From Gammaproteobacteria bacterium (GTDB taxonomy: Bacteria > Pseudomonadota > Gammaproteobacteria > GCA-001735895), in NCBI GenBank assembly GCA_029862125.1, contig JAOTXY010000001.1, positions 26,025-90,024 on the forward strand: a stretch of DNA of 64,000 nt. Direction: 5' to 3'. The translations under genes and the position numbers were made by a program. Below are positions 1 to 64,000 of the stretch, in pieces; positions within the stretch are counted from its first letter, which is position 1; the number at the start of each line of letters is the position of its first letter. The notes beneath the pieces are model-generated. The model was not told the origin of the DNA, made no database searches, and saw only the letters and a program-made list of their open reading frames with translations.

Positions 1-378
1 CGGGTTTACAAGAGTTACGATCCACGCGCCAAGTTGATTCGCGAAATCTGTCATGAATTACTGAATGACATGGATGCCACCGATGAGCAGCAGAAATTGC
101 TCGACACCGCGATGGCGCTGGAAAAGGTCGCGCTCGAAGACGAGTACTTCGTGCAGCGCAACCTGTACCCGAACGTCGATTTTTACTCGGGTATTATTTT
201 CCTTGCAATGGGCATCCCGATGAACATGTTCACCGTTATATTCGCGATGGCACGCACCATCGGCTGGATTTCGCAATGGAATGAAATGATGACGGACTCC
301 GAGGCGAAAATAGGGCGTCCGCGCCAGCTCTACAACGGTGCGATCGACCTGGATTACGTACCGATTGATAAACGCTGA
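1..378 (+). CDS. gltA: Citrate synthase, C-terminal part (5' end outside window)
   Basis: Frame is open from base 1 ([11 protein letters not shown]...) and contains the citrate synthase motifs [19 protein letters not shown] and KIGRPRQLY. Lies directly upstream of acnB. Confidence 0.95.
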
Positions 379-423
379 AACGATGCCACTTATTAGTATC
401 TATTGACCAAAGAGAATACCGAA

Positions 424-3003
424 ATGCTACAGGCATACCGCGAACACGTTGATGAACGCGCCAAACTGGGGATCCCTCCCGAGCCGCTGGATGCGCAGCA
501 AACCGCCGCACTGGTAGAATTGATCAAGAATCCTCCCGCCGGCGAAGAAAATTACCTGCTCGAATTGCTGACTCAGCATGTACCGGCCGGCGTCGATGAA
601 GCGGCTTATGTCAAGGCAGGATTTCTCGCGGCGATTACCCGCGGTGAGGCATCGACCTCGTTAATCGATAAGGTCAGGGCGGTCGAAATTCTCGGTACCA
701 TGCTTGGCGGCTATAACATCGAACCGTTGATAACCTGTCTCGACGATGACGAGACCGCGCCCGCTGCGGTCAAGGCGTTGGCGCATACTCTGCTGGTGTT
801 CGATGCCTTCCATGATGTTGTTGACAAATCCGAGGCGGGAAATGCCTATGCCAAACAGGTGCTCGAATCCTGGGCCAACGCCGAATGGTTTACCTCGAGA
901 CCTGGGCTCGCCGACAAGATCACCGTCTCGGTGTTCAAGGTTCCCGGCGAAACCAACACCGACGATTTGTCCCCGGCGCAGGACGCCTGGTCGCGGCCCG
1001 ATATTCCGTTGCATGCCAACGCCATGCTGAAAAATCCGCGTGAAGGTCTGACCGACAAGCCGCTCGAAAAAATTGCCGAGCTCAAAGCCCTGGGTCATCC
1101 GATCGCCTATGTCGGCGATGTCGTCGGTACTGGCTCGTCGCGTAAATCGGCAACCAACTCGGTGCTATGGCACATGGGTGATGACATTCCGTTCATCCCG
1201 AACAAGCGCAATGGCGGTTATTGCTTCGGTAGCAAGATCGCGCCGATTTTCTTCAACACCATGGAAGATGCCGGTGCGTTACCGATCGAAATGGATGTCA
1301 GCCTGATGGAAATGGGCGATGTTATCGATATCTATCCGTTCGCGGGCAAGGTCACGCGTCACGACAGCGACGAAGTAGTTGCAGAGTTTGAGCTCAGTAC
1401 CAACGTGCTCCAGGATGAAGTGCAGGCCGGTGGCCGAATTCCGCTGATTATCGGACGCGGTTTGACCGAGCGTGCGCGCAAGGCGCTGGGTCTTGGCGAA
1501 ACCGATTTGTTTGAAAAACCGCAGGTTCCCGAAGACAGTGGCAAGGGCTACACGCTGGCGCAGAAGATGGTTGGCAAGGCCTGTGGCTTGCCCGGGGTAC
1601 GCGCGGGCATGTACTGCGAACCGAAGATGACCACGGTCGGCTCGCAGGACACCACCGGGCCGATGACGCGCGATGAATTAAAAGATCTGGCCTGCCTCGG
1701 CTTCTCCGCCGACCTGGTGATGCAGTCTTTCTGCCATACCGCGCCCTACCCAAAGCCGGTGGACGTGGTAACCCATCACACCCTGCCTGACTTCATGCAA
1801 AATCGTGGCGGTATTTCGTTGCGCCCGGGTGATGGCGTTATCCATTCGTGGATGAACCGTATGCTGCTGCCCGATACCGTCGGTACCGGCGGCGACTCGC
1901 ATACCCGTTTTCCGATCGGCATTTCGTTTCCGGCGGGTTCCGGACTGGTTGCCTTTGCGGCTGCAACCGGCGTGATGCCACTCGACATGCCGGAATCGGT
2001 GCTGGTACGCTTTAAAGGCGAGATGCAACCGGGTATCACCTTGCGTGACCTGGTCAACGCGATTCCTTATGCCGCGATTCAGCGTGGCTTGTTGACGGTC
2101 GAGAAAAAAGGCAAGAAGAATGTCTTTTCAGGTCGTGTACTGGAGATCGAAGGCCTGCCGCAGCTCAAGGTCGAACAGGCCTTCGAATTGTCCGACGCCT
2201 CGGCCGAACGTTCCGCCTCGGGTTGCACTGTCAAGCTCGACAAGGAACCGATCATCGAGTACATGAATTCCAACATTACGATGTTCAAATGGATGGTCAA
2301 CGAGGGCTACGGCGACGTGCGTACGATTACGCGGCGCATCGAAGAAATGGAAGCATGGCTCGCCAATCCAGAATTACTGGAAGCTGATGCCGATGCCGAG
2401 TATGCCGAGATTATCGAAATCGATCTCGCCGAAATCACCGAACCGCTACTGGCCTGCCCCAACGACCCGGATGACATCAAGCCGTTGGCGGATGTCGCAG
2501 GCAGAAAAATCGACGAAGTCTTCATCGGTTCCTGCATGACCAACATCGGCCATTTTCGCGCCGCCGGCAAGCTGCTCGATAAACTCACCGATCCCGTTGT
2601 CACCCGCCTGTGGATTGCACCACCAACCAAGATGGACGAAGCGCAGTTAACCGCCGAGGGTTACTACAATATTTTTGGTCGCTCGGGCGCGCGTACCGAA
2701 ATGCCAGGCTGTTCGCTGTGCATGGGTAACCAGGCCAGGGTTGCGGAAAATTCGACCGTGGTTTCGACCTCGACGCGTAATTTCCCGAATCGTCTCGGTA
2801 AAGACGCCGATGTTTTCCTGGCTTCCGCGGAGCTTGCCGCAGTTTCCTCGATCCTCGGCAAGATCCCGACCATGGACGAGTACATGCAGTATGCCAACGA
2901 TATCAATACCATGGCCGAGGATGTCTACCGTTACCTCAACTTCAACGAAATGGAAAACTACACCGCAGCGGCCAACACCGCCTTCCCGGTCAAAGTCGCC
3001 TAA
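424..3003 (+). CDS. acnB: Aconitate hydratase B (aconitase 2)
   Basis: N-terminus [12 protein letters not shown] (ATG 424 preferred over TTG 403); motifs [52 protein letters not shown]. Confidence 0.97.
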
Positions 3004-3042
3004 TCATTTATACCAGCTTTAGGCCGACACTTACTGCATCCA

Positions 3043-3239
3043 AGGCAGCCGTTGAAACCCCTTGTGACTGACCGGGTGGCCTGCGGCTTCCTGAAAAAGC
3101 TTTGTTTTTCAAGGGCAAGGCGAGACTCGGCGTCCCTGCCTCGACTCGCCACAGGCCGCATCCCTGCGGCCTGACCCTCAAAAAACAAAGCTTTTTCAGC
3201 CCCCGGTCTTTACGTCACAAGGGGTTTCAACGGCTGCCT
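3043..3239. mobile_element. MITE-like 197-bp inverted-repeat element
   Basis: Perfect 26-bp terminal inverted repeats (AGGCAGCCGTTGAAACCCCTTGTGAC at 3043-3068; complement at 3214-3239), nested inner IR (CTGAAAAAGCTTTGTTTTT / AAAAACAAAGCTTTTTCAG), no transposase, located between convergent genes. Confidence 0.7.
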
Positions 3240-3311
3240 CTATAGCATTCGTTTAATTGGAAATGTGAGGCCTCGATATCGAGGTCCAGAATTACTTGAA
3301 GGTGTGGGCGC

Positions 3312-3400
3312 TGGGCTTTGTTTGCAGGACGCTGCGCAACAGGGATGTTGCGCGCGAGCCTACATGGATGTATTCACGGCGTTCCTGCAAACAAAGCCCA
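3312..3400. repeat. Palindromic intergenic element with nested hairpin
   Basis: 18-bp IR TGGGCTTTGTTTGCAGGA (3312-3329) / TCCTGCAAACAAAGCCCA (3383-3400) enclosing the hairpin GCGCAACA-GGGA-TGTTGCGC. Confidence 0.65.
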
Positions 3401-3437
3401 ATGACCACGCCGTTCGCAGGAATGTCGAGAATTGTTT

Positions 3438-4868
3438 TTACCAGGGCAGGGAGAAGGTTTTGACGTTGGTGTAGGAGTTCATCGCTTCGATGACGCCTTC
3501 CTTGTAGCCAAGACCGGAATCCTTGATGCCACCGAACGGTGACATTTCGATACGGTAGCCAGGCACTTCCCAGATATTGACGGTACCGGTTTCGAGCTCA
3601 TTGATGAAACGGATAATGTCGTCCATGCGATTGGTGCAGACCCCTGACGATAATCCGAATGCAGTCGAGTTGGCGACTTCGATGGCGTGGTCGATATCGC
3701 GCACGCGGATGATCGGAATCGGCGGGCCGAAGGTTTCTTCGCGCACCAGCTCGCAGTCAAAGGGCACGTGATCGAGCACGGTCGGTGAATAAACCGCGCC
3801 CTTGCGGTCATTGCCGTAAAGTAGCGTGGCGCCTTTTTCGATTGCGTCGTTGACGCGGTTCTGGAACAGGATTGCGGCGTCCTCGTTGATTACGGTACCG
3901 ACATCGGTCTCCGGATCCATCGGGTCGCCGTATTTCAATTTCGCCGCTTTCTCCGCCACCAGCGCGGCGAATTCGTCGGCGACCGAATCGATGCACAACA
4001 CGCGTTTGACTGCGGTGCAGCGCTGCCCGGAATTCTTGGTGCCACCGGCGACGGCGAGTTCTGCTGCCTTGTCGAGATCGGCATCGTCCATGACGATCAG
4101 CGGTGCATTGCCGCCCAGCTCGAGTATGGTGCGGCGGTAACCGGCGGTCTCTGCAATGTATTTGCCGACCGGTACACTGCCGGTGAATGAAATCAGGTCG
4201 ATATTCTTATTGGTCAGCATCTCGTCGCCCATGTCTTCGGGCAAACCGGTGACGATCGATAGCATTTCCGGCGGCAACCCGGCCTCGTAACAAATGTCCG
4301 CCAGCACCAGTGCGGTCAGAGGGGTTTGCTCGGTCGGTTTACCGACCATGCAGTTATTGGTCGCGATCGACGGTGCGATCTTGTGCGAAATCATGTTGAG
4401 CGGGTGGTTGAACGGCGTGATTGCCGAAATCGCACCCAGCAATGGATCGCGCTGGGTAAAAATCTTGCGCTGCTTGCCATGCGGCGTCAGGTCGCAGGAA
4501 AATACCTGGCTGTCATCGTTGATACACAGCTGCCCCGCCAGGCTGTACACGTCGAAGGCGCGTCCGGCTTCGTAGAGACTGTCTTTTTTACTAAGGCCGC
4601 ATTCGGCGGTAATCAAATCGGAAAGCTCATGCTTACGTTCGACGATGATTTCGGCGATCCGCATCAGGATCTGCTGTCGCTCGTAACGGGTCAATTTGGG
4701 CCTGTAATTAGCGGCGATTTCGAAAGCACCGGCAATCTGTGCGCGACTGGCGCGCGGCACGGTGCCGACGACTTCGCCATTGTAGGGATTGAGAACCTCG
4801 ATATTTTTACCGGTGTCGCCATCGACCAGTTCACCGGCGATGCGCATTTTTTCGTGTCTGACAGTCAT
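3438..4868 (-). CDS. phnY: Phosphonoacetaldehyde dehydrogenase (NAD-dependent ALDH)
   Basis: ALDH motifs [37 protein letters not shown]; directly downstream of phnA in an AEP cluster. Confidence 0.92.
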
Positions 4869-4895
4869 AACTGATTTCCGAGTTAGTTGGCTGGC

Positions 4896-6149
4896 TCAGT
4901 GGCGAGCGTAATTGAGTGCGACGTTGAAGGCGTCGTAGTTGTGCAATTGGCGTCCCTGGTCGAGCCCGCTCACCGGCTGGCTGATGATCAGTGGAACCAC
5001 CTGCTCGGTAACGCCACCATGCGAGCGCAGCGGTACGTCGAGTCCCGACAGGTCGTGACGCTCGGCAGTGGTACCGATGACAATATGCTTGCCCGAGACC
5101 AGGATCAGGTCACCCATGCGGTCGGGCGCCAGCTCGAAGCGCTCGCAACCCTCGCGGTTGCCGTAGACGGCATCGATACCGTCGAGGTCAGCAAGCTGCA
5201 TTTTCAACTGGTCGACATCGGCGCCATCGGGCAGGTACACCGTTGCATAGGAACCCAGCGCGCCGTGATGCACGACGTATGGGTCGGTAATCGGCAGGAT
5301 AACGCGTGCCGCGCCCGGTGATAGCAGGCGGTCCATTTCATCCTGCAGGTAAATGATATTGGGCTCGCCGGCGGCATCGTGCTTGGCGTTCATGCCGTGA
5401 TCGGCGGTTAACGCAATCACTGCGCCGAGTGCGTCGAGCTCGGCCCAGTACTTGTCCATCATCGCGTAAAACGAGTTGGCGCCATCGCTGCCCGGGGCAA
5501 ACTTGTGCTGGATATAGTCGGTGGTCGACAGGTACATCAGGTCGGGGCGTTGCGTTTCCATCAGCTTGACGCCAGCGGCGAAGATGAACTCGGAAAGCTC
5601 GGCGCTGTACACTGAAGGCACTTCCATGCCGACCATGTCGAGCACGTTGTCGATACCGTTTTCCTCGAGGCTGACCTGGTCCGATTTTTCCGATGAAAAG
5701 CAGATCGCGCCAGCCTCGCCGAAGCTGAGTTCGTTGCCGAGCAGGCGGCGTAGCTTGTCCTTGGCGGTAATGATCGCTATTTTCGCACCGGCGTCCTGGA
5801 ATGCCTTGAAAATTGTCGGTGTACGCAACAGTTCGGGTTCGTTCATCATGACTTCGCGGTCGTTAGCCTTGTCATAATAAAAATTTCCGCAGATTCCGTG
5901 CACTACCGGCGGCACACCGGTGACGATCGAAATATTGTTCGGGTTGGTGAAACTCGGCACCACGCAGTTGGCGCGCAGGTCGCTGCCCTGGTTGGAGACC
6001 ACTTTTTGCATCCACGGCATCACCCCTGCCGCAATCGCCTGCTCGATGTAATCCGGTTCCGATCCATCGATGCAAACCACTACGACGGGTTTGCTGGGCC
6101 ATTGATAGTCGCGTCCATTGACGCTAACACTGGTTTTTTGCGAGTTCAT
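4896..6149 (-). CDS. phnA: Phosphonoacetate hydrolase (alkaline phosphatase superfamily)
   Basis: Motifs VVVCIDG, VPSFTNPNN, YLSTTDYIQHK, TADHGM, LRSHGG. ATG 6149 chosen; TTG 6155 is an alternative start. Confidence 0.95.
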   Translation of the reverse strand: MNSQKTSVSVNGRDYQWPSKPVVVVCIDGSEPDYIEQAIAAGVMPWMQKVVSNQGSDLRANCVVPSFTNPNNISIVTGVPPVVHGICGNFYYDKANDREVMMNEPELLRTPTIFKAFQDAGAKIAIITAKDKLRRLLGNELSFGEAGAICFSSEKSDQVSLEENGIDNVLDMVGMEVPSVYSAELSEFIFAAGVKLMETQRPDLMYLSTTDYIQHKFAPGSDGANSFYAMMDKYWAELDALGAVIALTADHGMNAKHDAAGEPNIIYLQDEMDRLLSPGAARVILPITDPYVVHHGALGSYATVYLPDGADVDQLKMQLADLDGIDAVYGNREGCERFELAPDRMGDLILVSGKHIVIGTTAERHDLSGLDVPLRSHGGVTEQVVPLIISQPVSGLDQGRQLHNYDAFNVALNYARH

Positions 6150-6230
6150 ATTCAATCCATCATGTTTGATTCAGGATGCACAATAACCAGTTTGTTGCAT
6201 CAGGTTAAATCGATATTACATATGCTATCT

Positions 6231-6245
6231 ATCGATCTAGCCTAT
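6231..6245. promoter_or_regulatory. Putative LysR (PhnR) box upstream of phnA
   Basis: ATCG-N7-CTAT (T-N11-A type); related boxes at 7170-7184 and 18601-18615. Confidence 0.5.
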
Positions 6246-6261
6246 AGATCTGGGGAGGCTA

Positions 6262-7146
6262 CTAGCTAGAATCTTTCTGGCTGGCGTTAACCATCTCGAG
6301 AAACGCATCGTTGACGCGCAGACTGCGCATTTCCTGCAGGCAGACGACATACTCGGCATGCGCCAGTTCGGCGTTGCTAACCGGTAACGCGCGCAGCCTG
6401 GAGTCAGCGACCAGTTCGTTCTCGGCAACAATACCGACTCCAAAACCGGCCGCGACCGCTTCACGCACGCCCTCTCGCCCGCTAATCTCCATGACATCGG
6501 GTAACAGCTGTCCAGCCTGCGCAACCGCCTCTTCGAATATCGAGCGTGTAAGCGAGCCTTTCTCGCGCAGCACGATGCGTTGCATGACCAGTTCCTCGAT
6601 CGTCACCGAGCGCCGTTCGGCCCAGTCGTGGTCCTGGTTGACGAACACCACCAGCCTGCCGGGCGGCAATGGTATCGAGTAGAGGCGTTCATCTTCCTGC
6701 GGGATGTTAGGCATAAAAGCCACGTCGCAGCTGCGTGATACGATCCAGGACATCAGTTGTTGCGAGTTGCCGTACTGGATCGAAATCTGGATGCCGGGAT
6801 ACAGCCGCTGAAACTGCGCCAATAGCGGGGTTGCGATATAGGGCGAATCGGCGCCGACGCGCAGCAATCCCGAAGTCAGCGCGCGTGCCGATTGCAGTAA
6901 ATGTTCGACTTCTTCTTCGTGCCGAAATATGAGCCGCGTAATACTGAATGCGGATTTGCCGATATCGGTCAGCTCGATGCGTCGACCGTGGCGTATGAAC
7001 AGCCTGGTACCGTAACGTTCCTCGAGTTCCTTGACCTGGCCGGATAGTGTTGGCTGGGTAATATTCAGCATTTCCGAGGCGCGCGTGAAGCTGCCGTGCG
7101 TGGCAACCGCGTGGAACGAGCGTAGGTGGGCGTGTGATATTGGCAT
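6262..7146 (-). CDS. LysR-family regulator of AEP catabolism (PhnR-like)
   Basis: N-terminal LysR HTH (GSFTRASEMLNITQPTLSGQVKELEE) plus substrate-binding domain; divergent from phnW. Confidence 0.9.
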   Translation of the reverse strand: MPISHAHLRSFHAVATHGSFTRASEMLNITQPTLSGQVKELEERYGTRLFIRHGRRIELTDIGKSAFSITRLIFRHEEEVEHLLQSARALTSGLLRVGADSPYIATPLLAQFQRLYPGIQISIQYGNSQQLMSWIVSRSCDVAFMPNIPQEDERLYSIPLPPGRLVVFVNQDHDWAERRSVTIEELVMQRIVLREKGSLTRSIFEEAVAQAGQLLPDVMEISGREGVREAVAAGFGVGIVAENELVADSRLRALPVSNAELAHAEYVVCLQEMRSLRVNDAFLEMVNASQKDSS

Positions 7147-7169
7147 AACCTATTTGAAGCATCAGTTAT

Positions 7170-7184
7170 ATCGATTTGATGAAT
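7170..7184. promoter_or_regulatory. Putative LysR box in the lysR/phnW divergent region
   Basis: ATCG-N7-GAAT, similar to the boxes at 6231 and 18601. Confidence 0.45.
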
Positions 7185-7238
7185 AGTATTCATCGGCGGT
7201 ATAAATGGCAACCACTCAACCGCTGAACAGGCTAACCC

Positions 7239-8381
7239 ATGACCGACAAACCCAACGATATTTCCAGCACGCCGAGTGGCGACCCCTGGTTGCTAACCCC
7301 GGGCCCGCTGACCACATCGCTCAGCGTCAAGCAGGCGATGCTGCATGATTATGGCTCGCGCGACGCGACTTTCATCGATTTGAACGCACGTATTCTCGAA
7401 CGCCTGGTGGACATCGTCCACGGGCAGGGCACCCATGTCAGCGTACCGCTGCAGGGCAGTGGCACTTTTGTCGTCGAAGCAATGATCGGTAATTTCGTGC
7501 CCGCCGATGGTAAGCTGCTGGTGTTAATCAATGGCGCCTACGGCAAACGGATTGCGAAGATCTGTGATTACTACCAGCGTGACTACCTGGTGCAAGAGTC
7601 AGCCGAAGACGTGCCGGTCGATACCGATCAGCTCGACGCGACCCTCGACGCAAACCCGGATATCGGTCACGTGGTCGTGGTGCATTGCGAAACCACGTCG
7701 GGAATCCTGAACCCGATTGCCGAGGTTGCGCAAATCGTCGCTCGCCACGGGCGCAGCCTGCTGATCGATTCGATGAGCGCCTTCGGCGCGTTGCCGCTCG
7801 ATGCGCGGGAAATCGAGTTCGACGCAGTGGTGGCATCGAGTAACAAGTGCCTCGAGGGCGCGCCGGGCATGGGTTTTTGTGTCGCGCGTGAAACTGCACT
7901 CGAGCGCACCGAGGGCAATTCACCATCATTAGTTCTCGATCTTTACGATCAATGGCGTGCAATGCAGAAAAACCGGCAATGGCGATTCACGCCGCCGACT
8001 CACGTACTGCTCGCCTTCGACCAGGCGCTCAGCGAGTACGAGGCCGAAGGCGGCGTCGCGGGCCGGGGTGGACGTTACCGCGCCAATTGCGATCTACTGG
8101 TTGACGGCATGCGTGCAATGGGATTCAAAACCCTGCTGCCCGATGAACTGCAGGCGCCGATCATCATCACTTTTCATATGCCGACCAATCCTGAATTCGA
8201 CTTTGATGCATTTTATGATGGCCTCAAGGATCGCGGCTATGTTATATATCCGGGCAAGTTAACCGTGGCCGACAGTTTCCGCATGGGTTGTATCGGTCGC
8301 CTCGGTGCCGAACAGATAGAAGGCGCGCTCGATGCGGTGGCGCAACTGTTATCGCAGTTTGGGATCGACAAGATTAAATAG
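7239..8381 (+). CDS. phnW: 2-aminoethylphosphonate:pyruvate transaminase
   Basis: Motifs LLTPGPLTT, HCETTSGILNP, DSMSAFG, SSNKC (PLP Lys), QWRFTPPTH, YVIYPGKL. Confidence 0.96.
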   Translation: MTDKPNDISSTPSGDPWLLTPGPLTTSLSVKQAMLHDYGSRDATFIDLNARILERLVDIVHGQGTHVSVPLQGSGTFVVEAMIGNFVPADGKLLVLINGAYGKRIAKICDYYQRDYLVQESAEDVPVDTDQLDATLDANPDIGHVVVVHCETTSGILNPIAEVAQIVARHGRSLLIDSMSAFGALPLDAREIEFDAVVASSNKCLEGAPGMGFCVARETALERTEGNSPSLVLDLYDQWRAMQKNRQWRFTPPTHVLLAFDQALSEYEAEGGVAGRGGRYRANCDLLVDGMRAMGFKTLLPDELQAPIIITFHMPTNPEFDFDAFYDGLKDRGYVIYPGKLTVADSFRMGCIGRLGAEQIEGALDAVAQLLSQFGIDKIK

Positions 8382-8397
8382 CCAGGAGAGGTCTTTC

Positions 8398-10857
8398 ATG
8401 TCTGCGCAAATTCCAGAACGTGCCAGTGCAGTTGTCATCGGCGGCGGCGTTATCGGTTCCAGCGTCACCTACCATTTAGCCAAACTGGGCTGGACCGACG
8501 TGGTGCAGATCGAGCGCAACCAGTTCAGCTGCGGCACCACCTGGCACGCGGCCGGACTGGTCGGCACCATGCGTGCCAACGAATCGCAGGCGCGGTTATG
8601 CGAGTACTCGATGGCGGTGTTGACCGAGCTCGAGGCTGAAACCGGCCAGTCAACCGGATTCAAGCAGGTTGGTTCGTTGTCGATTGCGCACAGCGAGGCG
8701 CGTTTCGAGGAATTGAAACGCGTCGCGGCGATGAACAACGCGTTCGGCGTGACCCGGGTCGATATGATTACCCCGGAGGAAGTAAAGGCGCTTTACCCCT
8801 ACCTCGAGACCGGTGATTTGCTGGGCGCCAGCTGGGTCCCACAGGATGGTACCGCGAGCCCGGTTGATGTCACCCAGGCTTTTGTCAAGGGTGCGCGCGG
8901 GCGTGGTGCACTATGCCTGGAAGGTGTGCGCGCCATCGGAATAAGCAAGGACAATGGACGCGTTACCGGTGTCATTACCGACCAGGGTGAAATCAAGGCC
9001 GATTACGTGGTCAACTGCGGTGGCCTGTGGGGGCGCGAAATCGGACGTATGGCCGGGGTCAATGTACCGCTGCACGCCTGCGAACATTATTACGCACATA
9101 CCGAAAAGCTTGACGATTTGCCGGGCGATCTGCCGGTGATGCGCGATCACGATAAGTGCGCTTACTACCGCGAAGATGCCGGCAGCCTGCTGATCGGCGC
9201 GTTTGAGCCGAACGCGGTTCCATGGGGACAAAACGGTATTCCACTCGATTTTGCCTTCGAAGAGTTGGAAGGCCACCTCGATGAACAATTCATGCCGGTG
9301 CTCGAAAACGCGATGTACCGCGTGCCGATGCTGCAGGATGTCGGCTGGCGCAGTTTTTTCTGCGGCCCGGAAAGTTTTACCCCGGACGACCAGTTTCACA
9401 TGGGTGAGGCGCCCGAGTTAAAGAACTTTTACGTCGCCTGCGGGCTCAACTCGGTCGGTGTTCAGACCTCCGGCGGTCTCGGCCGTGCGCTTGCCGACTG
9501 GATGCACCTTGGACACGCACCGATGGATTTATGGGGCAACGATATTCGTCGCATGTTCCCGTTCCAGTCGACACAGAAATATATCCAGCATCGTGTCACC
9601 GAAACCCTGGGACTGCTTTATGACAACCATTACCCTTACAAGCAAATGGAAACTTCACGCGACCTGCGTCATTCGCCGCTGCATGAAAGGCTGGTCGAGC
9701 ATAATGCCTGCTTCGGCGAGGCGGCCGGCTGGGAGCGCCCCAACTGGTTTGCTCCCGACGGTGTCGAGCCCAAATACGAGTATAGTTTCGGCAAGCAAAA
9801 CTGGTTCGAACACAGCGCCGCTGAGCACAAGGCAGCGCGGGAAAAGGTTGTGTTGTTCGATCAAAGCTCCTTTTCCAAGTACCTGGTGCAGGGACGCGAC
9901 GCGGTAAGGGTATTGCAGCGAGTTTCGAGCGCCAATGTCGACGTGGCGCCCGGACGCATGGTTTACACGCACTGGTTGAACGAACGCGGCGGGATCGAGG
10001 CTGACCTGACCGTAACACGCATCGCCGAGGATCAGTTCTGGGTCATCAGCGGGGCGGCGCAAACCATCAAGGACTTGCACTGGTTGCAATCGCATATCGG
10101 GGAAGACGAATTCTGCTGCGTCAGCGATATCACCAACACCTGGGCGATGCTCGGCGTAATGGGTCCCGGCAGCCGCGAGCTACTGACCGAAACTCTGAAT
10201 CACGACATGACCACCGAATCCTTTCCGTTCGGTTCGTTCCAGGCGGTTGAGCTTGGCATGGCCCGCGCTTATGCTGGCCGTGTCTCCTATGTCGGTGAGC
10301 TCGGTTGGGAGCTTTATGTGCCGGTCGACCAGGCACGCCATGGTTTCGACTTCCTGTGGCAAAAGGGCGAGAACCACGGCTTGAAACTCGCCGGCATGCA
10401 CGCGCTGAATTCCTGTCGTATCGAAAAGAAATTCATCCACTACGGGCATGATATCGCCGAGGTGGACACGCCACTCGAGTGCGGCATGGGCTTTGTTTGC
10501 GCGTTTGACAAGGATATCCCGTTCATCGGTCGCGACGCGATCCTGAAACAGAAAGAAACCAACGGTTTCATGTACAAGCGCCTGGTTCAATTCCTGCTAC
10601 AGGATCCCGAGGCAATGCTGTATCACCACGAACCGATTTTGCGTGATGGCGTTATCGTCGGGCACTTGACCTCGGGTGACTACGGTCATACGCTCGGTGG
10701 TGCGGTTGGCCTCGGTTACATCGAGGTCGAGGAAGAAATCACCAAGGATTATATCGACTCGGGACATTTTGAAATTGATGTCGGCGGTTATCACGTCACC
10801 GCGAAGGCTTCCCTAAGTGCGATGTATGATCCCAAAGCCGAGCGCATGAGAGGCTGA
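8398..10857 (+). CDS. Dimethylglycine/sarcosine dehydrogenase-like flavoprotein (DAO-type FAD domain + GcvT folate-binding domain)
   Basis: GGGVIG Rossmann motif, GTTWHAAGL, CGPESFTPD, GWERPNWF, VSYVGELGWELY. RBS AGGAGAG precedes ATG 8398, 16 bp after the phnW stop. Confidence 0.88.
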   Translation: MSAQIPERASAVVIGGGVIGSSVTYHLAKLGWTDVVQIERNQFSCGTTWHAAGLVGTMRANESQARLCEYSMAVLTELEAETGQSTGFKQVGSLSIAHSEARFEELKRVAAMNNAFGVTRVDMITPEEVKALYPYLETGDLLGASWVPQDGTASPVDVTQAFVKGARGRGALCLEGVRAIGISKDNGRVTGVITDQGEIKADYVVNCGGLWGREIGRMAGVNVPLHACEHYYAHTEKLDDLPGDLPVMRDHDKCAYYREDAGSLLIGAFEPNAVPWGQNGIPLDFAFEELEGHLDEQFMPVLENAMYRVPMLQDVGWRSFFCGPESFTPDDQFHMGEAPELKNFYVACGLNSVGVQTSGGLGRALADWMHLGHAPMDLWGNDIRRMFPFQSTQKYIQHRVTETLGLLYDNHYPYKQMETSRDLRHSPLHERLVEHNACFGEAAGWERPNWFAPDGVEPKYEYSFGKQNWFEHSAAEHKAAREKVVLFDQSSFSKYLVQGRDAVRVLQRVSSANVDVAPGRMVYTHWLNERGGIEADLTVTRIAEDQFWVISGAAQTIKDLHWLQSHIGEDEFCCVSDITNTWAMLGVMGPGSRELLTETLNHDMTTESFPFGSFQAVELGMARAYAGRVSYVGELGWELYVPVDQARHGFDFLWQKGENHGLKLAGMHALNSCRIEKKFIHYGHDIAEVDTPLECGMGFVCAFDKDIPFIGRDAILKQKETNGFMYKRLVQFLLQDPEAMLYHHEPILRDGVIVGHLTSGDYGHTLGGAVGLGYIEVEEEITKDYIDSGHFEIDVGGYHVTAKASLSAMYDPKAERMRG

Positions 10858-11019
10858 GCCCAGTCCACGAAGTTTCAAATCAGGAGGGATTGAACTGCAC
10901 TCCAGATATTTTTGGTTGCGCTACGGTATGCAAATCGAAACCGTTGTGGAGCGAATTAGGGTGACATAAATTGGAAAAGTGCCAGGCGGCTGCCATACAC
11001 CAAAATCCGAGAACAGAAA

Positions 11020-12372
11020 ATGTCCATAACCGATAAACAATCACCCGAACGCTCCGAAGGCGACGTCAACCTGTCGCCACGCCGATCGGCATGGGCGCAG
11101 AGCCACCTGGACGAAAAAACCGAGGCAATGCTTGCCGAGGACGCCAAATTTTTTCTGCACCAGTCGCTATCGACGCCCTGTCTGAATGCAATCCAGGCTA
11201 GCGAGGGGATTTACCTCGAAGATGTCCAGGGCAGAAAAATCATGGACTTTCACGGTAACAGCGTACACCAGGTCGGCCATGGCCACCCGCGTGTAATAGC
11301 GGCGATCAAGGCACAGCTCGATACCATGCCCTTTTGTCCGCGACGCTATACCAATCAGGTCGCCATCGACCTGGCGCGACGCCTGGTCGAACTGGCGCCT
11401 GGTAAACTCAGCAAGGTACTGTTCGCACCCGGTGGTACCTCGGCAATCGGCATGGCCCTGAAACTGGCACGATACGCCACCGGGCGGCACAAGACCGTAT
11501 CCATGTGGGACAGTTTTCACGGCGCCTCGCTGGATGCAATTTCGATTGGTGGCGAGGCCCTGTTTCGAAAGGACGTCGGCCCGTTATTGCCGGGTACCGA
11601 ACATATTCCGCCGCCGACCCGCGGTAAATGCCTGTTTAACTGTGAAGACGAACAGCACAGTGGCTGCCTCGAATACCTCGAATACCTGTTCGATATGCAG
11701 GGTGACGTCGCCGCGCTGATCGCCGAGCCGATGCGCTGGACCACGGTCGAACCACCACCGCCCGGTTACTGGAAAAAAGTCCGCGAAATCTGTGATCGTC
11801 ATGGCGTCTTGCTGATTTTCGATGAAATTCCGTCGGCGTTGGGGCGCACCGGAAAAATGTTCGTTTGCGAACACTTCGACGTTGTGCCCGATATGCTGGT
11901 AATCGGCAAGGGCTTCGGCGGTGGAGTGTTTCCGATGGCTGCCTTGATCACGACCGCGGCGCTCGACATCGTCGGCGACCGTGCACTCGGGCATTATACC
12001 CATGAAAAAAGCTCGGTCGGTTGCGCCGCCGCCCTCGCGACACTGGACTGTCTGCAACAAGATGGTTTGATCGAAAATTCAATCGAACTGGGCAGGCATG
12101 CACTCGCAAGACTGCAGTCGATGCAAAATAAACTGCCGATTATTCACGAGGTGCGTGGCCTGGGACTGCATCTGGGAGTTGAGTTACGCCGCAATGGCAA
12201 AGCCGCCAGCGATGAGGCCGATACTGTGCTCTACCATTCGCTGTCGCAGGGTCTCAGTTACAAGGTTGGTGGCGGTTGCGTGTTGACATTGTGCCCGCCG
12301 ATGACGATTACGAAGCAGGCACTGGATCAGGCGTTGGACATCGTCGAAGCCGGCATCAAATCACTTGCTTGA
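11020..12372 (+). CDS. pbfA: (R)-1-hydroxy-2-aminoethylphosphonate ammonia-lyase (class III PLP enzyme)
   Basis: N-terminal RSEGDVN and FLHQSLSTPCL, MDFHGN, WDSFHGASLDAIS, GHYTHEKS resemble PbfA as I recall it; located in a phnWYA cluster. Confidence 0.8.
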   Translation: MSITDKQSPERSEGDVNLSPRRSAWAQSHLDEKTEAMLAEDAKFFLHQSLSTPCLNAIQASEGIYLEDVQGRKIMDFHGNSVHQVGHGHPRVIAAIKAQLDTMPFCPRRYTNQVAIDLARRLVELAPGKLSKVLFAPGGTSAIGMALKLARYATGRHKTVSMWDSFHGASLDAISIGGEALFRKDVGPLLPGTEHIPPPTRGKCLFNCEDEQHSGCLEYLEYLFDMQGDVAALIAEPMRWTTVEPPPPGYWKKVREICDRHGVLLIFDEIPSALGRTGKMFVCEHFDVVPDMLVIGKGFGGGVFPMAALITTAALDIVGDRALGHYTHEKSSVGCAAALATLDCLQQDGLIENSIELGRHALARLQSMQNKLPIIHEVRGLGLHLGVELRRNGKAASDEADTVLYHSLSQGLSYKVGGGCVLTLCPPMTITKQALDQALDIVEAGIKSLA

Positions 12373-12411
12373 TACAGTGAAATCTACTTTGAAAAGGATT
12401 TAATTAATCAA

Positions 12412-14019
12412 TCACCTTACCCTTAGTTGAGCAGTGGGCCGACGACGAGTAGTTTTCAGATGTCGTTCGTAGGCCTGCACCTCGATATCGATGCGCGCTT
12501 TGGACCATCCCAGGTCGTGGGCTGCAGCCTCGGCAACGGGACGCGCCAGCCCCAGCCCCTGATCGCTGGACCAGCCGGCACCGAGCCGGCGCATCAGCAA
12601 ATCGGCCAGGCTACCCGGTTGTTCGTCGCGCGCACAGCGCTTGACCGCTGCCGTGCTGACGCTGAAAGCATCGCTCTCGATCCGGGGGGCGTTTTGCTCG
12701 CCGCTGGTATCAACCCGATGATAATTTAGATCCTGTGCTGAACCCGACGGAGCGATATGGCTCAAAACCGCTCGCAGCAGCCGTTTTCCCACGCGCCGAT
12801 GGGTTATGATCGGTCCGCCAGTCAGCGCCAGCATGCCGGGCAAACCGTCGTCGGCCAGGTCATGAATCTTGATTTCACGGCTCCCCAGCGGCTCTTCGGG
12901 TTCTCGCGTCAGCGGATTGACCCCGGCCCAGCTGAACAGGATATCGTCACGCGTGATCGCCAGTTGCGGCAAGCAGCGATTTGTTTCAGCAATCATCCAG
13001 TCAATTTCCCGATCTGTGGCCGATACATCCGCGGCATTCCTATACGTTGGATCGTCATTAACAGGTGTGCGCGTGAGGCCGATGTAATGCATGCCGTTCG
13101 ATGGCAGGCAATAAAGCGGCTGGTCGAGACTGTTAAAGGCGAACACGCCCCAGTCAGCGAATTCATCCGGCAAGCGAACGGCAATGTGAATGCCCTTGAT
13201 GCCGGCGCATTTGGGCTCGACCGTAATTCCTGTACTGCCAATAATATCGTCGACCCAGGCGCCAGCGAGATTAAGCACCAGGTCGGCCGTCACCTGAGCC
13301 TTTTCACCGTTGATCGATGCCCCTGATGGCCCATTATGTGGCGTCGAACACAGCGACAACCGCCAATGGCTTTTCGACTCTAATCGTTCCAGGCCCTCGA
13401 CCCGCGTGTAATTATTAATCTGCGCCCCCAGGCAACGCGCGTCGAACAGCGCATCGAGTGCGATTCTTTCCGGCCAGTCGAACAGGTACTCGTGAAACAC
13501 CGCAACGTTCTTCAGCCGGTCGGGATCACGCAGCCAGGGAGCGATGGGAACCTGGTCTAACTGTTTACGATTATAACGCCGATAATCGAGCGGCACGCCG
13601 GTCGGGCTCATCATGCGCAACACCGCAAACGCCGCATCCAGTTGCCACGGTGCATAAGCGTCGTCCGTATAAATCGGCAGACAAAAATTAATCGACCTCA
13701 GCTGGTCGGGGATAGTGCGAACGATCTCATCGCGCGCCTGCATATCGGCACGAACCGTGCCCAGCGTGCGAGCCAGGCGATCGGGCCGCAGCAATGTCGC
13801 CCACAAATTCGAGCCGGTCGCCAGGTGGCGCAGCCCGCAATGCAACAGGCGGCTCGAGCGGCTGGTCGCGCCATTGGCGAAATCCCCCTGGTCTACGACC
13901 AGCACCTTGTAACCGGCGGCGCTCAAATGTTGCGCCGCGCTGGCGCCGTTGATACCTGCACCGATAATCGCCACGTCAAAATGTAGCCCATCAAGCATGC
14001 CGACGGAAGCTGTGGTCAT
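12412..14019 (-). CDS. Glycerol-3-phosphate dehydrogenase/oxidase-family FAD oxidoreductase (GlpD-like, divergent)
   Basis: IIGAGING, DFANGATSRSSRLLHCGLRHL, NLAGAWVD, KGIHI, LADLLMRR; co-oriented just downstream of the AEP ABC permease. Confidence 0.8.
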   Translation of the reverse strand: MTTASVGMLDGLHFDVAIIGAGINGASAAQHLSAAGYKVLVVDQGDFANGATSRSSRLLHCGLRHLATGSNLWATLLRPDRLARTLGTVRADMQARDEIVRTIPDQLRSINFCLPIYTDDAYAPWQLDAAFAVLRMMSPTGVPLDYRRYNRKQLDQVPIAPWLRDPDRLKNVAVFHEYLFDWPERIALDALFDARCLGAQINNYTRVEGLERLESKSHWRLSLCSTPHNGPSGASINGEKAQVTADLVLNLAGAWVDDIIGSTGITVEPKCAGIKGIHIAVRLPDEFADWGVFAFNSLDQPLYCLPSNGMHYIGLTRTPVNDDPTYRNAADVSATDREIDWMIAETNRCLPQLAITRDDILFSWAGVNPLTREPEEPLGSREIKIHDLADDGLPGMLALTGGPIITHRRVGKRLLRAVLSHIAPSGSAQDLNYHRVDTSGEQNAPRIESDAFSVSTAAVKRCARDEQPGSLADLLMRRLGAGWSSDQGLGLARPVAEAAAHDLGWSKARIDIEVQAYERHLKTTRRRPTAQLRVR

Positions 14020-14037
14020 TTTCCTGGAATCTATTTA

Positions 14038-14125
14038 GTCATCCCCGCGAAAGCGGGGATCTTACAATGAGCCATATTTACAAGATCCCCGCTTTCGCGG
14101 GGATGACTAGCAAAGCGGGAATGAC
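14038..14125. repeat. GTCAT/CGTC-type REP doublet with partial extra end copy
   Basis: GTCATCCCCGCGAAAGCGGGGATCTT (14038-14063) and its exact reverse complement (14082-14107), followed by partial AAAGCGGGAATGAC (14112-14125). Confidence 0.9.
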
Positions 14126-14136
14126 GTCCATATATT

Positions 14137-16146
14137 TTAAGTCCCGCGCCAGGCCTGGGTTCGGCGCACCAGATTGCGCGAGACGAACTGGTGAATCAGG
14201 CGCGCACCGACATTGGTATAGAAAATCATCATGCCCATCGCCGCGGCCGGGGCAACGTCGCCGGCATCATCCATGTTGAGTACCGCGACCGAGGCCAGCG
14301 TGGTGTCCGGTGAATACAGGAAAATGACAGCCGACACCGTCGTCATCGCGTTGACGAACAGGTAGATCGATATATCCAGGATCGACGGCAGGCATACCGG
14401 GACCGTCACTTTCGAAAGCACCTTGTGGAATGGCTGTTTCAGCGAAGCGGCCACCGACTCGAATTCCCGGTCCATCTGTTTCAGCGCGGTCACTGCGGTC
14501 AGGTGCGATACCGTATAAAAGTGAGTGACGGTGCAGATCACCATGATCGCCAGCGTTCCGTAAATTCCGTTTAACGGGTTATCCGGATTGTTGAAGAAAA
14601 AGATGTACGCGAGGCCGAGCACCATGCCGGGGATCGCCATCGGCATCATCGCGAGAAACTGGAAGGACGAGCGCGTGGCAAAAAATCCGTTGGTTTTTTC
14701 GACCATGTAGGCGCCGACGAATACCACTATGGTGCCGGCCAGCGCAGTGTACAGGCCGAGTTGAATCGAGTTGATGTAGGAATCCCAGCCACCGCCGTCC
14801 ATGACTTTGAAATTATAGTTGACCAGGCTCAGACTCAGATTGTAAGGCCAGAACTTGATCAGTGCGGCGTACTGGCAGACGGCGATCAGGCCGACGATAA
14901 AAATCGCAACCAGTGTGCAGTAGCCGAGACATATGCGGTCAAATTGTTTGTGCGGTTTGGGCGAGAAGGGTACCGAGCGTGCCGACAATTGAGCGACCTG
15001 TTTCTTTTGCACGTAGCGGTCGATGCTGAAAGCAAGCAACGCCGGGATCAGCAACACAACCGATACCACTGCGCCCATCTCGAAGTTTTGCTGGCCGATG
15101 ACCTGCTTGTAAATATCGACCGCGAGCATGTTGTATTGCCCGCCGATGACCTTGGGCAGGCCAAAATCGGTAATCACCAGGTTGAATACGACGAACGCAG
15201 CCGATATCAGGCCGTAGCGTGCGCCCGGAATGGTTACGGTCCAGAAAGTTCTCCAGCGTGAAGTACGCAGTGCGGTCGCTGCTTCGTACAGGCGCCCGTC
15301 GGATATAGCGAGCGCGGTGGTGATGATGATCAAGGCGTGCGGAAAGGTGAAAAACACTGACCCGATGACAATACCGATGGGCCCGTAAATCGACTCGCCG
15401 AACAACAAGCCCTTGATCATGCCCTGGTTGCCGAATAAGTAAACCAGCGCAATTCCGGGTAGTAGCGAAGGTACCAGGATCGGAATCATCGCGATCAGTC
15501 TGAACAGTCCCTTGAAACGCATCGTGCTACGGTTGATCGCATAGGCGAAACCAAACGCGAGACTGACTGTAATGATGGTACTCAAAAACGCTATAAATAA
15601 CGAGTTTTCGATCGAGCGAAACAGCGCCGGTGTCGAGAAATAGGTGCGAAAATTGTCGAGCCCGGTGTCGGCCGAGGCACGTATCACGATACGTCTGAAG
15701 TCGTTGGAATTGTACTCATGCCAGTCGGTGTCATCGATGCGATCGGTTTTGAACAGAAAAGAAGTATCACCCCGGACCTGCCTGAGCTTGTACAGCGTCG
15801 GGCTGCGAAAACTGAAATCGGGGAATAAATCCGTCGGTGCGAGACGGCCGTCAGAACTGGTAACCAGGTCTTCGGGTTTGAACTTCTGAATCTTTTCATT
15901 TTGCGCTGCGGCGCTGAATGGTTCACTCCAGCCGTCGCCGGTATTGACCTGAAACTCGAAGTTGGTGAGGTCAAATGCATAAGTGGAAAACGACTTCGAT
16001 AGCATCGCGTAAAGCGGAAACGCGAGGGTTACTAACAGGTACAGGCTGATGACCAGAATGAAACCGGCCATGATACGGTCGTCCTTGCTGGTTTTGGGTT
16101 TGATCAGAGGTGCAGCAGGTGCTGTAGTGGCTGCCGATTGCGTCAT
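14137..16146 (-). CDS. AEP ABC transporter permease (two fused TM modules; AepW-like)
   Basis: Many TM helices and two EAA-like loops (LYEAATAL; FESVAASL); third gene of an SBP-ATPase-permease operon. Confidence 0.88.
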   Translation of the reverse strand: MTQSAATTAPAAPLIKPKTSKDDRIMAGFILVISLYLLVTLAFPLYAMLSKSFSTYAFDLTNFEFQVNTGDGWSEPFSAAAQNEKIQKFKPEDLVTSSDGRLAPTDLFPDFSFRSPTLYKLRQVRGDTSFLFKTDRIDDTDWHEYNSNDFRRIVIRASADTGLDNFRTYFSTPALFRSIENSLFIAFLSTIITVSLAFGFAYAINRSTMRFKGLFRLIAMIPILVPSLLPGIALVYLFGNQGMIKGLLFGESIYGPIGIVIGSVFFTFPHALIIITTALAISDGRLYEAATALRTSRWRTFWTVTIPGARYGLISAAFVVFNLVITDFGLPKVIGGQYNMLAVDIYKQVIGQQNFEMGAVVSVVLLIPALLAFSIDRYVQKKQVAQLSARSVPFSPKPHKQFDRICLGYCTLVAIFIVGLIAVCQYAALIKFWPYNLSLSLVNYNFKVMDGGGWDSYINSIQLGLYTALAGTIVVFVGAYMVEKTNGFFATRSSFQFLAMMPMAIPGMVLGLAYIFFFNNPDNPLNGIYGTLAIMVICTVTHFYTVSHLTAVTALKQMDREFESVAASLKQPFHKVLSKVTVPVCLPSILDISIYLFVNAMTTVSAVIFLYSPDTTLASVAVLNMDDAGDVAPAAAMGMMIFYTNVGARLIHQFVSRNLVRRTQAWRGT

Positions 16147-16147
16147 G

Positions 16148-17284
16148 TTAGTCGGCCTTTATGCCTGCTGCAGACGGGAACACCCATAGTCGTTCCGATG
16201 GCAGTTTCACCCGGATGGTTGAACCTGCATCGATCTCATGTCTGCGTGCAGCGTTGATCGACATATCCGCTATCAATGAAGCGCCCCCGAGAGCGCTGTT
16301 GTTCAACGAAACTCGCCAGAAAGAGCCAAGGAATTCCATCGACTCGACTTCCATTTCAAGGCTGTTTTCCACGTTCGATGTGTCGTTGGAAAAATCCTCG
16401 GTTCCCTGAGGTACGATATCTTCCGGGCGAATTGCTGCCACAATCTCGGATTCGGATGCAAGCCCGTGAGCGCGCGATTTGAAGTTCAATTCGCCAATGG
16501 TAATGCTGTTCTCGTCGTTGGTGCGACCGCTTACCTGGTTCATTGCACCGATGAAGTCTGCGACGAACAGGGTATCGGGTTCGCGATAGATTTCGGTCGG
16601 TGTACCGACCTGTTCGATCACGCCGTGATTCATAACGACGATGCGATCTGCCATGGTCAGCGCTTCTTCCTGGTCATGCGTCACCATGACTGTGGTGACA
16701 CCGAGCCGCCGTTGCAGGGCCTTCATTTCCTGGCGCAGATGACCACGTACCTTGGCATCGAGTGCGGACAGCGGTTCATCCAGCAACAGCAGCCCGGGGG
16801 AGGTTGCCAGCGCGCGTGCCAGGGCGATGCGTTGTTGTTGCCCGCCCGATAATTGCGCCGGGTACTTGGGACCCTGATCGGGAAGCCCAACGAGTTCCAG
16901 CAGCTCGGTAACGCGTTTCCCGATGGCCGATTTTTCAAGCCCCTGGTTCTCCAGCCCGAAAGCGATATTGCGTTCGGCGGTCAGATTCGGAAACAGTGCG
17001 TAGGACTGAAACACGATGCCGAAATCCCGCTCGTATGGTGGCAGTGCTGAAATGTCGACATCAGCCTGGCGGACGGTACCCGAGGTTTGTATATCGAGAC
17101 CAGCAATCGCACGCAATAATGTTGTTTTGCCACAGCCCGAGGGACCGAGAAAGCAGACGAACTCGCCCTCATAAACCTCGAGCGATACGCTGTCGAGTGC
17201 AACGAAATTGCCGAATTTTTTGGTGAGCCGGTCTATCTGGAGATAGGCGTTCGATCCGGATTTATGCGTGAGCTGGTCTGCCAT
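16148..17284 (-). CDS. AEP ABC transporter ATP-binding subunit (AepV-like)
   Basis: Walker A GPSGCGKT, signature LSGGQQQR, Walker B LLLDE, C-terminal TOBE-like region. Confidence 0.92.
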   Translation of the reverse strand: MADQLTHKSGSNAYLQIDRLTKKFGNFVALDSVSLEVYEGEFVCFLGPSGCGKTTLLRAIAGLDIQTSGTVRQADVDISALPPYERDFGIVFQSYALFPNLTAERNIAFGLENQGLEKSAIGKRVTELLELVGLPDQGPKYPAQLSGGQQQRIALARALATSPGLLLLDEPLSALDAKVRGHLRQEMKALQRRLGVTTVMVTHDQEEALTMADRIVVMNHGVIEQVGTPTEIYREPDTLFVADFIGAMNQVSGRTNDENSITIGELNFKSRAHGLASESEIVAAIRPEDIVPQGTEDFSNDTSNVENSLEMEVESMEFLGSFWRVSLNNSALGGASLIADMSINAARRHEIDAGSTIRVKLPSERLWVFPSAAGIKAD

Positions 17285-17341
17285 GATCCTTTACCTGCTG
17301 CATCAGTTTCAGCATCTTGATATTAAGTGCCAATATGAGAA

Positions 17342-17371
17342 ACGGCCTGATCTCTTTCGAGACCAGACCGT
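17342..17371 (-). terminator. Stem-loop after the SBP gene (partial terminator or mRNA-stabilising hairpin)
   Basis: Minus strand ACGGTCTGGTCTC-GAAA-GAGATCAGGCCGT: 13-bp stem with G-U pairs, followed by TTCT. Confidence 0.6.
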
Positions 17372-17387
17372 ATTCCAATACCGATAC

Positions 17388-18425
17388 TTACTTGGCGTCA
17401 GATTTTGAATCGTAACGCTTCAGCCACTCTGTCAGAATCTTCTTGCGGTTATTGGCAGCCCATTCGAAGTCGTTGTCGATCATCTTGTCCAGCAGGTTTG
17501 GCGGAAAGTGCTCCACCGGCTTGGCCACGCCTGGCATGGCGACCACTGCATAACCGGTGTTATACATTTCGTTGGCCTTGCGTGTAATTGACCAGTCAAC
17601 CAGGGTTTGAGCGGCTTTCTGATTGCTGGTGCCGGCTATGATCGCGGTTGCTTCCATATCCCAGCCCACACCCTCGGCTGGCACGATTATTTCAAGTGGG
17701 GCGCCCTGGGCCTTGGACTTGGCGCCGCGGAAGGCGAAGGAAATACCGATCGGAATCTCACCGGCAGCAGCCAGTTTACAGGGCTTGGAGCCGGAATGGG
17801 TGTAGCGTGCGATATTCTTGTGCAGGCGGTCCATGAAATCCCAGCCACCCTGCTCCTTACCGAACATCTGCAACCAACTGGAGACGTCTAGGAAGCCGGT
17901 GCCTGAGGAGTTCGGATTCGGCATGATCAGGTGACCTTTATACATCGGCTTGAGCAGGTCGGTCCAGGTCTTGGGAGGCTTGAGACCATGCTTGGCGGCT
18001 TCGACAGTGTTATAGCAAACCGAGGCAACCCAGGCGTCCATGCCAACCCAGGACGGTACGGCGCCGCTGTCGACGAACTTCTTGTCCAGTTTTTCGACAC
18101 CTTTGGGCTTATAGGGCTCGAGCATGCCTTCGCTCTTCATCAGTAGCAGCGAAGTCGCCGCCAGGCCCCAGACCACATCAGCCTGCGGGTTGTTTTTCTC
18201 CGCGAGTAACTTGGCGGTGACGATACCGGTTGAATCCCGAACCCATTTAATATTAATATCAGGATGGTCTTTGTTAAAAGTTTCGGCATAGCGCGCGAGA
18301 TCTTCTGCTTCTACAGCGGTGTAAACGGTCAGGTCAACCGCAAGTGTCGACTGACTCATCGCCAGCATCGAGACACCTGCTACACAGGCAGCGAGCGAAC
18401 TTTTCTTGATCAATTTCTTTAGCAT
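17388..18425 (-). CDS. aepX: AEP ABC transporter substrate-binding protein (AepX-like)
   Basis: Signal peptide after ATG 18425 (RBS AAGGAG upstream); LTVYTA, WVRDSTG, MPNPNSSGTG, YTHSGSKPC; phosphonate cluster context. Confidence 0.8.
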   Translation of the reverse strand: MLKKLIKKSSLAACVAGVSMLAMSQSTLAVDLTVYTAVEAEDLARYAETFNKDHPDINIKWVRDSTGIVTAKLLAEKNNPQADVVWGLAATSLLLMKSEGMLEPYKPKGVEKLDKKFVDSGAVPSWVGMDAWVASVCYNTVEAAKHGLKPPKTWTDLLKPMYKGHLIMPNPNSSGTGFLDVSSWLQMFGKEQGGWDFMDRLHKNIARYTHSGSKPCKLAAAGEIPIGISFAFRGAKSKAQGAPLEIIVPAEGVGWDMEATAIIAGTSNQKAAQTLVDWSITRKANEMYNTGYAVVAMPGVAKPVEHFPPNLLDKMIDNDFEWAANNRKKILTEWLKRYDSKSDAK

Positions 18426-18600
18426 GTTATATCTCCTTCGATTGTTATTGTCGGGACCAGGGAGTCCCCGAATTGATTTTTTATTTTGCAACTACTCCGG
18501 TGAAGCCGGGTTTATACCCGGTTGCTCCATCCGGAGACATCGAATGCACACTTTACCCTAATCCGCGCCGGTTAAAAACAGGTTAATTTTTATACAAAAT

Positions 18601-18615
18601 ATAGATTGCTTCGAT
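18601..18615. promoter_or_regulatory. Putative LysR box upstream of the transporter operon
   Basis: ATAG-N7-CGAT, which is ATCG-N7-CTAT on the minus strand and matches the phnA box. Confidence 0.5.
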
Positions 18616-18730
18616 ATCTGGATAGCCCTGATTTACAGCCTATACATCGGATTGGTATATTGGTGACCATGAAACCGGCTATCCTGGCGAGCAGGTTAAT
18701 CCGTAAAATAAACTAAGGAGCGGCTTTTCA

Positions 18731-19783
18731 ATGGCGATAAAAACCACCTGCATTGGTGCTTACCCCAAACCCGAATTCGTCAAACTTCCGGACTGGTTCA
18801 ATCACCCTGAGGGACCGGATACCGCCGATCCGACCGCGCTCTGGGAAAAGGCGATGACCGATCTTGGACCCGATGCGCCGGATATTATTGCGCGCGGCGT
18901 AGCGCAGGCGATCGACGATCAAATCGAATGTGGCATCGATATCCCGACCGACGGTGAAATCTCGCGCGAGAATTACATCCACTACCATTGCCGACACCTG
19001 CTCGGCTTCGATTTCGTGCAGCTGACGCGCAAGGAAGTGCGCGGCGGTACTTACGAGGCAAGCCTGCCGACCATCAATGGTCCGGTCTCGGTACGTGACC
19101 AGTTCCTGGTGGCGGACTGGCAGCGCGCGCAGGCCAACTGCAAGCGCGCAGTCAAGATCACGATGCCGGGCCCGATGACGATCTCGGACACCAATCACGA
19201 TGCCTTTTACCATGATCCTCAAAGGCTCGGTCGGGATATTGCCGAGGCCCTGAATGTCGAAGTTCTGGCGCTCGCCGAGGCCGGCTGTGTACATATCCAG
19301 ATCGACGAACCGCTATTCGCGCGCAAGCCGGCAGCCGCGCTCGATTACGGCTTCGAAAATCTCGAACGTGCGTTTCACGGTTGCCCGAACAACGTACAGC
19401 GCACCGTGCACATGTGCTGTGGCTACCCGGACAAGCTCGACCGTGATGATTATCCCAAGGCGGATCCCGATTCGTACCTGCAGATCGCCGATGCGATCGA
19501 GTATTCGAGTATCGACGCGGTTTCGTTCGAAGACGCGCATCGCCACAACGATTTATCGCTGCTTGAGCGTTTGCCGACGACCAAGGTTATTTTCGGCGTC
19601 GTCGCGATTGCCAAAAGCGAAGTCGAATCGGTCGACGATATCCGCGAACGCCTGGGCCAGGCGCTGCATCACATCGATGCCGATCGCCTGATTGCCGCCC
19701 CTGATTGCGGTCTTGGCCTGCTGGGCCGAGATCTCGCCATGGCCAAGCTCAAAAACATGTGCGCCGCCGCCCACTCCTTTTAA
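18731..19783 (+). CDS. Cobalamin-independent methionine synthase II-family (single-barrel MetE-like) Zn enzyme
   Basis: IGAYPKP, GIDIPTDGE, PGPMT, IQIDEP, Zn-ligand motifs HMC and APDCG; RBS AAGGAG; 350 aa, so only the C-terminal barrel of MetE. Confidence 0.8.
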   Translation: MAIKTTCIGAYPKPEFVKLPDWFNHPEGPDTADPTALWEKAMTDLGPDAPDIIARGVAQAIDDQIECGIDIPTDGEISRENYIHYHCRHLLGFDFVQLTRKEVRGGTYEASLPTINGPVSVRDQFLVADWQRAQANCKRAVKITMPGPMTISDTNHDAFYHDPQRLGRDIAEALNVEVLALAEAGCVHIQIDEPLFARKPAAALDYGFENLERAFHGCPNNVQRTVHMCCGYPDKLDRDDYPKADPDSYLQIADAIEYSSIDAVSFEDAHRHNDLSLLERLPTTKVIFGVVAIAKSEVESVDDIRERLGQALHHIDADRLIAAPDCGLGLLGRDLAMAKLKNMCAAAHSF

Positions 19784-19840
19784 TCCCGCGGCTCCCAAAG
19801 TAGTCCGATACACCCCCCTGCTCGTCCCACAATTCCCTGC

Positions 19841-19991
19841 TGTCATCCCGCGGCTCGACCGCGGGATCCAGTCAAATGTGGGCGATTGCAACCTGGATAC
19901 CGCGGTCGAGCCGCGGTATGACACTGAGAGGGACCAGGATCCCGATACTCCCGACCGCCGCTAAGTGGGCCGCATGCGGTCGGGGATGACG
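19841..19991. repeat. GTCAT-type REP doublet plus an inverted variant half-element
   Basis: TGTCATCCCGCGGCTCGACCGCGGGATCCAG...CTGGATACCGCGGTCGAGCCGCGGTATGACA (19841-19923), the same subtype as 44667-44751. 19938-19991 is a degenerate reverse complement of the 42214-type repeat. Confidence 0.85.
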
Positions 19992-20067
19992 GAACTTGCT
20001 GGCGCCCTGGCAGCGTGTGTCGAGCGGGTCACATAACACCGGCTGTTTGATTGAATTCGGGTGAATC

Positions 20068-20094
20068 TAAACTAATCTTAATTGTGACCGATAA
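20068..20094 (+). promoter_or_regulatory. Sigma-28 (FliA)-like promoter
   Basis: TAAA-N15-ACCGATAA versus consensus TAAA-N15-GCCGATAA, about 106 bp upstream of the kinase gene. Confidence 0.6.
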
Positions 20095-20200
20095 CTATAT
20101 ATAGAGTTATTGCGGCATATTGGATTTTCGCAACAGGCAGAGGCGCACGGGCCAAATCAATAACCAATAGCGTCATTCTATTGATAAACCGATTTAAATT

Positions 20201-22045
20201 ATGCATCTGAATCAACGTTTTGGCTTGACCATGATTATCGCGACCCTGCTGGTCATGGTTGCGACTGTCTATCTCCTGTTCGACTTTCAGCGTAACAATC
20301 GCGAGGATATGGCACGCGCCCAGGGCCTTGAATTAGCACGCCTTTTGAGCGGCATGTCATGGAGTGAGCTGGTACCGCAAGCAGGCAGAAAGGGGCTACT
20401 CGCAGTGCTTAAGCAAGGACAAAGCAACCCCGACTTTGCTTATGGCGCGGTGGTTGACATCGATGGCAAGGTCGCAACCGAGGTCACTCGTTCGGACGTC
20501 ATCGTGCCTGTCGGTGATATTATCAACGAACCAACCGGCTGGTTAGGACAACGTGTTCTCTCCGCGAATGACGCCGCTAGCCAGGTTAAATTTATCGAAA
20601 CACATGCCCCGGTATTTGACCAGGGTGTGCATATGGGTTTTGTACGGCTTGGATATTTCCGACCCGGTTTCAGTTTCAGCTACTACGAAATGCCATTTCT
20701 GGCGTCTGTGATGCTGCCGATATTCCTGCTGGTACCTTTCTTTTACTTCATGCTACGCCGCGAAATCAAACCGCTTAAAGACATCAGCGAGCGATTTGAA
20801 AATATAGCCGAGCAGGGAGGTTTAACCCAGATCGAAATGCCTCCAAGCCAGGCATTGAACGATTTCATGGAGCAGGTCAGCGACTACATCGATGCTACCC
20901 AAACCCGGATCGAAGTGTTAAACCAGGAACACGAAGATCTGACGATGTCGAGCAAGTTGCTGACCTATAAAAATAATCGCGTCGACGCCATCCTGCAGAA
21001 TTTTCCCGACGCCATCATGGTGATCGACGAAGCCGGCGAAGTCAGTTACGCCAACGCTAAAGTTGAACGTTTGCTCGGGATTGATGCCGAAGCAATGCTC
21101 GGCAAGAAAACCCGCGAGTGGTGCAAAGATCCGCAGATTATCCCGCTACTGACTTTCGGTGACGTCAAATCGAACCTGCAGGCCAACCAGGATACGGTTC
21201 AGGTCAGGCTGGATGATAACAGTGAAAAATCTCTACAGTTCAGTGTCTACCCGTTGTTCACGCCAAACAATGAGAGCAAAATCCTGGGCCGCCTGGTAGT
21301 TATCTGCGACGTATCCGAGAGCCACGAGATGCGCCAGCGCCAGAACGAATTTATCTCGCATATCTCGCATGAACTAAAAACACCGCTCAGCGTGCTGTCG
21401 ATGTACAGCGAATCGCTTTTGACCGAGGGCTCCGACGATGAAGCCTACCGCATCGAGGCGGTGAACGTGATTCATGACGAGGTCGAACGGCTGTCGACCC
21501 TGATCAATAACCTGCTCGCAATCAACCAATACGAACTCGGTGGGGTCATCGCGCAGCGTAATCATGTGCGCTTACACGAGTTTCTCGAGGATGCGTTTGA
21601 AAATATCACCAAGGCCAGGGGTATCAAAGATCTTGAGTTCGACCTCGATATTCCGCGTGAAATGAGCATGGTTTATATCGATAAGGATTTATTCCGAATA
21701 GCAGTAAATAACCTGCTGACCAATGCGATCAAGTACAGCAAACCTGGTGGCAAAGTCAGCATGAGCGCCAGTGAAAACGAAGACAGCATCGAAATCGTGG
21801 TCAGCGATGAGGGTTATGGCATCGCCGAGACCGATATAAAGCAGATATTTAATAAATTTTTCCGCTCAACGGACAAAAACATCAGAAATCAGACCGGGCA
21901 TGGCCTGGGCCTGTCGTTGGCGCGCCAGATCGTGTTAATGCACCACGGCGACCTGACCTGTAGCAGTGAACTCGGCAAGGGTAGTCGCTTTGTTATTCAA
22001 CTGGAGAAGGTTTCGACACAGATTATGGATGCCGCCGCGTCATGA
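20201..22045 (+). CDS. Membrane sensor histidine kinase (TM-periplasmic-TM, PAS, HisKA, HATPase)
   Basis: Two TM segments, PAS (DAIMVIDEAGEVSYAN), H-box SHELKTPL, N-box NLLTNAIKY, G-boxes DEGYGI and GHGLGL. Confidence 0.92.
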   Translation: MHLNQRFGLTMIIATLLVMVATVYLLFDFQRNNREDMARAQGLELARLLSGMSWSELVPQAGRKGLLAVLKQGQSNPDFAYGAVVDIDGKVATEVTRSDVIVPVGDIINEPTGWLGQRVLSANDAASQVKFIETHAPVFDQGVHMGFVRLGYFRPGFSFSYYEMPFLASVMLPIFLLVPFFYFMLRREIKPLKDISERFENIAEQGGLTQIEMPPSQALNDFMEQVSDYIDATQTRIEVLNQEHEDLTMSSKLLTYKNNRVDAILQNFPDAIMVIDEAGEVSYANAKVERLLGIDAEAMLGKKTREWCKDPQIIPLLTFGDVKSNLQANQDTVQVRLDDNSEKSLQFSVYPLFTPNNESKILGRLVVICDVSESHEMRQRQNEFISHISHELKTPLSVLSMYSESLLTEGSDDEAYRIEAVNVIHDEVERLSTLINNLLAINQYELGGVIAQRNHVRLHEFLEDAFENITKARGIKDLEFDLDIPREMSMVYIDKDLFRIAVNNLLTNAIKYSKPGGKVSMSASENEDSIEIVVSDEGYGIAETDIKQIFNKFFRSTDKNIRNQTGHGLGLSLARQIVLMHHGDLTCSSELGKGSRFVIQLEKVSTQIMDAAAS

Positions 22046-22431
22046 ATAAAATTTTAATCGCAGACGATGAACCGCATGTACTGCGGGTACTGAAACTCTC
22101 GCTCGAGAAAGAGGGCTACGCGGTGGAAACCTGTGCCAACGGCAAGGAGGCCCTCACCCAGCTCGAACAGCAACATCCCGATATCCTGATTACCGATATC
22201 CAGATGCCGCAGATGACCGGCGAGGAATTGTGTCGGCATATCAAGCAGCATATGCCCGAGCGCAAATTCCTGATTTTCGTACTCACCTCGCGCACCGAAA
22301 TCGAACACCGCGAGTGGTCACGCGATATCAACAATTTACTGTTTCTCGAAAAACCGGTCAGCATCCGCAACCTGTTGGAAAAGATCGAGGGTTACTTTTC
22401 TGGAGCATCCGATAGTTGGAGGGCATCCTGA
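22042..22431 (+). CDS. Single-domain response regulator (REC)
   Basis: ILIADDE, ITDIQMP (phospho-Asp), LTS, KP; ATGA overlap with the kinase gene. Confidence 0.92.
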   Translation: MNKILIADDEPHVLRVLKLSLEKEGYAVETCANGKEALTQLEQQHPDILITDIQMPQMTGEELCRHIKQHMPERKFLIFVLTSRTEIEHREWSRDINNLLFLEKPVSIRNLLEKIEGYFSGASDSWRAS

Positions 22432-24629
22432 TGGCTACCGTGCCTGACAGCAGCGTTCATTTTGATCATTATCTTACCCTGCTGAAGGGTTTTTGCCCGG
22501 ATGTGCGGGCGATGGTCGTGTTCGATCACGAGCAAAGTTGCATCTGGCAGGGCGACGCCAGTCCCCTTGATCTGGATCAGGTGGTACCCCAGCTGAAGTC
22601 ATTCCGTGCAGGTGACAGCGATGACGTACGGGTAACACTTGGCGACAACGCTAGCCTCGAGCTGATCAACCTGAGAAACACACACGGGGAAATAGCGCTA
22701 ACCCTGGGTATCGAGGCCGTGGACAAGACTGTACAAGCGGTGGCGGCGAACCAAAATATTGGCTTGCTGAATGAATTTTTACTGGCTGACTACGAACAAA
22801 GCCTGGCGCTCGCGACCAAGGAAGACGAGCTCAACCATATGACCGACGAGCTCACCCGACGTTACGAAGAACTCAACCTGATCTACAAGGCCGAGGACCA
22901 GGCGCTCAATATTTACCATGGACGCGAACTGTTGCGACAGCTGGTGATGAATACATCGCGTTTCCTTAACGTCGATATTATTTTTCTCTACATCGCGGGC
23001 AAAAATATCGCGATGCATAAATACAAAAACGATAATCCGTTGTTCGAATCGGACAAACTGTTTGACTATCTGCGTGACTCGGTTTACCCGTTACTCGAAA
23101 CCGATCCGCAGTCCCTCGTCATCAACCATATCGAAGACGCCAGAATGCATAATTTCACCCAGAATACGCCGTACAAACATGTCGTCAGCCCGGTCGTCAA
23201 CGCCGAAAATCAGGTTATCGGACTGCTCGCGATTGCGAGCCAGAATTTCAGTGTTGATTTCTCCAATAGCGATCGAAACCTGCTCGACGTGATGTCGAAA
23301 AAGGCCTCCAAGATCGCCCAGTCCCATTTCGATCCCTTAACTGGGCTTGAAAATAGCAACAGTTTTGAACTCATCATCAAGGATTTGTTAAAACAATCTT
23401 CGGGTACAGATGTTAACCACGCCATCGCTAATGTTGACATTGATCGTATGGCGGTGGTGAACGATATCAGCGGACGCGATGTGGGTGATCTGTTGATTAA
23501 GAAGGTTGGGCAGAAACTCGCCAGCATGGTGCGCTCGCGCGATGTGGTGGCGCGCATCGGTAGCGACAAGTTCGGAGTGTTACTGGAAAATTGCGATTTG
23601 CCGACAGCACAAATCGTCATGAAAAAAATTTCCCATGCGGTCTCTGCCATAGATTTTAAATGGGAGGGCGAGTCACACGAAATCAGCGTCAGTATCGGTA
23701 TCGCCCCGATCACCGCCGAAACGCAGTCGGTGACCAGCCTCATGAATGCTGCCGAAACTGCGCGTAACGTGAGCAAGGAACGTGGTCGTAACAGCATCCA
23801 TGTGCTCGATCTGGAAGACAGCAATTTACTGGAGCGCAAGGACCAGATTCGCTGGGTTGGGCTAATTCAGGCAGCGTTGCGCGAAGACCAGTTCATGCTG
23901 TATGCGCAATTGATCAAGCCTTTAAAGACAAAAACGGCTAAACCACATTACGAACTACTGTTACGTATGCGGGGTAATGATGGCAGTGTAATTCCACCTG
24001 GGAAGTTTCTGCCCGCCGCAGAAAACTTTTACCTGATGTCGAGCATTGATTACTGGGTGATCGGCCAGGCTTTCAGCGAGCTAGCCAAGCATAACCGGGA
24101 ATCCGGACAGGGATGTGAGGTCTCGATCAACCTGTCGGGACAGTCGCTGAGCGACCCGGTCGGTTTTGCCGCTTATATTGGTAATAAACTCGAGCAACAT
24201 CAGTTGGACCCTAGTGATATCTGTTTCGAAATTACCGAGTCATCTGCGATCGAAAATATTGATGATGCCCGCTTTTTTATCGATCAGGTAGGAGCTTACG
24301 GTTGTCAGTTTTCACTCGACGATTTTGGCACCGGCCTCAGTTCCTTTGCCTACCTCAAAAACCTTAAAGTCAGTTACCTGAAGATCGATGGCAGCTTCGT
24401 TACCGACATCGTCACAGACCCGGTCAGCGAGAGCATGGTCTCGGCGATCAACCAGGTGGGGCATGCAATGCAGTTGCAAACGATTGCCGAATTCGTCGAA
24501 AACGATGCGATTGCGCAAAAGCTTGTCGACATCGGTGTCGATTATGGACAGGGTTATGGTTTCGGCAAGCCCGTACCATTCGATGAAATCCTATCCTCGC
24601 TGCCGAGCTCGAAATCGAAGTCGGCGTAG
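22431..24629 (+). CDS. GAF-like + degenerate GGDEF + EAL protein (probable c-di-GMP phosphodiesterase)
   Basis: DPLTGL precedes a GGDEF domain whose motif reads GSDKF (degenerate); the EAL domain keeps ELLLR, SINLS, FEITE, DDFGTG, KIDGSF, AEFVE, QGY. Confidence 0.88.
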   Translation: MATVPDSSVHFDHYLTLLKGFCPDVRAMVVFDHEQSCIWQGDASPLDLDQVVPQLKSFRAGDSDDVRVTLGDNASLELINLRNTHGEIALTLGIEAVDKTVQAVAANQNIGLLNEFLLADYEQSLALATKEDELNHMTDELTRRYEELNLIYKAEDQALNIYHGRELLRQLVMNTSRFLNVDIIFLYIAGKNIAMHKYKNDNPLFESDKLFDYLRDSVYPLLETDPQSLVINHIEDARMHNFTQNTPYKHVVSPVVNAENQVIGLLAIASQNFSVDFSNSDRNLLDVMSKKASKIAQSHFDPLTGLENSNSFELIIKDLLKQSSGTDVNHAIANVDIDRMAVVNDISGRDVGDLLIKKVGQKLASMVRSRDVVARIGSDKFGVLLENCDLPTAQIVMKKISHAVSAIDFKWEGESHEISVSIGIAPITAETQSVTSLMNAAETARNVSKERGRNSIHVLDLEDSNLLERKDQIRWVGLIQAALREDQFMLYAQLIKPLKTKTAKPHYELLLRMRGNDGSVIPPGKFLPAAENFYLMSSIDYWVIGQAFSELAKHNRESGQGCEVSINLSGQSLSDPVGFAAYIGNKLEQHQLDPSDICFEITESSAIENIDDARFFIDQVGAYGCQFSLDDFGTGLSSFAYLKNLKVSYLKIDGSFVTDIVTDPVSESMVSAINQVGHAMQLQTIAEFVENDAIAQKLVDIGVDYGQGYGFGKPVPFDEILSSLPSSKSKSA

Positions 24630-24635
24630 ATAATC

Positions 24636-26717
24636 GTGTCCGACGCGAATATAGTCAGTATTGAAGAAGGCTTAAGCCCGGGAACGGTCACTAAAAACCG
24701 GGTCGGGGCAATGACCCATCTGTTCCCGCGTGGAAATCTGACCGACCCCGAATTGCTGGACGCGTTAAGTGCGGCGGTCGACGAAAGCATTGCCAGCCAG
24801 GAAGTACAGTTGATCATCGACATGGTGAGCGTATCCCTGATCGACAGCAAAGCCCTCGAATCCCTGTTTGACCTGCGCCAGGACCTTGCCAGGGCCGGTG
24901 GCTGGTTGAAAGTCACCAATGCCAAGCCGCTGATCCGTGACATATTCCTGGTAACCGGCCTGGACCAGGTCATCGATATCGTCAACAGTTTTAATATCGA
25001 TAAACCCGAGGTGGTCAGGCCTGACACGACCAGCAGCGAGGGTATTCGCATAGGTGATCTGCTGGTTAACAAGGGACTGCTATCCAAGGAAAAAGTCGAA
25101 GAGGCGATCGTACTGCAGAAAAAGAGCGGTAAGCGTCTGGGGCAGATTATCGTCAGCAAGGGCTGGGTCAGCGAAGACGTTTTCCTGACCGCACTCGGTG
25201 AACAGTTGGGGATTCCCCACATTGTTATGCGCCAGGGACTGGTTGATCACGACGTTTTTACCCAGCTAGAGTTAGAGGTGTCACAAAGACTCAAGGTGGT
25301 ACCGATGTTCCTGGTGCACGGTGAGCTTACATTGGCGACGTCGGATCCACAGGCCATTGCCAGTTTCAGCGAAATCGAAGAGCGGCTGGACTGCAAGATC
25401 CGCCCGGTACTGGTTCGCAAAAGCGACATCGTCAAGAGCCTGAACGAAGCTGGTTCCGGCAGTATCTACGATGCCGAGAATCTCGAGGATCTCGACGACG
25501 ATTTCGAGTTTATCGACAACACGCCTCCGGATGATTATACCGGAATCGATGAAATGGCAGCGGGTAGCCCGGTCATCAACATGGTGAATTCGATTATTCA
25601 ACGCGCGGTGCACGACAAGGTCAGCGATATCCACATCGAGCCCTCGCAAAAAAAGTGTCGCGTGCGGTTCCGCATCGACGGTTTGCTGTACGAAGTCATG
25701 ACGCCGCGTATCGAGCTGCACCCGGCCCTGGTGTCTCGCCTCAAGGTTATGGCCAACCTCGATATCGCCGAACGCCGCATGCCACAGGATGGTCGCATCC
25801 AGGTGCATACCCAGGGACGCTCGGTAGACCTGCGCTTCAGCTCCCTGCCCGGGTTACACGGGGAAAAAGTGGTGCTGCGCGTACTCGACAAGAACCAGTC
25901 AATTCTCGATATCGAAAAACTCGGTATGCAGGAACCCAATGTCATTACCTACAAGCGCCTGCTGGATCGCAGTTACGGCTTGATCCTCGTCACCGGGCCC
26001 ACCGGTAGTGGTAAAACCACGAGCCTGTACTCGGCGATTAACTATCTCAACAGCCTCGAAAAAAACATCGTCACCATCGAGGACCCGGTCGAATACCAGC
26101 TCGATATCGTCAACCAGAACCCGGTGCGCGAAAATATCGGCCTGAGCTTTGCCAAGATGCTCAAGCACGTACTGCGCCAGGACCCCGACGTGGTCATGGT
26201 CGGTGAAATACGTGAACGTGAAACCGCGGAAATCGCGGTGCAGGCGGCCCTGACCGGGCACCTGGTGTTGTCCACGCTGCACACCAACGACAGCATCGGC
26301 GCGGTCACGCGCATGATCGACATGGGGGTCGAACCTTACCTGCTGTCCTCGGCCCTGATAGGTGTGGTCGCGCAGCGCCTGGTGCGCTCGATCTGCCCCA
26401 ATTGCAAGACCGAGTTTCTGGCGAGCCCCGAGATGATCGAGAAATACGGCTGGCAGGACCAGGGCAAGGTGCGCCTGTCCAAGGGCCGCGGCTGTGCCGA
26501 ATGCTACGATGCCGGCTATCGCGGGCGTATGGGTATCCACGAAATTATCGAAACCAATCCCGAGCTGCAGCGCCTGATCATCGCCAACGCGTCGCGCGAT
26601 GAACTCACCGATTATCTGAACCAGCACGAGATCAAGCTGTTGTTCGATGATGGTATCGATCGCGTGCGCGAAGGCCAGACCACGATTGAAGAAATCTGGC
26701 GCGCGGTCAACAGCTAG
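24636..26717 (+). CDS. Type IV filament assembly ATPase (PilB/MshE/GspE family) with N-terminal STAS and MshEN domains
   Basis: STAS-like N-terminus (LIIDMVSVSLIDSKAL...IFLVTGL); tandem MshEN motifs RIGDLLVNKGLL...Q and RLGQIIVSKGWV...Q; Walker A GPTGSGKTT, LRQDPDVVMVGEIR, two CxxC pairs. Confidence 0.93.
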   Translation: MSDANIVSIEEGLSPGTVTKNRVGAMTHLFPRGNLTDPELLDALSAAVDESIASQEVQLIIDMVSVSLIDSKALESLFDLRQDLARAGGWLKVTNAKPLIRDIFLVTGLDQVIDIVNSFNIDKPEVVRPDTTSSEGIRIGDLLVNKGLLSKEKVEEAIVLQKKSGKRLGQIIVSKGWVSEDVFLTALGEQLGIPHIVMRQGLVDHDVFTQLELEVSQRLKVVPMFLVHGELTLATSDPQAIASFSEIEERLDCKIRPVLVRKSDIVKSLNEAGSGSIYDAENLEDLDDDFEFIDNTPPDDYTGIDEMAAGSPVINMVNSIIQRAVHDKVSDIHIEPSQKKCRVRFRIDGLLYEVMTPRIELHPALVSRLKVMANLDIAERRMPQDGRIQVHTQGRSVDLRFSSLPGLHGEKVVLRVLDKNQSILDIEKLGMQEPNVITYKRLLDRSYGLILVTGPTGSGKTTSLYSAINYLNSLEKNIVTIEDPVEYQLDIVNQNPVRENIGLSFAKMLKHVLRQDPDVVMVGEIRERETAEIAVQAALTGHLVLSTLHTNDSIGAVTRMIDMGVEPYLLSSALIGVVAQRLVRSICPNCKTEFLASPEMIEKYGWQDQGKVRLSKGRGCAECYDAGYRGRMGIHEIIETNPELQRLIIANASRDELTDYLNQHEIKLLFDDGIDRVREGQTTIEEIWRAVNS

Positions 26718-26732
26718 GAACCGGGATAAAGC

Positions 26733-27854
26733 ATGGCGATTAACACCAGACAGCACGCGCTCGTGGCACAGGCATCAACCTCGTTGCCCGTGTCAAAACC
26801 AAAATTTCAGCTCAAGCAGGCCGTCGGTGACAAGGAACGCCGCTTCTTCACCGAGCAAATGTCTTTACTGCTGGAGACCGGCACCCCGCTACAGCAGAGC
26901 CTGCAGGCAATGAAAAAGCAGATTGAAAACCCGGCGATGCTCGAGCTGCTCGATCAACTCATCGACGATATCGCCCAGGGCGTACAGTTTTCGACCGCGC
27001 TGGCCAAGCATCCCACGGTTTTCTCCACCACCTATACCAACCTGGTTGCGGCGAGCGAGGAAGGTGGTTTCATGCACGAAGTACTGCAACAGCTGCTGGC
27101 CCTGGACGAGAAACGCGAAGAGTTGCGCAAGACCATGGTTTCGGCGCTGTCATACCCGGTATTCCTGCTGGTGTTTGCGTTGGCCGTAGTGGTGTTCGTG
27201 CTGGTGGTGGTGTTTCCGAAGTTTGCCGACCTGTTTTCGCAAATCCAGGACCAGTTACCCGTGACCACCAAATTCCTGATGGCCACCAGCAATGTTTTGA
27301 AAGATCACTGGATCGAGTTGACCGTTGGGCTGGTGGTGTCGATCGGCGGTTTCAAGTTCTGGTCCGCGACCGAAAACGGCATCCGCAAGCTCGACTGGGC
27401 CAAATTGAATTTCCCGCTGCTGCGGCACATTTTCGTCCAACTTTACCTGGTCAATACGATGCGGGTGTTGAGCATGTCGCTCGGCAACGGTGTGGGCATG
27501 ATGGATTCGCTGCATGCCTGCAAGTTTGTCGTTAAAAACAGCCTGTTCCAGGAATTTATCGGGCAGGTCGAAAACCAGGTCGAAACCGGCAACGGTATCG
27601 CCGCGGGCTTTCAGAATACCAGTTTCATTCCGCCGATCGTCGAACAGATGATCAGTACCGGCGAAGAAACCGGAAATTTACCTAAAGTTATGAGCCGCCT
27701 GGCCGATTATTTTGAAGGCGAGCTTTCCAGCAAGCTGCAAACCCTGTCGCGACTCGCAGAACCGGTCATGTTGCTGATTATGGGGGGTGTCGTGGGATTG
27801 ATCGTAAGTTCGCTGATATTGCCGATTTTCAAACTAACCCGGGTCGTTGGGTGA
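26733..27854 (+). CDS. Inner-membrane platform protein (PilC/GspF family)
   Basis: Two T2SSF-type domains (SEEGG, ALSYP; GEETGNL, AEP) with TM segments. Confidence 0.92.
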   Translation: MAINTRQHALVAQASTSLPVSKPKFQLKQAVGDKERRFFTEQMSLLLETGTPLQQSLQAMKKQIENPAMLELLDQLIDDIAQGVQFSTALAKHPTVFSTTYTNLVAASEEGGFMHEVLQQLLALDEKREELRKTMVSALSYPVFLLVFALAVVVFVLVVVFPKFADLFSQIQDQLPVTTKFLMATSNVLKDHWIELTVGLVVSIGGFKFWSATENGIRKLDWAKLNFPLLRHIFVQLYLVNTMRVLSMSLGNGVGMMDSLHACKFVVKNSLFQEFIGQVENQVETGNGIAAGFQNTSFIPPIVEQMISTGEETGNLPKVMSRLADYFEGELSSKLQTLSRLAEPVMLLIMGGVVGLIVSSLILPIFKLTRVVG

Positions 27855-27871
27855 GGAAAATCAATAGTTTA

Positions 27872-27887
27872 TGTTAATTGAATCACG
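27872..27887. promoter_or_regulatory. Possible CRP/Vfr-type site upstream of the major pilin gene
   Basis: TGTTA-N6-TCACG (8/10 match to TGTGA-N6-TCACA) in an AT-rich gap, with TATACT at 27927-27932. Confidence 0.3.
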
Positions 27888-27964
27888 GTTTTCAGCGATG
27901 CAGGCAAAAATTTGAAATATCGTGACTATACTCAAAAAAGCTAGATTTACTTGAATTTTAAAGG

Positions 27965-28546
27965 GTGAGAAAAATGCAACCAATCCGCAACGCAATCCAG
28001 AAGGGATTTACCCTCGTCGAACTGTTGATCGTGGTTATCATACTGGCGCTGCTGGCTGCCATCGTGGTGCCGCAGTTTGCGTCTTCCACCGATGACGCCA
28101 AGCTCGCATCGCTGGATACCACGCTAGGTAACGTGCGTTCCTCGATCGACCTGTACTTTCAGCAACACGGTGAATACCCGGGTGCGCTGACCGCGGTAGA
28201 CGCGGCCTGTGCTGACACCACTGGTACCGGCACCGGTGGTGCGGGTGCACAAGGCGTGCAGGCCTTTGCCGACCAGATGAGTCTGTATACCGACGCCGAT
28301 GGTGGCGCCTGCAGCGTCAAGGATGCCAACTTCAAATTCGGGCCCTATCTCAAGAAGGCAACGCTGCCTGCCAATCCGATCACCACAGTGGCCACGCTCG
28401 AAGTGATCAATACCGGCGACCTGGTGATGGCCGGAAGCGGTGCCAACCTCGGCTGGAAGTACGATATCGTGGTCGGCAAGTTTATTGCCAACGATACCAC
28501 CGACCCGGATGGCGCTGGTCCCGAAGTTTCCTACGACCAACGCTAG
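27965..28546 (+). CDS. Major type IV pilin / GspG-like pilin
   Basis: Class III signal peptide KG/FTLVELLIVVIILALLAAIVVP; IDLYFQQHGEYP; FGPYLKK...NP; one Cys pair. Start is GTG 27965 or ATG 27974. Confidence 0.9.
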   Translation: MRKMQPIRNAIQKGFTLVELLIVVIILALLAAIVVPQFASSTDDAKLASLDTTLGNVRSSIDLYFQQHGEYPGALTAVDAACADTTGTGTGGAGAQGVQAFADQMSLYTDADGGACSVKDANFKFGPYLKKATLPANPITTVATLEVINTGDLVMAGSGANLGWKYDIVVGKFIANDTTDPDGAGPEVSYDQR

Positions 28547-28557
28547 ATTGAAACAGT

Positions 28558-29142
28558 GTGTGTCTCGGGCGTTACCCCCAGGTTATAAAACGTAACACGC
28601 AGGCTGGCTTCAGCCTGCTGGAAATCTCTATCGTAGTACTCATCCTGGGGATCATGGCCATCGTCGTGATCCCCGATTCCGCTCCCGGCAACCAGCAAAA
28701 ACTCGATCTCGCCGCAAGCCAGATTGCGCAGGCGCTGCGCTTTGCGCACCGCGAGGCTTTGCGCACCGGCGAACATCATGGCGTCACCATCAGCCAGGTC
28801 ACGCAAACCATCACGGTCAAAAAATGGGACATGACGACCGACCCGGTCAGCACCGAGCTGATACCTTACCACCCGGTCAACAAGCAGAGTTTCGTCTTCG
28901 ATGCCGATACCATGAGTCTTGCCCCGGGCGTGTCGATCATCAACAGCAGTGATATTTTCAACTACATCAGCATCGGGCGTCGGCGTAGCCTGATCTTCGA
29001 CCCGCAAGGCGTGCCGGTGTGGGTGCTCGGTTCCGACGACAGCGTTTACCGTCTGCTCGACGGGATCGTACAACTCAGCGATGGCCAGAACCGGCGCGAC
29101 ATCGCGGTCGCACCGCTGACTGGCAGGGTGATGGTTAAATGA
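28558..29142 (+). CDS. Minor pilin (FimT/GspH-like)
   Basis: AG/FSLLEISIVVLILGIMA; LRFAHREAL; ends TGRV. True start is probably a few codons downstream. Confidence 0.85.
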   Translation: MCLGRYPQVIKRNTQAGFSLLEISIVVLILGIMAIVVIPDSAPGNQQKLDLAASQIAQALRFAHREALRTGEHHGVTISQVTQTITVKKWDMTTDPVSTELIPYHPVNKQSFVFDADTMSLAPGVSIINSSDIFNYISIGRRRSLIFDPQGVPVWVLGSDDSVYRLLDGIVQLSDGQNRRDIAVAPLTGRVMVK

Positions 29143-29561
29143 AACAACGGCAAGCGGGTTTCTCCTACCTGGAACTGCTGATCGCGACCCTGCTGATCGT
29201 GATCATGCTGGTGCCGGCGCTCGACGCTATGCAAAGCGGTATCCAGGGCAGTGGCATCCATACGCAACTGGCGCAGAACCAGTATCGAATGATCTCGAAG
29301 ATGGAAGAGACCCTGGCGCTGCCGTTTGCGCAGTTACTGGAACAGGCTGACCTGGTCGCCGACCCGACCGTGTTGATACCCGCACCCTTTTCTGATCCCG
29401 CAGGTACCGAATCCCGCCGCCTTGTGTTTCTGGCGCGTTACGATGGCGACAACGCCGATGGTAACGACAATCCGTTTAATGGTACCGATGAGGGTTTGCT
29501 GTGGGTACGGATTACGATCGAAAACAGCCCGCGTGCGCTGGAGACCGTGATCGTTGAATAG
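29139..29561 (+). CDS. Minor pilin (PilV/GspI-like)
   Basis: AG/FSYLELLIA class III signal; ATGA overlap with the previous gene. Confidence 0.85.
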   Translation: MKQRQAGFSYLELLIATLLIVIMLVPALDAMQSGIQGSGIHTQLAQNQYRMISKMEETLALPFAQLLEQADLVADPTVLIPAPFSDPAGTESRRLVFLARYDGDNADGNDNPFNGTDEGLLWVRITIENSPRALETVIVE

Positions 29562-30573
29562 CGTCCCACCAACCCGGTCGTCGCCGCGACTTCTCGCTGG
29601 TAAGCACGGTTTCACCTACGTCGAACTGATGATAACGCTCGCGATCGCGTCGCTGATCATTCTCGGCCTCACCGGTGTGGTCGGACAGGCACTGCAGTCG
29701 CAGGATACGGTCTCGGCGACCAATCAGTTGACGCGTGATGCGCGCTTTGCGATGCAACGCATGCTGCGCACGATTACCCATTCGCGTCGTTTACTGCTTC
29801 CATTCAGGGATAAACCGGCATCCAACTGGCCGGAAAATATACGTGAGCAAACCGTGCCGCCCTCCGCACCGATCGGAGATAGCACCTTCGCCACCGCGGT
29901 GCTCGCGGTGACGCTGCCGGCTTATGTTGACCTGGACAACGACGGCTTCCCGGATGCCGACGACGACAGGGATGGCCTGATCGACGAAGATTTACCGAAT
30001 GATAACAACCACGATTTCTTTCCCGGCATCATGCTCATCGACGACGACGGCGATGGTCAGATCGATGAGAACCCTTCCTACTGGTGGGACGATGACGAAA
30101 CCAACGCGGTTTACAACGAGGATCCGCTCAACGGTATTGACGACGACGATGATAATAACGTCGATGAAGACACGGCCAGCGACCAGAATGGTGACGGTTG
30201 CCCGGGAGTCTGTGGTGTCGACGATGATGGCGACGGATCGATCGATGAAGGCAACGACGATGACGATGACGAGGATGGAAATACTTTCGACGATCCTTAT
30301 GACCCAGTTGTCTTTTACCTGAACAGTGGGTCCCTGGTCGAACGCATGCCAGCGCCCTGGGACACCGACGGTATCAGCGTGCCCGATGGGCCGGTCGATG
30401 GGCGAGATTTTATCGAATCGGTGATTGCCGACAACGTCACCCGGTTTCGCGTCGAGCGCCTCGATAACGGTAGTGTGTTCGAAGTCATTGATCTCACGCT
30501 CGAACTCACCAGTCCGCTCACCGGCGAAACCGTGAGCCTGCAAGCCCAGGTCCGGGTCGGGGGTGCGTTGTGA
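29554..30573 (+). CDS. Minor pilin (PilW/GspJ-like) with an Asp-rich repeat insertion
   Basis: HG/FTYVELMI class III signal; central run of DxDxDG and (G/I)DDDGDGxIDE-like units. Confidence 0.85.
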   Translation: MNSVPPTRSSPRLLAGKHGFTYVELMITLAIASLIILGLTGVVGQALQSQDTVSATNQLTRDARFAMQRMLRTITHSRRLLLPFRDKPASNWPENIREQTVPPSAPIGDSTFATAVLAVTLPAYVDLDNDGFPDADDDRDGLIDEDLPNDNNHDFFPGIMLIDDDGDGQIDENPSYWWDDDETNAVYNEDPLNGIDDDDDNNVDEDTASDQNGDGCPGVCGVDDDGDGSIDEGNDDDDDEDGNTFDDPYDPVVFYLNSGSLVERMPAPWDTDGISVPDGPVDGRDFIESVIADNVTRFRVERLDNGSVFEVIDLTLELTSPLTGETVSLQAQVRVGGAL

Positions 30574-33500
30574 TCCGCTCGGTAAAACAAACCGGCTATA
30601 TCCTGCTGCCGGTGATCGTCGTGATCACGGTGGTGGCGGCGATCGCGTTGCTGATGAATACCGAAAGCGCGCTTGAAAGCAATACCGCCGGCAGCGAACT
30701 CGACGCGCAGCAGGCACAATACGTTGCCGAGGCGGGATTGAATCATGCCCTGTGGCTGGCGCAACAGCAGGGCTGTGGCCCGTATAGCAATCTGACCGAC
30801 GAGCCGCTGGATAACGATAAATACACCTCCAACCTGACCACCGACCTCGGCAGCACCACCAGCTATTCGAGTACCGTGGACCAAGATACGTGGATCACAA
30901 GCAACCAACCGGACGACAATAAAGGCAGCGATGGCGTCCTGCATGTCGGTTTCAATAGCGGTGATAGCGAACGCCCGTTACTGCGCTTCGATCTGTCTTC
31001 AATTCCGGTGAAGGCCGCGATTCTGTCAGCCACGGCCTGGTTTTATGTCGACCAGTCCCATCCCGAAGGGGCGGTCGACATCCATCGCATCACTGCCGAC
31101 TGGATCGAGACTGACGCTACCTGGAACACGATGAACGCCAACATGGATAGCGCCGTGATCACCAGCATTCCGCCTCAGCCAACCAGCGATGTATGGGTTG
31201 CGGTCAATCTCACCAGCCAGGTGCAGGCCTGGATTAACGACCAGCCCAACTATGGCATTACGCTGAACTCGACCAGCGAGGGCGTCGATGGCAGATACGA
31301 TAGCCGCGAGTCTGCCAACGCGCCCTACCTCGAAGTTATCGTCGGTACACCGCCGACGTCACCGGCGCTGCTGAAAGCGGTCGGTATGCTCGCCAACGGC
31401 GTCACGCGAGACATCACTCGCAACGATGTGGTGTTGTATCAACATCCACCGGGAATGCTCCAGCTGCAGCCTGGTGCGGCGGATGGGGAAGACGCCGAAA
31501 TCTGGGATCAGGCACCCAACAATAACTACGGCGCCGCTGATGAAACCTGGGTTTCATCAGCGGTCAGTGATACCACGCGTTCACTGTTGCGCTTCAACCT
31601 GGGTGCGATACCGGCCGGTGCGAGAATTATGCGTGCAGACCTGTCCCTGGAGCGGGAGAGCGGTTCCGGGGCGGACCAGCCGGTGTCGGCACATCGCATC
31701 GTGAACCCGTGGAGCGAAGCCTCGGTGACCTGGAACCAACGGGAATCCGGCACCAACTGGGACACCGCTGGTGCCGATTTCGATAACATGGCGATTACGA
31801 CGACTCCGGTCGGTCCGGTAAACCAGCGCTATGCCTGGAACATTACGTCGCTGGTGCAAGGCTGGGTTGACGGCAGTTACCCGAACTACGGCGTTGCACT
31901 GGTCGCCGCGATCGCGGGAATGCCGGGTGAGCGATTCTATACCAGCGACGAAACAGATGAGACGCGGCGTCCGCGCCTGATGATTAACTATACCTGCGCC
32001 TGCGACGAAATTTGCGCGAGGCCACAGGGCGGCGGCAACCTGCTGATGGTGGTGATCAATCCAACCACGCTGGTGGCCGAGGATCAAAAGGCGAAAGACC
32101 TGTTCGAATCCTGGGGCTACACGGTTTCCGTCATCAGCGAAAGCGCCAACCAGTCCACCTATGATTCCCTAATCGCGCTTAACGATGTTGTGTTTATCTC
32201 GGAAACCGTGAATTCGAACTCGGTCGGTACCAAGTTGGTCAACGCCCCGATCGGCGTCGTCAGCCAGGATGGCGATTACAATCCCGATCTCGGACTGGCC
32301 CCGGGTGCGTCGCTCAAAATCGGCGGCGATATCGATATCGTCAGTACCGATCACTACATTACACAGCCGTTCGCCGTCGGAACCCACCGGATCTATACCG
32401 CCGACATGGAACAGGCCATCGTCAGCGGCAGCCTGACCGCCGATCAGCAGACGCTCGCCGAGAACGCCGGCGATGGTTCGCTCGTGGTGCTCGACAGGGG
32501 CGACGCAATGGAGGGTGGTGGCACTGCCGCAGGGCGCCGCGTGATCCTACCGCTTGGCACCCGTTACCGCTTCGACTGGGATTACCTCAACGCCAACGGC
32601 CGGCTGCTGGTGCAGCGTGCGCTCGCCTGGGGTATGTCCAAGGACAAGTTCAGCAAGGGTAATGTCTTGCTAGTGGTACCGGACCCGGCGAGCCTGAACT
32701 CGCGTGACAGCTCCAAGCAGGCACTGATCGAATCCTGGGGTTACACGGTCAACCTGATCGACGACAGCGATAGCCAGGCCAACATCGATGCGGCGGCGGC
32801 GGCGAACGATGTCATTTACGTTTCCGGGTCGATCTCCGGCGGCGCGTTGGCCGACAAGCTGACCGGTTCGCCGACGCCGATCGTCAACGAGTTCAACGGC
32901 AAGCTCGACAACTTCGGTTTTTCCAGCTCGACTGGCAATACGGTATCGGCCGATACATTTACGTCAACCAATGCGGCGCATTATATTTCTGAAACCTTCG
33001 CCGGCGCCGCGACGACTGTATTCTCGTCCAGCCTGACGATGCCGGTACCGGGCGGCACGCTGGCGCCGGATTTGGAGACCGTTGGCGAAACTGCTGGTGC
33101 GGTAGCGGCGCTGGTGACTCTCGATACCGGCGCGCAGCGCTGGGACGGAAATCCGGCACCGGCGCGGCGGGTACACCTGCCGTTCGGCAGCGCTGAGACC
33201 AGCCAGCTGACCGCCGACGGTGAAAACCTGATGCGGCGCGCGCTCGAATGGGCCGGCGGCGCCGGATGCGTTGACATGCAACCGCTGCTGCTGGTCGTCG
33301 GTGATGCGGCGACGCTATCCAGCAAGGACGATGGCATGAAGACCCTGATACGGTCCTGGTGTTACAGCGTTACTGTCATCGATGACGGCGACAGCCAGGC
33401 TAATTTCGATGCCGCAGCCGCGGCGGTGGACGTGGTCTACGTGTCGGGAACTACATCGGGTCCGTCACTACAGGACAAATTGACCGGTTCACCGACACCG

Positions 33501-35513
33501 ATCGTGAACGAGATCAACGGTAAGCTGGATAATTTTGGTTTTTCCAGTTCGACTGCCTCGAGCGTGAGCGCAAGTGCTTTTAGTGCAACCGATGCGTCGC
33601 ATTATATTTCCGAACCCTTCACCGGTAATCCGGTCACTGTATTTACGACCGACCTGGCGATGCCGGTACCCGGCGGTACGCTGGCGCCGGACCTGCAGAT
33701 CGTCGGCGAAACCACCGGTGCGATACCGGCGCTGGTGACTCTCGATACCGGCGCGCAGCGCTGGGACGGAAATCCGGCACCTGCGCGGCGGGTACACCTG
33801 CCGTTCACCAATGCGGAACCGAGCCAGTTGACCGCAGATGGGGAAATCCTAATGCGGCGATCAATCGAGTGGGCCGGGTCCCCCTTACCCGGCCCGATCG
33901 CGCACTGGAAACTCGACGATGCGGTTGGGATGACAGCAATCGACTCGGTCGGCGGTAACGACGCGACGCTGAACGGTAATCCCGCCTGGACCACGGGGGT
34001 TGCGGACGGTGCACTCGAGTTTGACGGCAGTGGTGACTATGCAACGACCGATAATCCCTTTACCCCGCCGCCAGTGGGTACCGTTTCGTTCTGGATGAAA
34101 GTGCCCGGGTCACCGGCATCGCACGGTCGCATACTCGGGCTCGACGACACCTGGGAAATCCGCCATGTCACGACCGGCACCCCCGACGGTATTGCTTACG
34201 GGCTGGTGTTCGACCTCGGTGTTACCGGCGTCAATACCGAATTTGTCACCACCGTCACTGTCGATACACCGGACCAATGGTATTTCGTGGCCGCGACCTA
34301 CGATACCAACACCGATGCCTACCAGGTCTACCTGGACGGCGTGCTGCACAAGAGTGGAACCTATCCTTCCGCATTAGCGGTGCCGGCTGCCAACCCGCTA
34401 TCGCTGGGTACCAGAACCGGTTCCAGCAATTACTTTACCGGTACTCTGGATGACGTGCAGATTTACGATCGCATCCTGAGCGCGGGCGAGATTGCCGAAT
34501 TCTATTCCGCCGGTGCACCCGCTGTAGCCGCTTACACCGAACTTTACGAACCCTGGACCGCGGCCACGCCGGACAACTGGGAAACGGTTTCGCTGGTAAC
34601 TTTCGGCGTGCCGGCCAACGCGGTGGTCGAAGTTGCCGTAATCAACGAGGCGACCAGCGCACAACGCTGGGGCGGAGTGCGTGCGGTCGGATCGACGCTG
34701 GATCGGCGTTTGCAATTGCAGGAAGCCGAGGCCGGCGGCATCGATGTCGTCACCATGCACGTGCAGGCCGATGTCAGCAGCCAGATTGAACATTATTCCG
34801 ATAACACCAGCCAGATCAGTTTCATCCTGCTCGGTTACTGGACCGGCGCGGTTTATGTCGAATTGATGGATCCTTTCACTGCCAATGCCAGCAATAGTTG
34901 GGTCGAGGAAAGCCTCGCCGATGATGGCCTCGGACCTAACCAGGTGGCCGAAATCGCGATCGTCAATACAAATACCGGAGCCGAACGACTGGCCGGGGTT
35001 CGCCCCTCGGGCGCCACTTATCAACGGCGATTTATGCTGCACGAAGCCGAATCGGGTGGCGTCGATGCTTTGTCGATGATGGTCACCACCGATGCGTCAT
35101 CGATCGCCGAGGTCTTCGCTTCGAGCAGCGCGGATGTCGATTTCTACGTGCTCGGCTATTGGGACACGTCGCCGGGAACCTACACCGCGACCGGGGGCGC
35201 CCACGGTCAGGTATCGTCGCCGATGAGCTGGGAGACGATCGATCTGAGCAGCTACGGTGTTCCGGTGGATTCGGTCGCACAGTTCGTACTCGCCAACGAA
35301 AACCAGGGCACCGAAAACAGCATGCGCGTGCGTGAAGTCGGTTCGACGATCAATAACAGGGCCCTGCTGCTGCACGAAGCCGAGGCCGGCGGTTCCGATC
35401 TCGGCAGCCTGCACGCCAACGTCGATGCCAGCCAGCAGGTGCAGTGGGCCGCGGCACAGGGCCCAGCGGGTGGTTTCTTTTACCCGGTCGGCTGGTGGGT
35501 GTTGTCGCCTTAA
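30570..35513 (+). CDS. Giant PilX/GspK-like pilin-adhesin (pilin N-terminus, 2 DNRLRE-like domains, 3 x ~207-aa repeats, LamG-like domain, 3 x ~105-aa C-terminal repeats)
   Basis: TG/YILLPVIVVI lacks E5 as PilX/GspK do, plus QAQYVAEAGL; two DNRLRE-like units (LLRFDLSSIP...WNT...PNYG; LLRFNLGAIP...WNQ...PNYG); LamG-like AHWKLDD...ALEFDG...LDDVQIYDRILS. Confidence 0.82.
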   Translation: MIRSVKQTGYILLPVIVVITVVAAIALLMNTESALESNTAGSELDAQQAQYVAEAGLNHALWLAQQQGCGPYSNLTDEPLDNDKYTSNLTTDLGSTTSYSSTVDQDTWITSNQPDDNKGSDGVLHVGFNSGDSERPLLRFDLSSIPVKAAILSATAWFYVDQSHPEGAVDIHRITADWIETDATWNTMNANMDSAVITSIPPQPTSDVWVAVNLTSQVQAWINDQPNYGITLNSTSEGVDGRYDSRESANAPYLEVIVGTPPTSPALLKAVGMLANGVTRDITRNDVVLYQHPPGMLQLQPGAADGEDAEIWDQAPNNNYGAADETWVSSAVSDTTRSLLRFNLGAIPAGARIMRADLSLERESGSGADQPVSAHRIVNPWSEASVTWNQRESGTNWDTAGADFDNMAITTTPVGPVNQRYAWNITSLVQGWVDGSYPNYGVALVAAIAGMPGERFYTSDETDETRRPRLMINYTCACDEICARPQGGGNLLMVVINPTTLVAEDQKAKDLFESWGYTVSVISESANQSTYDSLIALNDVVFISETVNSNSVGTKLVNAPIGVVSQDGDYNPDLGLAPGASLKIGGDIDIVSTDHYITQPFAVGTHRIYTADMEQAIVSGSLTADQQTLAENAGDGSLVVLDRGDAMEGGGTAAGRRVILPLGTRYRFDWDYLNANGRLLVQRALAWGMSKDKFSKGNVLLVVPDPASLNSRDSSKQALIESWGYTVNLIDDSDSQANIDAAAAANDVIYVSGSISGGALADKLTGSPTPIVNEFNGKLDNFGFSSSTGNTVSADTFTSTNAAHYISETFAGAATTVFSSSLTMPVPGGTLAPDLETVGETAGAVAALVTLDTGAQRWDGNPAPARRVHLPFGSAETSQLTADGENLMRRALEWAGGAGCVDMQPLLLVVGDAATLSSKDDGMKTLIRSWCYSVTVIDDGDSQANFDAAAAAVDVVYVSGTTSGPSLQDKLTGSPTPIVNEINGKLDNFGFSSSTASSVSASAFSATDASHYISEPFTGNPVTVFTTDLAMPVPGGTLAPDLQIVGETTGAIPALVTLDTGAQRWDGNPAPARRVHLPFTNAEPSQLTADGEILMRRSIEWAGSPLPGPIAHWKLDDAVGMTAIDSVGGNDATLNGNPAWTTGVADGALEFDGSGDYATTDNPFTPPPVGTVSFWMKVPGSPASHGRILGLDDTWEIRHVTTGTPDGIAYGLVFDLGVTGVNTEFVTTVTVDTPDQWYFVAATYDTNTDAYQVYLDGVLHKSGTYPSALAVPAANPLSLGTRTGSSNYFTGTLDDVQIYDRILSAGEIAEFYSAGAPAVAAYTELYEPWTAATPDNWETVSLVTFGVPANAVVEVAVINEATSAQRWGGVRAVGSTLDRRLQLQEAEAGGIDVVTMHVQADVSSQIEHYSDNTSQISFILLGYWTGAVYVELMDPFTANASNSWVEESLADDGLGPNQVAEIAIVNTNTGAERLAGVRPSGATYQRRFMLHEAESGGVDALSMMVTTDASSIAEVFASSSADVDFYVLGYWDTSPGTYTATGGAHGQVSSPMSWETIDLSSYGVPVDSVAQFVLANENQGTENSMRVREVGSTINNRALLLHEAEAGGSDLGSLHANVDASQQVQWAAAQGPAGGFFYPVGWWVLSP
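33106..33806 (+). repeat. Intragenic direct repeat, 621-bp period
   Basis: 33106-33185 and 33727-33806 are identical at 79 of 80 nt, within two duplicated ~207-aa modules. Confidence 0.9.
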
Positions 35514-35581
35514 AGGGCGATTGAATTGTCAATTTGCCGGGTTATGAACTATATAAATAGCGAATTTGGTTAAAATTAAAA

Positions 35582-36808
35582 ATGAAAATAAATATTCCCA
35601 AACAAATACGTTCGGTATGGTCGAGTACGCACTATGATTCGCCCGAGCTGACGCGCTTTGCCCGACGCAAAGCGGTTGCGGAGGCGCGCAAGGGGCTGGC
35701 GGCGATGAGTATATTGACCATGGGGATTTTACTGATCGAAGGCACGCTCTATGTCAAGTTTGCGCTCGACCCGATGTACCTCTACACCTGCGCGATCCTG
35801 GTGTTGTTGTCGCTCAATATGGTGTTTGCCTCGCGCACCGTCGGCGATCCCCAGGCATTGCATTTACTCGGTGTCACGCTGCTGGCGGTCTCCGGTAGCG
35901 CTTTTATATTACTGGCGCACTACCAGCATGTTTTTCACCCGATGTTGTTTGCCAGTGTCGCGATGCTGTTCATTGTGATACCGATGATGTCCTGGGGCCT
36001 CGGCGAAGCGCTCGCGGTGACGCTGCTGATCTATACCATGTTTACCCTGTCGACGCTGGAGGCCAATTATAATTTTGCCGATCAAAGCCTGTGGACCTTG
36101 CAATTCATTATGCTCGGCGCGAGCACGGTCAGCTTGTCGCTGGTGGTGCGCAACGTCAGGCTACGCAAGCACGACGTCAAAGCCCAACACGACCTGGTGG
36201 TCGCGCATGCGCAGATCACGGATTTGTCAAATCGAGATCCGTTAACGAGTGCCTGGAATCGACGCTATTTTGACCTCGAATTCGAGCAATACCTGAAGCA
36301 GTGTCGTGAAAATCAAAATCAATTCCATTTCATGCTGCTCGATGTCGACGATTTCAAGCTGATCAACGATGATTGCGGGCACGAAAGCGGCGACCAGGTG
36401 CTCAAGAATATCGGTCAGGCGTTTAGTAGTGTAATCGACGACCATGGCAGCCTGGTACGCATGGGGGGTGATGAATTCGCAGTGATTTTCGCCGACCTCG
36501 ATCCCAAGGTTATTGCGATTCGGGGATTGAAAATATTCTGTGATTTAAATGCTGCGAGTAAATATGACCTGATAAAGCAGGCAAGCCTCAGCATCGGAGT
36601 CGCTAGTGTGCCGCCTGATATCGAAGTCAGCTATCGCCAGCTTTACAAACAGGCAGACCTCGCGCTTTACCGGGCAAAAGCGCTAAAAGATAATAATCCT
36701 GCACCACCGAATATTGTCATCAGTATTTTGCACGACCCCGATGATGTTCTCAGCAGTACTCGAAGTTTGTGGAAAATGCCGGAAAGCGTTAGCAAGGCCG
36801 CCAACTAG
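35582..36808 (+). CDS. Membrane-bound diguanylate cyclase
   Basis: Multiple N-terminal TM helices, DPLT, DVDDFKLIND..GH..GD, intact RMGGDEF, no RxxD I-site. Confidence 0.9.
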   Translation: MKINIPKQIRSVWSSTHYDSPELTRFARRKAVAEARKGLAAMSILTMGILLIEGTLYVKFALDPMYLYTCAILVLLSLNMVFASRTVGDPQALHLLGVTLLAVSGSAFILLAHYQHVFHPMLFASVAMLFIVIPMMSWGLGEALAVTLLIYTMFTLSTLEANYNFADQSLWTLQFIMLGASTVSLSLVVRNVRLRKHDVKAQHDLVVAHAQITDLSNRDPLTSAWNRRYFDLEFEQYLKQCRENQNQFHFMLLDVDDFKLINDDCGHESGDQVLKNIGQAFSSVIDDHGSLVRMGGDEFAVIFADLDPKVIAIRGLKIFCDLNAASKYDLIKQASLSIGVASVPPDIEVSYRQLYKQADLALYRAKALKDNNPAPPNIVISILHDPDDVLSSTRSLWKMPESVSKAAN

Positions 36809-36892
36809 GCGCGTCTGTTTTATCACCTGATTGTTAATGAATCGGCGCTTGCTGCCGATCTATTGACTAATTACCGATTCGGATGCCTCCGT

Positions 36893-37756
36893 ATGAGCAA
36901 TCAATGGGAAAAGGTCACCATCCAGGCCAACCTGGTGACGTTGCCGGATATCTACTGGCAACTCAAGGAAATTCTCGATAGCCACGACTACTCGATGCAG
37001 GACGTGGCGCAATTAATCGTCTACGACCCGGGATTGACGGCGCGCATGTTGCGCATCGTCAATAGTGCTTATTTCGGCTTCGCCGCTAAGATTGATACTG
37101 TCACTCATGCGGTTTCGATTCTCGGAGTGCAACAAATCCGTGACCTGGTGTTAGCGACAGCGATTGCCGATGCGCTCGGCGACTACGAATGCGAACATCT
37201 TGACGTCAAGCAATTCTGGCTGCGCAGTGTTTATCGCGCGATTGCCGCGCGTAACCTGGCGGGCGTCTGCAGCCTGATGGACGGTGAGCGCATGTTTGTG
37301 GCGGGCCTGTTGAGCGGCGTCGGTCACCTGATCATGTACCAGTCGATACCGGTACTGGCGCAGCAGGCACAGCGCGAGGCCGAGGCCAACGGAAAACCGC
37401 TGCATCGGGTCGAGCGCGAAGTGATTGGTTTCGATCATGCCAGGGTGGCGAGCGGGTTGATGAAGAACTGGCAGCTGCCTGACAGCCTGGTTGCGGTGAT
37501 CGAGCATCACCTGGAACCGGACCCGGCGGCAGATTACCTGCTCGATACCGCGATTGTGCATATCGCCGCTTTGATTGGTGAGGCGTTTGCGCAAAATCGG
37601 CCACTGGACGAGGTTTTGGTGAATGTAGATGGCCATGCCTGGGATGCCACCGGGCTCGATATCGGCCGCTGCGAAGCCGTCGATGTCGAGGTTTCCGAGC
37701 AGTTAAACAGCGTCGTCAACATGTTATTTCCGAAACTGCAACGTGCAGCGGGATAA
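36893..37756 (+). CDS. HDOD-domain protein
   Basis: LPDIY, DPGLTARMLRIVNSAYFG, AVSILG, FWLRS, FVAGLL, GFDHA, WQLP. ATG 36893 chosen. Confidence 0.88.
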   Translation: MSNQWEKVTIQANLVTLPDIYWQLKEILDSHDYSMQDVAQLIVYDPGLTARMLRIVNSAYFGFAAKIDTVTHAVSILGVQQIRDLVLATAIADALGDYECEHLDVKQFWLRSVYRAIAARNLAGVCSLMDGERMFVAGLLSGVGHLIMYQSIPVLAQQAQREAEANGKPLHRVEREVIGFDHARVASGLMKNWQLPDSLVAVIEHHLEPDPAADYLLDTAIVHIAALIGEAFAQNRPLDEVLVNVDGHAWDATGLDIGRCEAVDVEVSEQLNSVVNMLFPKLQRAAG

Positions 37757-37911
37757 GTTCTAATAGTCGCTAGATCAACCGAGTTAAATAATGCTTTGTG
37801 ACCTGGTGTCAACGCAGCCGCAACGGGCCTGCCGTGGGCGAATAATTTATATCCCGTCTGCTAGTCGGACCTGGCGGGCTGGACACCCATCACAAAAGGC
37901 GGAAATACCTT

Positions 37912-37938
37912 TCAATATAACTGGTTTTTAGCCGATAA
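37912..37938 (+). promoter_or_regulatory. Sigma-28 (FliA)-like promoter
   Basis: TCAA-N15-GCCGATAA with a perfect -10 element, 37 bp upstream of pilM. Confidence 0.65.
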
Positions 37939-37975
37939 AGGACTATAAACGGTGTAATGTCCCGCATATAAGTCC

Positions 37976-39109
37976 ATGACAATACTACAAAAACTCAAAC
38001 GTAAAGCCGTATCCCAGGCAAAACCGGTCGGCCCCGGTTTGATTGGGCTCGATATTGGCAGCAATCAGATTCATTTATGCCAGATTCGTCCACTCGAACA
38101 TGGATTGTTTTCGATCATTGCCAAGGCCTCGATTGAGTACTCGGGTGGGCGCGATGCCCTGTTGGCTAAGCCTAAGAAACTCAAGAAGCTGATCGCGCCG
38201 GAACTGAAGAAAAAAAAATTCAAAGGTAAACGTGTTGCGGCGTTGATGCCCTGGGAAGATGTCAAAATTATCCTGCTGACCTACAAGGCCAACGTTTCCG
38301 ATGTTGATAGTGAAGTCGTAAAAATGCTGGCTAAACGCATCGAGGGGTCGATCGATGATTACGTCGTCGACTATGTTCCGGTGCGATCCAACCCGTCGGA
38401 CGAAGAGCACATGGTGGTCGCCACACTCGCAAAGCGGGAAGCCGTGGATACGCTGTTGCACACACTGATTAGCTGTGGACTCGAAGTCGACTCACTCGAT
38501 ATAGCACCGACGGCATTGCGTCGTATCGTCAGCGCCTTATACACCGGGCACGCTGCCGACAATGTGTTGATGATTAATACCTATCGCAATGAGTCCTACC
38601 TGACCGTGATATCGGGGCGCAGGTTGTTGTTCAATCAAGCGGTACCATTCGGAGAAACCCTGTTGCTCGAGACTATCGCGCGTGAACTTGACATATCGAT
38701 CGAATCAGCACGTGCGCAAATTATTGATCATGGCCTCGAAAAGCAGGCGCAGTCACTTGCGGTCGGCTCCGATTTGGAAACCAACGTATCGGCGACCTTG
38801 CTCGAAATCGTCAAACCCTGCTTTCTCGATTTAATCAATGAAATCAACCGGGTCCTGGTATTTACCGCCTCGGAAACGCATGGCGTACCGGTAAGCCGAA
38901 TCTGTCTGCTGGGATGCATTGCCCAATGGCCGGGCGCACAACAGGTATTGCTGTCACTACTTGATTTCGACGCGCCCGACGGTCAAACCGAATTCACCCA
39001 GGTGTTCCAGGATGAAAACGAAGATACCCGTATTCCCTGGGAAGGTCTTTTCTCTGAAATTTCGATCGCGATGGGGCTTGCGTTAAGGGGGCTGGTGGCG
39101 AATGAGTGA
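37976..39109 (+). CDS. pilM: Type IV pilus alignment protein PilM-like
   Basis: Actin-like IGLDIGS motif, VVDY, LDIAPTAL, C-terminal IAMGLALRG. Confidence 0.82.
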   Translation: MTILQKLKRKAVSQAKPVGPGLIGLDIGSNQIHLCQIRPLEHGLFSIIAKASIEYSGGRDALLAKPKKLKKLIAPELKKKKFKGKRVAALMPWEDVKIILLTYKANVSDVDSEVVKMLAKRIEGSIDDYVVDYVPVRSNPSDEEHMVVATLAKREAVDTLLHTLISCGLEVDSLDIAPTALRRIVSALYTGHAADNVLMINTYRNESYLTVISGRRLLFNQAVPFGETLLLETIARELDISIESARAQIIDHGLEKQAQSLAVGSDLETNVSATLLEIVKPCFLDLINEINRVLVFTASETHGVPVSRICLLGCIAQWPGAQQVLLSLLDFDAPDGQTEFTQVFQDENEDTRIPWEGLFSEISIAMGLALRGLVANE

Positions 39110-39758
39110 AATAGACCTGTTCCCCGAAGACCTGCGCAAGCGCCTGCTGTTCGTGAGCTGGTTCAAATTAAGCGGTTATGCGATCGTCCTGTTAACGATA
39201 GTGTTTGTGGTCGCTTTTATATTGCTACGCGAGGCGAACGCGCAAATCGATGAGCAGATTCAGCACTTCCAGTCGCAGCGCGAAATCACCAACGCCAACC
39301 GTCAGCAACTGGAACAACTCAACCAGCAAAAGAACGATCTGAAGCAACAGCTGGACCTGCTGACCGGGTTGCGCAGTGGGGCCTCGGCCGAACAGATGAT
39401 GCTGATGATCGATCGCGCGTTGCCCGGGTCTGATGTCTGGCTCACCAACTGGAAATTTCGTCGTGCCGGCACCCCGGTGGGTGATGCCCGGGAAGAGGTC
39501 AATACGGGTTACTTTATCGTGATTGCAGCCGATAACAGGAACAATCAGGAAGAAACCTGGAAGATCGAGACCAAGATGAAGATTCAAGGGCAGGCCCTGG
39601 ACCACGTCGCGATGTCGAAATTTGTATTAAACCTGACGCAGCAGCCGGAGATCGAAAACGTACGTATCGTCAGTTCGCGTCAGACAGAGGTCAACCGCAT
39701 CAAGCTGGTCGATTTCAATCTCGAAATCGTGGTTTCCGCGAGGTACGGGACCAGCTAA
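39102..39758 (+). CDS. pilN: PilN-like protein
   Basis: IDLFP variant of the INLLP motif, single TM, coiled coil, DVWLT; overlaps pilM. Confidence 0.78.
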   Translation: MSEIDLFPEDLRKRLLFVSWFKLSGYAIVLLTIVFVVAFILLREANAQIDEQIQHFQSQREITNANRQQLEQLNQQKNDLKQQLDLLTGLRSGASAEQMMLMIDRALPGSDVWLTNWKFRRAGTPVGDAREEVNTGYFIVIAADNRNNQEETWKIETKMKIQGQALDHVAMSKFVLNLTQQPEIENVRIVSSRQTEVNRIKLVDFNLEIVVSARYGTS

Positions 39759-40330
39759 TGCAGGATTTTTTTGAAAATGCTCAACCGCGGGTCGTTGCCA
39801 TGATGCTGATTGGCGTGGTGCTGTTGATTGCCCTGGTCGAGGCAACTTACCTGCTGTTGCCACAGGCCAAAACTTACCGTGAGCTTCATTCCAGCCACCA
39901 AATGCTGAAGCGGGCGGTCAGCAACAGCGATAGTCTCAACGACCAGTTGCAAAAGATCGATAATGAGGTAAAGAAATTGTCCCGTCAGCTGCATGGCGAT
40001 ATGGCGCAACTGCCGGTCAAGCAGATGGAATCTTTTGTCATCGGACGTTTGCAAAAGGTTTCCTGGGCCACCGATGTCGAACTGATGAGTGTGCAGCCCG
40101 GTAGTGGGAGTCAAGTGCAAAATTTTCGGGAGCGCCTGTTCGAGGTCAAGCTGAATGCGCGCTATCACGATTTCTTCGAATGGTTACAGATCGTTAACGA
40201 CGAGTTGGGCTATATCGTGGTCAAGAAGTTTGAAATTAATCCAAATGACCGTGACGCGATTAAGAATCCGAAACTGGACCTGACACTGACACTGGTGTCG
40301 TATCGCATGGAGCAAAAGTATGACTCCTAA
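39758..40330 (+). CDS. pilO: PilO-like protein
   Basis: N-terminal TM, coiled coil, LP motif, YHDFFEWL; follows pilN. Confidence 0.75.
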   Translation: MQDFFENAQPRVVAMMLIGVVLLIALVEATYLLLPQAKTYRELHSSHQMLKRAVSNSDSLNDQLQKIDNEVKKLSRQLHGDMAQLPVKQMESFVIGRLQKVSWATDVELMSVQPGSGSQVQNFRERLFEVKLNARYHDFFEWLQIVNDELGYIVVKKFEINPNDRDAIKNPKLDLTLTLVSYRMEQKYDS

Positions 40331-40685
40331 ACTACCTGTTTACCTGTTAGCGTTGTGGGCGCTCGCTACTGCTTCGGCATTCGGCGCAGAATCCGCGATC
40401 CTGGGTCTGAGCAATAATCCGTTCAGCCGGCCCGAGATATTCAATGCACCGCCACCGCCTCCGGCCAGTCAGGCAGACGTGTTGCCGCCCGAGCAAGTAG
40501 AGCTCAACCTGACCGCAACCATGGTTTCTGAAATCGCGCCGATGGTGATTGTCGACGGTGAGCTGTTGGCCATCGGTGACAAGATAGAGGGTCTGAAATT
40601 AATTGCGGTCAAGGAGGGCGAAGCAATTTTTACCCGCGCTGGCAAGAAATATTCCTTCGAGATAAAAAAGCAGGGGCAGAAATGA
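40320..40685 (+). CDS. Small exported PilP/MshK-like protein
   Basis: Signal peptide, NPF followed by a Pro-rich linker, then a beta-domain (LTATM...IVDGELLAIGDKIEG); between pilO and the secretin gene. Confidence 0.6.
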   Translation: MTPKLPVYLLALWALATASAFGAESAILGLSNNPFSRPEIFNAPPPPPASQADVLPPEQVELNLTATMVSEIAPMVIVDGELLAIGDKIEGLKLIAVKEGEAIFTRAGKKYSFEIKKQGQK

Positions 40686-40733
40686 AGCGGGCCGAATTGA
40701 AATTCGAAGACGTAGGCCTCGATCCCGCTACGA

Positions 40734-40833
40734 GTCATCCCCGCGCAAGCGGGGATCTTGAAATGGCTCCTGGTTGCAAGATTCCAATAAGTCAACCCAG
40801 CGTGCGCTGGGGGGCCACGTGCGCGGAAATGAC
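40734..40833. repeat. REP doublet at the secretin 5' end
   Basis: Left half GTCATCCCCGCGCAAGCGGGGATCTTG; right half CAAGATTCC...CGTGCGCGGAAATGAC interrupted by a small hairpin (CCCAGCGTGCGCTGGG). Confidence 0.75.
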
Positions 40834-42184
40834 TGAAATGGTTATCTTTAGATACCGGTTGTTGCCGTTGCTTATGCTGCTTATCCTTTTGGCGATAACG
40901 CCAAACGCGCAAGCCGGCAAGATATCGCTCTCTGTCGATGAGCTCGATATCCGCGAGGTGATGCAGATGCTGTCGCGCGAGCAACGCATGAACATATTTG
41001 TTGCCGATGGAGTCAGCGGTGATGTCTCGGTTAATCTTTATGACATGGACACGGCCGAGGCGGTAAAGCTGATTGCCGAATCCGCTGGTTTCGTGGTCGA
41101 GCAACGTAACGACAGTTTTTTTATTATCGAACGCGATGACGCCGGCAAACTGCGGCAAAGCGACAGCCTCGAAGTGCGCGCCTTCAAGATACAGTATGCC
41201 TCGACCGGCGAGGTCGAAACCATCCTGCAGGAATATGTTTCCGAGTTGGGCAACATCAAGGCATTGGAAGAAAACAATATGCTCGTGATCGAGGACTTGC
41301 CATCCTTCCTCGATAAAATGGAAACGCTGCTCGGTGAAATCGATCGCGAGCCGAAACAGATCATGATCGAGGCCAAGATCCTCGAGATCACACTTACCAA
41401 CAACCAGTCCTACGGGCTCGACTGGGCCAAACTGTTCGACAGTTCGGATGGTACCGGCAGTCTGGGTACCCAGGGACTGGCCAATCCGAATTCAGCAGGA
41501 TTGTTTGCGCAATATACCAACAGTAACGTCGACCTGGTGTTGAATGCATTGAAAGAGCGCGGGCGCCTGCGCACGATTTCGACACCGAAGCTGCTCGCCA
41601 TGGAAGGGCTCGAAGCGGAATCGGTGGTCGGTGCTGAAATCGGTTACCAGGTAACAACAACGATCAACAATGTTAGTACCGAGAGTGTCGAATTTCTCGA
41701 GACGGGCGTTATTCTCAAGGTGACTCCGACGGTCGATCGCAGCGGTCGCATCTTGCTCGATATCCTCCCCGAGGTCAGTACCGGCTTCGTCAACGACGAT
41801 GGTATTCCTTCCAAGTCAACCACGCAGGTGTCAACGCACATGCTGGTACCTGACGGTAAAACCGTGTTTCTAGGTGGCCTGATTCAGAACCAGGTCAATA
41901 ATACCCGCGAGGGAATTCCTGGTTTGGGCGATGTGCCGATTATCGGCGGGCTGTTTTCGAACCGATCGCAGAATATTGTCAGTACCGAAATCGTGGTGCT
42001 GATCACGCCGCGCATTGTCGATTACGCCAACGACGAGCCCAGAGTACCGGCGATCGACCGCGTCGAACTCATTAACGAAATCATCGATGCGGAGCTGGAC
42101 AACACCGAGAAGGACCTGGCAAAAACCTTCGACGGCGAATCCTCAACAGGCACGCCCGACGACTTCGGCGGTAATAGAAAGTAA
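40829..42184 (+). CDS. Outer-membrane secretin (PilQ/GspD/MshL family, short form)
   Basis: Signal peptide ending AQA, N-domains, QIMIEAKILE, STPKL, TGVILKVTP, IPGLGDVPIIGGLF, VLITPRIV. Start ambiguous (40682, 40829 or 40838). Confidence 0.9.
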   Translation: MTEMVIFRYRLLPLLMLLILLAITPNAQAGKISLSVDELDIREVMQMLSREQRMNIFVADGVSGDVSVNLYDMDTAEAVKLIAESAGFVVEQRNDSFFIIERDDAGKLRQSDSLEVRAFKIQYASTGEVETILQEYVSELGNIKALEENNMLVIEDLPSFLDKMETLLGEIDREPKQIMIEAKILEITLTNNQSYGLDWAKLFDSSDGTGSLGTQGLANPNSAGLFAQYTNSNVDLVLNALKERGRLRTISTPKLLAMEGLEAESVVGAEIGYQVTTTINNVSTESVEFLETGVILKVTPTVDRSGRILLDILPEVSTGFVNDDGIPSKSTTQVSTHMLVPDGKTVFLGGLIQNQVNNTREGIPGLGDVPIIGGLFSNRSQNIVSTEIVVLITPRIVDYANDEPRVPAIDRVELINEIIDAELDNTEKDLAKTFDGESSTGTPDDFGGNRK

Positions 42185-42190
42185 TTCCTG

Positions 42191-42260
42191 CGTCATCCCC
42201 GCAAACTTTACTTCGTCATCCCCGCGTAAGCGGCGGTCCGACGTATCGGGATCTTGCAAC
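42191..42260. repeat. CGTC-type REP left half (with partial tandem copy) next to the GIY-YIG gene
   Basis: CGTCATCCCCGCGTAAGCGGCGGTCCGACGTATCGGGATCTTGCAAC at 42214-42260, identical to 42676-42722 and over 46 nt to 52100-52145; partial copy at 42191. Confidence 0.9.
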
Positions 42261-42268
42261 TATTTGAG

Positions 42269-42565
42269 CTAACCCAGGATGTCTGCATAAAGATCCGTCC
42301 AATCCGGATTCATGGATTCGATTAACTCGATCTTCCAGTCACGGTTCCATTTTTTTATCTGCTTTTCTCGAATAATCGCAGTGTAAATATCCGCATGTTG
42401 CTCGTACCAGACTAAACAGTCAGCATTGTATTTCCTGGAAAATCCATCGACCATCTTTTGCTTATGTTGCCAGATGCGATATTTCAGATTTGAAGTTACA
42501 CCGGTGTAGAGGACACCTTGGGGTTTGCTCGCGAGCAGGTAGACACAGGGAGATTCCCGATCCAT
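42269..42565 (-). CDS. Small stand-alone GIY-YIG endonuclease-family protein
   Basis: CVYLLAS...LYTGVTSNLKYRIWQHK...LVWYE...AIIREKQIKKWNRDWKIELIE..NP.W.DL keeps the Tyr, Arg, His and Glu residues of the family; purine-rich RBS upstream. Confidence 0.9.
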   Translation of the reverse strand: MDRESPCVYLLASKPQGVLYTGVTSNLKYRIWQHKQKMVDGFSRKYNADCLVWYEQHADIYTAIIREKQIKKWNRDWKIELIESMNPDWTDLYADILG

Positions 42566-42617
42566 TTCTTCTTCCTTGAAGAGATAAGGACCATGAATAC
42601 TAGCATGATCTTGTTAC

Positions 42618-42722
42618 GAGATTCCCGCTTGCGCGGGAATGACATCAAAATTCCATCATCCCCTCAGGGTTACCCCGTCATCCCCGCGTAAGCGGCGGTC
42701 CGACGTATCGGGATCTTGCAAC
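42618..42722. repeat. REP right half followed by another left half
   Basis: GAGATTCCCGCTTGCGCGGGAATGAC (42618-42643), a spacer containing AAAATT, then the 47-nt left half at 42676-42722. Confidence 0.9.
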
Positions 42723-42735
42723 TTTTGCACTTTAT

Positions 42736-44517
42736 TTAGCTTCCCTTTTGGGGACGCATGTCGGCCGGATCGATGCCGGCCACTGCAACCGGCGCCTTCA
42801 TCGCATCGCGGCGGAAGGGCTCGCCCAGTTCCTGGTTGAGCACGACTTCGATAAAGGTGGTGACATTGTCTTCCATCTGTTCCTTAACTGCGGTTTTCAG
42901 CGTCTCGGTGAGGCCTTCCATGGTTTCCGCCTTAACCCCCTTGACGCCGCAAGCCTCGGCGACCTTCGCGTACTCGACACCAACGTTGAGCTCGGTGCCG
43001 ACGAAGTTATCGTCGTACCACAGCGTGGTGTTGCGTTTTTCTGCGCCCCACTGGTAATTGCGGAAGATGATCATCGTGATCGCCGGCCAGTCGTTGCGCC
43101 CGCAGGCGGTCATCTCGTTCATCGCGATACCGAAAGCACCATCGCCGGCGAAACCGATCGCCGGTACGTCGGGACGGCCGATCTTGGCGCCGAGAATCGA
43201 CGGCAGGCCATAGCCGCAAGGGCCGAACAGACCGGGTGCCAGGTACTTGCGGCCTTCCTCGAAGCTCGGGTAGGCGTTGCCGATGGCGCAGTTGTTGCCG
43301 ATGTCGGACGACATCATCGCATTCTCCGGCATCGCCTGCATGATCGCCTGCCAGGCCTGGCGCGGGGACATGCGCTCCGGATCACGCGCACGGGCGCGCT
43401 CGTTCCAGGTGATGCCCTCGTCGTTGTCTTCCTCGTAAATCATTTCTGCCAGTTCGCGCTGCCAGTTGTCCCTGGTCTCGGCGATCAGGGCTTTTCTCGC
43501 GTCTCGTCCCGCTTCACCGGCTGTATCGGAGAGTTGCGCGAGAATCTGCTCGGCCACTCGCTTCGCATCGCCCTGGATTGCGACATCGACCTTCTTCGTC
43601 AGTCCGATACGGCTGGCGTTGATATCGACCTGGATAACCTTCGCGTTCTTCGGCCAGTAATCGATGCCGTATCCCGGTAACGTGGAGAAGGGGTTCAGCC
43701 GGGTACCGAGCGCAAGCACGACATCGGCTTTGGCAATCAATTCCATGGCTGCCTTGGAACCGTTGTAACCGAGCGGACCGGCCGCGAGCGGGTGCGAGCC
43801 CGGGAAGGCGTCGTTGTGCTGGTAGTTACAACACACCGGTGCGTCGAGGCGTTCGGCGAGGTGCTTTGATGCTTCGATCGCGCCGCCGAGGACAACTCCG
43901 GCGCCGTTCAGGATCACCGGAAACTCTGCTGTGGATAATAGTTCGGCGGCACTGGCAATCGCATCGGCACCACCTGGTGAGCGCTCGAGCCGGACTACCT
44001 GCGGCAGATCGATATCGATGACCTGGGTCCAGTAGTCGCGCGGGATGTTGATCTGTGCCGGCGCGCTGCCGCGCCAGGCGTTTTCAATGACACGGTTCAG
44101 CACCTCGGCAATGCGCGTCGGATCGCGTACTTCTTCCTGGTAGCAGACCATGTCTTCGAACAGCGCCAACTGCTTGACTTCCTGGAAACCGCCCTGGCCA
44201 ATGGTCTTGTTGGCCGCCTGCGGGGTTACCAGCAGCAGCGGCGTGTGGTTCCAGTAGGCGGTGATGATCGGGGTGACGAAGTTGGTAATGCCCGGGCCGT
44301 TCTGTGCGATCGCCATCGACATTTTACCGCTTGCACGAGTGTAGCCATCGGCGCTCATGCCGGCGTTGCATTCGTGTGCGCAATCCCAGAACTTGATACC
44401 CGCCTCGGGGAACAGGTCGGAAATCGGCATCATTGCCGAGCCGATAATGCCGAAAGCATGCTCGATACCGTGCATCTGCAGAACCTTGATGAATGCCTCT
44501 TCAGTAGTCATTTTCAT
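42736..44517 (-). CDS. xsc: Sulfoacetaldehyde acetyltransferase (ThDP-dependent)
   Basis: MKMTTEEAF, FGIIGSA, AQNGPGITN, GLFGPCGYG, GDGAF, NYQWGAEKRN, ELGEPFRRDAM; taurine gene context. Confidence 0.96.
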   Translation of the reverse strand: MKMTTEEAFIKVLQMHGIEHAFGIIGSAMMPISDLFPEAGIKFWDCAHECNAGMSADGYTRASGKMSMAIAQNGPGITNFVTPIITAYWNHTPLLLVTPQAANKTIGQGGFQEVKQLALFEDMVCYQEEVRDPTRIAEVLNRVIENAWRGSAPAQINIPRDYWTQVIDIDLPQVVRLERSPGGADAIASAAELLSTAEFPVILNGAGVVLGGAIEASKHLAERLDAPVCCNYQHNDAFPGSHPLAAGPLGYNGSKAAMELIAKADVVLALGTRLNPFSTLPGYGIDYWPKNAKVIQVDINASRIGLTKKVDVAIQGDAKRVAEQILAQLSDTAGEAGRDARKALIAETRDNWQRELAEMIYEEDNDEGITWNERARARDPERMSPRQAWQAIMQAMPENAMMSSDIGNNCAIGNAYPSFEEGRKYLAPGLFGPCGYGLPSILGAKIGRPDVPAIGFAGDGAFGIAMNEMTACGRNDWPAITMIIFRNYQWGAEKRNTTLWYDDNFVGTELNVGVEYAKVAEACGVKGVKAETMEGLTETLKTAVKEQMEDNVTTFIEVVLNQELGEPFRRDAMKAPVAVAGIDPADMRPQKGS

Positions 44518-44586
44518 TGCGCTGTCCTCGGTGAGGGTCTAATTTTTGTGGCCGGCTAAAATAAGCCAACCGCTTTTTTCTTGTAG

Positions 44587-44615
44587 TACCAGTTGAGAGG
44601 TATTGGTGATACCAA
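44587..44615 (-). promoter_or_regulatory. Putative TauR (MocR-type) operator upstream of xsc
   Basis: TGGTA direct repeats 23 bp apart on the minus strand with an inverted TTGGT between them; similar TGG repeats 23 bp apart at 46324 and 46347 upstream of tpa. Confidence 0.4.
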
Positions 44616-44645
44616 TTGCAATATGGAGCCCTTAATCCATAGTTA

Positions 44646-44800
44646 TGTCATGCCGCGGCTTTCTGCTGTCATCCCGCGGCTCGACCGCGGGATCCAGGAA
44701 TGCACTCATATAATTTACAACTGGATACCGCGGTCAAGCCGCGGTATGACAGGGTAATTGATCGGGCTGTATGACAGGGTAATTGATCGGGCGGTATGAC
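44646..44800. repeat. GTCAT-type REP doublet with tandem end duplications
   Basis: Doublet at 44667-44751 (same subtype as 19841), partial left copy at 44646, and GTATGAC repeated at a 25-bp period (44744, 44769, 44794). Confidence 0.88.
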
Positions 44801-44820
44801 AAATTAAGGGATGAAAGTGG

Positions 44821-46290
44821 TTAAATCATGTCGTGGATCAGGCCGGCGAGCTTCCTGATGCCGGGTTCGATCTGGCGCGCGCTGATCGACGAATAGCCGA
44901 GGCGAATGAAATTTAAAGGTGGTTGCTCCTGCATGAAATAGATGTCGCCGGATTCGATCAGGATACCGGCCGAGCGTGCACTTTCCTTGAGCTTGCGCGT
45001 ATCGAGCCTTGCGGGCCCTTCGACCCAGTAAGAGGTGCCGCCAAACGACGGAATACGTGACGACTCCGGGAGATGACGATTGAGTGCTTTGCCCATGATC
45101 TGCCAGCGTTCCTTGTAAGTCTGGCTGAGACGGTGAATCAGAGAATCGTGGTGACCCATCGACAGGAATAGGGCCACGATACGCTGATTGTTGGCCGGTG
45201 GATGACGCACCATCAAACGGCGTAACGCGCGCGCCTCCCTGATCAACGCCTTCGGCGCAACCATGTAACCCAGGCGCAGGCCGGGCGCTAGCGTCTTCGA
45301 CAGGCTGCCGACATAAATGACTCTTTCGTTGCCATCGAGGCTTTTTAATGCCGGGGTCGGTTCTCCGACAAAATTGATTTCGCTTTCGTAATCGTCCTCG
45401 ATGATCAGAAAATCATTCTGCTCGGCCTGCTTGAGTAAAATCTCGCGTCGCTCAAGCGGCATCGTCACCGTGGTTGGCGACTGGTGGCTTGGAGTGACGT
45501 AGACAAATTCGCAGGAGTTCAGCTCAGCGCCCGGAATCACGCCGTGTTCATCGACCTCGAGCGGCACCACCCGGGGTGATTTGAGTTCAAAAATATTACG
45601 CGCGTCGGGATAGCCCGGGTTTTCGATGCCGACGCGGGTGCCTTTCTGGATCAGCAGGTCGGCGAGTATATACAATGCCTGCTGCGCGCCCATCGTGATC
45701 AGGATTTCGTCGCGAGCCGCCCAGACACCGCGGCGTGGCAGGATGCGCGCCTGGATCTGTTCGATCAGCAACGGGTCATCGGTATCGATGGCATCGGGCG
45801 TGACATCCTGGATGTCACTGACACTGAGCGCCTGGCGGCAACACTCACGCCAGTCCGCGACCGGAAACAGGTCCGGATCGAGTTGCCCGAACAGAAACGG
45901 GTAGCGGTACTTTTTCCAGTCCACGGGTTTTACGATGTTGCGCTGCTGCGACGGATGGAACTTGATGTGCCGCTTCCAGTCTGGCGGTTTGTGATCACCG
46001 TCGAACTTGAGCGGCTCTACCCGCACGCGCCCGTCGAGAATGGTTTTATCGATGTAGTAGCCGCTGCGTTCGCGCGCGACCAGGTAACCCTCGTCGATCA
46101 GCTGCTGGTAGGCGAGCACCACGGTATTGCGCGCGATACCGAGATGGCGTGCGAGTTCCCGCGACGACGGCAGAGCGATTTCTAGCGGCAACTTGTCATC
46201 CAGGATCGCGCTGACAATCATTTCGCGCAGCTGGCGCTGGTAGCTGATTTTACGGTCCTTGGAGATGCGAAATAACTGGTTCCACATCAT
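44821..46290 (-). CDS. tauR: MocR/GabR-family PLP-dependent regulator of taurine genes
   Basis: GntR wHTH (LPSSRELARHLGIARNTV), YVTPSHQSPT, IIEDDY, GSLSK..PGLRLGY; divergent from tpa. Start 46290 or 46311. Confidence 0.82.
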   Translation of the reverse strand: MMWNQLFRISKDRKISYQRQLREMIVSAILDDKLPLEIALPSSRELARHLGIARNTVVLAYQQLIDEGYLVARERSGYYIDKTILDGRVRVEPLKFDGDHKPPDWKRHIKFHPSQQRNIVKPVDWKKYRYPFLFGQLDPDLFPVADWRECCRQALSVSDIQDVTPDAIDTDDPLLIEQIQARILPRRGVWAARDEILITMGAQQALYILADLLIQKGTRVGIENPGYPDARNIFELKSPRVVPLEVDEHGVIPGAELNSCEFVYVTPSHQSPTTVTMPLERREILLKQAEQNDFLIIEDDYESEINFVGEPTPALKSLDGNERVIYVGSLSKTLAPGLRLGYMVAPKALIREARALRRLMVRHPPANNQRIVALFLSMGHHDSLIHRLSQTYKERWQIMGKALNRHLPESSRIPSFGGTSYWVEGPARLDTRKLKESARSAGILIESGDIYFMQEQPPLNFIRLGYSSISARQIEPGIRKLAGLIHDMI

Positions 46291-46431
46291 GTGATCGCTT
46301 CGGTTTAGCATCGATTTTTAAATTGGTCTATATAATTGGCATAATCTGGCTCTATTGTAACTTGTTCGATAGGATTTAGCCTCTGTTTCCCTTAGTCTAT
46401 TATGCAGTTAGCCCTTTTCGCGGAGAGTGCG

Positions 46432-47802
46432 ATGAAACCAGAAAACATCAATGAAATTGTCGGTAGCGACAGGAATCACCTGTGGCATCACCTCGTGCAG
46501 CACAAACCCTGGCAGTCGACCGATCCCATGGTCATTGTCGAGGGCAAGGGACTGAGGGTTACTGATCAGAACGGGCGCGAGTACCTGGACGCGGTCTCCG
46601 GCGGTGTCTGGACTGTGAACGTCGGCTACGGTCGCGAAGAAATCGCCGATGCGGTGCGTGATCAAATCGCGAAGATGTGTTACTTCGCCAATTCCGCCGG
46701 CAATATCCCCGGCGCCCAGTTTGCCGAAAAACTGATCGATAAAATGCCGGGCCTGAGCCGCGTCTATTACGCCAATTCCGGCTCGGAAGCCAACGAGAAA
46801 GGTTTCAAGCTGGTGCGTCAGCTCGCCGCACTGAAGAACGACGGCAAGAAGCACAAGATTATCTATCGTGACCGCGACTATCACGGCACCACGATTACTA
46901 CCCTGAGCGCGGGGGGTCAGGCGCAACGCAAAGACCAGTATGGTCCTTTCACCCCGGGTTTCGTTGAAATTCCACATTGCCTGGCTTACCGCGATCCACG
47001 TGGTGGCGATCCTGACTACGGCGTGCAGGCGGCAAAGGACCTCGAAAAAGTGATTCTCGCCGAAGACCCCGATACGGTCGGCTCGGTTTGCCTCGAACCC
47101 ATCACCGCCGGTGGTGGCGTCATCGTGCCCCCCGAGGGCTACTGGGAAACCGTGCAGGAAATCTGCACAAAGTATGGTGTCCTGATTCACATCGACGAGG
47201 TTGTCTGTGGCATGGGTCGGACCGGCAAGTGGTTCGGTTACCAGCATTACGGCGTCAAGCCCGACATGGTCACCATGGCCAAGGGTGTCGCCAGTGGTTA
47301 CGCGGCGATTTCGGTGCTGGCAACAACCGAGGACCTGTTCAACGAATTCCTCGCCGAGCCAAGTGACAAGCTGCATTACTTCCGTGATATCAGCACATTC
47401 GGCGGCTGTGCCGGCGGACCTGCGGCGGCACTCGCCAACATGAACATCATTGAACGCGAAAACCTGCTCGATAACGTCAACCAGATGGGTGACTACCTGA
47501 TGGATGGGTTGAACGGACTGATGGACAAGCATGAAATGATCGGCGAAGTGCGTGGTAAGGGCCTGTTTGTCGGTGCCGAACTGGTTAAAGACCGCAAATC
47601 GCGAGAGCCGGTTGACGAGTCGGTGGCTGCCGCGGTAGTTGGAGACTGTCTCAAGCAGGGCGTTATGATCGGTCGTACCAATCGCAGCCTGCCCAAATAC
47701 AACAACACGCTTTGCCTGAGCCCGGCGCTGATATGTACGCGCGATGATATCGATGAAATCGTGACTTCAATCGACGTCGCGCTGGGTAATGTCGCGCAAT
47801 AA
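46432..47802 (+). CDS. tpa: Taurine:pyruvate aminotransferase
   Basis: HLWHHLVQHK, DAVSGGVWTVNVGYGR, SGSEANE, DYHGTT, DEVVCG, MAKG, RDISTFGG; RBS GGAG before ATG 46432; next to xsc and tauR. Confidence 0.88.
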   Translation: MKPENINEIVGSDRNHLWHHLVQHKPWQSTDPMVIVEGKGLRVTDQNGREYLDAVSGGVWTVNVGYGREEIADAVRDQIAKMCYFANSAGNIPGAQFAEKLIDKMPGLSRVYYANSGSEANEKGFKLVRQLAALKNDGKKHKIIYRDRDYHGTTITTLSAGGQAQRKDQYGPFTPGFVEIPHCLAYRDPRGGDPDYGVQAAKDLEKVILAEDPDTVGSVCLEPITAGGGVIVPPEGYWETVQEICTKYGVLIHIDEVVCGMGRTGKWFGYQHYGVKPDMVTMAKGVASGYAAISVLATTEDLFNEFLAEPSDKLHYFRDISTFGGCAGGPAAALANMNIIERENLLDNVNQMGDYLMDGLNGLMDKHEMIGEVRGKGLFVGAELVKDRKSREPVDESVAAAVVGDCLKQGVMIGRTNRSLPKYNNTLCLSPALICTRDDIDEIVTSIDVALGNVAQ

Positions 47803-47816
47803 GCCCCGATATCGAC

Positions 47817-48821
47817 ATGTTTAAAATCTACCTGGTGAAGATAACCAGTATCTTCACTCTAGCGCTGTGCGCGATTCTCACGAGCCTGTCTGTTAACGCG
47901 GCCGGGCTCAAGCCGACCGAGATCACGGTTGCCTATGTTCAGCAGTGGCCGACGCCAAACCGGTTTGCACAGGCGAAAATGATTTTTGACGAAGCACTCG
48001 GGCTCAAGGTTAACTGGGTCGCCCTTGCCGACGGTACCGAAATGACTGCGGCGATGGCATCGGGTGATGTACAGATTGCCTACGCGCAGGGTCAATTGCC
48101 TTTCCTGGTCGGCATAAGCGGCGGAAACGATTTGAGCATGGTCGCTATCGCGGTCAGTTACCCGGAAAATGATAATTGCGTCCTGCGCGACGATGCCGGT
48201 GTTACCCAGGTCAATGCAGTGCAGCTCGCGGGCCGGAAGATTGCAATCCAGGTTGGCAGTATCACGCATTACCGGTTGCTAAAAATCCTGGGCCACCTGG
48301 GCCTCGACTCAACCGAAGTCAAAATATTGCCGATGCCCGACGACGCTGCTTCGGCCTATGCGTTAGAACATGGCCACGTAGCAATGGCCTGTGCCTCCGG
48401 CAGCGCATTGCGCAGCATGTATGGGTCAGGCAAGCCGCTGATGACGGGTGCCGAACTTGAGGCCATCGGTCTCAGGTTGTTCGATATCGTCACGGTGCCA
48501 ACGAAGTTCGCGACCGAGCACTCCGAAATCGTGCAGGCTTTTATCGACGTCACCGAGGCCTCCAATAAGCAGTGGATGAAACACCCCGAATCGATGCAAG
48601 CGGTTATCGCGAGTGCCGCCGGTTTGAACCTTGAGGACAGCAAACTGATTATGCAGGATCTTGACTTCCCACTGGCCGAGGAACAGAAATCGATTGCATG
48701 GATGGATGGCCTGGTTCCGACTTATATCAGGGACCTCGCCGAGTTTTTCGTCGAGCAGGGCCAGCTCGACAAGTCACTGAATAGCTATGACCGTTTTATC
48801 ACCACCCGATTTTTACGATAA
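47817..48821 (+). CDS. Taurine ABC transporter substrate-binding protein-like (TauA-like)
   Basis: Signal peptide, VAYVQQWPTPN, AMASGDVQIAY, NDNCV; 14 bp after tpa. Confidence 0.75.
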   Translation: MFKIYLVKITSIFTLALCAILTSLSVNAAGLKPTEITVAYVQQWPTPNRFAQAKMIFDEALGLKVNWVALADGTEMTAAMASGDVQIAYAQGQLPFLVGISGGNDLSMVAIAVSYPENDNCVLRDDAGVTQVNAVQLAGRKIAIQVGSITHYRLLKILGHLGLDSTEVKILPMPDDAASAYALEHGHVAMACASGSALRSMYGSGKPLMTGAELEAIGLRLFDIVTVPTKFATEHSEIVQAFIDVTEASNKQWMKHPESMQAVIASAAGLNLEDSKLIMQDLDFPLAEEQKSIAWMDGLVPTYIRDLAEFFVEQGQLDKSLNSYDRFITTRFLR

Positions 48822-48848
48822 CAGATCGCTTGATACCCTGCGCGTGAT

Positions 48849-49604
48849 TTGGTGATCGCGCCGGAGATTCCCGAAATGCAAATAACCGATGTTGTTGCGG
48901 GCCTCGGCGCGAATGAATTTCTGTTCGTCGAATCCGGGCAGGCAAAGGGCTTGCTGTCATCAATCGCGGCAACACCGATCGGTGACGACCAGGTATTTCT
49001 CGACAGTTGGAATCGGCTCGAGGAAGATCAATACATGGCCGACGGCGGCAAGTATCGCAAGCGTCGGCACGCGACCTACGCCATTTGGAACGCGGGTGAA
49101 CGGGCGCAGTTGATGCCCTACCAGCCGCACTATCAAACCGTTGATTACAATCCGCTGAACGGCGGGGTGGCACGTTACTTCGCGCCGATTCTGGATGACT
49201 TGCACCAGAGCATGACACTGGCCGCATTGCTTGAATTCGGCAACCAGGTTTTCAGCCAGCTCTTGGGTAATCAGCAGTGGCATATCGAGCTGCACCAGTT
49301 TCGAATCGAGGCGCGCGACGGCCGACTCGGCAAACCGACGCCGGAAGGCGTGCATCGAGACGGCGTTAATTTCGTCATCGTGGTAATGGTGAAGCGCGTC
49401 AACATCGACAGCGGGGCGACAACGATATTCGACGCCGATAACAGGCAGATCGGTGAATTCATGTTGCGTCAACCATTCGATATGGCGCTGGTAAACGACC
49501 GTCGCTGCTATCATGGAGTAACCCCGATTATCCAGATCGATGCGGGTGCCGAGGCCTTCCGCGACGTACTCGTGATCACCTTCAAAAACAGGGAATCGGT
49601 GTAA
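48849..49604 (+). CDS. 2-oxoglutarate/Fe(II) dioxygenase-family protein
   Basis: PTPEGVHRDG (HxD), YHGVTP (distal His), RDVLVITF. Confidence 0.78.
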   Translation: MVIAPEIPEMQITDVVAGLGANEFLFVESGQAKGLLSSIAATPIGDDQVFLDSWNRLEEDQYMADGGKYRKRRHATYAIWNAGERAQLMPYQPHYQTVDYNPLNGGVARYFAPILDDLHQSMTLAALLEFGNQVFSQLLGNQQWHIELHQFRIEARDGRLGKPTPEGVHRDGVNFVIVVMVKRVNIDSGATTIFDADNRQIGEFMLRQPFDMALVNDRRCYHGVTPIIQIDAGAEAFRDVLVITFKNRESV

Positions 49605-49684
49605 AAAACGTTATTTTGTTTGGCCATAACTGATTTATAATTCGCCGGCTTTCAAGTCGACCAACAGGCTAACCGAGGTTTATC

Positions 49685-51331
49685 GTGGAAAGAGAGGCAA
49701 TGAATTTTGATGTCGTCATCGTCGGCGCTGGACCGTCGGGGCTGACCATGGGGATCCGCCTGGCACAACTGGCGCAGGAAAAGGAACGTGAACTCACGAT
49801 TTGTATCCTCGAAAAGGGTGCCGAAGTCGGTGCGCATATTCTTTCCGGGGCCGTGGTCGAACCGCGCACGCTCAGCGAGTTAATTCCCGACTGGAAGGAA
49901 AAAGGTGCGCCGCTGAACGTGGCGGTCAAGTCTGACCAGTTCAAGTTCCTGACCGCATCGGGTTCGTTTTCGATGCCGACACCGCCACAGATGCATAATC
50001 AAGGTAACTATATTATCAGCCTCGGAAATCTGTGCCGCTGGCTCGCCGAGCAGGCCGAGGAGCTGGGGGTAGAGATTTTCCCGGGCTTCGCCGCGGCCGA
50101 GGTGCTTTACGATGAAAGCGGTGCGGTGCGGGGAGTTGCGACGGGTGATATGGGAATTGGCAAGGATGGCGAACCCGGTGAAAGCTTTGAGCCCGGGGTC
50201 GAATTAATCGGTCGCCAGACGATCTTCGCCGAGGGTTGTCGTGGCTCGCTCAGCGGTGAGCTGATGCAGAAATTCAACCTGCGAGAGGGGGTTGAACCAC
50301 AAACCTACGGCATCGGTATCAAGGAAATCTGGGAAGTCAAACCCGAGCTGCATGACCAGGGTGCGACCCTGCATACCATCGGTTGGCCGCTCAAGTCCGA
50401 TACCTACGGCGGTTCGTTTCTCTACCATAACGAAAACAACCAGGTTGCGGTTGGATTCGTTATCGGGCTGGATTATCGGAACCCGCATTTAAGCCCATTT
50501 GATGAATTTCAGCGCTTTAAGAACCATCCGGATATTCGCCCGATCTTCGAAGGGGGTACCCGCGTTTCTTATGGTGCGCGCGCCATTTCGGAAGGTGGCT
50601 TGCAGTCGATTCCAAAGCTGACTTTCCCGGGTGGCCTGTTGATTGGTGATACCGCCGGCTTTCTCAATGTTCCGAAAATCAAGGGCACCCATACCTCGAT
50701 GAAATCGGCGATGCTCGCCGCCGAGGCCGTGTTTGAACTGCTGCCAGCCGATTACGACGAGGAGAACCCGGGCGCTGCGCTCGAGGCGACTGCCTATCCA
50801 GAGCAATTAAAGCAATCCTGGCTGTGGCGGGAGTTGCACCAGGTGCGCAACATTCGGCCTGCTTTCCAGAAAGGGCTGTGGTGGGGATTGATTAACGCGG
50901 CGCTTGAAACTTATATATTCCGTGGTAAGGCGCCCTGGACCATGGGTCATCATGCGGACCATGAGCAGATCGGCAACAAAAACGACTACCCGGTGATAGA
51001 ATACCCCAGGCCCGACGGAGTCATCAGCTTCGATCGTTCGTCTTCGGTTTACCTGTCCGGTACCTATCATGACGATAATCAACCCGCGCATTTACGTCTG
51101 CGTGATGACAGCGTACCGATTGCGTTGAACCTCGAGAAATACGATGCGCCCGAACAGCGCTACTGCCCGGCCGGGGTCTATGAAATTGTTGAAGTTGACG
51201 GCAATCCTGCGCTGCAGATCAATGCGCAGAACTGCGTGCATTGCAAAACCTGCGATATCAAGGATCCCAGCCAGAACATTCACTGGACCGTACCGGAAGG
51301 CGGTGGTGGGCCTGCTTATCCCAATATGTGA
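49685..51331 (+). CDS. Electron transfer flavoprotein-ubiquinone oxidoreductase
   Basis: DVVIVGAGPSG, GAHILSGA, FAEGCRG, NVPKIKGTH, C-terminal 4Fe-4S motif YCPAGVY...NCVHCKTCDIKDP. Confidence 0.96.
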   Translation: MEREAMNFDVVIVGAGPSGLTMGIRLAQLAQEKERELTICILEKGAEVGAHILSGAVVEPRTLSELIPDWKEKGAPLNVAVKSDQFKFLTASGSFSMPTPPQMHNQGNYIISLGNLCRWLAEQAEELGVEIFPGFAAAEVLYDESGAVRGVATGDMGIGKDGEPGESFEPGVELIGRQTIFAEGCRGSLSGELMQKFNLREGVEPQTYGIGIKEIWEVKPELHDQGATLHTIGWPLKSDTYGGSFLYHNENNQVAVGFVIGLDYRNPHLSPFDEFQRFKNHPDIRPIFEGGTRVSYGARAISEGGLQSIPKLTFPGGLLIGDTAGFLNVPKIKGTHTSMKSAMLAAEAVFELLPADYDEENPGAALEATAYPEQLKQSWLWRELHQVRNIRPAFQKGLWWGLINAALETYIFRGKAPWTMGHHADHEQIGNKNDYPVIEYPRPDGVISFDRSSSVYLSGTYHDDNQPAHLRLRDDSVPIALNLEKYDAPEQRYCPAGVYEIVEVDGNPALQINAQNCVHCKTCDIKDPSQNIHWTVPEGGGGPAYPNM

Positions 51332-51420
51332 CAAACCGAGGTACATTCCCGAGTTATATACTCGGGAATGTACCTCGGTTTGTCATCCCGGAAACGCCGC
51401 CAGGCGTTATCCGGGATCTT
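51329..51420. repeat. Perfect 26-bp palindrome fused to a GTCAT-type repeat
   Basis: TGACAAACCGAGGTACATTCCCGAGT (51329-51354), 5-nt loop, exact complement (51360-51385) running into GTCATCCCGGAAACGCC...GGCGTTATCCGGGATCT. Confidence 0.85.
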
Positions 51421-51609
51421 GCGACCTGTCGTCGTTGCCTGGTCAATGGGTCGGTGACCAAAAAAAAGAACTAATCCCCCGCTGGAGCCACAACGCATCC
51501 AGGATGACCGCTATGGATGTGAGCGGTCCGATGCGTCGGCATGAAAAAGCACTGCTGGGAGCGGCTTTTTTCTTGCAACTTACTGTTTTTTAATGGGATT
51601 TAGGCCCAC

Positions 51610-51648
51610 AAAAAAAAGGGAACTGACCCCACGCGGGGGCCAGCTCCC
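51610..51648 (-). terminator. Rho-independent terminator, minus strand
   Basis: GGGAGCTGGCCCC-loop-GGGGTCAGTTCCC followed by T8 on the minus strand. Confidence 0.7.
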
Positions 51649-51675
51649 AGTAGTCTGTTCTCTTAGGAGAGAACA

Positions 51676-52020
51676 ATGCCTCACTGTATTATAGATTACT
51701 CCCCGGAGGTTGCAGGACAGATCGATATCGATATCCTGCTCGATGCGGTGCACCAGGGCGCAATGGAGTCGGATCTGTTCCCTGAATATGACATTAAAAC
51801 CCGCGCGCTCGCTTACCCGCACCATCGCACCGGGCAAACCCGTGATTCATTTGTCCATGTCGCGCTGCACCTGCTTTCCGGGCGCAGCGACGCACAAAAA
51901 TCGATGCTCAGCGAATGCGTACTCGGCCGCATCGAGCCGCTGTTACCGCGAGTCGTCAGCGTCAGCGTGGAGATCCTCGATATTCATCGCGAGAGCTACC
52001 GCAAGCGCGTACTTGAATAG
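51676..52020 (+). CDS. 5-carboxymethyl-2-hydroxymuconate isomerase-like tautomerase
   Basis: N-terminal catalytic Pro (MPHCIIDYS), DIKTRA, FVHV, LSGRS; RBS AGGAG. Confidence 0.82.
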   Translation: MPHCIIDYSPEVAGQIDIDILLDAVHQGAMESDLFPEYDIKTRALAYPHHRTGQTRDSFVHVALHLLSGRSDAQKSMLSECVLGRIEPLLPRVVSVSVEILDIHRESYRKRVLE

Positions 52021-52043
52021 GTACCATACTGTCATTCCGGTAT

Positions 52044-52185
52044 AAGATTCCCGCTTGCGCGGGAATGACTCCTAAAATTGCATCCCCGCAGACTTAAGCC
52101 GTCATCCCCGCGTAAGCGGCGGTCCGACGTATCGGGATCTTGCAATAGAGGCGCGTTATGAGATTCCCGCTTGTGCGGGAATGAC
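52044..52185. repeat. REP cluster including a gene-less copy of the GIY-YIG-flanking pair
   Basis: Right half 52044-52069, partial left copy at 52081, left half 52100-52145, 14-nt spacer, right half 52160-52185. Confidence 0.9.
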
Positions 52186-52196
52186 TCCAAATAACA

Positions 52197-53222
52197 TTAT
52201 TCCGAATGACAGGTCTCATGGAAGGCCTCATGTGCCTCGCTGCATGTAATTCCCTGCAGCCTCTCAAGCAGGTCCCAGCTCTGCTGCTGGTCAATACTGA
52301 GGTAGTCGTTGTCGGGTTCAAGTCGGCGTTGATGGGCACAGATACAGACGCTCATGCACAGGCGCATACAGATCAGGTCGAAAAGCAGGCCGATCTCGGT
52401 TGCGGTCAGTGGCAGTGCCCGGTGGTAGCCACCCACCAGTGCTTGCGCGGCACGCAGCGGATCCGGTTCGTCAAGCATCGCGTAGGCGGCGGCGATTGCC
52501 GGTTCTACCACGAGCCATAAATCCAGCATATCGCCGAAATCGATAATGCTGAGTACCTGCTGACCGCTGTCATCCACAATAACGTTTTGTCGATTGGCGT
52601 CGTTATGGATGACGGCACGTCTGAGCTCATTTTGTACCGGCAGCACGCGTTCGCGAAAGCCATCTTCGAAATGTTCAACCAGTGAGCGTTCGGCGGTACC
52701 CGTCAGCAGGGGTTTATAGTCCTCGAGCACCGCCATTGCCGATTCCATGTTCCACAGCAGGGGTCGCTCCAGTCCCGGGTGCGAAAACCCGGCAAGTGCC
52801 TGGTCGAGTAGCGCGAGCCGCCGTCCCAGGTCCCCCAGCAACTCCGGTTTTGACTCGTCGAAGTCGGCCCACAGATGTCCGTCGATGAATGGCAGTGCAC
52901 GACAGTAATGTTCGTTGTCCTGCGTGTCGCGTGCCGTTTCGATGAGGTTTCCTTTAACCGACTCAAGCGCCGTTGCGACCATTGGAAATACCTGTGCCTC
53001 GGCCAGTCTTTGAAACACCTGGTGCTGACATTCGAGCATCGCCGGCGATTCCTGGGCGTTGGCAATCTTGAAAACGAATCTGCCGCGTGCGTCATCAATC
53101 AGGAAATTCAAATCGCGTTCGCCGTGGAGTTGCTTCATCGCTCCTTCGAGCGCAAACAGACGCCGCGCAATTTCGGCAACTTCGGTTGCATCGAACTCCG
53201 GTAATAAGCAGCTATCTGACAT
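52197..53222 (-). CDS. APH/choline-kinase-fold phosphotransferase (hydroxylysine/homoserine kinase type II-like)
   Basis: GERDLNF, FVFKIAN, IHNDANRQN, IIDFGD. Confidence 0.8.
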   Translation of the reverse strand: MSDSCLLPEFDATEVAEIARRLFALEGAMKQLHGERDLNFLIDDARGRFVFKIANAQESPAMLECQHQVFQRLAEAQVFPMVATALESVKGNLIETARDTQDNEHYCRALPFIDGHLWADFDESKPELLGDLGRRLALLDQALAGFSHPGLERPLLWNMESAMAVLEDYKPLLTGTAERSLVEHFEDGFRERVLPVQNELRRAVIHNDANRQNVIVDDSGQQVLSIIDFGDMLDLWLVVEPAIAAAYAMLDEPDPLRAAQALVGGYHRALPLTATEIGLLFDLICMRLCMSVCICAHQRRLEPDNDYLSIDQQQSWDLLERLQGITCSEAHEAFHETCHSE

Positions 53223-53255
53223 AGCTATTCGATTTAAAGATGCTCATGGAAAACA

Positions 53256-53458
53256 GGTGCCTCAAGAAAGCAGGATTTTTTCGCGAGTGCAAGAAAGCGC
53301 CGCGCGCAGAACCGCAGTTTACACGGGAGTAAATGAGGATACGACCGGGCTGGCGCACCAGCACGGTGCTTATGTACAGGATGTACGGTATGCCGATTTT
53401 GCAGGAGCAAAAATCGGCGACGCGGCAATCGCGGAAAAAGACAATTTCTTGAGGTACC
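53256..53458. mobile_element. MITE-like element (~200 bp)
   Basis: Terminal IR GGTGCCTCAAGAAA / TTTCTTGAGGTACC (13 of 14 nt), imperfect inner IR, hairpins TTTAC...GTAAA and GCCGATTTT...AAAATCGGC; no coding capacity evident. Confidence 0.6.
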
Positions 53459-53551
53459 GTGTCGCAAATGGTTAACTAGCGGTCGTGGACTGTCACATGT
53501 GCTAAATATATAGTCCGAAGGCTTAGAGTCCAATAATATCTGGAGTTATCA

Positions 53552-55582
53552 ATGTCGCTTCGTCTTGGGATCGACACCGGCGGTACCTTTACCGACGCGG
53601 TTCTGGTTGATGACAACAAGCAAATCGTCAACGCCGAGAAAAGCCTTACCACGCGCTTTGACTTGAGTCACGGCATCGGTGACGTGATAGCGAAATTACC
53701 GGGCGCCGCGCTTGCCGAAGTGACCATGGTTTCGCTGTCCACCACGCTGACTACCAATTCGGTCGTAGAAGATCTTGGTGCGCCTGTCTGCGTGCTGTTG
53801 CCGGGCTATACCGATGAACAGATCAGGCAAAGTGGTTTACTGGATATATTATCGGCGCAGATGGTTGTAACCCTCGAAGGCGGCTTCGACGCGGTTGGCC
53901 GCGAACACAGGCCGCTCGACGAAAGCGGTGCGCGTGAAGCGATTGAAAAGTTGCAGGACCAGGTCTCCGCATTCGCGATTTCAAGCATGTTCGGCACGCG
54001 AAACTCGAGTCATGAAAACCGTATCAAGCAACTCGTAATCGAGTTGACCGACATGCCGGTTATCTGCGGGCATGAGCTGGCATCGAACCTGGGGGCCCCG
54101 CGTCGCGCCTTAACCGCTGCTTTGAACGCGCGCATGGTGCCACCGATCAGGGAACTTATCGGCTCGGTACAGAAAATTCTCGCGCGCCACGAAATCGATG
54201 CGCCGTTGATGCTGGTAAAAGGTGACGGTTCGCTCGCCAGCCTGGAAAACGCGATCGAAAAGCCGATCGGAACCGTGCTTTCCGGTCCTGCCGCGAGCGT
54301 GATCGGAGCTTGTCGGTTGTCAGGACTCGACAACGCGATCATCGCTGATATGGGTGGCACCACGACCGATATCGCGATCGTCAGCAATGGTCAACCGCAG
54401 CTGTGCGAGGATGGCGCCAGGATTGGCGACTGGCAACCGATGGTCGAGGCGGTGCGCGTCAATTCAATCGGACTCGGCGGCGATAGCGAAATCCATTTTG
54501 GCGGTCACAAGGGATTGTCGCTGGGGCCCCGACGGGTTGTTCCGACCAGCCTGCTGGGCCACCTCCATCCCGAGATCATTCCGAAACTGGAATTGCAACT
54601 CGAGGGCATGGCCAGTGCCCGCAGTAATCGCTTCGTCATGCGCCTGGAAAACAACCAGGCATTGTTGCAACAGCTTAACGCGACTGAACTCGAAGCCTGG
54701 GAACTGTTATCGGACAAGCCGATTGAACTCGACGCAATCGTGCTGGAAGATCGAACTTATGCCCGCGCACTGGCCAAGTTGAAACGGCTCGGATTGGCAA
54801 TCTATAGCGGATTTACTCCCACCGACGCGATTCATGTGCTCGGCATCAATTCACACTGGGACAAGCGCGCGGCTGAACTCTCGGCACGCATCTGGATGCG
54901 CCAGATGCGCTTCCTTTATGGTTACGGAAAATGGGACAGCGATGATGTCGAAACCGCCTGTACCCAGGTTTACGACCTCGTGATCTCGACTATTCGGCGT
55001 TTGCTGGTCGAGGTCGGGTTGAACGAATTCGACTTGAACAGCAAATCGAGCAAGGCCGGAGGTATTGTCGACACCATTACGCGCATGGTGACAGACAGCC
55101 ATGAATCAAAGGGGCGCAAGCCCCTGTTCAAACTGGATTTTGCCAGCGACTACCCGATCGTCGCGGTGGGCGCACCGGCTGCGAGTTATTACCGGGATGT
55201 TGCCGATAGTATGTTTATCGGTCTGCACCTGCCCGAACATGCCGATGTCGCCAATGCCTTTGGCGCTGTCATGGGAAGCGTGATTCAGCGCGCGCAGGTT
55301 ACGGTAACGCAGCCCCAGCACGGCACCTTCTGCCTGTTTCACCAGGATGAGCCAAAACATTTCGACAACCTCGAGGATGCCAGGCACGAAGCAGAACAGA
55401 TCGTTTACCTGGTGGCACAACAAAAAGCGCTTGCGGCAGGGGCCATCGATCCAACCGTGACGCTCGAATTTGACGACATCCATGTGAAGGACGAAATCGA
55501 CGGTGAATTGTTCCTCGAGTCGACCGTGATTGCTACCGCCATTGGACCCGCCTGCAACTGGCGCTCGGAAACCGGCGCGTGA
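53552..55582 (+). CDS. Hydantoinase/oxoprolinase A-family (ASKHA) protein
   Basis: LGIDTGGTFTDAV, STTLTTN, TAALNA, KGDG, LSGPAAS, DMGGTTTDI, GLGGDS, VANAFGA. Confidence 0.85.
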   Translation: MSLRLGIDTGGTFTDAVLVDDNKQIVNAEKSLTTRFDLSHGIGDVIAKLPGAALAEVTMVSLSTTLTTNSVVEDLGAPVCVLLPGYTDEQIRQSGLLDILSAQMVVTLEGGFDAVGREHRPLDESGAREAIEKLQDQVSAFAISSMFGTRNSSHENRIKQLVIELTDMPVICGHELASNLGAPRRALTAALNARMVPPIRELIGSVQKILARHEIDAPLMLVKGDGSLASLENAIEKPIGTVLSGPAASVIGACRLSGLDNAIIADMGGTTTDIAIVSNGQPQLCEDGARIGDWQPMVEAVRVNSIGLGGDSEIHFGGHKGLSLGPRRVVPTSLLGHLHPEIIPKLELQLEGMASARSNRFVMRLENNQALLQQLNATELEAWELLSDKPIELDAIVLEDRTYARALAKLKRLGLAIYSGFTPTDAIHVLGINSHWDKRAAELSARIWMRQMRFLYGYGKWDSDDVETACTQVYDLVISTIRRLLVEVGLNEFDLNSKSSKAGGIVDTITRMVTDSHESKGRKPLFKLDFASDYPIVAVGAPAASYYRDVADSMFIGLHLPEHADVANAFGAVMGSVIQRAQVTVTQPQHGTFCLFHQDEPKHFDNLEDARHEAEQIVYLVAQQKALAAGAIDPTVTLEFDDIHVKDEIDGELFLESTVIATAIGPACNWRSETGA

Positions 55583-56247
55583 ATCCGTCGGCAGCCCTGC
55601 AGAAATACGGGTTGTTTGTGCGTGGCGTTACCACGCTAAGTGCAGCCGAGATCGAAACCTATCGATTCCCCGAGTCAAAGCCGGCGCTGGTCCTGGTGGG
55701 TAATATCGGCTCGAGTTACTGGCCCGTATTCAGCCAGTCGCCAGAATTCCTTGATGGTGAAGCCGACCCCCTCGATCGCTGGAGTCGGCGCGTTGCCGAG
55801 GCAATTGCGGCAGAGATACCGGTAGAGCCGGTCTATCCATTTGAAGGGCCTCCCTACCACCCGTTTCAGCAGTGGGCGCAGCGTGCCGAAGCGCTCGAGC
55901 AATCGCCGATAGGGGTTATGATTCATCCCGACTACGGGCTTTGGCATTCATACCGATTTGCGCTGCTGGGCACCGAATTCGAGGTGGATCAGGCCCAGTC
56001 CCCGGGTGCATCCCCCTGTATCAGCTGTGATGCCAAACCCTGCCTGCATCGCTGCCCCGTCGATGCCTTTGATGCCAACGGCTACGATGTCGAGTGCTGT
56101 GCAAGCTACCTGCGACAAACCCCGCAAGCCGAATGCCATTCAAGCGGTTGTCTCGCGCGTTATGCCTGCCCGATTGCGCCCGATTTGAGCTATGTGGCTG
56201 AACAGGGGCAGTTCCACTTGCAGGCCTTCTTGAACGCACGCAAATAA
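55579..56247 (+). CDS. Fe-S protein with a CblC/QueG-like N-terminal region
   Basis: DPLDRWS, PFQQWA, IHPDYGLWHSYR, then CxxCxxxxCxxxCP and CxARxACP; GTGA overlap with the upstream gene. Confidence 0.6.
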   Translation: MNPSAALQKYGLFVRGVTTLSAAEIETYRFPESKPALVLVGNIGSSYWPVFSQSPEFLDGEADPLDRWSRRVAEAIAAEIPVEPVYPFEGPPYHPFQQWAQRAEALEQSPIGVMIHPDYGLWHSYRFALLGTEFEVDQAQSPGASPCISCDAKPCLHRCPVDAFDANGYDVECCASYLRQTPQAECHSSGCLARYACPIAPDLSYVAEQGQFHLQAFLNARK

Positions 56248-56375
56248 CTGAAAAAAAAGTGTTTTTTTGAAGCTTTTGTTTATTTTTTCTCATCTATACT
56301 TAGATTGTTGATTCAACAACAAAATTAGCGGAAAAGATAGCGGATTGACTCGCCCGTAAGGTATTACTGTTCCAT

Positions 56376-58778
56376 ATGGCAAAAATCGGAAACATTTTTT
56401 TCAATCGAACGCTCAACCAGTTTCTCGAATGTAAAGACCTCGATAGTAAGAAAGGTTTGTCGTTATTAGAGAAAATTCAGGGGTCGGTCGGCGATAACCT
56501 GGACAAGGTGCTGGAGACGATTGCGCAGGTCGAAGATCCGCATCGCGAGGTGCTGAAAAATATCTGTCTCGAGTCGGTCGAGGGATTCTCGGAAGAATAC
56601 TTTCTCAATGCACTGTCCAATGACCAGACTGTTATGCGTGCCGCTGCCAGCGACATCCTGGCGAATAAACCTGCGGTAGATTCCACTAAACTGTTTCAGC
56701 GATTACACGACCCCAAGTCGTCCCCGGCCGAGGTCATCGAGGTGCTCGAGGCACAGAAAGATTCGTTAAAGCCGGAAGATATCATCAACCACTCGTTAAA
56801 GCTGGAAACTGACGATGCAATCCAGCTGTTAAAACTGGTCGAAGGCAGCCGCCAGCCGGTAGATTTATCGAGCCTGAGTTTTCAGCTCGACAAGATAGAA
56901 AGCCCGGTTTACAAAATAAACCTGTTGAACTATTTCGGTAGTATCAACGAACCCAAGATCCCGTTGATTGTTGTCCGCTTCCTGGATGACTCCAATAAGG
57001 TTGTTGTGCTTGAAGCGCTCAAGACCCTGGACCGAATGAAAATCGATTTCGATGCGTCGGCGTTGCTGCCTTATGCCGAATCGATGTCGGGTGTCGAGCA
57101 GGAACTCGTGCTCAAGATTATCGCCAAGCAGGCCGATGCCAGCCTGGTACCTCACCTGTCGGCCTACCTGACGTTGAAGTCGGATGAGTTGAACGATTTC
57201 TTCGCAGGCATTGTTGTCGCCAACGCCGATAAGGAAAACTTTGAAAAATTACTTAAACGCCTCAGTATCGAGGACGACTGGACCCAGCAGCAGTCGGTCG
57301 CCCGTATACAAAAATTCTCCGATGAGCACCTGTCCGAAGTGGCGCGAGAACTGACCAGCCACGAACAGGAGTTCATACGTAATACCGCGCAGACACTGGT
57401 GATGAACCTGATCGGCGATGAGGATCTCGGAAAAATAGAGGAATATGCACTCAGCGAGAATTGGCAGGTGCGCGAACGCGCGATTCAGTCGCTGGCCAAA
57501 TCTTCGAACCGCGCGGCAATCGTCGTTCTCAAGAAGATGGTCGATGCTTATCCCGATGATTTCGTTTTGGCGTTGCGCGCGGTCAAGCAGCTTGGTTTTG
57601 GCAAGGGTCTGGAAATCGCTTTCGAGGGGCTCAAGAATTCACAGCCCAACGTGCAGCGTGCTTCGCTCGAGACGATCGAGGCAATTACCAGCGAAAAGCA
57701 CGCCGCCAAGGTGCGCGACAATATAATGTGGAACCTGCCGGTGTTGACTACCGAAATGCGGGAATTTGCCAAGATGCTGATGTCGGAAATCACCCGGGAT
57801 TACGGTCTGCCTGAAATCCAGATCGACGAAAACACGACTACCAGCACCGGCGTGGTAGATGTCCCGCTGTTTGGTGGCAGTATCGGATCCACGGTCAGGC
57901 CGGACGAGCGGCTCTCACCCCTGGACCAGCTTGCGCCGGGGTCGGTGTGGATGGATCGTTACCACATCAAGAAAGAGATCGGACGGGGTGCGATGGGACG
58001 CGTCATGCTGGCCGAAGACGACATGGTCGACGAGTCATTGATACTGAAATTCATGCTGCCCGAGTTGACGGTTGACCAGCAGTCGACCGAGCGCTTCAAA
58101 CGCGAGGTTAAATACGCGCGCAAGATAAGCCATCGTAACGTGATTCGCGTTCACGATATTTTGCTGAAAGACAAGCTCTGTGCGATTTCGATGGAGTACT
58201 TCAAAAGCCGCGGACTCGAAGCGGTGCTGGACGAAGTGAAGTGTTTCGAGACTCTCGACGGGCTCAAGATTCTATACCAGATAGCGAGCGGCATGGCGGC
58301 CGCACATGAACAGGAAGTTATCCACCGGGATCTGAAACCGAGTAACATCCTGATCGACGATAAATGGCATGTGAAGATCGTGGATTTCGGTATCGCCTCG
58401 GCCGGCACGGCCTCGGAAGCCACGCTGACCCAGACCGGTTCCATTATCGGCAGCCCGGCTTACCTCTCGCCCGAGCGTGCCGATGGCAAAGACGCGGATG
58501 AACGCAGCGATATCTATTCACTGGGAATTATTTCCTACTACATGTTTAGCGGCCAGTTACCTTACAGCGGTAAACCGATGGAAGTTCTGGCGAAGCATCG
58601 CGACGGTAACGCGCCCCCTATCATGAAGGTCAACGATGACGCCGCGCCGGAAGTTTCACGGCTGATTGTAAGAATGATGGCGATAGATCCTTCAGCCCGA
58701 CCGCAATCGATGAAAGCCGTGCGTGACGAAGTCAAGAACCTGGTCGTCGAATTCGAACTACCCGAAGAAATAGGTTAG
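56376..58778 (+). CDS. Hanks-type Ser/Thr protein kinase with N-terminal HEAT-like repeats
   Basis: IGRGAMGRV, ILK, RFKRE, HRDLKPSN, DFG, GSPAYLSPE, SDIYSLG; helical repeats such as NWQVRERAIQSL; no TM segment evident. Confidence 0.9.
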   Translation: MAKIGNIFFNRTLNQFLECKDLDSKKGLSLLEKIQGSVGDNLDKVLETIAQVEDPHREVLKNICLESVEGFSEEYFLNALSNDQTVMRAAASDILANKPAVDSTKLFQRLHDPKSSPAEVIEVLEAQKDSLKPEDIINHSLKLETDDAIQLLKLVEGSRQPVDLSSLSFQLDKIESPVYKINLLNYFGSINEPKIPLIVVRFLDDSNKVVVLEALKTLDRMKIDFDASALLPYAESMSGVEQELVLKIIAKQADASLVPHLSAYLTLKSDELNDFFAGIVVANADKENFEKLLKRLSIEDDWTQQQSVARIQKFSDEHLSEVARELTSHEQEFIRNTAQTLVMNLIGDEDLGKIEEYALSENWQVRERAIQSLAKSSNRAAIVVLKKMVDAYPDDFVLALRAVKQLGFGKGLEIAFEGLKNSQPNVQRASLETIEAITSEKHAAKVRDNIMWNLPVLTTEMREFAKMLMSEITRDYGLPEIQIDENTTTSTGVVDVPLFGGSIGSTVRPDERLSPLDQLAPGSVWMDRYHIKKEIGRGAMGRVMLAEDDMVDESLILKFMLPELTVDQQSTERFKREVKYARKISHRNVIRVHDILLKDKLCAISMEYFKSRGLEAVLDEVKCFETLDGLKILYQIASGMAAAHEQEVIHRDLKPSNILIDDKWHVKIVDFGIASAGTASEATLTQTGSIIGSPAYLSPERADGKDADERSDIYSLGIISYYMFSGQLPYSGKPMEVLAKHRDGNAPPIMKVNDDAAPEVSRLIVRMMAIDPSARPQSMKAVRDEVKNLVVEFELPEEIG

Positions 58779-58793
58779 ATTCGTAAGCTGCTG

Positions 58794-59789
58794 TCATCCC
58801 CGTGACTGTACCGAGGTCAGTGCGATCAGGTAGTAGACATCTTCGGTACTGCAGCCACGCGACAAATCATTTGCAGGACGGCTGAGTCCCTGCAGAATCG
58901 GGCCGATCGCAACGGCTCCACCAAGGCGCTGGGTTAATTTGTAGCCGATATTGCCGGCATTCAGATCGGGAAAGATCAACACGTTAGCGCGTCCATCGAT
59001 GTGTGAACTGGCAATCTTCTGCGCCGCAATCGCAGGCACAATCGCCGCATCCAGTTGAACCTCGCCTTCGACCGAGACGTCCGGCATCTGCTTGCGCGCC
59101 AGTTTTGTTGCCTCGCGAACTTTTTCTACCAGGGGATGATTGGCACTGCCGTCGGTAGAAAAAGACAGCATTGCAACCCGCGGTTCATCATCGATCAACT
59201 GCCGTGCCGATTGCGCGGCTGCCACTGCAATCTCGGCCAGTTGTTCCGCATCCGGATCGACGATCAAACCACAGTCGGCAAAGACCATCGCCTGTTTAGG
59301 CTTGTGATGTTCGGCTTCAAACAGCATCAGCATGAAACTTGAAACCGAGTTGAATCCCGGCATAACGCCGACGATTTGTAATGCCGACCGAACTCGATCA
59401 CCGGTTGTATAAACCGCTCCCGCAATCGACCCATCGGCGTGATTGGCGCGCAGCATCAGGTCGGCAAAACACAGCGGATCCTGCGCCTGTTGCTCGGCCT
59501 GTTCCAATGTCATGCCCTTGTGCTTACGCAACTGCCACAATTCCTTACTATATCTTTGGTGGTATTGTGAAGCGCTTGGATCTTCGATTCTAATACCGGT
59601 TAAATTGAACCCTGACTCAGCAGCCTGGTTGCGGATCGTATTCTCGTTGCCGACGAGCACGCAGTTTGCTATTCCGTCATCGGTGGCTCGTTGGACAGCC
59701 TCGATAACGCGATTGTCCTCGCCTTCGGCGAGCACAATCGTTTGTCGGCTGGTTTGGGCCTTGTGGATTATAGAATCTAGAAATTGCAT
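58794..59789 (-). CDS. pta: Phosphate acetyltransferase (short form)
   Basis: [62 protein letters not shown]. Confidence 0.95.
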
Positions 59790-59982
59790 GATCTAAATCG
59801 AAAAATTCCATGGTCAGGTATGAATAAGTGCAGCAGAATGATGCACGTATAAGTAAAGGGTGTCCACGAGAACCGCGCGCCGGGTGTTTTATATACAATA
59901 TACCGGATCTTGATTATAGTCCGATCCGCGTAATCTCGAATTCACCAAAAATTAATTTTCACAACCCGGGGGCATCAAGATC

Positions 59983-61578
59983 ATGATGATCGCAATACCT
60001 GCAGAAATTCATCGCGGTGAGAAACGTGTTGCAACGTCGCCCGAGGTGGTTCGCAAGCTGATCGCAGCCGGATTCGAAGTCACGCTCGAATCGGGTGCGG
60101 GCACGGGCGCCAATTTCAGCGACGACATATTCCGTGGAATGGGCGCTGCCATCGCAACAGACGCCGAGTCCGCCTGGGCTGCTGGTGATTTGATCCTGAA
60201 AGTGCGTCCACCTGAATTTAATGATGAACTCGGTCGACACGAAATCGATTTAATGTCCACGGGTGCACGCCTGATCAGTTTTATCTGGCCCGCCCAACAC
60301 GAAGACTTGTTGTCACAACTTGCCGCAAAACAGGCGACTGCCCTGGCAATGGACAGCATTCCGCGCCTCTCGCGCGCACAAAAACTAGATGCCTTGAGTT
60401 CGATGGCGAATATTGCCGGATATCGAGCGGTAATTGAGGCAGCGCATCACTTCGGTCGTTTCTTTTCCGGCCAGATCACCGCCGCCGGTAAAGTGGATCC
60501 AGCTAAGGTTATGGTAATCGGTGCAGGTGTCGCGGGCCTTGCAGCCATCGGTGCGGCCAAGTCGCTGGGTGCGATCGTGCGCGCCTTCGATACCCGTCCC
60601 GAAGTCAAGGATCAAATTGAGAGTATGGATGCCGAGTTTCTCGAACTCGAATTTGAAGAAGAGGGCTCGGGCGAGGGTGGCTACGCCAAGGTAATGAGCA
60701 AGGAGTTCATCGAAGCCGAGATGGCGCTGTTTGCCGAGCAGGCACGTGAAGTCGACGTCATCATCACCACCGCGTTGATTCCTGGCAAACCGGCGCCCAA
60801 GCTGATTACCAATGCGATGGTGTTGAGCATGAGGGACGGTAGCGTTATCGTCGACCTCGCCGCCGAGCAGGGCGGTAACTGTGAAGAAACCGTACCCGGC
60901 AAGGTAGTAACCAGGTACGGCGTACATATCGTCGGTTATACCGATCTGCCGAGCAGGCTGGCCAGTCAGTCAAGCCAGCTCTACGCGACCAATATCTACA
61001 ACCTGATCATGGACATGTGCCCCGAGAAGGACGGTAATATTATGGTCGATATGGATGACGACGTTATCCGTGGCGCGACCGTGGTGAACCAGGGCGAAAT
61101 CACCTGGCCGCCTCCAGCAATCGAGGTAAGTGCGGAACGCAAGCCCAGCTTTGGTGGCCAGGCAATCAAGCACGAAGGCAAGGGTAGCAGTGACAAGACA
61201 CACGATGCCGCCATCGGAGCATCCGGGATTTCCCGATTCGCGAAGAGCGTCTGGTTGCCGATGATCCTGGGTGGATTGGCATTGTTCGGTCTTGGACAGG
61301 TGGCACCACCATCCTTCATGGCACATTTCACCGTGTTTGTATTGTCCTGTTTTATTGGCTACATGGTGATCTGGAATGTCAGCGCGACCCTGCACACACC
61401 GTTAATGAGCGTTACCAACGCGATTAGCAGCATCATCATACTGGGAGCGCTGACGCAAATATCGAGCACCAGTAACCTGATTTATATTCTTGCAGGGATT
61501 GCAGCCTTCATTACCTGCATCAATATCGTGGGTGGATTTTCCGTGACGCAACGCATGTTGCAGATGTTCAAGGGGTAA
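59983..61578 (+). CDS. pntA: NAD(P) transhydrogenase subunit alpha
   Basis: [57 protein letters not shown]. Confidence 0.96.
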
Positions 61579-61584
61579 GCGGCG

Positions 61585-62973
61585 ATGTCTCCCAGTCTGA
61601 TTACCGTCGCTTACCTCGCCTCCGCGGTGTTGTTCATCCTTGCGCTCGGTGGCCTGAGTACCAACGATACCGCGCGTCGTGGCAACCTGTTCGGTATGAT
61701 CGGCATGGCGATCGCGGTGCTGGTGACCATCATCGCCTTCGTCAGTCGCAATCTCGAAATACTGATCGTGATCATGTTGGCCGGTGGCGCGATCGGTTTT
61801 ATCCTCTCGCGCCGGGTACAGATGACGCAAATGCCGGAGCTGGTGGCGATCCTGCACAGCCTGGTGGGTCTCGCCGCGGTGCTGATTGGATTTGCTACCT
61901 TCATGGACTCCTCGATTGAATACATCGGGGTCGAGAAAACCATTCATGAAATCGAAATCTATATCGGTATCTGTATCGGCGCACTGACCTTTACCGGTTC
62001 GGTCGTTGCCTATGGCAAGCTCAGTGGCATGATCGGCGGCGCACCGTTGATGCTACCAGCTCGTCATTGGCTCAACCTGGTACTGTTCATCGCCGTGGTG
62101 GTAATTGCCGTGCGTTTCGTCGGCGAACCCGACCATAACCAGGCCACGATGCTGTTACTGGCGATGACGGTGATCGCGCTGTTGTTTGGGATCCACATGG
62201 TTGCAGCGATTGGTGGCGCCGATATGCCGGTGGTGATTTCGATGCTGAACAGCTACTCGGGCTGGGCCGCTGCCGCTACCGGTTTCATGCTGTCTAACGA
62301 TTTGTTGATCGTGACCGGGGCGCTGGTCGGCAGTAGCGGTGCAATCCTGAGTTACATCATGTGCCGCGCGATGAACCGGCATTTCATCAGCGTTATCGCC
62401 GGTGGCTTCGGCACCTCGGGCGGTTCTTCAGCCGGGCCCAGTATCGAGGGCGAAGTGCAGACCATCGATACCGCGGCGATGGCAGACCTGCTCAATGCTG
62501 CCAAGCAGGTCATGGTGGTTCCCGGTTACGGTATGGCAACCGCGCAGGCGCAGCACGCGATTGCCGATATCACCAAAACCCTGATCAGCAAAGGGATCAG
62601 CGTACGTTACGGTATCCATCCGGTAGCAGGGCGCATGCCAGGGCACATGAACGTGCTGCTGGCCGAGGCGAAGGTACCTTACGATATCGTGTTTGAGATG
62701 GATGAAATCAACGACGACTTTCCCGACGTCGATGTCTCGATCGTGGTCGGTGCCAACGATACGGTTAATCCGCTGGCGCAGGAAGACGTCGACAGCCCGA
62801 TCGCCGGCATGCCGGTGCTCGAGGTCTGGAAAGGTCATACCACCGTGGTGCTTAAACGCGGCATGGCGGCCGGTTATGCAGGCGTCGATAATCCGCTGTT
62901 CGTCAAGGAAAACACGCGCATGCTGTTTGGCGACGCGCGCGAAAGCCTGGAAGCACTCGCCCAGGCGATATAA
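61585..62973 (+). CDS. pntB: NAD(P) transhydrogenase subunit beta
   Basis: [62 protein letters not shown]. Confidence 0.97.
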
Positions 62974-63115
62974 AGCCATCCTGGGGTGAACGCCGCAAAG
63001 TAGAAGTGTGCGCCAGTTCACATATTGACGAAATATCGCCTCTAAGCAGCTGAATTTAAAGCAATTTACCCTGTTTGGGTGATTCGTAAAACTGACTAGA
63101 ATCCTAGTATTTCCT

Positions 63116-63309
63116 GTGACATCAGTTGAACGATGTCTTGCGTTAACAAAGAAGACCTTGTTAATGCAGATGTTTCTCCGGTGCCGTTACCGTTCGCGGT
63201 ATGTTGTTCTTCTCAAGGCTATAAGGTTTCATCGGCATGAGTAGACGCACCAGGGTTCAGGAAGTTTCTGGGCTCGAAATTTAAGCAGCCCTTGGGGCTG
63301 CTTTTTTTT
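63116..63309 (+). ncRNA. Candidate small RNA (or long pntAB 3' UTR)
   Basis: AT-rich non-coding stretch with possible TTCGTA-N16-TAGTAT promoter (63083-63110) and a strong terminator at 63283-63309. Confidence 0.3.
63283..63309 (+). terminator. Rho-independent terminator
   Basis: AAGCAGCCC-TTG-GGGCTGC followed by T8. Confidence 0.85.
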
Positions 63310-63346
63310 ATCCCGGGTTTAGTAAATCGAGATTCCCTGAGGATTT

Positions 63347-63517
63347 CGTCACCCCAGCTTTCCCGTCATCCCCGCGGTTCTACCCCGTCATCCCCGCGCA
63401 AGCGGGGATCTTGCAATGGTGGCTGGTTAGAAGATCCCCGCTTACGCGGGGATGACGAGTAAAAATATCGGGATGACGACAAAAATATGGGGATGACAGT
63501 TAAAAAGCGGGATGGCG
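63347..63517. repeat. REP doublet with decaying tandem end copies on both sides
   Basis: Doublet 63386-63457; partial left copies at 63347 and 63364; right-side GATGAC/GATGGC at 63451, 63472, 63492 and 63511. Confidence 0.9.
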
Positions 63518-63587
63518 AGAATAGACTTGATCTGAATTGTGACTTTAACGATTGAAACTTGGTCGGTGAATGAGTAAGTTCTAGATC

Positions 63588-64000
63588 ATGCTGAATATGC
63601 AATTTGAGCAGGCGGTGGTGGTCGACACCAACGAAATGGAATGGGAAGCGAGCCCGATGGCAGGGGTGTGGCGTAAACCGTTAGCGCGCGAGGCCGCCGA
63701 GCATGGACATACCACCAGCGTGGTGCGCTACGACGCGGGTTCTCATTTCAGCGCACACCTGCACCCGGCGGGCGAAGAAATCTTCGTACTCGAGGGCGTG
63801 TTTTCCGACGAGCATGGCGATTACCCCGCGGGGACCTATATCCGCAACCCGCCCGGTTCCAAACATTCGCCCCGCAGCGACCCCGGTTGCGTGCTGCTGG
63901 TCAAGCTCGACCAGTTCGATCCTGCGGATGACACCACGCTGCGCATCGATACCAACAGCACTGCCTGGATGCCGGGTGAATCAAAACTCGAAGTCATGCC
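63588..64000 (+). CDS. ChrR-like cupin-domain protein (runs off the window; not in the ORF track)
   Basis: Manual translation from ATG 63588: MLNMQFEQAVVVDT...WEASPMAGVWRKPL...TSVVRY...FSAHLHPAGEEIFVLEGVFSDEHGDYPAGTYIRNPPGSKH. Confidence 0.85.
   Translation, partial: MLNMQFEQAVVVDTNEMEWEASPMAGVWRKPLAREAAEHGHTTSVVRYDAGSHFSAHLHPAGEEIFVLEGVFSDEHGDYPAGTYIRNPPGSKHSPRSDPGCVLLVKLDQFDPADDTTLRIDTNSTAWMPGESKLEVM

Follow-up and report, generated by a model that had tools for sequence, protein, structure and literature searches.

The MSHA pilus locus of Vibrio is headed by MshH/CsrD. In V. cholerae, c-di-GMP acting on MshE leads to extension of this pilus, which is retracted by PilT (PMC7096442). c-di-GMP-binding ATPases have also been tied to type II secretion systems (T2SS; PMC4624772), and OmpB secretion in Geobacter needs the Pul system (PMC3543383).

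In the window of 64,000 nucleotides analysed here, a block of 17 genes (20201-42184), all on the plus strand according to the ORF list and to Pfam and NCBIfam profiles, encodes a filament machine whose lineage is here named X. The gene set for a pilus-type filament on the cell surface is complete, and it includes a giant tip protein, predicted to bind sugars, as well as dedicated genes for c-di-GMP control. X is a distinct, conserved lineage of type IV filament machines that depend on a secretin, and we consider it most likely, with a probability of about 0.6, that it builds a pilus for adhesion in which c-di-GMP gates assembly. All parts that the original prediction listed for the co-oriented block of ~22 kb, from the histidine kinase to the secretin, are in place. 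Its claim that PilT/PilU, a prepilin peptidase, a separate PilY1 and GspC/L/M are missing from the block was borne out, and Pfam and NCBIfam searches gave zero matches to the GspC/L/M and PilY1 families there. The contig carries one T2SSE gene. A look-up in RNA runs gave none that covers the stretch, a result that is neutral with regard to its activity.

The assembly ATPase (24636..26717; Pfam, NCBIfam, conservation and trees) consists of a STAS domain (residues ~26-120) with an invariant Ser71, followed by MshEN and the T2SSE core. It bears an intact two-motif MshEN site that is predicted to bind c-di-GMP: the two 24-aa motifs (residues 137-160 and 166-189) and their 5-residue spacer match the consensus given in PMC11731258, and the protein scores 62.4 bits against NF053729 (cut-off 38). 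The inner-membrane platform protein with two T2SSF repeats (26733..27854; Pfam) is encoded in 41/41 loci. The scaffold comprises a PilM-like actin-fold protein (37976..39109; PilM_2, 67.5 bits versus a cut-off of 27), a PilN-like protein (39102..39758; PilN, 36.1 versus 22.8 bits), a PilO-like protein (39758..40330; PilO, 33.3 versus 22 bits) and a small exported protein (40320..40685), which is termed PilP-like by position and signal peptide, all its Pfam matches being sub-threshold. The block ends with a short secretin (40682..42184; Secretin and Secretin_N), which lies below the NCBIfam cut-offs for PilQ, GspD and MshL; its true start is likely near 40829, as relatives align from residue ~73.

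Translational coupling links the genes for the kinase, the receiver and the EAL phosphodiesterase to that for the ATPase. The membrane sensor histidine kinase (20201..22045; Pfam, sequence) has a ~140 aa periplasmic stretch between two hydrophobic segments, followed by PAS, HisKA and HATPase_c domains. Its stop codon is overlapped by the start of the single-domain response regulator (22042..22431; Pfam, alignment), in which the acceptor Asp52, Thr82 and Lys104 are found, Asp52 and Lys104 being invariant in the alignment. The GAF-GAF-GGDEF-EAL protein (22416..24629; Pfam, AF2 with Foldseek, motif census) is likely a c-di-GMP phosphodiesterase whose GGDEF domain is degenerate and regulatory: GSDKF stands in place of the GGDEF motif, RxxD is retained and the EAL residues are intact. 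The EAL residues and the DDFG[TSAC]G signature are each conserved in 45/45 orthologs. The GAF domains proposed for this protein had no Pfam match, and the assignment is backed by predicted fold, because the AF2 model of residues 6-305 (pLDDT 82) matches the tandem GAF regulators PDE2A, PDE5A and CyaB2 in Foldseek (E ~1e-8).

The kinase-receiver-EAL module proved to be conserved beside the pilus genes: the EAL, receiver and kinase genes lie next to the motor, upstream of the ATPase gene, in 43/44, 42/43 and 36/37 loci, respectively. The idea that a maker, a breaker and a receptor of c-di-GMP are encoded together holds for the breaker (EAL) and the receptor as a core, but not for the membrane diguanylate cyclase (35582..36808; motifs), whose gene comes after that of the adhesin in 9/18 fully covered loci. 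The cyclase has an intact GGDEF, retained in 20/21 orthologs (motif census), and no RxxD I-site. The stand-alone HDOD protein (36863..37756; Pfam, 198 bits) occurs in 5/18 fully covered loci, its gene being confined at this locus to near relatives. Two genomes of one genus (G011 and G230) have kept the STAS-ATPase and are devoid of the kinase-receiver-EAL module; together with the absence of the cyclase from this place in about half of the loci, this indicates that the signalling wiring is not obligatory.

Four of the five pilins originally proposed are small pilins, while the fifth resembles a pilin at its N-terminus and is 1647 aa long. The major pilin (27965..28546; Pfam, NCBIfam, sequence, AF2 pLDDT 89) carries the class III signal G↓FTLVE, which is present as G↓F(T/S)L(V/I)E in 39/39 orthologs. 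It is followed by a GspH-like minor pilin (28558..29142; N_methyl and a weak GspH match), by a 140-aa minor pilin (29139..29561; N-terminus G↓FSYLE, weak NCBIfam matches) that is probably I-like, given its position, and by a 339-aa minor pilin (29554..30573; Pfam, NCBIfam, N-terminus) with a long Asp-rich, Ca-binding-like region, whose place suggests a J-like subunit. The giant tip pilin or adhesin (30570..35513; Pfam, NCBIfam, N-terminus) has a K/PilX-like N-terminus without Glu5, and ~1600 aa of lectin-type domains are fused at this K position, with two DNRLRE/CBM96 domains, one LamG domain, three ~210-aa family-less repeats and three ~105-aa C-terminal repeats. A PDB sequence search with the protein was without match, and an Atlas search with its central repeat gave hypothetical proteins only. 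This protein, whose orthologs are between 457 and 1818 aa long, takes the PilY1/MshQ role. Identity to the relative L016 is 94% for the ATPase, 92% for the platform, 56% for the giant protein and 37% for pilin 3; the tip proteins are the fastest-diverging parts, and their variability is adhesin-like. The X pilus is best read as a T2SS-like G-H-I-J-K pilin cassette mounted on a PilMNOP scaffold.

Phylogenetic analyses agree with the proposed distinctness of the machine from canonical T4aP, MSHA and T2SS. The X sequences form one clade in the ATPase (22/22), platform (20/20) and secretin (20/20) trees, each with a support of 100, and in a second, careful ATPase tree (12/12, 100/100); all three parts fall outside the T4aP, T2SS and MSHA references, which are a sample of Gammaproteobacteria only, labelled by NCBIfam cut-offs. 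The core parts of X all stay under the NCBIfam equivalog cut-offs for PilB, GspE/F/D/G and MshL. X is placed as sister to MSH at 81/78 in the careful ATPase tree and in a polytomy in another tree. A search for the same gene order showed that it recurs as a whole in 48 species genomes, and chance is therefore ruled out. The subtype is conserved yet unstudied, and its carriers are mostly uncultured marine sulfur bacteria and animal symbionts. In-frame deletion alleles of the locus exist.

The predicted lack of a retraction motor applies to the block and not to the genome. A genome-wide search for pilT and pilD found, outside the block, three PilT-like genes on contig C103 and a single prepilin peptidase; this sole A24 peptidase is encoded on contig C71, adjoining a PilB that passes its cut-off. 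Contigs C71, C180 and C103 hold a separate canonical T4aP set.

A possible mode of action can be outlined from these components. The membrane kinase would sense a periplasmic or PAS-borne cue and phosphorylate the single-domain receiver, which in turn would tune the GAF-GAF-GGDEF-EAL phosphodiesterase. The membrane cyclase would provide c-di-GMP, and the balance between cyclase and phosphodiesterase would set its local level. Binding at MshEN could then switch the ATPase to extension, as for V. cholerae MshE, and the STAS domain with its invariant serine may serve as a second input. The PilD whose gene adjoins the T4aP genes would cleave the prepilins. The minor pilins together with the giant protein may prime the filament and occupy its tip, and the DNRLRE/CBM96 and LamG domains located there could attach to glycans of particles or of a host surface. 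Any retraction would rely on one of the three PilT paralogs that lie outside the block.

The suggestion that the block is a recently acquired mobile island appears most improbable. It draws on a 99% complete congener (G152), in which the two flanks are adjacent and the locus is absent, on a GC content of 0.50 to 0.61 in the block versus 0.54-0.58 outside, and on a patchy distribution (16/399 sampled class members, and a few carriers labelled Nitrospirota, Rhodospirillales or Burkholderiales). Repeats at both borders, detected by repeat search, point the same way: a 31-nt REP-like inverted repeat (19841..19923) and REP-like direct repeats (42185..42727) around a 98-aa GIY-YIG ORF (42269-42565, minus strand). 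These palindrome clusters are real, but they belong to a genome-wide REP-like family, with 21 and 28 copies of their motifs, and do not mark an island. The flanks are C2 catabolic as predicted, with PbfA (aminoethylphosphonate) on the left and Xsc (sulfoacetaldehyde) on the right, both above NCBIfam cut-offs. In six relatives (L002, L004, L005, L007, L008 and L016), among them the Olavius Gamma 3 symbiont, the X locus occupies one and the same site, behind a shared Meth_synt_2 gene, and in three relatives (L221, L224 and L229) the right flank is conserved, with Xsc and GntR after the secretin. A tRNA search at the locus found none, integrase and transposase families had no match among 15 neighbouring ORFs scanned, and in the ATPase tree, carriers from one named lineage broadly cluster together. 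Because of the shared site, the shared right flank, the lack of a tRNA and the genome-wide repeats, the absence in G152 reads as loss. We regard it as improbable that X is simply an MSHA-family pilus that has diverged and been rearranged. X resembles V. cholerae MSHA in the MshEN receptor on its extension ATPase, the degenerate-GGDEF/EAL gene at the locus head, the lack of an own retraction ATPase or prepilin peptidase, and the succession of several minor pilins and a very large LamG protein proposed as tip adhesin (compare MshQ; PMC13533445). The MSHA view is further favoured by the MSH ATPase being the nearest in-genome paralog of the X ATPase (41% identity) and by the sister placement above. 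However, X and MSH are reciprocally monophyletic in the careful ATPase tree (100/100, stems of ~0.5 each), and the ATPase, platform and secretin lie in separate clades. The X secretin reaches 143.9 bits versus the MshL cut-off of 250.2, while true MshL proteins score 250-293 in 47/121 genomes, and the secretin tree places it with PilQ and GspD, away from MshL. X further differs in gene order, with separate, unfused PilM and PilN genes, no ORFs between secretin and ATPase and no MshM- or MshN-position genes, as well as in the STAS domain and the hard-wired kinase and receiver. At least five genomes (this one, G011, G058, G073 and G088) hold X together with a separate MSH locus that encodes a bona fide MshL, the two being direct neighbours in G088.

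It is rather unlikely that X is instead a T2SS-like secretion or display machine, comparable to Geobacter Pul, with a short pseudopilus that serves for protein export or for display of the giant protein and with no long adhesive pilus. This proposal is consistent with the E-F-G-H-I-J-K gene order, the GspG- and GspH-like N-termini of the major and second pilins, the K-position protein without Glu5 and the absence of a retraction ATPase from the block, as well as with the described links of c-di-GMP-binding ATPases to T2SS and of OmpB secretion to Pul. In fold, the major pilin model comes closest to the pseudopilins EpsG (Z 5.4) and PulG, both weak matches, but the mature pilin (~178 aa) exceeds the 112-130 residues of the matched solved pseudopilins. 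GspE, F, D and G all stay under their cut-offs, the X proteins branch apart from the GspE, GspF and GspD clades, and PilM-N-O-P stand in place of GspC/L/M, with the secretin gene last. At the K position stands an adhesin of 1647 aa, with lectin-type domains typical of such proteins, the block contains no candidate cargo gene, and control by c-di-GMP and STAS sets X apart. Compared by description, the atypical 'Pul/OxpG' T2SS of Geobacter (Mehta et al. 2006, cited in PMC3543383) shares pseudopilin-type subunits and a PilM-N-O-P-Q-type scaffold; its description in PMC3543383 mentions neither a linked gene for a kinase, a receiver or an EAL protein nor a giant pilin at the tip.

The adhesive, c-di-GMP-gated pilus favoured here also shares features with canonical T4aP (PilBCD, PilMNOPQ, PilT/U, PilY1), namely PilM, PilN and PilO at the Pfam level, a secretin after PilP, a short prepilin signal and, presumably, a common PilD. 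It differs in that PilB and PilQ are under their cut-offs and outside those clades, in the lack of PilY1 and in the location of all parts in a single locus, while the same genome has its separate canonical set. In the FimX-PilZ-PilB system of Xanthomonas and Pseudomonas T4aP, a degenerate-GGDEF/EAL protein is likewise functionally tied to the assembly ATPase, and the X receiver and GAF-GGDEF-EAL protein resemble a split FimX domain order. In contrast to this system, X has no PilZ gene, its EAL domain retains all catalytic signatures, and the ATPase itself is the predicted c-di-GMP binder via MshEN.

The locus at window positions 20201-42184 on the plus strand contains 17 co-oriented ORFs, many of them with overlapping stop and start codons, and encodes a machine, here called X, that belongs to the type IV filament superfamily and is real, complete and conserved. 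Pfam and NCBIfam identify, in gene order, a PAS/HisKA/HATPase sensor kinase, a single-domain receiver, a GGDEF-EAL protein (22416-24629), an ATPase with STAS, MshEN and T2SSE domains (24636-26717), a T2SSF platform protein, four small prepilins (the major pilin at 27965-28546, followed by minor pilins 2-4), a giant protein of 1647 aa with two DNRLRE/CBM96 domains and one LamG domain (30570-35513), a GGDEF protein (35582-36808), an HDOD protein, PilM, PilN, PilO, a small exported protein and a secretin. The alignment proteins are present as separate ORFs (PilM_2 67.5/27, PilN 36.1/22.8 and PilO 33.3/22 bits, Pfam score/threshold), and PilM stays below the NCBIfam pilM cut-off (67.8 vs 133 bits). 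GspC, GspL and GspM have no match in the locus; the nearest signal is GspM on the PilO-like protein (21.9/60 bits).

A scan for the ATPase, with one genome per species, returned 79 loci, and two loci were added from a genome search. In 48 loci the ATPase counts as a full-length relative (identity >= 50%, length >= 600 aa, alignment starting in the first 30 residues), and the same gene order recurs among them, as the original prediction had proposed to check. In loci with enough flanking DNA, the ATPase gene is preceded by the kinase (36/37), receiver (42/43) and EAL genes (43/44) and followed by genes for the platform (41/41), the major pilin (32/34), minor pilins 2 (30/31), 3 (29/31) and 4 (27/29) and the giant protein (27/27). 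L119 is the only locus without the EAL, receiver and kinase genes. Two loci, L025 and L029, are rearranged: the major pilin, PilMNO and the secretin are encoded before the kinase, while the minor pilins and the tip protein stay after the platform.

The predicted linkage of signalling genes to the pilus genes thus applies to the kinase, receiver and EAL genes, but only in part to the cyclase and HDOD genes. Of the 18 loci in which both the giant gene and an entire PilM are present, nine have the cyclase after the giant gene and five have HDOD in its distal position; a shorter GGDEF ORF is found at the cyclase position in L027. Loci that end before PilM also contain the cyclase (L011, L014, L020, L024, L044, L045, L046 and L056) or HDOD (L009, L010, L044 and L056). 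The secretin scan shows that the distal half, cyclase-HDOD-PilMNOP-secretin, is present in the near clade; more remote loci, among them those of three MAGs labelled Burkholderiales/Betaproteobacteria, have this half but not HDOD. In the genus of genomes G011 and G230, the STAS-ATPase is kept and the GAF-GGDEF-EAL protein is absent genome-wide.

Orthologs were found in 16 of 399 other genomes that sample the class evenly. By their labels, nearly all carriers are uncultured, either symbionts or MAGs from sediment, including Olavius algarvensis Gamma 3, Escarpia and Lamellibrachia endosymbionts and Candidatus Thiodiazotropha, together with Sedimenticola, Thiogranum, Woeseiaceae and Ectothiorhodospiraceae. 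Among the sequencing runs listed for window 24636-30573 there are only sediment DNA runs, and the public names of X relatives are generic. The complete genome G088 contains an X locus with a 747-aa tip protein and without cyclase or HDOD, directly followed by a canonical MSH locus (L109/L110, C1:736001-776000). Distant MshEN ATPases of about 41% identity are found in Planctomycetia and Omnitrophota MAGs (L048, L049, L051 and L053), where receiver and kinase genes adjoin the ATPase, platform and pilin genes. This suggests that a signalling cassette on this kind of motor extends past Proteobacteria.

The relationship to known machines was analysed by comparison with sampled Gammaproteobacterial proteins labelled by NCBIfam cut-offs; MSH ATPases were those adjoining an MshL above cut-off. 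No core X protein reaches an equivalog cut-off: the scores are 575.4 bits for GspE (cut-off 630.25), 570.7 for PilB (TIGR02538; 675.65), 275.5 for GspF (424), 210.9 for PilQ (TIGR02515; 284.35), 186.2 for GspD (351.35), 143.9 for MshL (TIGR02519; 250.2) and 48.4 for GspG (88.85). The rows of each tree were a random subsample with a fixed keep-list (ATPase 91/159, platform 66/126, secretin 71/87; careful ATPase tree 55/91); ORFs below the length limits were excluded, as were the pseudogene L146 and also L147 and L196 (unpublished genome). In the quick ATPase tree of 91 rows, all 22 X rows form one clade with starred support of 100, outside MSH and within a polytomy; the PilB (14), GspE (12) and MSH (20) rows are likewise in starred clades. 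The careful tree, from which a long-branched ATPase on contig C99 was also omitted, recovers X (12/12) and MSH (12 rows) as monophyletic groups at 100/100 each, as well as PilB and GspE at 100/100, with X weakly placed as sister to MSH (81/78, bootstrap not fully settled). The platform tree groups X (20/20, starred 100) separately from PilC, GspF and MSH, and the secretin tree separates X (20/20, starred 100) from PilQ (starred 100), GspD (starred 95) and a group of 23 MshL/MSH-like rows; with midpoint rooting, X lies beside PilQ and GspD.

MSHA loci contain MshM and MshN genes between the secretin and ATPase genes, and a PilM-PilN fusion called MshI. None of the 17 locus ORFs fits MshM or MshN in position or a PilM-PilN fusion. 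X also coexists with an MshL above cut-off in the genome of the window (G000) and in G011, G058, G073 and G088. Sub-cut-off scores and separate clades argue against membership of X in MSH, T4aP or T2SS within this sampling. Since the components lie outside the canonical clades and the signalling genes are linked to the pilus genes, the original prediction of a machine distinct from canonical T4aP, MSHA and T2SS holds within the sampled Gammaproteobacteria.

The genome of the window (188 contigs, 91% complete) encodes five long PilB/GspE-type ATPases and three PilT-like proteins, and only one of these genes is in the locus. The proposed look for pilT and pilD elsewhere in the genome found both: the PilT-like genes are all outside the block, and the single A24 prepilin peptidase is on C71, adjoining a PilB above the NCBIfam cut-off (850 bits). 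PilQ is above cut-off on C180 (529 bits), and C18 contains MshL above cut-off and a second MshL-like secretin; GspE and GspD were not detected in this genome at the thresholds used. This census of T4aP, MSHA and X genes therefore indicates that, besides the X machine, the organism has a canonical T4aP and one or two systems of the MSH type. C18 contains two tandem MSH-type loci (L080 and L081), and the ATPase of the second is in a separate deep clade with genes of G002, G010, G014 and G032. The fifth PilB/GspE-type ATPase, at the edge of contig C99 (14-1528, L083), has a very long branch (1.29).

Two 24-residue MshEN motifs are present in the X ATPase, at residues 137-160 and 166-189, separated by the 5-residue spacer KKSGK and kept across 49 aligned sequences (NF053729, 62.4 bits vs an NCBIfam cut-off of 38). 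An excerpt of PMC11731258 gives the c-di-GMP consensus as RLGxx(L/V/I)(L/V/I)xxG(L/V/I)(L/V/I)..., in two motifs 5 residues apart. The ATPase motifs fit this consensus with conservative changes allowed and constitute a predicted c-di-GMP site. In V. cholerae, binding of c-di-GMP by MshE promotes the extension of MSHA pili, which are retracted by a PilT encoded elsewhere, as outlined in an excerpt of PMC7096442. By analogy, c-di-GMP at the MshEN domain would promote extension of the X pilus.

The EAL protein probably acts as the phosphodiesterase of this circuit, and a dedicated kinase-receiver pair may tune it. Its degenerate GGDEF motif reads GSDKF, with RxxD five residues upstream, and all EAL signature residues are kept (E(L/I/V)L, DDFG[TSAC]G, K-I-D, E-x-V-E and Q-G), with DDFG[TSAC]G in 45/45 orthologs. 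The GGDEF motif of this protein drifts: about 10 orthologs keep GGDEF, those of the near clade read GSDKF, and the others have different sequences at this position. In the stand-alone cyclase GGDEF is intact here, without an I-site, and is kept in 20/21 orthologs. The region before the GGDEF domain of the EAL protein has no Pfam match, and its AF2 model (mean pLDDT 82) resembles tandem-GAF regulators (Foldseek E ~1e-8). The receiver may act on the phosphodiesterase, as we infer from the adjacency of the two genes, their overlapping codons and the fact that one genus has lost both.

The STAS domain fused to the ATPase (Pfam 34.9/22.6 bits) contains Ser71, which is at least 95% conserved in 49 sequences. 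No RsbW- or PP2C-type partner gene was detected among the 17 ORFs of the locus with Pfam and NCBIfam. A word-based sequence search with the STAS part alone returned 44 proteins, only close relatives with generic names, and an exhaustive search returned 446 at E <= 0.001 and 66 at E <= 1e-10, mostly short fragments. In the distant non-X loci, BLAST at E < 0.01 detected no small ORF for STAS on its own, although it may be too weak for this purpose, and the literature searches listed no paper on a STAS-MshEN ATPase fusion or on a STAS mechanism on such a motor.

The N-terminus of the major pilin matches GspG and the second pilin matches GspH (NCBIfam); the remaining pilins can be provisionally assigned to I, J and K by position alone. 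The AF2 model of the major pilin (pLDDT 89) has no Foldseek PDB match at E <= 0.001, and its best full-library fold matches are the pseudopilins EpsG (Z 5.4, rmsd 2.9 Å, 93 residues) and PulG (Z 4.4), both weak. Four of the five predicted pilins are small prepilins. The fifth is the giant protein, because a pilin-like, hydrophobic N-terminus without Glu5 heads its 1647 residues; it also fills the tip-adhesin slot. The K-position pilin and a large adhesin appear to be one polypeptide in X. A run of about 130 residues of acidic DxDxDG-like repeats is present in minor pilin 4 (29554-30573), which we take to be reminiscent of thrombospondin-type calcium sites.

The conserved core of the giant protein consists of its N-terminus and the DNRLRE region, and the orthologous ORFs listed are 457-1818 aa long. 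Within the locus, conservation is lowest in this protein and in the minor pilins; identity to the relative L016 is 94% for the ATPase and 92% for the platform, and 56% for the giant protein and 37% for pilin 3. This fast divergence fits the pattern of an exposed adhesin, as judged from the sequences. A sequence search of the PDB at E <= 0.01 gave no match to the giant protein. Its residues ~488-1140 (window 32030-34000) contain a domain of ~210 aa three times in tandem, without a Pfam family, and the Atlas neighbours of this central repeat are only clusters named "hypothetical protein".

The block had also been predicted to be a possible acquired island bounded by palindromes, a claim that the comparative data do not support. 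Its site is shared by six relatives, L002, L004 (Olavius Gamma 3), L005, L007, L008 and L016, in which the locus directly follows the same Meth_synt_2 gene, and in L221, L224 and L229 the secretin is still followed by Xsc and GntR. The palindromes were rejected as island borders, as their families have 21 and 28 copies genome-wide, and a tRNA integration site was rejected as no tRNA was found at the locus. The congener G152 (99% complete) is collinear with the window, but its Meth_synt_2 gene directly adjoins a TPP-enzyme gene, with ~19.8-42.7 kb missing. X is not a recent island and is most simply explained as an old locus of the chromosome with occasional losses. Such loss is in line with an in-frame deletion in L067 (1-3921) and in the metagenome proteins P0004 and P0006, in which ATPase residues 1-248 (STAS and MshEN) are joined to secretin residues 173-500 (junction ~25379|41208). 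This allele lacks ~15.8 kb of the machine and leaves the kinase, receiver and EAL genes in place; besides the one MAG contig, it is represented by two metagenome protein clusters, with 9 members and 1 member. At the distal flank (42208-42727), a 98-aa GIY-YIG nuclease ORF (42269-42565, minus strand) lies between two ~47-nt direct REP-like copies, the core motif of which occurs 28 times in the genome. A second indel, at 10858-18731, encodes an ABC transporter, a DAO oxidoreductase and PbfA (above cut-off); G152 (L086) and L004 lack it at this site, but L016, L008 and L007 have it.

X is most likely a c-di-GMP-gated adhesive pilus; the main rival is a role in secretion, to be weighed with the pseudopilin-like major pilin on one side and the adhesin-like giant protein on the other. 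The adhesive pilus is part of a wider reading, to which we assign a probability of about 0.4. Under it, the secretin-dependent type IV filament machines of Proteobacteria would include a fourth major lineage, X, ranking with T4aP, T2SS and MSHA; the atypical Pul T2SS of Geobacter was compared by its description (in an excerpt of PMC3543383). The motor would sense c-di-GMP via MshEN and a second, partner-switch-like signal via the fused STAS domain, the tip would be a modular, fast-evolving, glycan-binding giant pilin, and chemosynthetic symbionts (gutless-worm Gamma 3, tubeworm, lucinid) and free-living sediment relatives would use it for host or particle attachment. The literature searches listed no paper on this machine, nor one on Thiodiazotropha with type IV pili and MSHA. 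Denise et al. 2019, in the part consulted, left 884 "generic" systems unassigned, and their supplementary tables may already list X-type loci.

Only a handful of type IV filament types are distinguished, defined largely from cultured pathogens. The occurrence of X in gutless-worm, tubeworm and lucinid-clam symbionts and in abundant sediment sulfur oxidisers makes it a candidate organelle by which symbionts attach to hosts or cells to particles, and its hard-wired circuit is a compact system for testing how a pilus motor is gated by local c-di-GMP signalling together with a second input.

In a 2026 study (PMC13533445, excerpt), MshD/O/P are aligned with GspI/J/K, and MshQ is proposed as the PilY1 equivalent of MSHA pili. 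In X, the 1647-aa LamG protein comes after the minor pilins and may take the MshQ role; its sole similarity to an MSH-locus protein is a LamG-domain match (L112, E 6e-6). The X locus mixes T2SS-style pilins with a T4P-style scaffold and encodes its own sensor, c-di-GMP breaker and receptor and often the maker, with STAS as an extra feature added to the motor. By its predicted gene products, the machine combines E-F-G-H-I-J-K with PilMNOP, and the motor gene comes after that of the putative c-di-GMP-degrading enzyme. X thus resembles T4P in its separate PilM, PilN and PilO, all above the Pfam thresholds, and the T2SS in its order ATPase-platform-G-H-I-J-K.

What the first reader, a model, noticed from the sequence alone, without database searches (positions are those of the whole stretch)
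42191..42722. GIY-YIG nuclease gene inside a CGTC-type palindrome pair, with an empty copy of the same pair elsewhere: candidate RAYT-like element using a different enzyme
Seen: the 98-aa GIY-YIG gene fills the space between a left repeat (42214-42260) and an inverted right repeat (42618-42643). At 52100-52185 the same left repeat (identical over 46 nt) and the same right repeat (one mismatch) enclose only 14 nt, and the bases just inside the right repeat are similar (GTTAC vs GTTAT). Related doublets sit at 14038, 19841, 40734, 44667, 51381 and 63386. Established: GTAG-type REPs are flanked and processed by HUH-family RAYT transposases; I know of no equally established mobiliser for GTCAT/CGTC-type palindromes. 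Inference: this is a gene-carrying (autonomous) form and the short doublets are its non-autonomous derivatives, so the nuclease may nick or recognise the hairpins and drive their spread or maintenance.
Basis: partly seen in the sequence, partly recalled or inferred. Interest (0 to 1): 0.82.

Follow-up and report, generated by a model that had tools for sequence, protein, structure and literature searches.

The report
Ssn nuclease gene inside hairpin repeats
A small DNA-cutting enzyme gene sits between copies of the hairpin repeats that its protein family is already known to recognise, so this is a new example of a system published in 2025, not a new kind of element.

Summary
A 98-aa single-domain GIY-YIG gene (42269-42565, minus strand) lies inside an inverted pair of CGTCAT-tagged hairpin repeats. 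The same pair, without the gene, occurs at 52100-52185.

It is not new in kind. Chenal et al. 2025 (PMC11893778) described the Ssn family: ~94-aa GIY-YIG nucleases whose genes are flanked by these hairpins (NTS/SRM). Neisseria SsnA binds them only as single-stranded DNA and cuts a few bases upstream.

The window's protein is 53% identical, without gaps (E 2e-38), to the 94-aa N. gonorrhoeae orthologue. It keeps the residues that paper mutated. That paper's own SRM pattern matches the hairpin just upstream of the gene.

New here:
- Collinear relatives show filled sites (2) and empty sites (7) at this gene junction.
- Non-coding doublets are present or absent at orthologous sites.
- Doublets have a fixed tags-outward geometry, and the gene cassette shares it.
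- Protein distance and hairpin stem sequence co-vary.

Whether the nuclease actually spreads the repeats (the RAYT-like idea, already raised in that paper's Discussion) remains untested. Genomes with many repeats but no ssn gene argue against strict dependence.

The parts
42269..42565 (-). ssn gene: 98-aa single-domain GIY-YIG nuclease (Ssn family)
   Evidence: The ORF is listed. Pfam PF01541 matches at E 8.5e-14 over residues 6-79. It is 53% identical, ungapped, E 2e-38, to the 94-aa N. gonorrhoeae SsnA orthologue. Y9, Y20, R30, E67 and N86 are conserved. The AlphaFold model has pLDDT 93.7 and its best PDB matches are GIY-YIG folds.
42617..42644 (-). Repeat B: canonical SRM/NTS-type hairpin (TGTCATTCCCGCGCAAGCGGGAATCTCG), on the gene's strand, ending 51 nt upstream of the ATG
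   Evidence: It matches the published SRM search pattern. It folds with an 8-bp stem and 4-nt loop at -9.0 kcal/mol, z -3.4. The stem ATTCCCGC is the commonest stem next to homologues (57 of 85 copies).
42214..42259 (+). Repeat A, copy 1: SRM hairpin split by a ~15-nt insert, inverted relative to the gene, 9 nt past the stop codon
   Evidence: It is an exact 46-nt repeat. At the corresponding places a congener (L027) has the unsplit form CGTCATCCCCGCGMAAGCGGGGATCTTGCAA. It folds as two small hairpins with z -1.0, so the canonical stem is broken.
42676..42721 (+). Repeat A, copy 2: with copy 1 it brackets gene plus B as a direct repeat (57 nt, 95% identical, 462 nt apart)
42185..42202 (+). Half-site: a copy of the tag and 5' arm only (TTCCTGCGTCATCCCCGC)
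   Evidence: Direct-repeat family D2.
42597..42605 (-). Possible extended -10 element TGCTAGTAT (inference only), with a ribosome-binding site AAGGAAG at 42571-42577
   Evidence: Read. The same TGCTAGTAT is kept upstream of the homologues in L003 and L027. The simple sigma-70 scan found no consensus promoter.
52046..52185 (.). Gene-less B - A - B group: B at 52046-52069 (-), A at 52100-52145 (+), B at 52162-52185 (-). A and the second B form an ordinary tags-outward doublet with a 16-nt spacer
   Evidence: The orthologous site holds an unsplit doublet in G064 and nothing (8 nt) in G051.
14038..14107 (.). Non-coding tags-outward doublet of the same family (stem ATCCCCGC)
   Evidence: It folds as one 28-bp hairpin at -36.3 kcal/mol, z -12. 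It is absent at the orthologous site of G051, where the intergenic region is 49 nt.
63387..63456 (.). Non-coding tags-outward doublet of the same family, followed by ATGAC half-sites up to about 63500
40734..40756 (+). Single hairpin of the same family upstream of the secretin gene

Best explanation
This is an ssn locus. The gene encodes a member of the Ssn family of small single-domain GIY-YIG nucleases. The flanking CGTCAT-tagged hairpins are its cognate Ssn-related motifs (SRM; in Neisseria NTS/dRS3; the 'CGTC REPs' of Di Nocera 2013).

By homology to N. meningitidis SsnA (inference, not shown here), the protein binds the folded hairpin only when the DNA is single-stranded, on one strand only, and hydrolyses the strand a few bases 5' of the CGTC tag.

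In this genome the hairpins come mostly as inverted doublets with the tags pointing outward, and the gene sits inside one such doublet. The predicted cuts would therefore fall at the two outer borders, one on each strand (inference).

The only tested biological role of the family is cutting incoming single-stranded DNA that carries the motif, which lowers transformation. I take that, or nick-stimulated recombination among repeats, as the likely activity here.

The cassette and the doublets are gained and lost between relatives. Whether the enzyme causes that is open.
For: Protein:
- 98 aa, GIY-YIG only.
- 49 of 92 residues identical, no gaps, E 2e-38, to the 94-aa N. gonorrhoeae protein. That protein has Y6, Y17 and E64, exactly the residues mutated in the paper, and an NTS starting 3 nt after its stop codon.
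- Y9, Y20 and E67 are invariant in 34 aligned homologues.
- The model has a GIY-YIG fold, pLDDT 93.7.

DNA:
- The paper's SRM pattern hits B at 42617-42644. It hits 9 places in the window and 86 in the genome, against about 27 expected from first-order Markov simulation.
- B and the unsplit form fold as 8-bp/4-nt hairpins.

Association:
- Of the 80 best relatives fetched (from at least 552 found), 67 had 500 bp or more on both sides. Of those 67, 53 have at least one SRM within 500 bp and 35 have one on both sides. Shuffled flanks gave 0 and 0. Density is 1.68 per kb near the gene against 0.10 per kb distally.
- Geometry: the nearest upstream hairpin is on the gene's strand in 53 of 68 cases, and the nearest downstream hairpin is inverted in 58 of 74. 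This is the same tags-outward form as 26 of 30 adjacent hairpin pairs in this genome.
- Co-variation: Mantel r 0.354 between protein distance and stem Hamming distance; 0 of 2000 permutations reached it.
- Within the genus, ssn is found in 18 of 23 genomes with 10 or more type-1 hairpins against 13 of 38 with fewer (Fisher p 0.0013; kin are not independent).

Published biochemistry and genetics: PMC11893778, sections read.
Against: - Specificity is inferred from 53% identity to a neighbour of the tested protein, and I never saw the N. meningitidis sequence itself.
- CDD (cd10448) could not be run.
- The downstream repeat A fails the published SRM pattern because of its insert, and its canonical stem is predicted to be broken. 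By the strict pattern, only one side of the gene carries an SRM.
- This genome holds a second hairpin family (27 copies, stems ATCCCGCG/ATACCGCG) but only one Ssn-type gene. One enzyme per repeat family does not hold simply.
- Five congeners have 11 to 54 type-1 hairpins and no ssn match. Two of them, G021 (54 hairpins) and G065 (28 hairpins), are 94% complete.
- A role in transformation is shown only in Neisseria. Competence of this organism is unknown.
Confidence: 0.85

Rival explanations
1. Autonomous element. The hairpin-ssn-hairpin cassette is a mobile unit. The gene-less doublets are its non-autonomous derivatives, as REPINs are to RAYTs. Ssn nicking drives the copying of both into new intergenic sites. 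This is compatible with the best explanation as to what the enzyme is; it differs on what the enzyme is for.
For: - Filled against empty orthologous sites: among 9 genus loci where the secretin and ThDP-enzyme genes are adjacent, 2 carry ssn (G000; G064 at 89% identity) and 7 have 150-250 nt without it.
- G007 has an empty site here and an ssn elsewhere.
- The 16 genus loci examined fall into at least 3 different chromosomal locations; 7 more share no flank with any other.
- Doublets at 14038 and 52046-52185 are absent at the orthologous sites of collinear G051.
- The gene replaces the ~16-25 nt spacer of an ordinary doublet with both hairpin tails intact.
- Gene plus B is bracketed by direct repeats of whatever hairpin type is resident, in three genomes (G000, G064, G007).
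- The three A copies are 100% identical, while G064 has unsplit copies at the corresponding places. This implies recent copying or conversion.
- Homologues at 56-68% identity with the same ATTCCCGC stem occur across many phyla.
Against: - GIY-YIG nucleases hydrolyse and leave no covalent protein-DNA intermediate, so they cannot by themselves rejoin strands as HUH transposases do (established knowledge).
- The predicted cuts lie on opposite strands at the two borders, not on one strand as in IS200/IS605 (inference and the paper).
- Gain and loss could equally come from ordinary homologous recombination between repeats.
- Congeners keep 11 to 54 hairpins without a detectable ssn, and others keep only fragments or copies with stop codons.
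- The gene is single-copy here.
- It was found in only 32 of 72,556 plasmid records (31 non-mobilizable large replicons) and 0 of 50,697 phage records.
- Metagenome contigs gave no clean excision joint. The 'skips' of about 360 nt carry other letters in between and have sides under 30 nt, so they are other doublets.
Confidence: 0.25
2. Domesticated host function only. The enzyme is a host tool that restricts or trims incoming or exposed single-stranded DNA at the motifs, as shown for Neisseria transformation. It plays no part in the origin or spread of the repeats.
For: This is the only experimentally shown role. An ssnA knockout raises transformation about 5-fold with NTS-bearing DNA, and the effect is lost when the NTS are mutated (PMC11893778, results read). 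The gene is single-copy. It is vertically kept at the same site in G000 and G064, with divergence like its neighbours' (ssn 89%, secretin 96%, ThDP enzyme 90% amino-acid identity).
Against: - It does not explain why the gene itself sits inside a doublet in most homologues.
- It does not explain the patchy presence in the genus: 30 of 60 congeners, several with stop codons or fragments.
- It does not explain the different chromosomal locations.
- Competence of this uncultured organism is unknown.
Confidence: 0.3
3. Chance neighbourhood. The gene merely lies in a repeat-prone intergenic region between two convergent genes and has no functional link to the hairpins.
For: This junction is a repeat hot spot. 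All 7 empty sites carry unrelated or related palindromes or terminators. Of 80 randomly fetched loci bearing the Neisseria NTS consensus, none holds an ssn homologue.
Against: - Flank enrichment is 53 of 67 against 0 of 67 shuffled, and 17-fold over distal DNA.
- The orientation rule holds across homologues.
- Protein and stem co-vary.
- Specific binding and cleavage are published.
Confidence: 0.02

Closest known systems
Ssn family / SsnA of Neisseria meningitidis with its NTS (dRS3-containing) repeats; Chenal et al., Nat Commun 2025, PMC11893778
   Same: Both are single-domain GIY-YIG proteins of about 94-98 aa. The window's protein is 53% identical to the gonococcal orthologue, with Y, Y and E conserved. 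The gene is flanked by CGTCAT-tagged 8-bp hairpins, and B differs from the NTS consensus only at its first base and in the tail. Hairpins cluster near the gene: 12 of 97 lie in this 64-kb window, which is 1.7% of the genome.
   Different: The host is an uncultured gammaproteobacterium from sediment, not Neisseria (title of the closest named relative; runs). It carries only about 100 hairpins, not hundreds. The hairpins are mostly neat inverted doublets. The downstream and outer flanking copies are a split form with a nested 15-nt module. Activity and any role in transformation are untested.
CGTC-tagged REP superfamily (Di Nocera, De Gregorio, Rocco, BMC Genomics 2013, PMC3733652)
   Same: The repeats share a terminal CGTC/TGTC tag, 8-bp stems starting with AT, 4-nt loops and mostly inverted dimers. 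That paper equates its CGTC-1 family in Neisseria with dRS3.
   Different: [quoted passage not shown] The Ssn paper's text holds no 'Nocera', 'REPIN' or 'RAYT' (term search). The two literatures are therefore not explicitly joined, although the repeats are the same by sequence.
REPtron: RAYT (IS200/IS605-type HUH Y1 transposase) flanked by GTAG-tagged REPs, with REPIN doublets
   Same: A single-copy gene sits inside an inverted pair of tagged hairpins. The genome-wide non-coding copies are mostly inverted doublets that fold into one long hairpin. Recognition is of single-stranded hairpins (paper).
   Different: The enzyme is unrelated: GIY-YIG, with no HUH or Y1 domain. The tag is CGTC, not GTAG. 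The chemistry is hydrolytic, without a covalent intermediate (established knowledge). Mobilisation has not been shown.
UPF0213 / YhbQ-type small GIY-YIG proteins (e.g. PDB 1zg2, BH0048)
   Same: Size and fold are the same, and 1zg2 is the best Foldseek match (E 5.1e-3, probability 1.00, 24% identity).
   Different: It is a separate family. This genome's own YhbQ-like gene (L052:1480-1746, 88 aa) is not matched by the window's protein at E <= 0.01. It abuts the preceding gene and has no flanking hairpins. The same holds for the 91-aa N. lactamica protein.

Membership tests
Ssn nucleases (cd10448, GIY-YIG_unchar_3; PMC11893778) | Small single-domain GIY-YIG protein (the paper kept proteins of 150 aa or fewer) | tested here: met
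   98 aa. The only Pfam hit is GIY-YIG, over residues 6-79, E 8.5e-14.
Ssn nucleases (cd10448, GIY-YIG_unchar_3; PMC11893778) | BLASTP hit to N. meningitidis SsnA with E < 1e-10 and at least 75% query cover (the paper's criterion) | tested here: met
   Tested by proxy. It carries Y6, Y17 and E64 and is flanked by NTS. Result: E 2e-38, 49 of 92 identical, 92 of 98 residues aligned.
Ssn nucleases (cd10448, GIY-YIG_unchar_3; PMC11893778) | Catalytic residues whose mutation abolished cleavage (Y6, Y17, E64 in Nm SsnA) | tested here: met
   Y9, Y20 and E67 align with them and are invariant in 34 homologues.
Ssn nucleases (cd10448, GIY-YIG_unchar_3; PMC11893778) | At least one SRM (pattern HGTCWYN(0-2)YYVSBRHN(0-5)WNVSBRGN(0-2)RNCYNB) within 500 bp of the gene | tested here: met
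   B at 42617-42644 (-) matches, 51 nt upstream of the ATG.
Ssn nucleases (cd10448, GIY-YIG_unchar_3; PMC11893778) | SRM on both sides of the gene (true of 42% of homologues in the paper, so typical rather than defining) | tested here: inconclusive
   The downstream copy A has tag, 5' arm, loop and tail, but its 3' arm is split by a ~15-nt insert, so the strict pattern does not match. In G064 the corresponding copy is unsplit.
Ssn nucleases (cd10448, GIY-YIG_unchar_3; PMC11893778) | Top CDD assignment is cd10448 | not testable with these tools
   No CDD library was on hand. NCBIfam gave no family.
Ssn nucleases (cd10448, GIY-YIG_unchar_3; PMC11893778) | Strand-specific binding of the hairpin as ssDNA only, with cleavage a few nt 5' of it | not testable with these tools
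   This needs purified protein and oligonucleotides.
CGTC-tagged REPs (PMC3733652) | Unpaired CGTC/TGTC tag, 8-9 bp stem beginning with AT, 4-5 nt loop, mostly inverted dimers | tested here: met
   B and the unsplit type-1 copies have tag (C/T/A)GTC, stems ATTCCCGC or ATCCCCGC and 4-nt loops. Of 30 adjacent pairs, 26 are tags-outward.
REPtron / RAYT (IS200/IS605 Y1 HUH transposases) | HUH motif and catalytic tyrosine transposase domain | tested here: not met
   Pfam finds only GIY-YIG. The fold matches are UPF0213, Slx1 and UvrC N-terminal domains.
REPtron / RAYT (IS200/IS605 Y1 HUH transposases) | GTAG-tagged REPs flanking the gene | tested here: not met
   The tags are CGTC/GTCAT.
GIY-YIG homing endonucleases (I-TevI type) | Nuclease domain joined to a separate DNA-binding domain; the gene lies in an intron or free-standing in phage genomes | tested here: not met
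   98 aa with a single domain. There was no match in 50,697 phage records at E <= 1e-10.

The most novel reading that the evidence does not exclude
The hairpin-ssn-hairpin cassette is the master copy of a REPIN-like population. On this reading, Ssn is the long-missing mobiliser of the whole CGTC-tagged REP superfamily, a question open since Di Nocera 2013. It would work not by HUH strand transfer but by nicking the outer border of a tags-outward doublet on each strand. Host replication or repair would then copy or convert the unit into new intergenic sites. That would be a second, mechanistically independent route to REP-type repeats in bacteria.
Probability: 0.25. Interest if true: 0.7.

Novelty: new member of a known kind. 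Interest (0 to 1): 0.3.

Why it matters
It was established experimentally in 2025, so the finding does not open a new class.

What this locus adds is a clean natural comparison set: a genus of collinear genomes with filled and empty cassette sites, doublets present or absent at orthologous places, several hairpin families, and genomes that keep repeats without the gene.

That set makes the open question testable by comparative and mobilome sequencing. The question is whether Ssn spreads its repeats, or was recruited by the host to police single-stranded DNA.

The locus also ties the Ssn motifs explicitly to the older 'CGTC REP' classification, whose missing partner enzyme was an acknowledged gap.

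Tried and rejected
- PDB by sequence: the only hits were spurious WD40-repeat proteins. No solved Ssn structure was seen.
- NCBIfam: no family for this protein or for the YhbQ-like paralogue.
- Fetching Neisseria ssnA through loci that carry the NTS consensus: 0 of 80 loci held an ssn homologue, so I went through whole genomes instead.
- N. lactamica and N. mucosa, N. polysaccharea and N. uirgultaei: no match with this query. The small GIY-YIG gene of N. lactamica is of the YhbQ type.
- Simple promoter scan: no sigma-70 consensus. The extended -10 I name is inference only.
- Public runs: contigs of three sediment runs reproduce the filled form.
  - The many 'skips' of 356-367 nt between A and B have sides of 21-28 nt and other letters in between. 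They are other doublets, not excision products.
  - One X1 contig joins 42138 to 42772 with unknown content between. It may be a strain with another intergenic region, but this is too weak to use.
  - Runs holding small shares of the words were not interpreted.
- One of six folds (L027:2960-3010) used a wrong coordinate and is ignored.
- Rejected idea: that A is simply an inverted copy of B. It is a different stem variant (ATCCCCGC against ATTCCCGC) and carries a nested module.
- Rejected idea: that the 52.1-kb pair is an excision scar. It has the spacing and tails of ordinary doublets.
- Supplementary data of PMC11893778 (lists of homologues and genomes) could not be read, so I cannot say whether this lineage is already listed there.
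Full report
**What is there**

Between the 3' ends of two convergent genes lies a 98-aa ORF on the minus strand, at 42269-42565. The neighbours are a secretin (40682-42184, +) and a thiamine-diphosphate enzyme (42736-44517, -). The ORF's only Pfam domain is GIY-YIG (E 8.5e-14, residues 6-79).

- Nine bases past its stop codon lies repeat A (42214-42259, + strand, so inverted relative to the gene).
- Fifty-one bases upstream of its ATG lies repeat B (42617-42644, on the gene's strand).
- A second, identical copy of A follows at 42676-42721.
- Gene plus B are therefore bracketed by 57-nt direct repeats, 95% identical and 462 nt apart.

At 52046-52185 the same elements occur as B - A - B without a gene. 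Neither repeat is expected by chance: the shuffle expectation was 0.00 for both. Contigs from three public sediment runs reproduce 42232-42719, or parts of it, without a difference.

**What the repeats are**

B reads TGTCATTCCCGCGCAAGCGGGAATCTCG. It has a GTC tag, an 8-bp stem beginning with AT, a 4-nt loop and a C tail. It folds at -9.0 kcal/mol, z -3.4.

A is the same kind of hairpin with stem ATCCCCGC, split by about 15 nt in its 3' arm.
- A congener (G064, locus L027) has unsplit copies CGTCATCCCCGCGMAAGCGGGGATCTTGCAA exactly where G000 has A, on both sides of its ssn gene. It also has an unsplit copy at the orthologue of the 52.1-kb site.
- With the insert, the canonical stem is predicted to be lost (two small hairpins, z -1.0).

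A census of GTC-tagged 8-bp hairpins in the 3.7-Mb genome gives 97 of the AT-starting families:

| Stem | Copies |
|---|---|
| ATCCCCGC | 35 |
| ATTCCCGC | 22 |
| ATCCCGCG | 18 |
| ATACCGCG | 9 |
| Minor types | remainder |

- Of 30 adjacent pairs, 26 have their tags pointing outward, 1 inward and 3 the same way. Another 38 hairpins are unpaired.
- Twelve of the 97 lie in this window, which is 1.7% of the genome.
- A doublet folds as a single 28-bp hairpin (z -12).
- The gene occupies the place of the 16-25 nt spacer of such a doublet, with both hairpin tails intact.

**It is a published system**

A full-text search for 'GIY-YIG' with 'repetitive extragenic', and with 'dRS3', found Chenal et al., Nat Commun 2025 (PMC11893778). 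I read its introduction, results parts 1-3, discussion and two methods sections. It reports the following:
- It defines the Ssn family: single-domain GIY-YIG proteins of about 94 aa, CDD cd10448.
- N. meningitidis SsnA binds the hairpin CGTCATTCCCGCGMAVGCGGGAATCYRG (NTS, which contains dRS3) only as single-stranded DNA, on one strand only.
- SsnA cuts a few nucleotides upstream of the hairpin.
- Y6A, Y17A and E64A abolish cutting.
- A knockout raises transformation about 5-fold with NTS-bearing DNA.
- 71% of homologues have such a motif (SRM) nearby, and 42% have one on both sides.
- Its Discussion already notes that NTS-ssnA-NTS looks like an insertion sequence, and compares it with REP-associated transposases.

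**Membership tests**

- I could not obtain the N. meningitidis protein itself.
- Through a Neisseria repeat I reached the N. gonorrhoeae DSM 9188 genome. It holds one match: a 94-aa ORF with Y6, Y17 and E64, and an NTS beginning 3 nt after its stop codon.
- The window's protein aligns to it over 92 residues without a gap: 53% identical, E 2e-38, with Y9, Y20 and E67 in register.
- Y9, Y20 and E67 are among the 11 invariant positions in 34 aligned homologues, as is N86; R30 is kept in at least 90%.
- The AlphaFold model (pLDDT 93.7) has the GIY-YIG fold. Its best PDB neighbours are UPF0213 BH0048, Slx1 and the UvrC N-terminal domain. No Ssn structure appeared.
- The paper's SRM pattern matches B. 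It gives 9 hits in the window and 86 in the genome, against about 27 expected.
- It does not match A, because of the insert.
- CDD assignment and enzyme activity could not be tested.

**Replication of the association on independent data**

- At least 552 relatives exist in the species-representative genome collection. The best 80 are 56-89% identical and come from many phyla.
- Of the 67 loci with at least 500 bp on both sides, 53 have an SRM within 500 bp and 35 have one on both sides. Shuffled flanks gave none. Density is 1.68 per kb near the gene against 0.10 per kb at 500-1500 bp.
- For the next two counts I used 101 homologue copies. I had dropped three loci (L018-L020) that duplicate others, and hits with fewer than 71 aligned residues.
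- 85 of the 101 copies have a GTC-tagged hairpin within 500 bp. The stem is ATTCCCGC in 57 of them.
- Protein distance and stem distance correlate (Mantel r 0.354; 0 of 2000 permutations reached it). Relatedness inflates such tests.
- The nearest upstream hairpin is on the gene's strand in 53 of 68 cases. The nearest downstream one is inverted in 58 of 74. The tags-outward cassette seen here is therefore the rule.

**Gain and loss**

Contigs from G064 and G051 are collinear with the whole window.

Of 25 loci holding the orthologous ThDP-enzyme gene, 9 also have the secretin gene alongside.
- Two of these carry ssn: G000, and G064 at 89% identity.
- Seven have 150-250 nt without it.
- One of the seven (G051) retains a half-site, a B and a split hairpin with a different insert.
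- G007 is empty here but has an ssn elsewhere, again as direct repeat - ssn - B - direct repeat.

Sixteen genus loci fall into at least three chromosomal locations, and seven more share no flank with any other.

Non-coding doublets behave likewise. The doublet at 14038 and the group at 52046-52185 are absent from the orthologous sites of G051 (49 nt and 8 nt). The type-2 doublet at 44668-44750 is present in all three genomes.

Across 61 genomes of the genus, ssn is found in 18 of 23 with 10 or more type-1 hairpins and in 13 of 38 with fewer (Fisher p 0.0013; kin are not independent).
- Five genomes with 11-54 hairpins have no ssn match; of these, G021 (54 hairpins) and G065 (28) are 94% complete.
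- Seven genomes with no type-1 hairpin carry ssn matches. In the four whose loci I read (G004, G015, G018, G020), other hairpin types flank the gene.
- Several copies are fragments or carry stop codons.

The gene is rare on plasmids: 32 of 72,556 records, of which 31 are non-mobilizable large replicons. It is absent from 50,697 phage records.

**How it most likely works**

- Shown elsewhere, inferred here: the protein recognises the folded, tagged hairpin in single-stranded DNA and hydrolyses the strand just 5' of the tag.
- Inferred from geometry: in a tags-outward doublet or cassette these cuts fall at the two outer borders, one on each strand.
- Inferred: such nicks, or simply recombination among the repeats, account for three things. 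These are the turnover of doublets and cassette, the direct repeats that bracket gene plus B, and the identity of the three A copies where a relative has unsplit copies.
- Not shown: that Ssn copies anything. GIY-YIG chemistry gives no covalent intermediate for strand transfer (established knowledge), and repeats persist in genomes without the gene.
- I therefore file the locus as an Ssn/SRM system (confidence 0.85). I keep 'autonomous mobiliser of CGTC REPs' as the boldest reading still allowed (about 0.25).

**Relation to older work**

Di Nocera et al. 2013 (PMC3733652; abstract, the CGTC-families section and term-search passages read) classified exactly these repeats as CGTC-tagged REPs. 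They equated CGTC-1 in Neisseria with dRS3 and concluded that these repeats 'apparently lack a dedicated transposase'. A term search of the Ssn paper finds no 'Nocera', 'REPIN' or 'RAYT'. Searches for 'SsnA' with 'GIY-YIG', and for 'GIY-YIG' with 'REPIN' or 'RAYT', found no further paper joining them.

**Verdict**

This is a new member of a known kind. The supplements of the Ssn paper could not be read, and they may already list this lineage.

Noticed in passing
window 42233-42247, 42695-42709, 52119-52133; G000-wide: The ~15-nt insert that splits repeat A is a copy of a lineage-specific 16-nt module, CCGAT[AG]CGTCGGACCG. G000 holds 44 copies with at most 1 mismatch. It is nested in the 3' or 5' arm of type-1 hairpins, in type-2 hairpins, and in two other repeat families (about 9 and about 5 copies). 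Only 1 of the 80 best relatives' loci carries it: L055, the 89%-identical one. Its function is unknown.
   Followed up: partly
window 19842-19922 and 44668-44750: There is a second hairpin family (stems ATCCCGCG/ATACCGCG, GCTCGAC in the loop; 27 copies in the genome) that forms the same tags-outward doublets. The one at 44668 is conserved in G064 and G051. Only one Ssn-type gene was found in this 91%-complete genome, so this family is either orphan or cross-recognised.
   Followed up: partly
window 63457-63500; L010 and L014 flanks; the G064 orthologue of window 52020-52200: Tandem arrays of 3'-arm half-sites ending in ATGAC, with a period of about 21-36 nt, adjoin full hairpins. Examples: five units in G064 and about eight in L010.
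   Followed up: no
G000:C68, locus L052:1480-1746: A second small GIY-YIG gene (88 aa) of the YhbQ/UPF0213 type starts 9 nt after the preceding gene and has no flanking hairpins. The window's protein does not match it at E <= 0.01.
   Followed up: partly
window 40682-40913: The mechanical secretin ORF starts at 40682 and so includes the hairpin at 40734-40756. Alignments to G064 and G051 break at 40667-40913. The real start is probably further downstream, near the hydrophobic MVIFRYRLLPLL stretch, which would make the hairpin intergenic.
   Followed up: no
G004:C111:4509-5268, G022:C331:8123-8814, G023:C175:1499-2364: Tandem pairs of divergent ssn genes (42-57% identical to the window's) sit at a shared site. 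G005 and G001 have single copies at the same site.
   Followed up: partly
G003:C18:154-438, G049:C1:1105-1380, G051:C58:10441-10623, G081:C19:5666-5944: Some ssn copies carry in-frame stop codons (1 TAA; 1 TGA; 4 stops; 1 TGA). Several other matches cover only about half of the protein. This suggests decay in some lineages.
   Followed up: no
window 51382-51417: A single long-stem tagged hairpin, GTCATCCCGGAAACGCCGCCAGGCGTTATCCGGGATC, occurs here and is also present in G064. The same long type flanks the ssn genes of G007 and G010.
   Followed up: no
window 42138 / 42772 in run X1: One metagenome contig joins the secretin 3' end to the ThDP-enzyme 3' end, skipping 633 nt with unknown content between (side 35 nt). 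It may be a co-occurring strain with a different or empty intergenic region.
   Followed up: no
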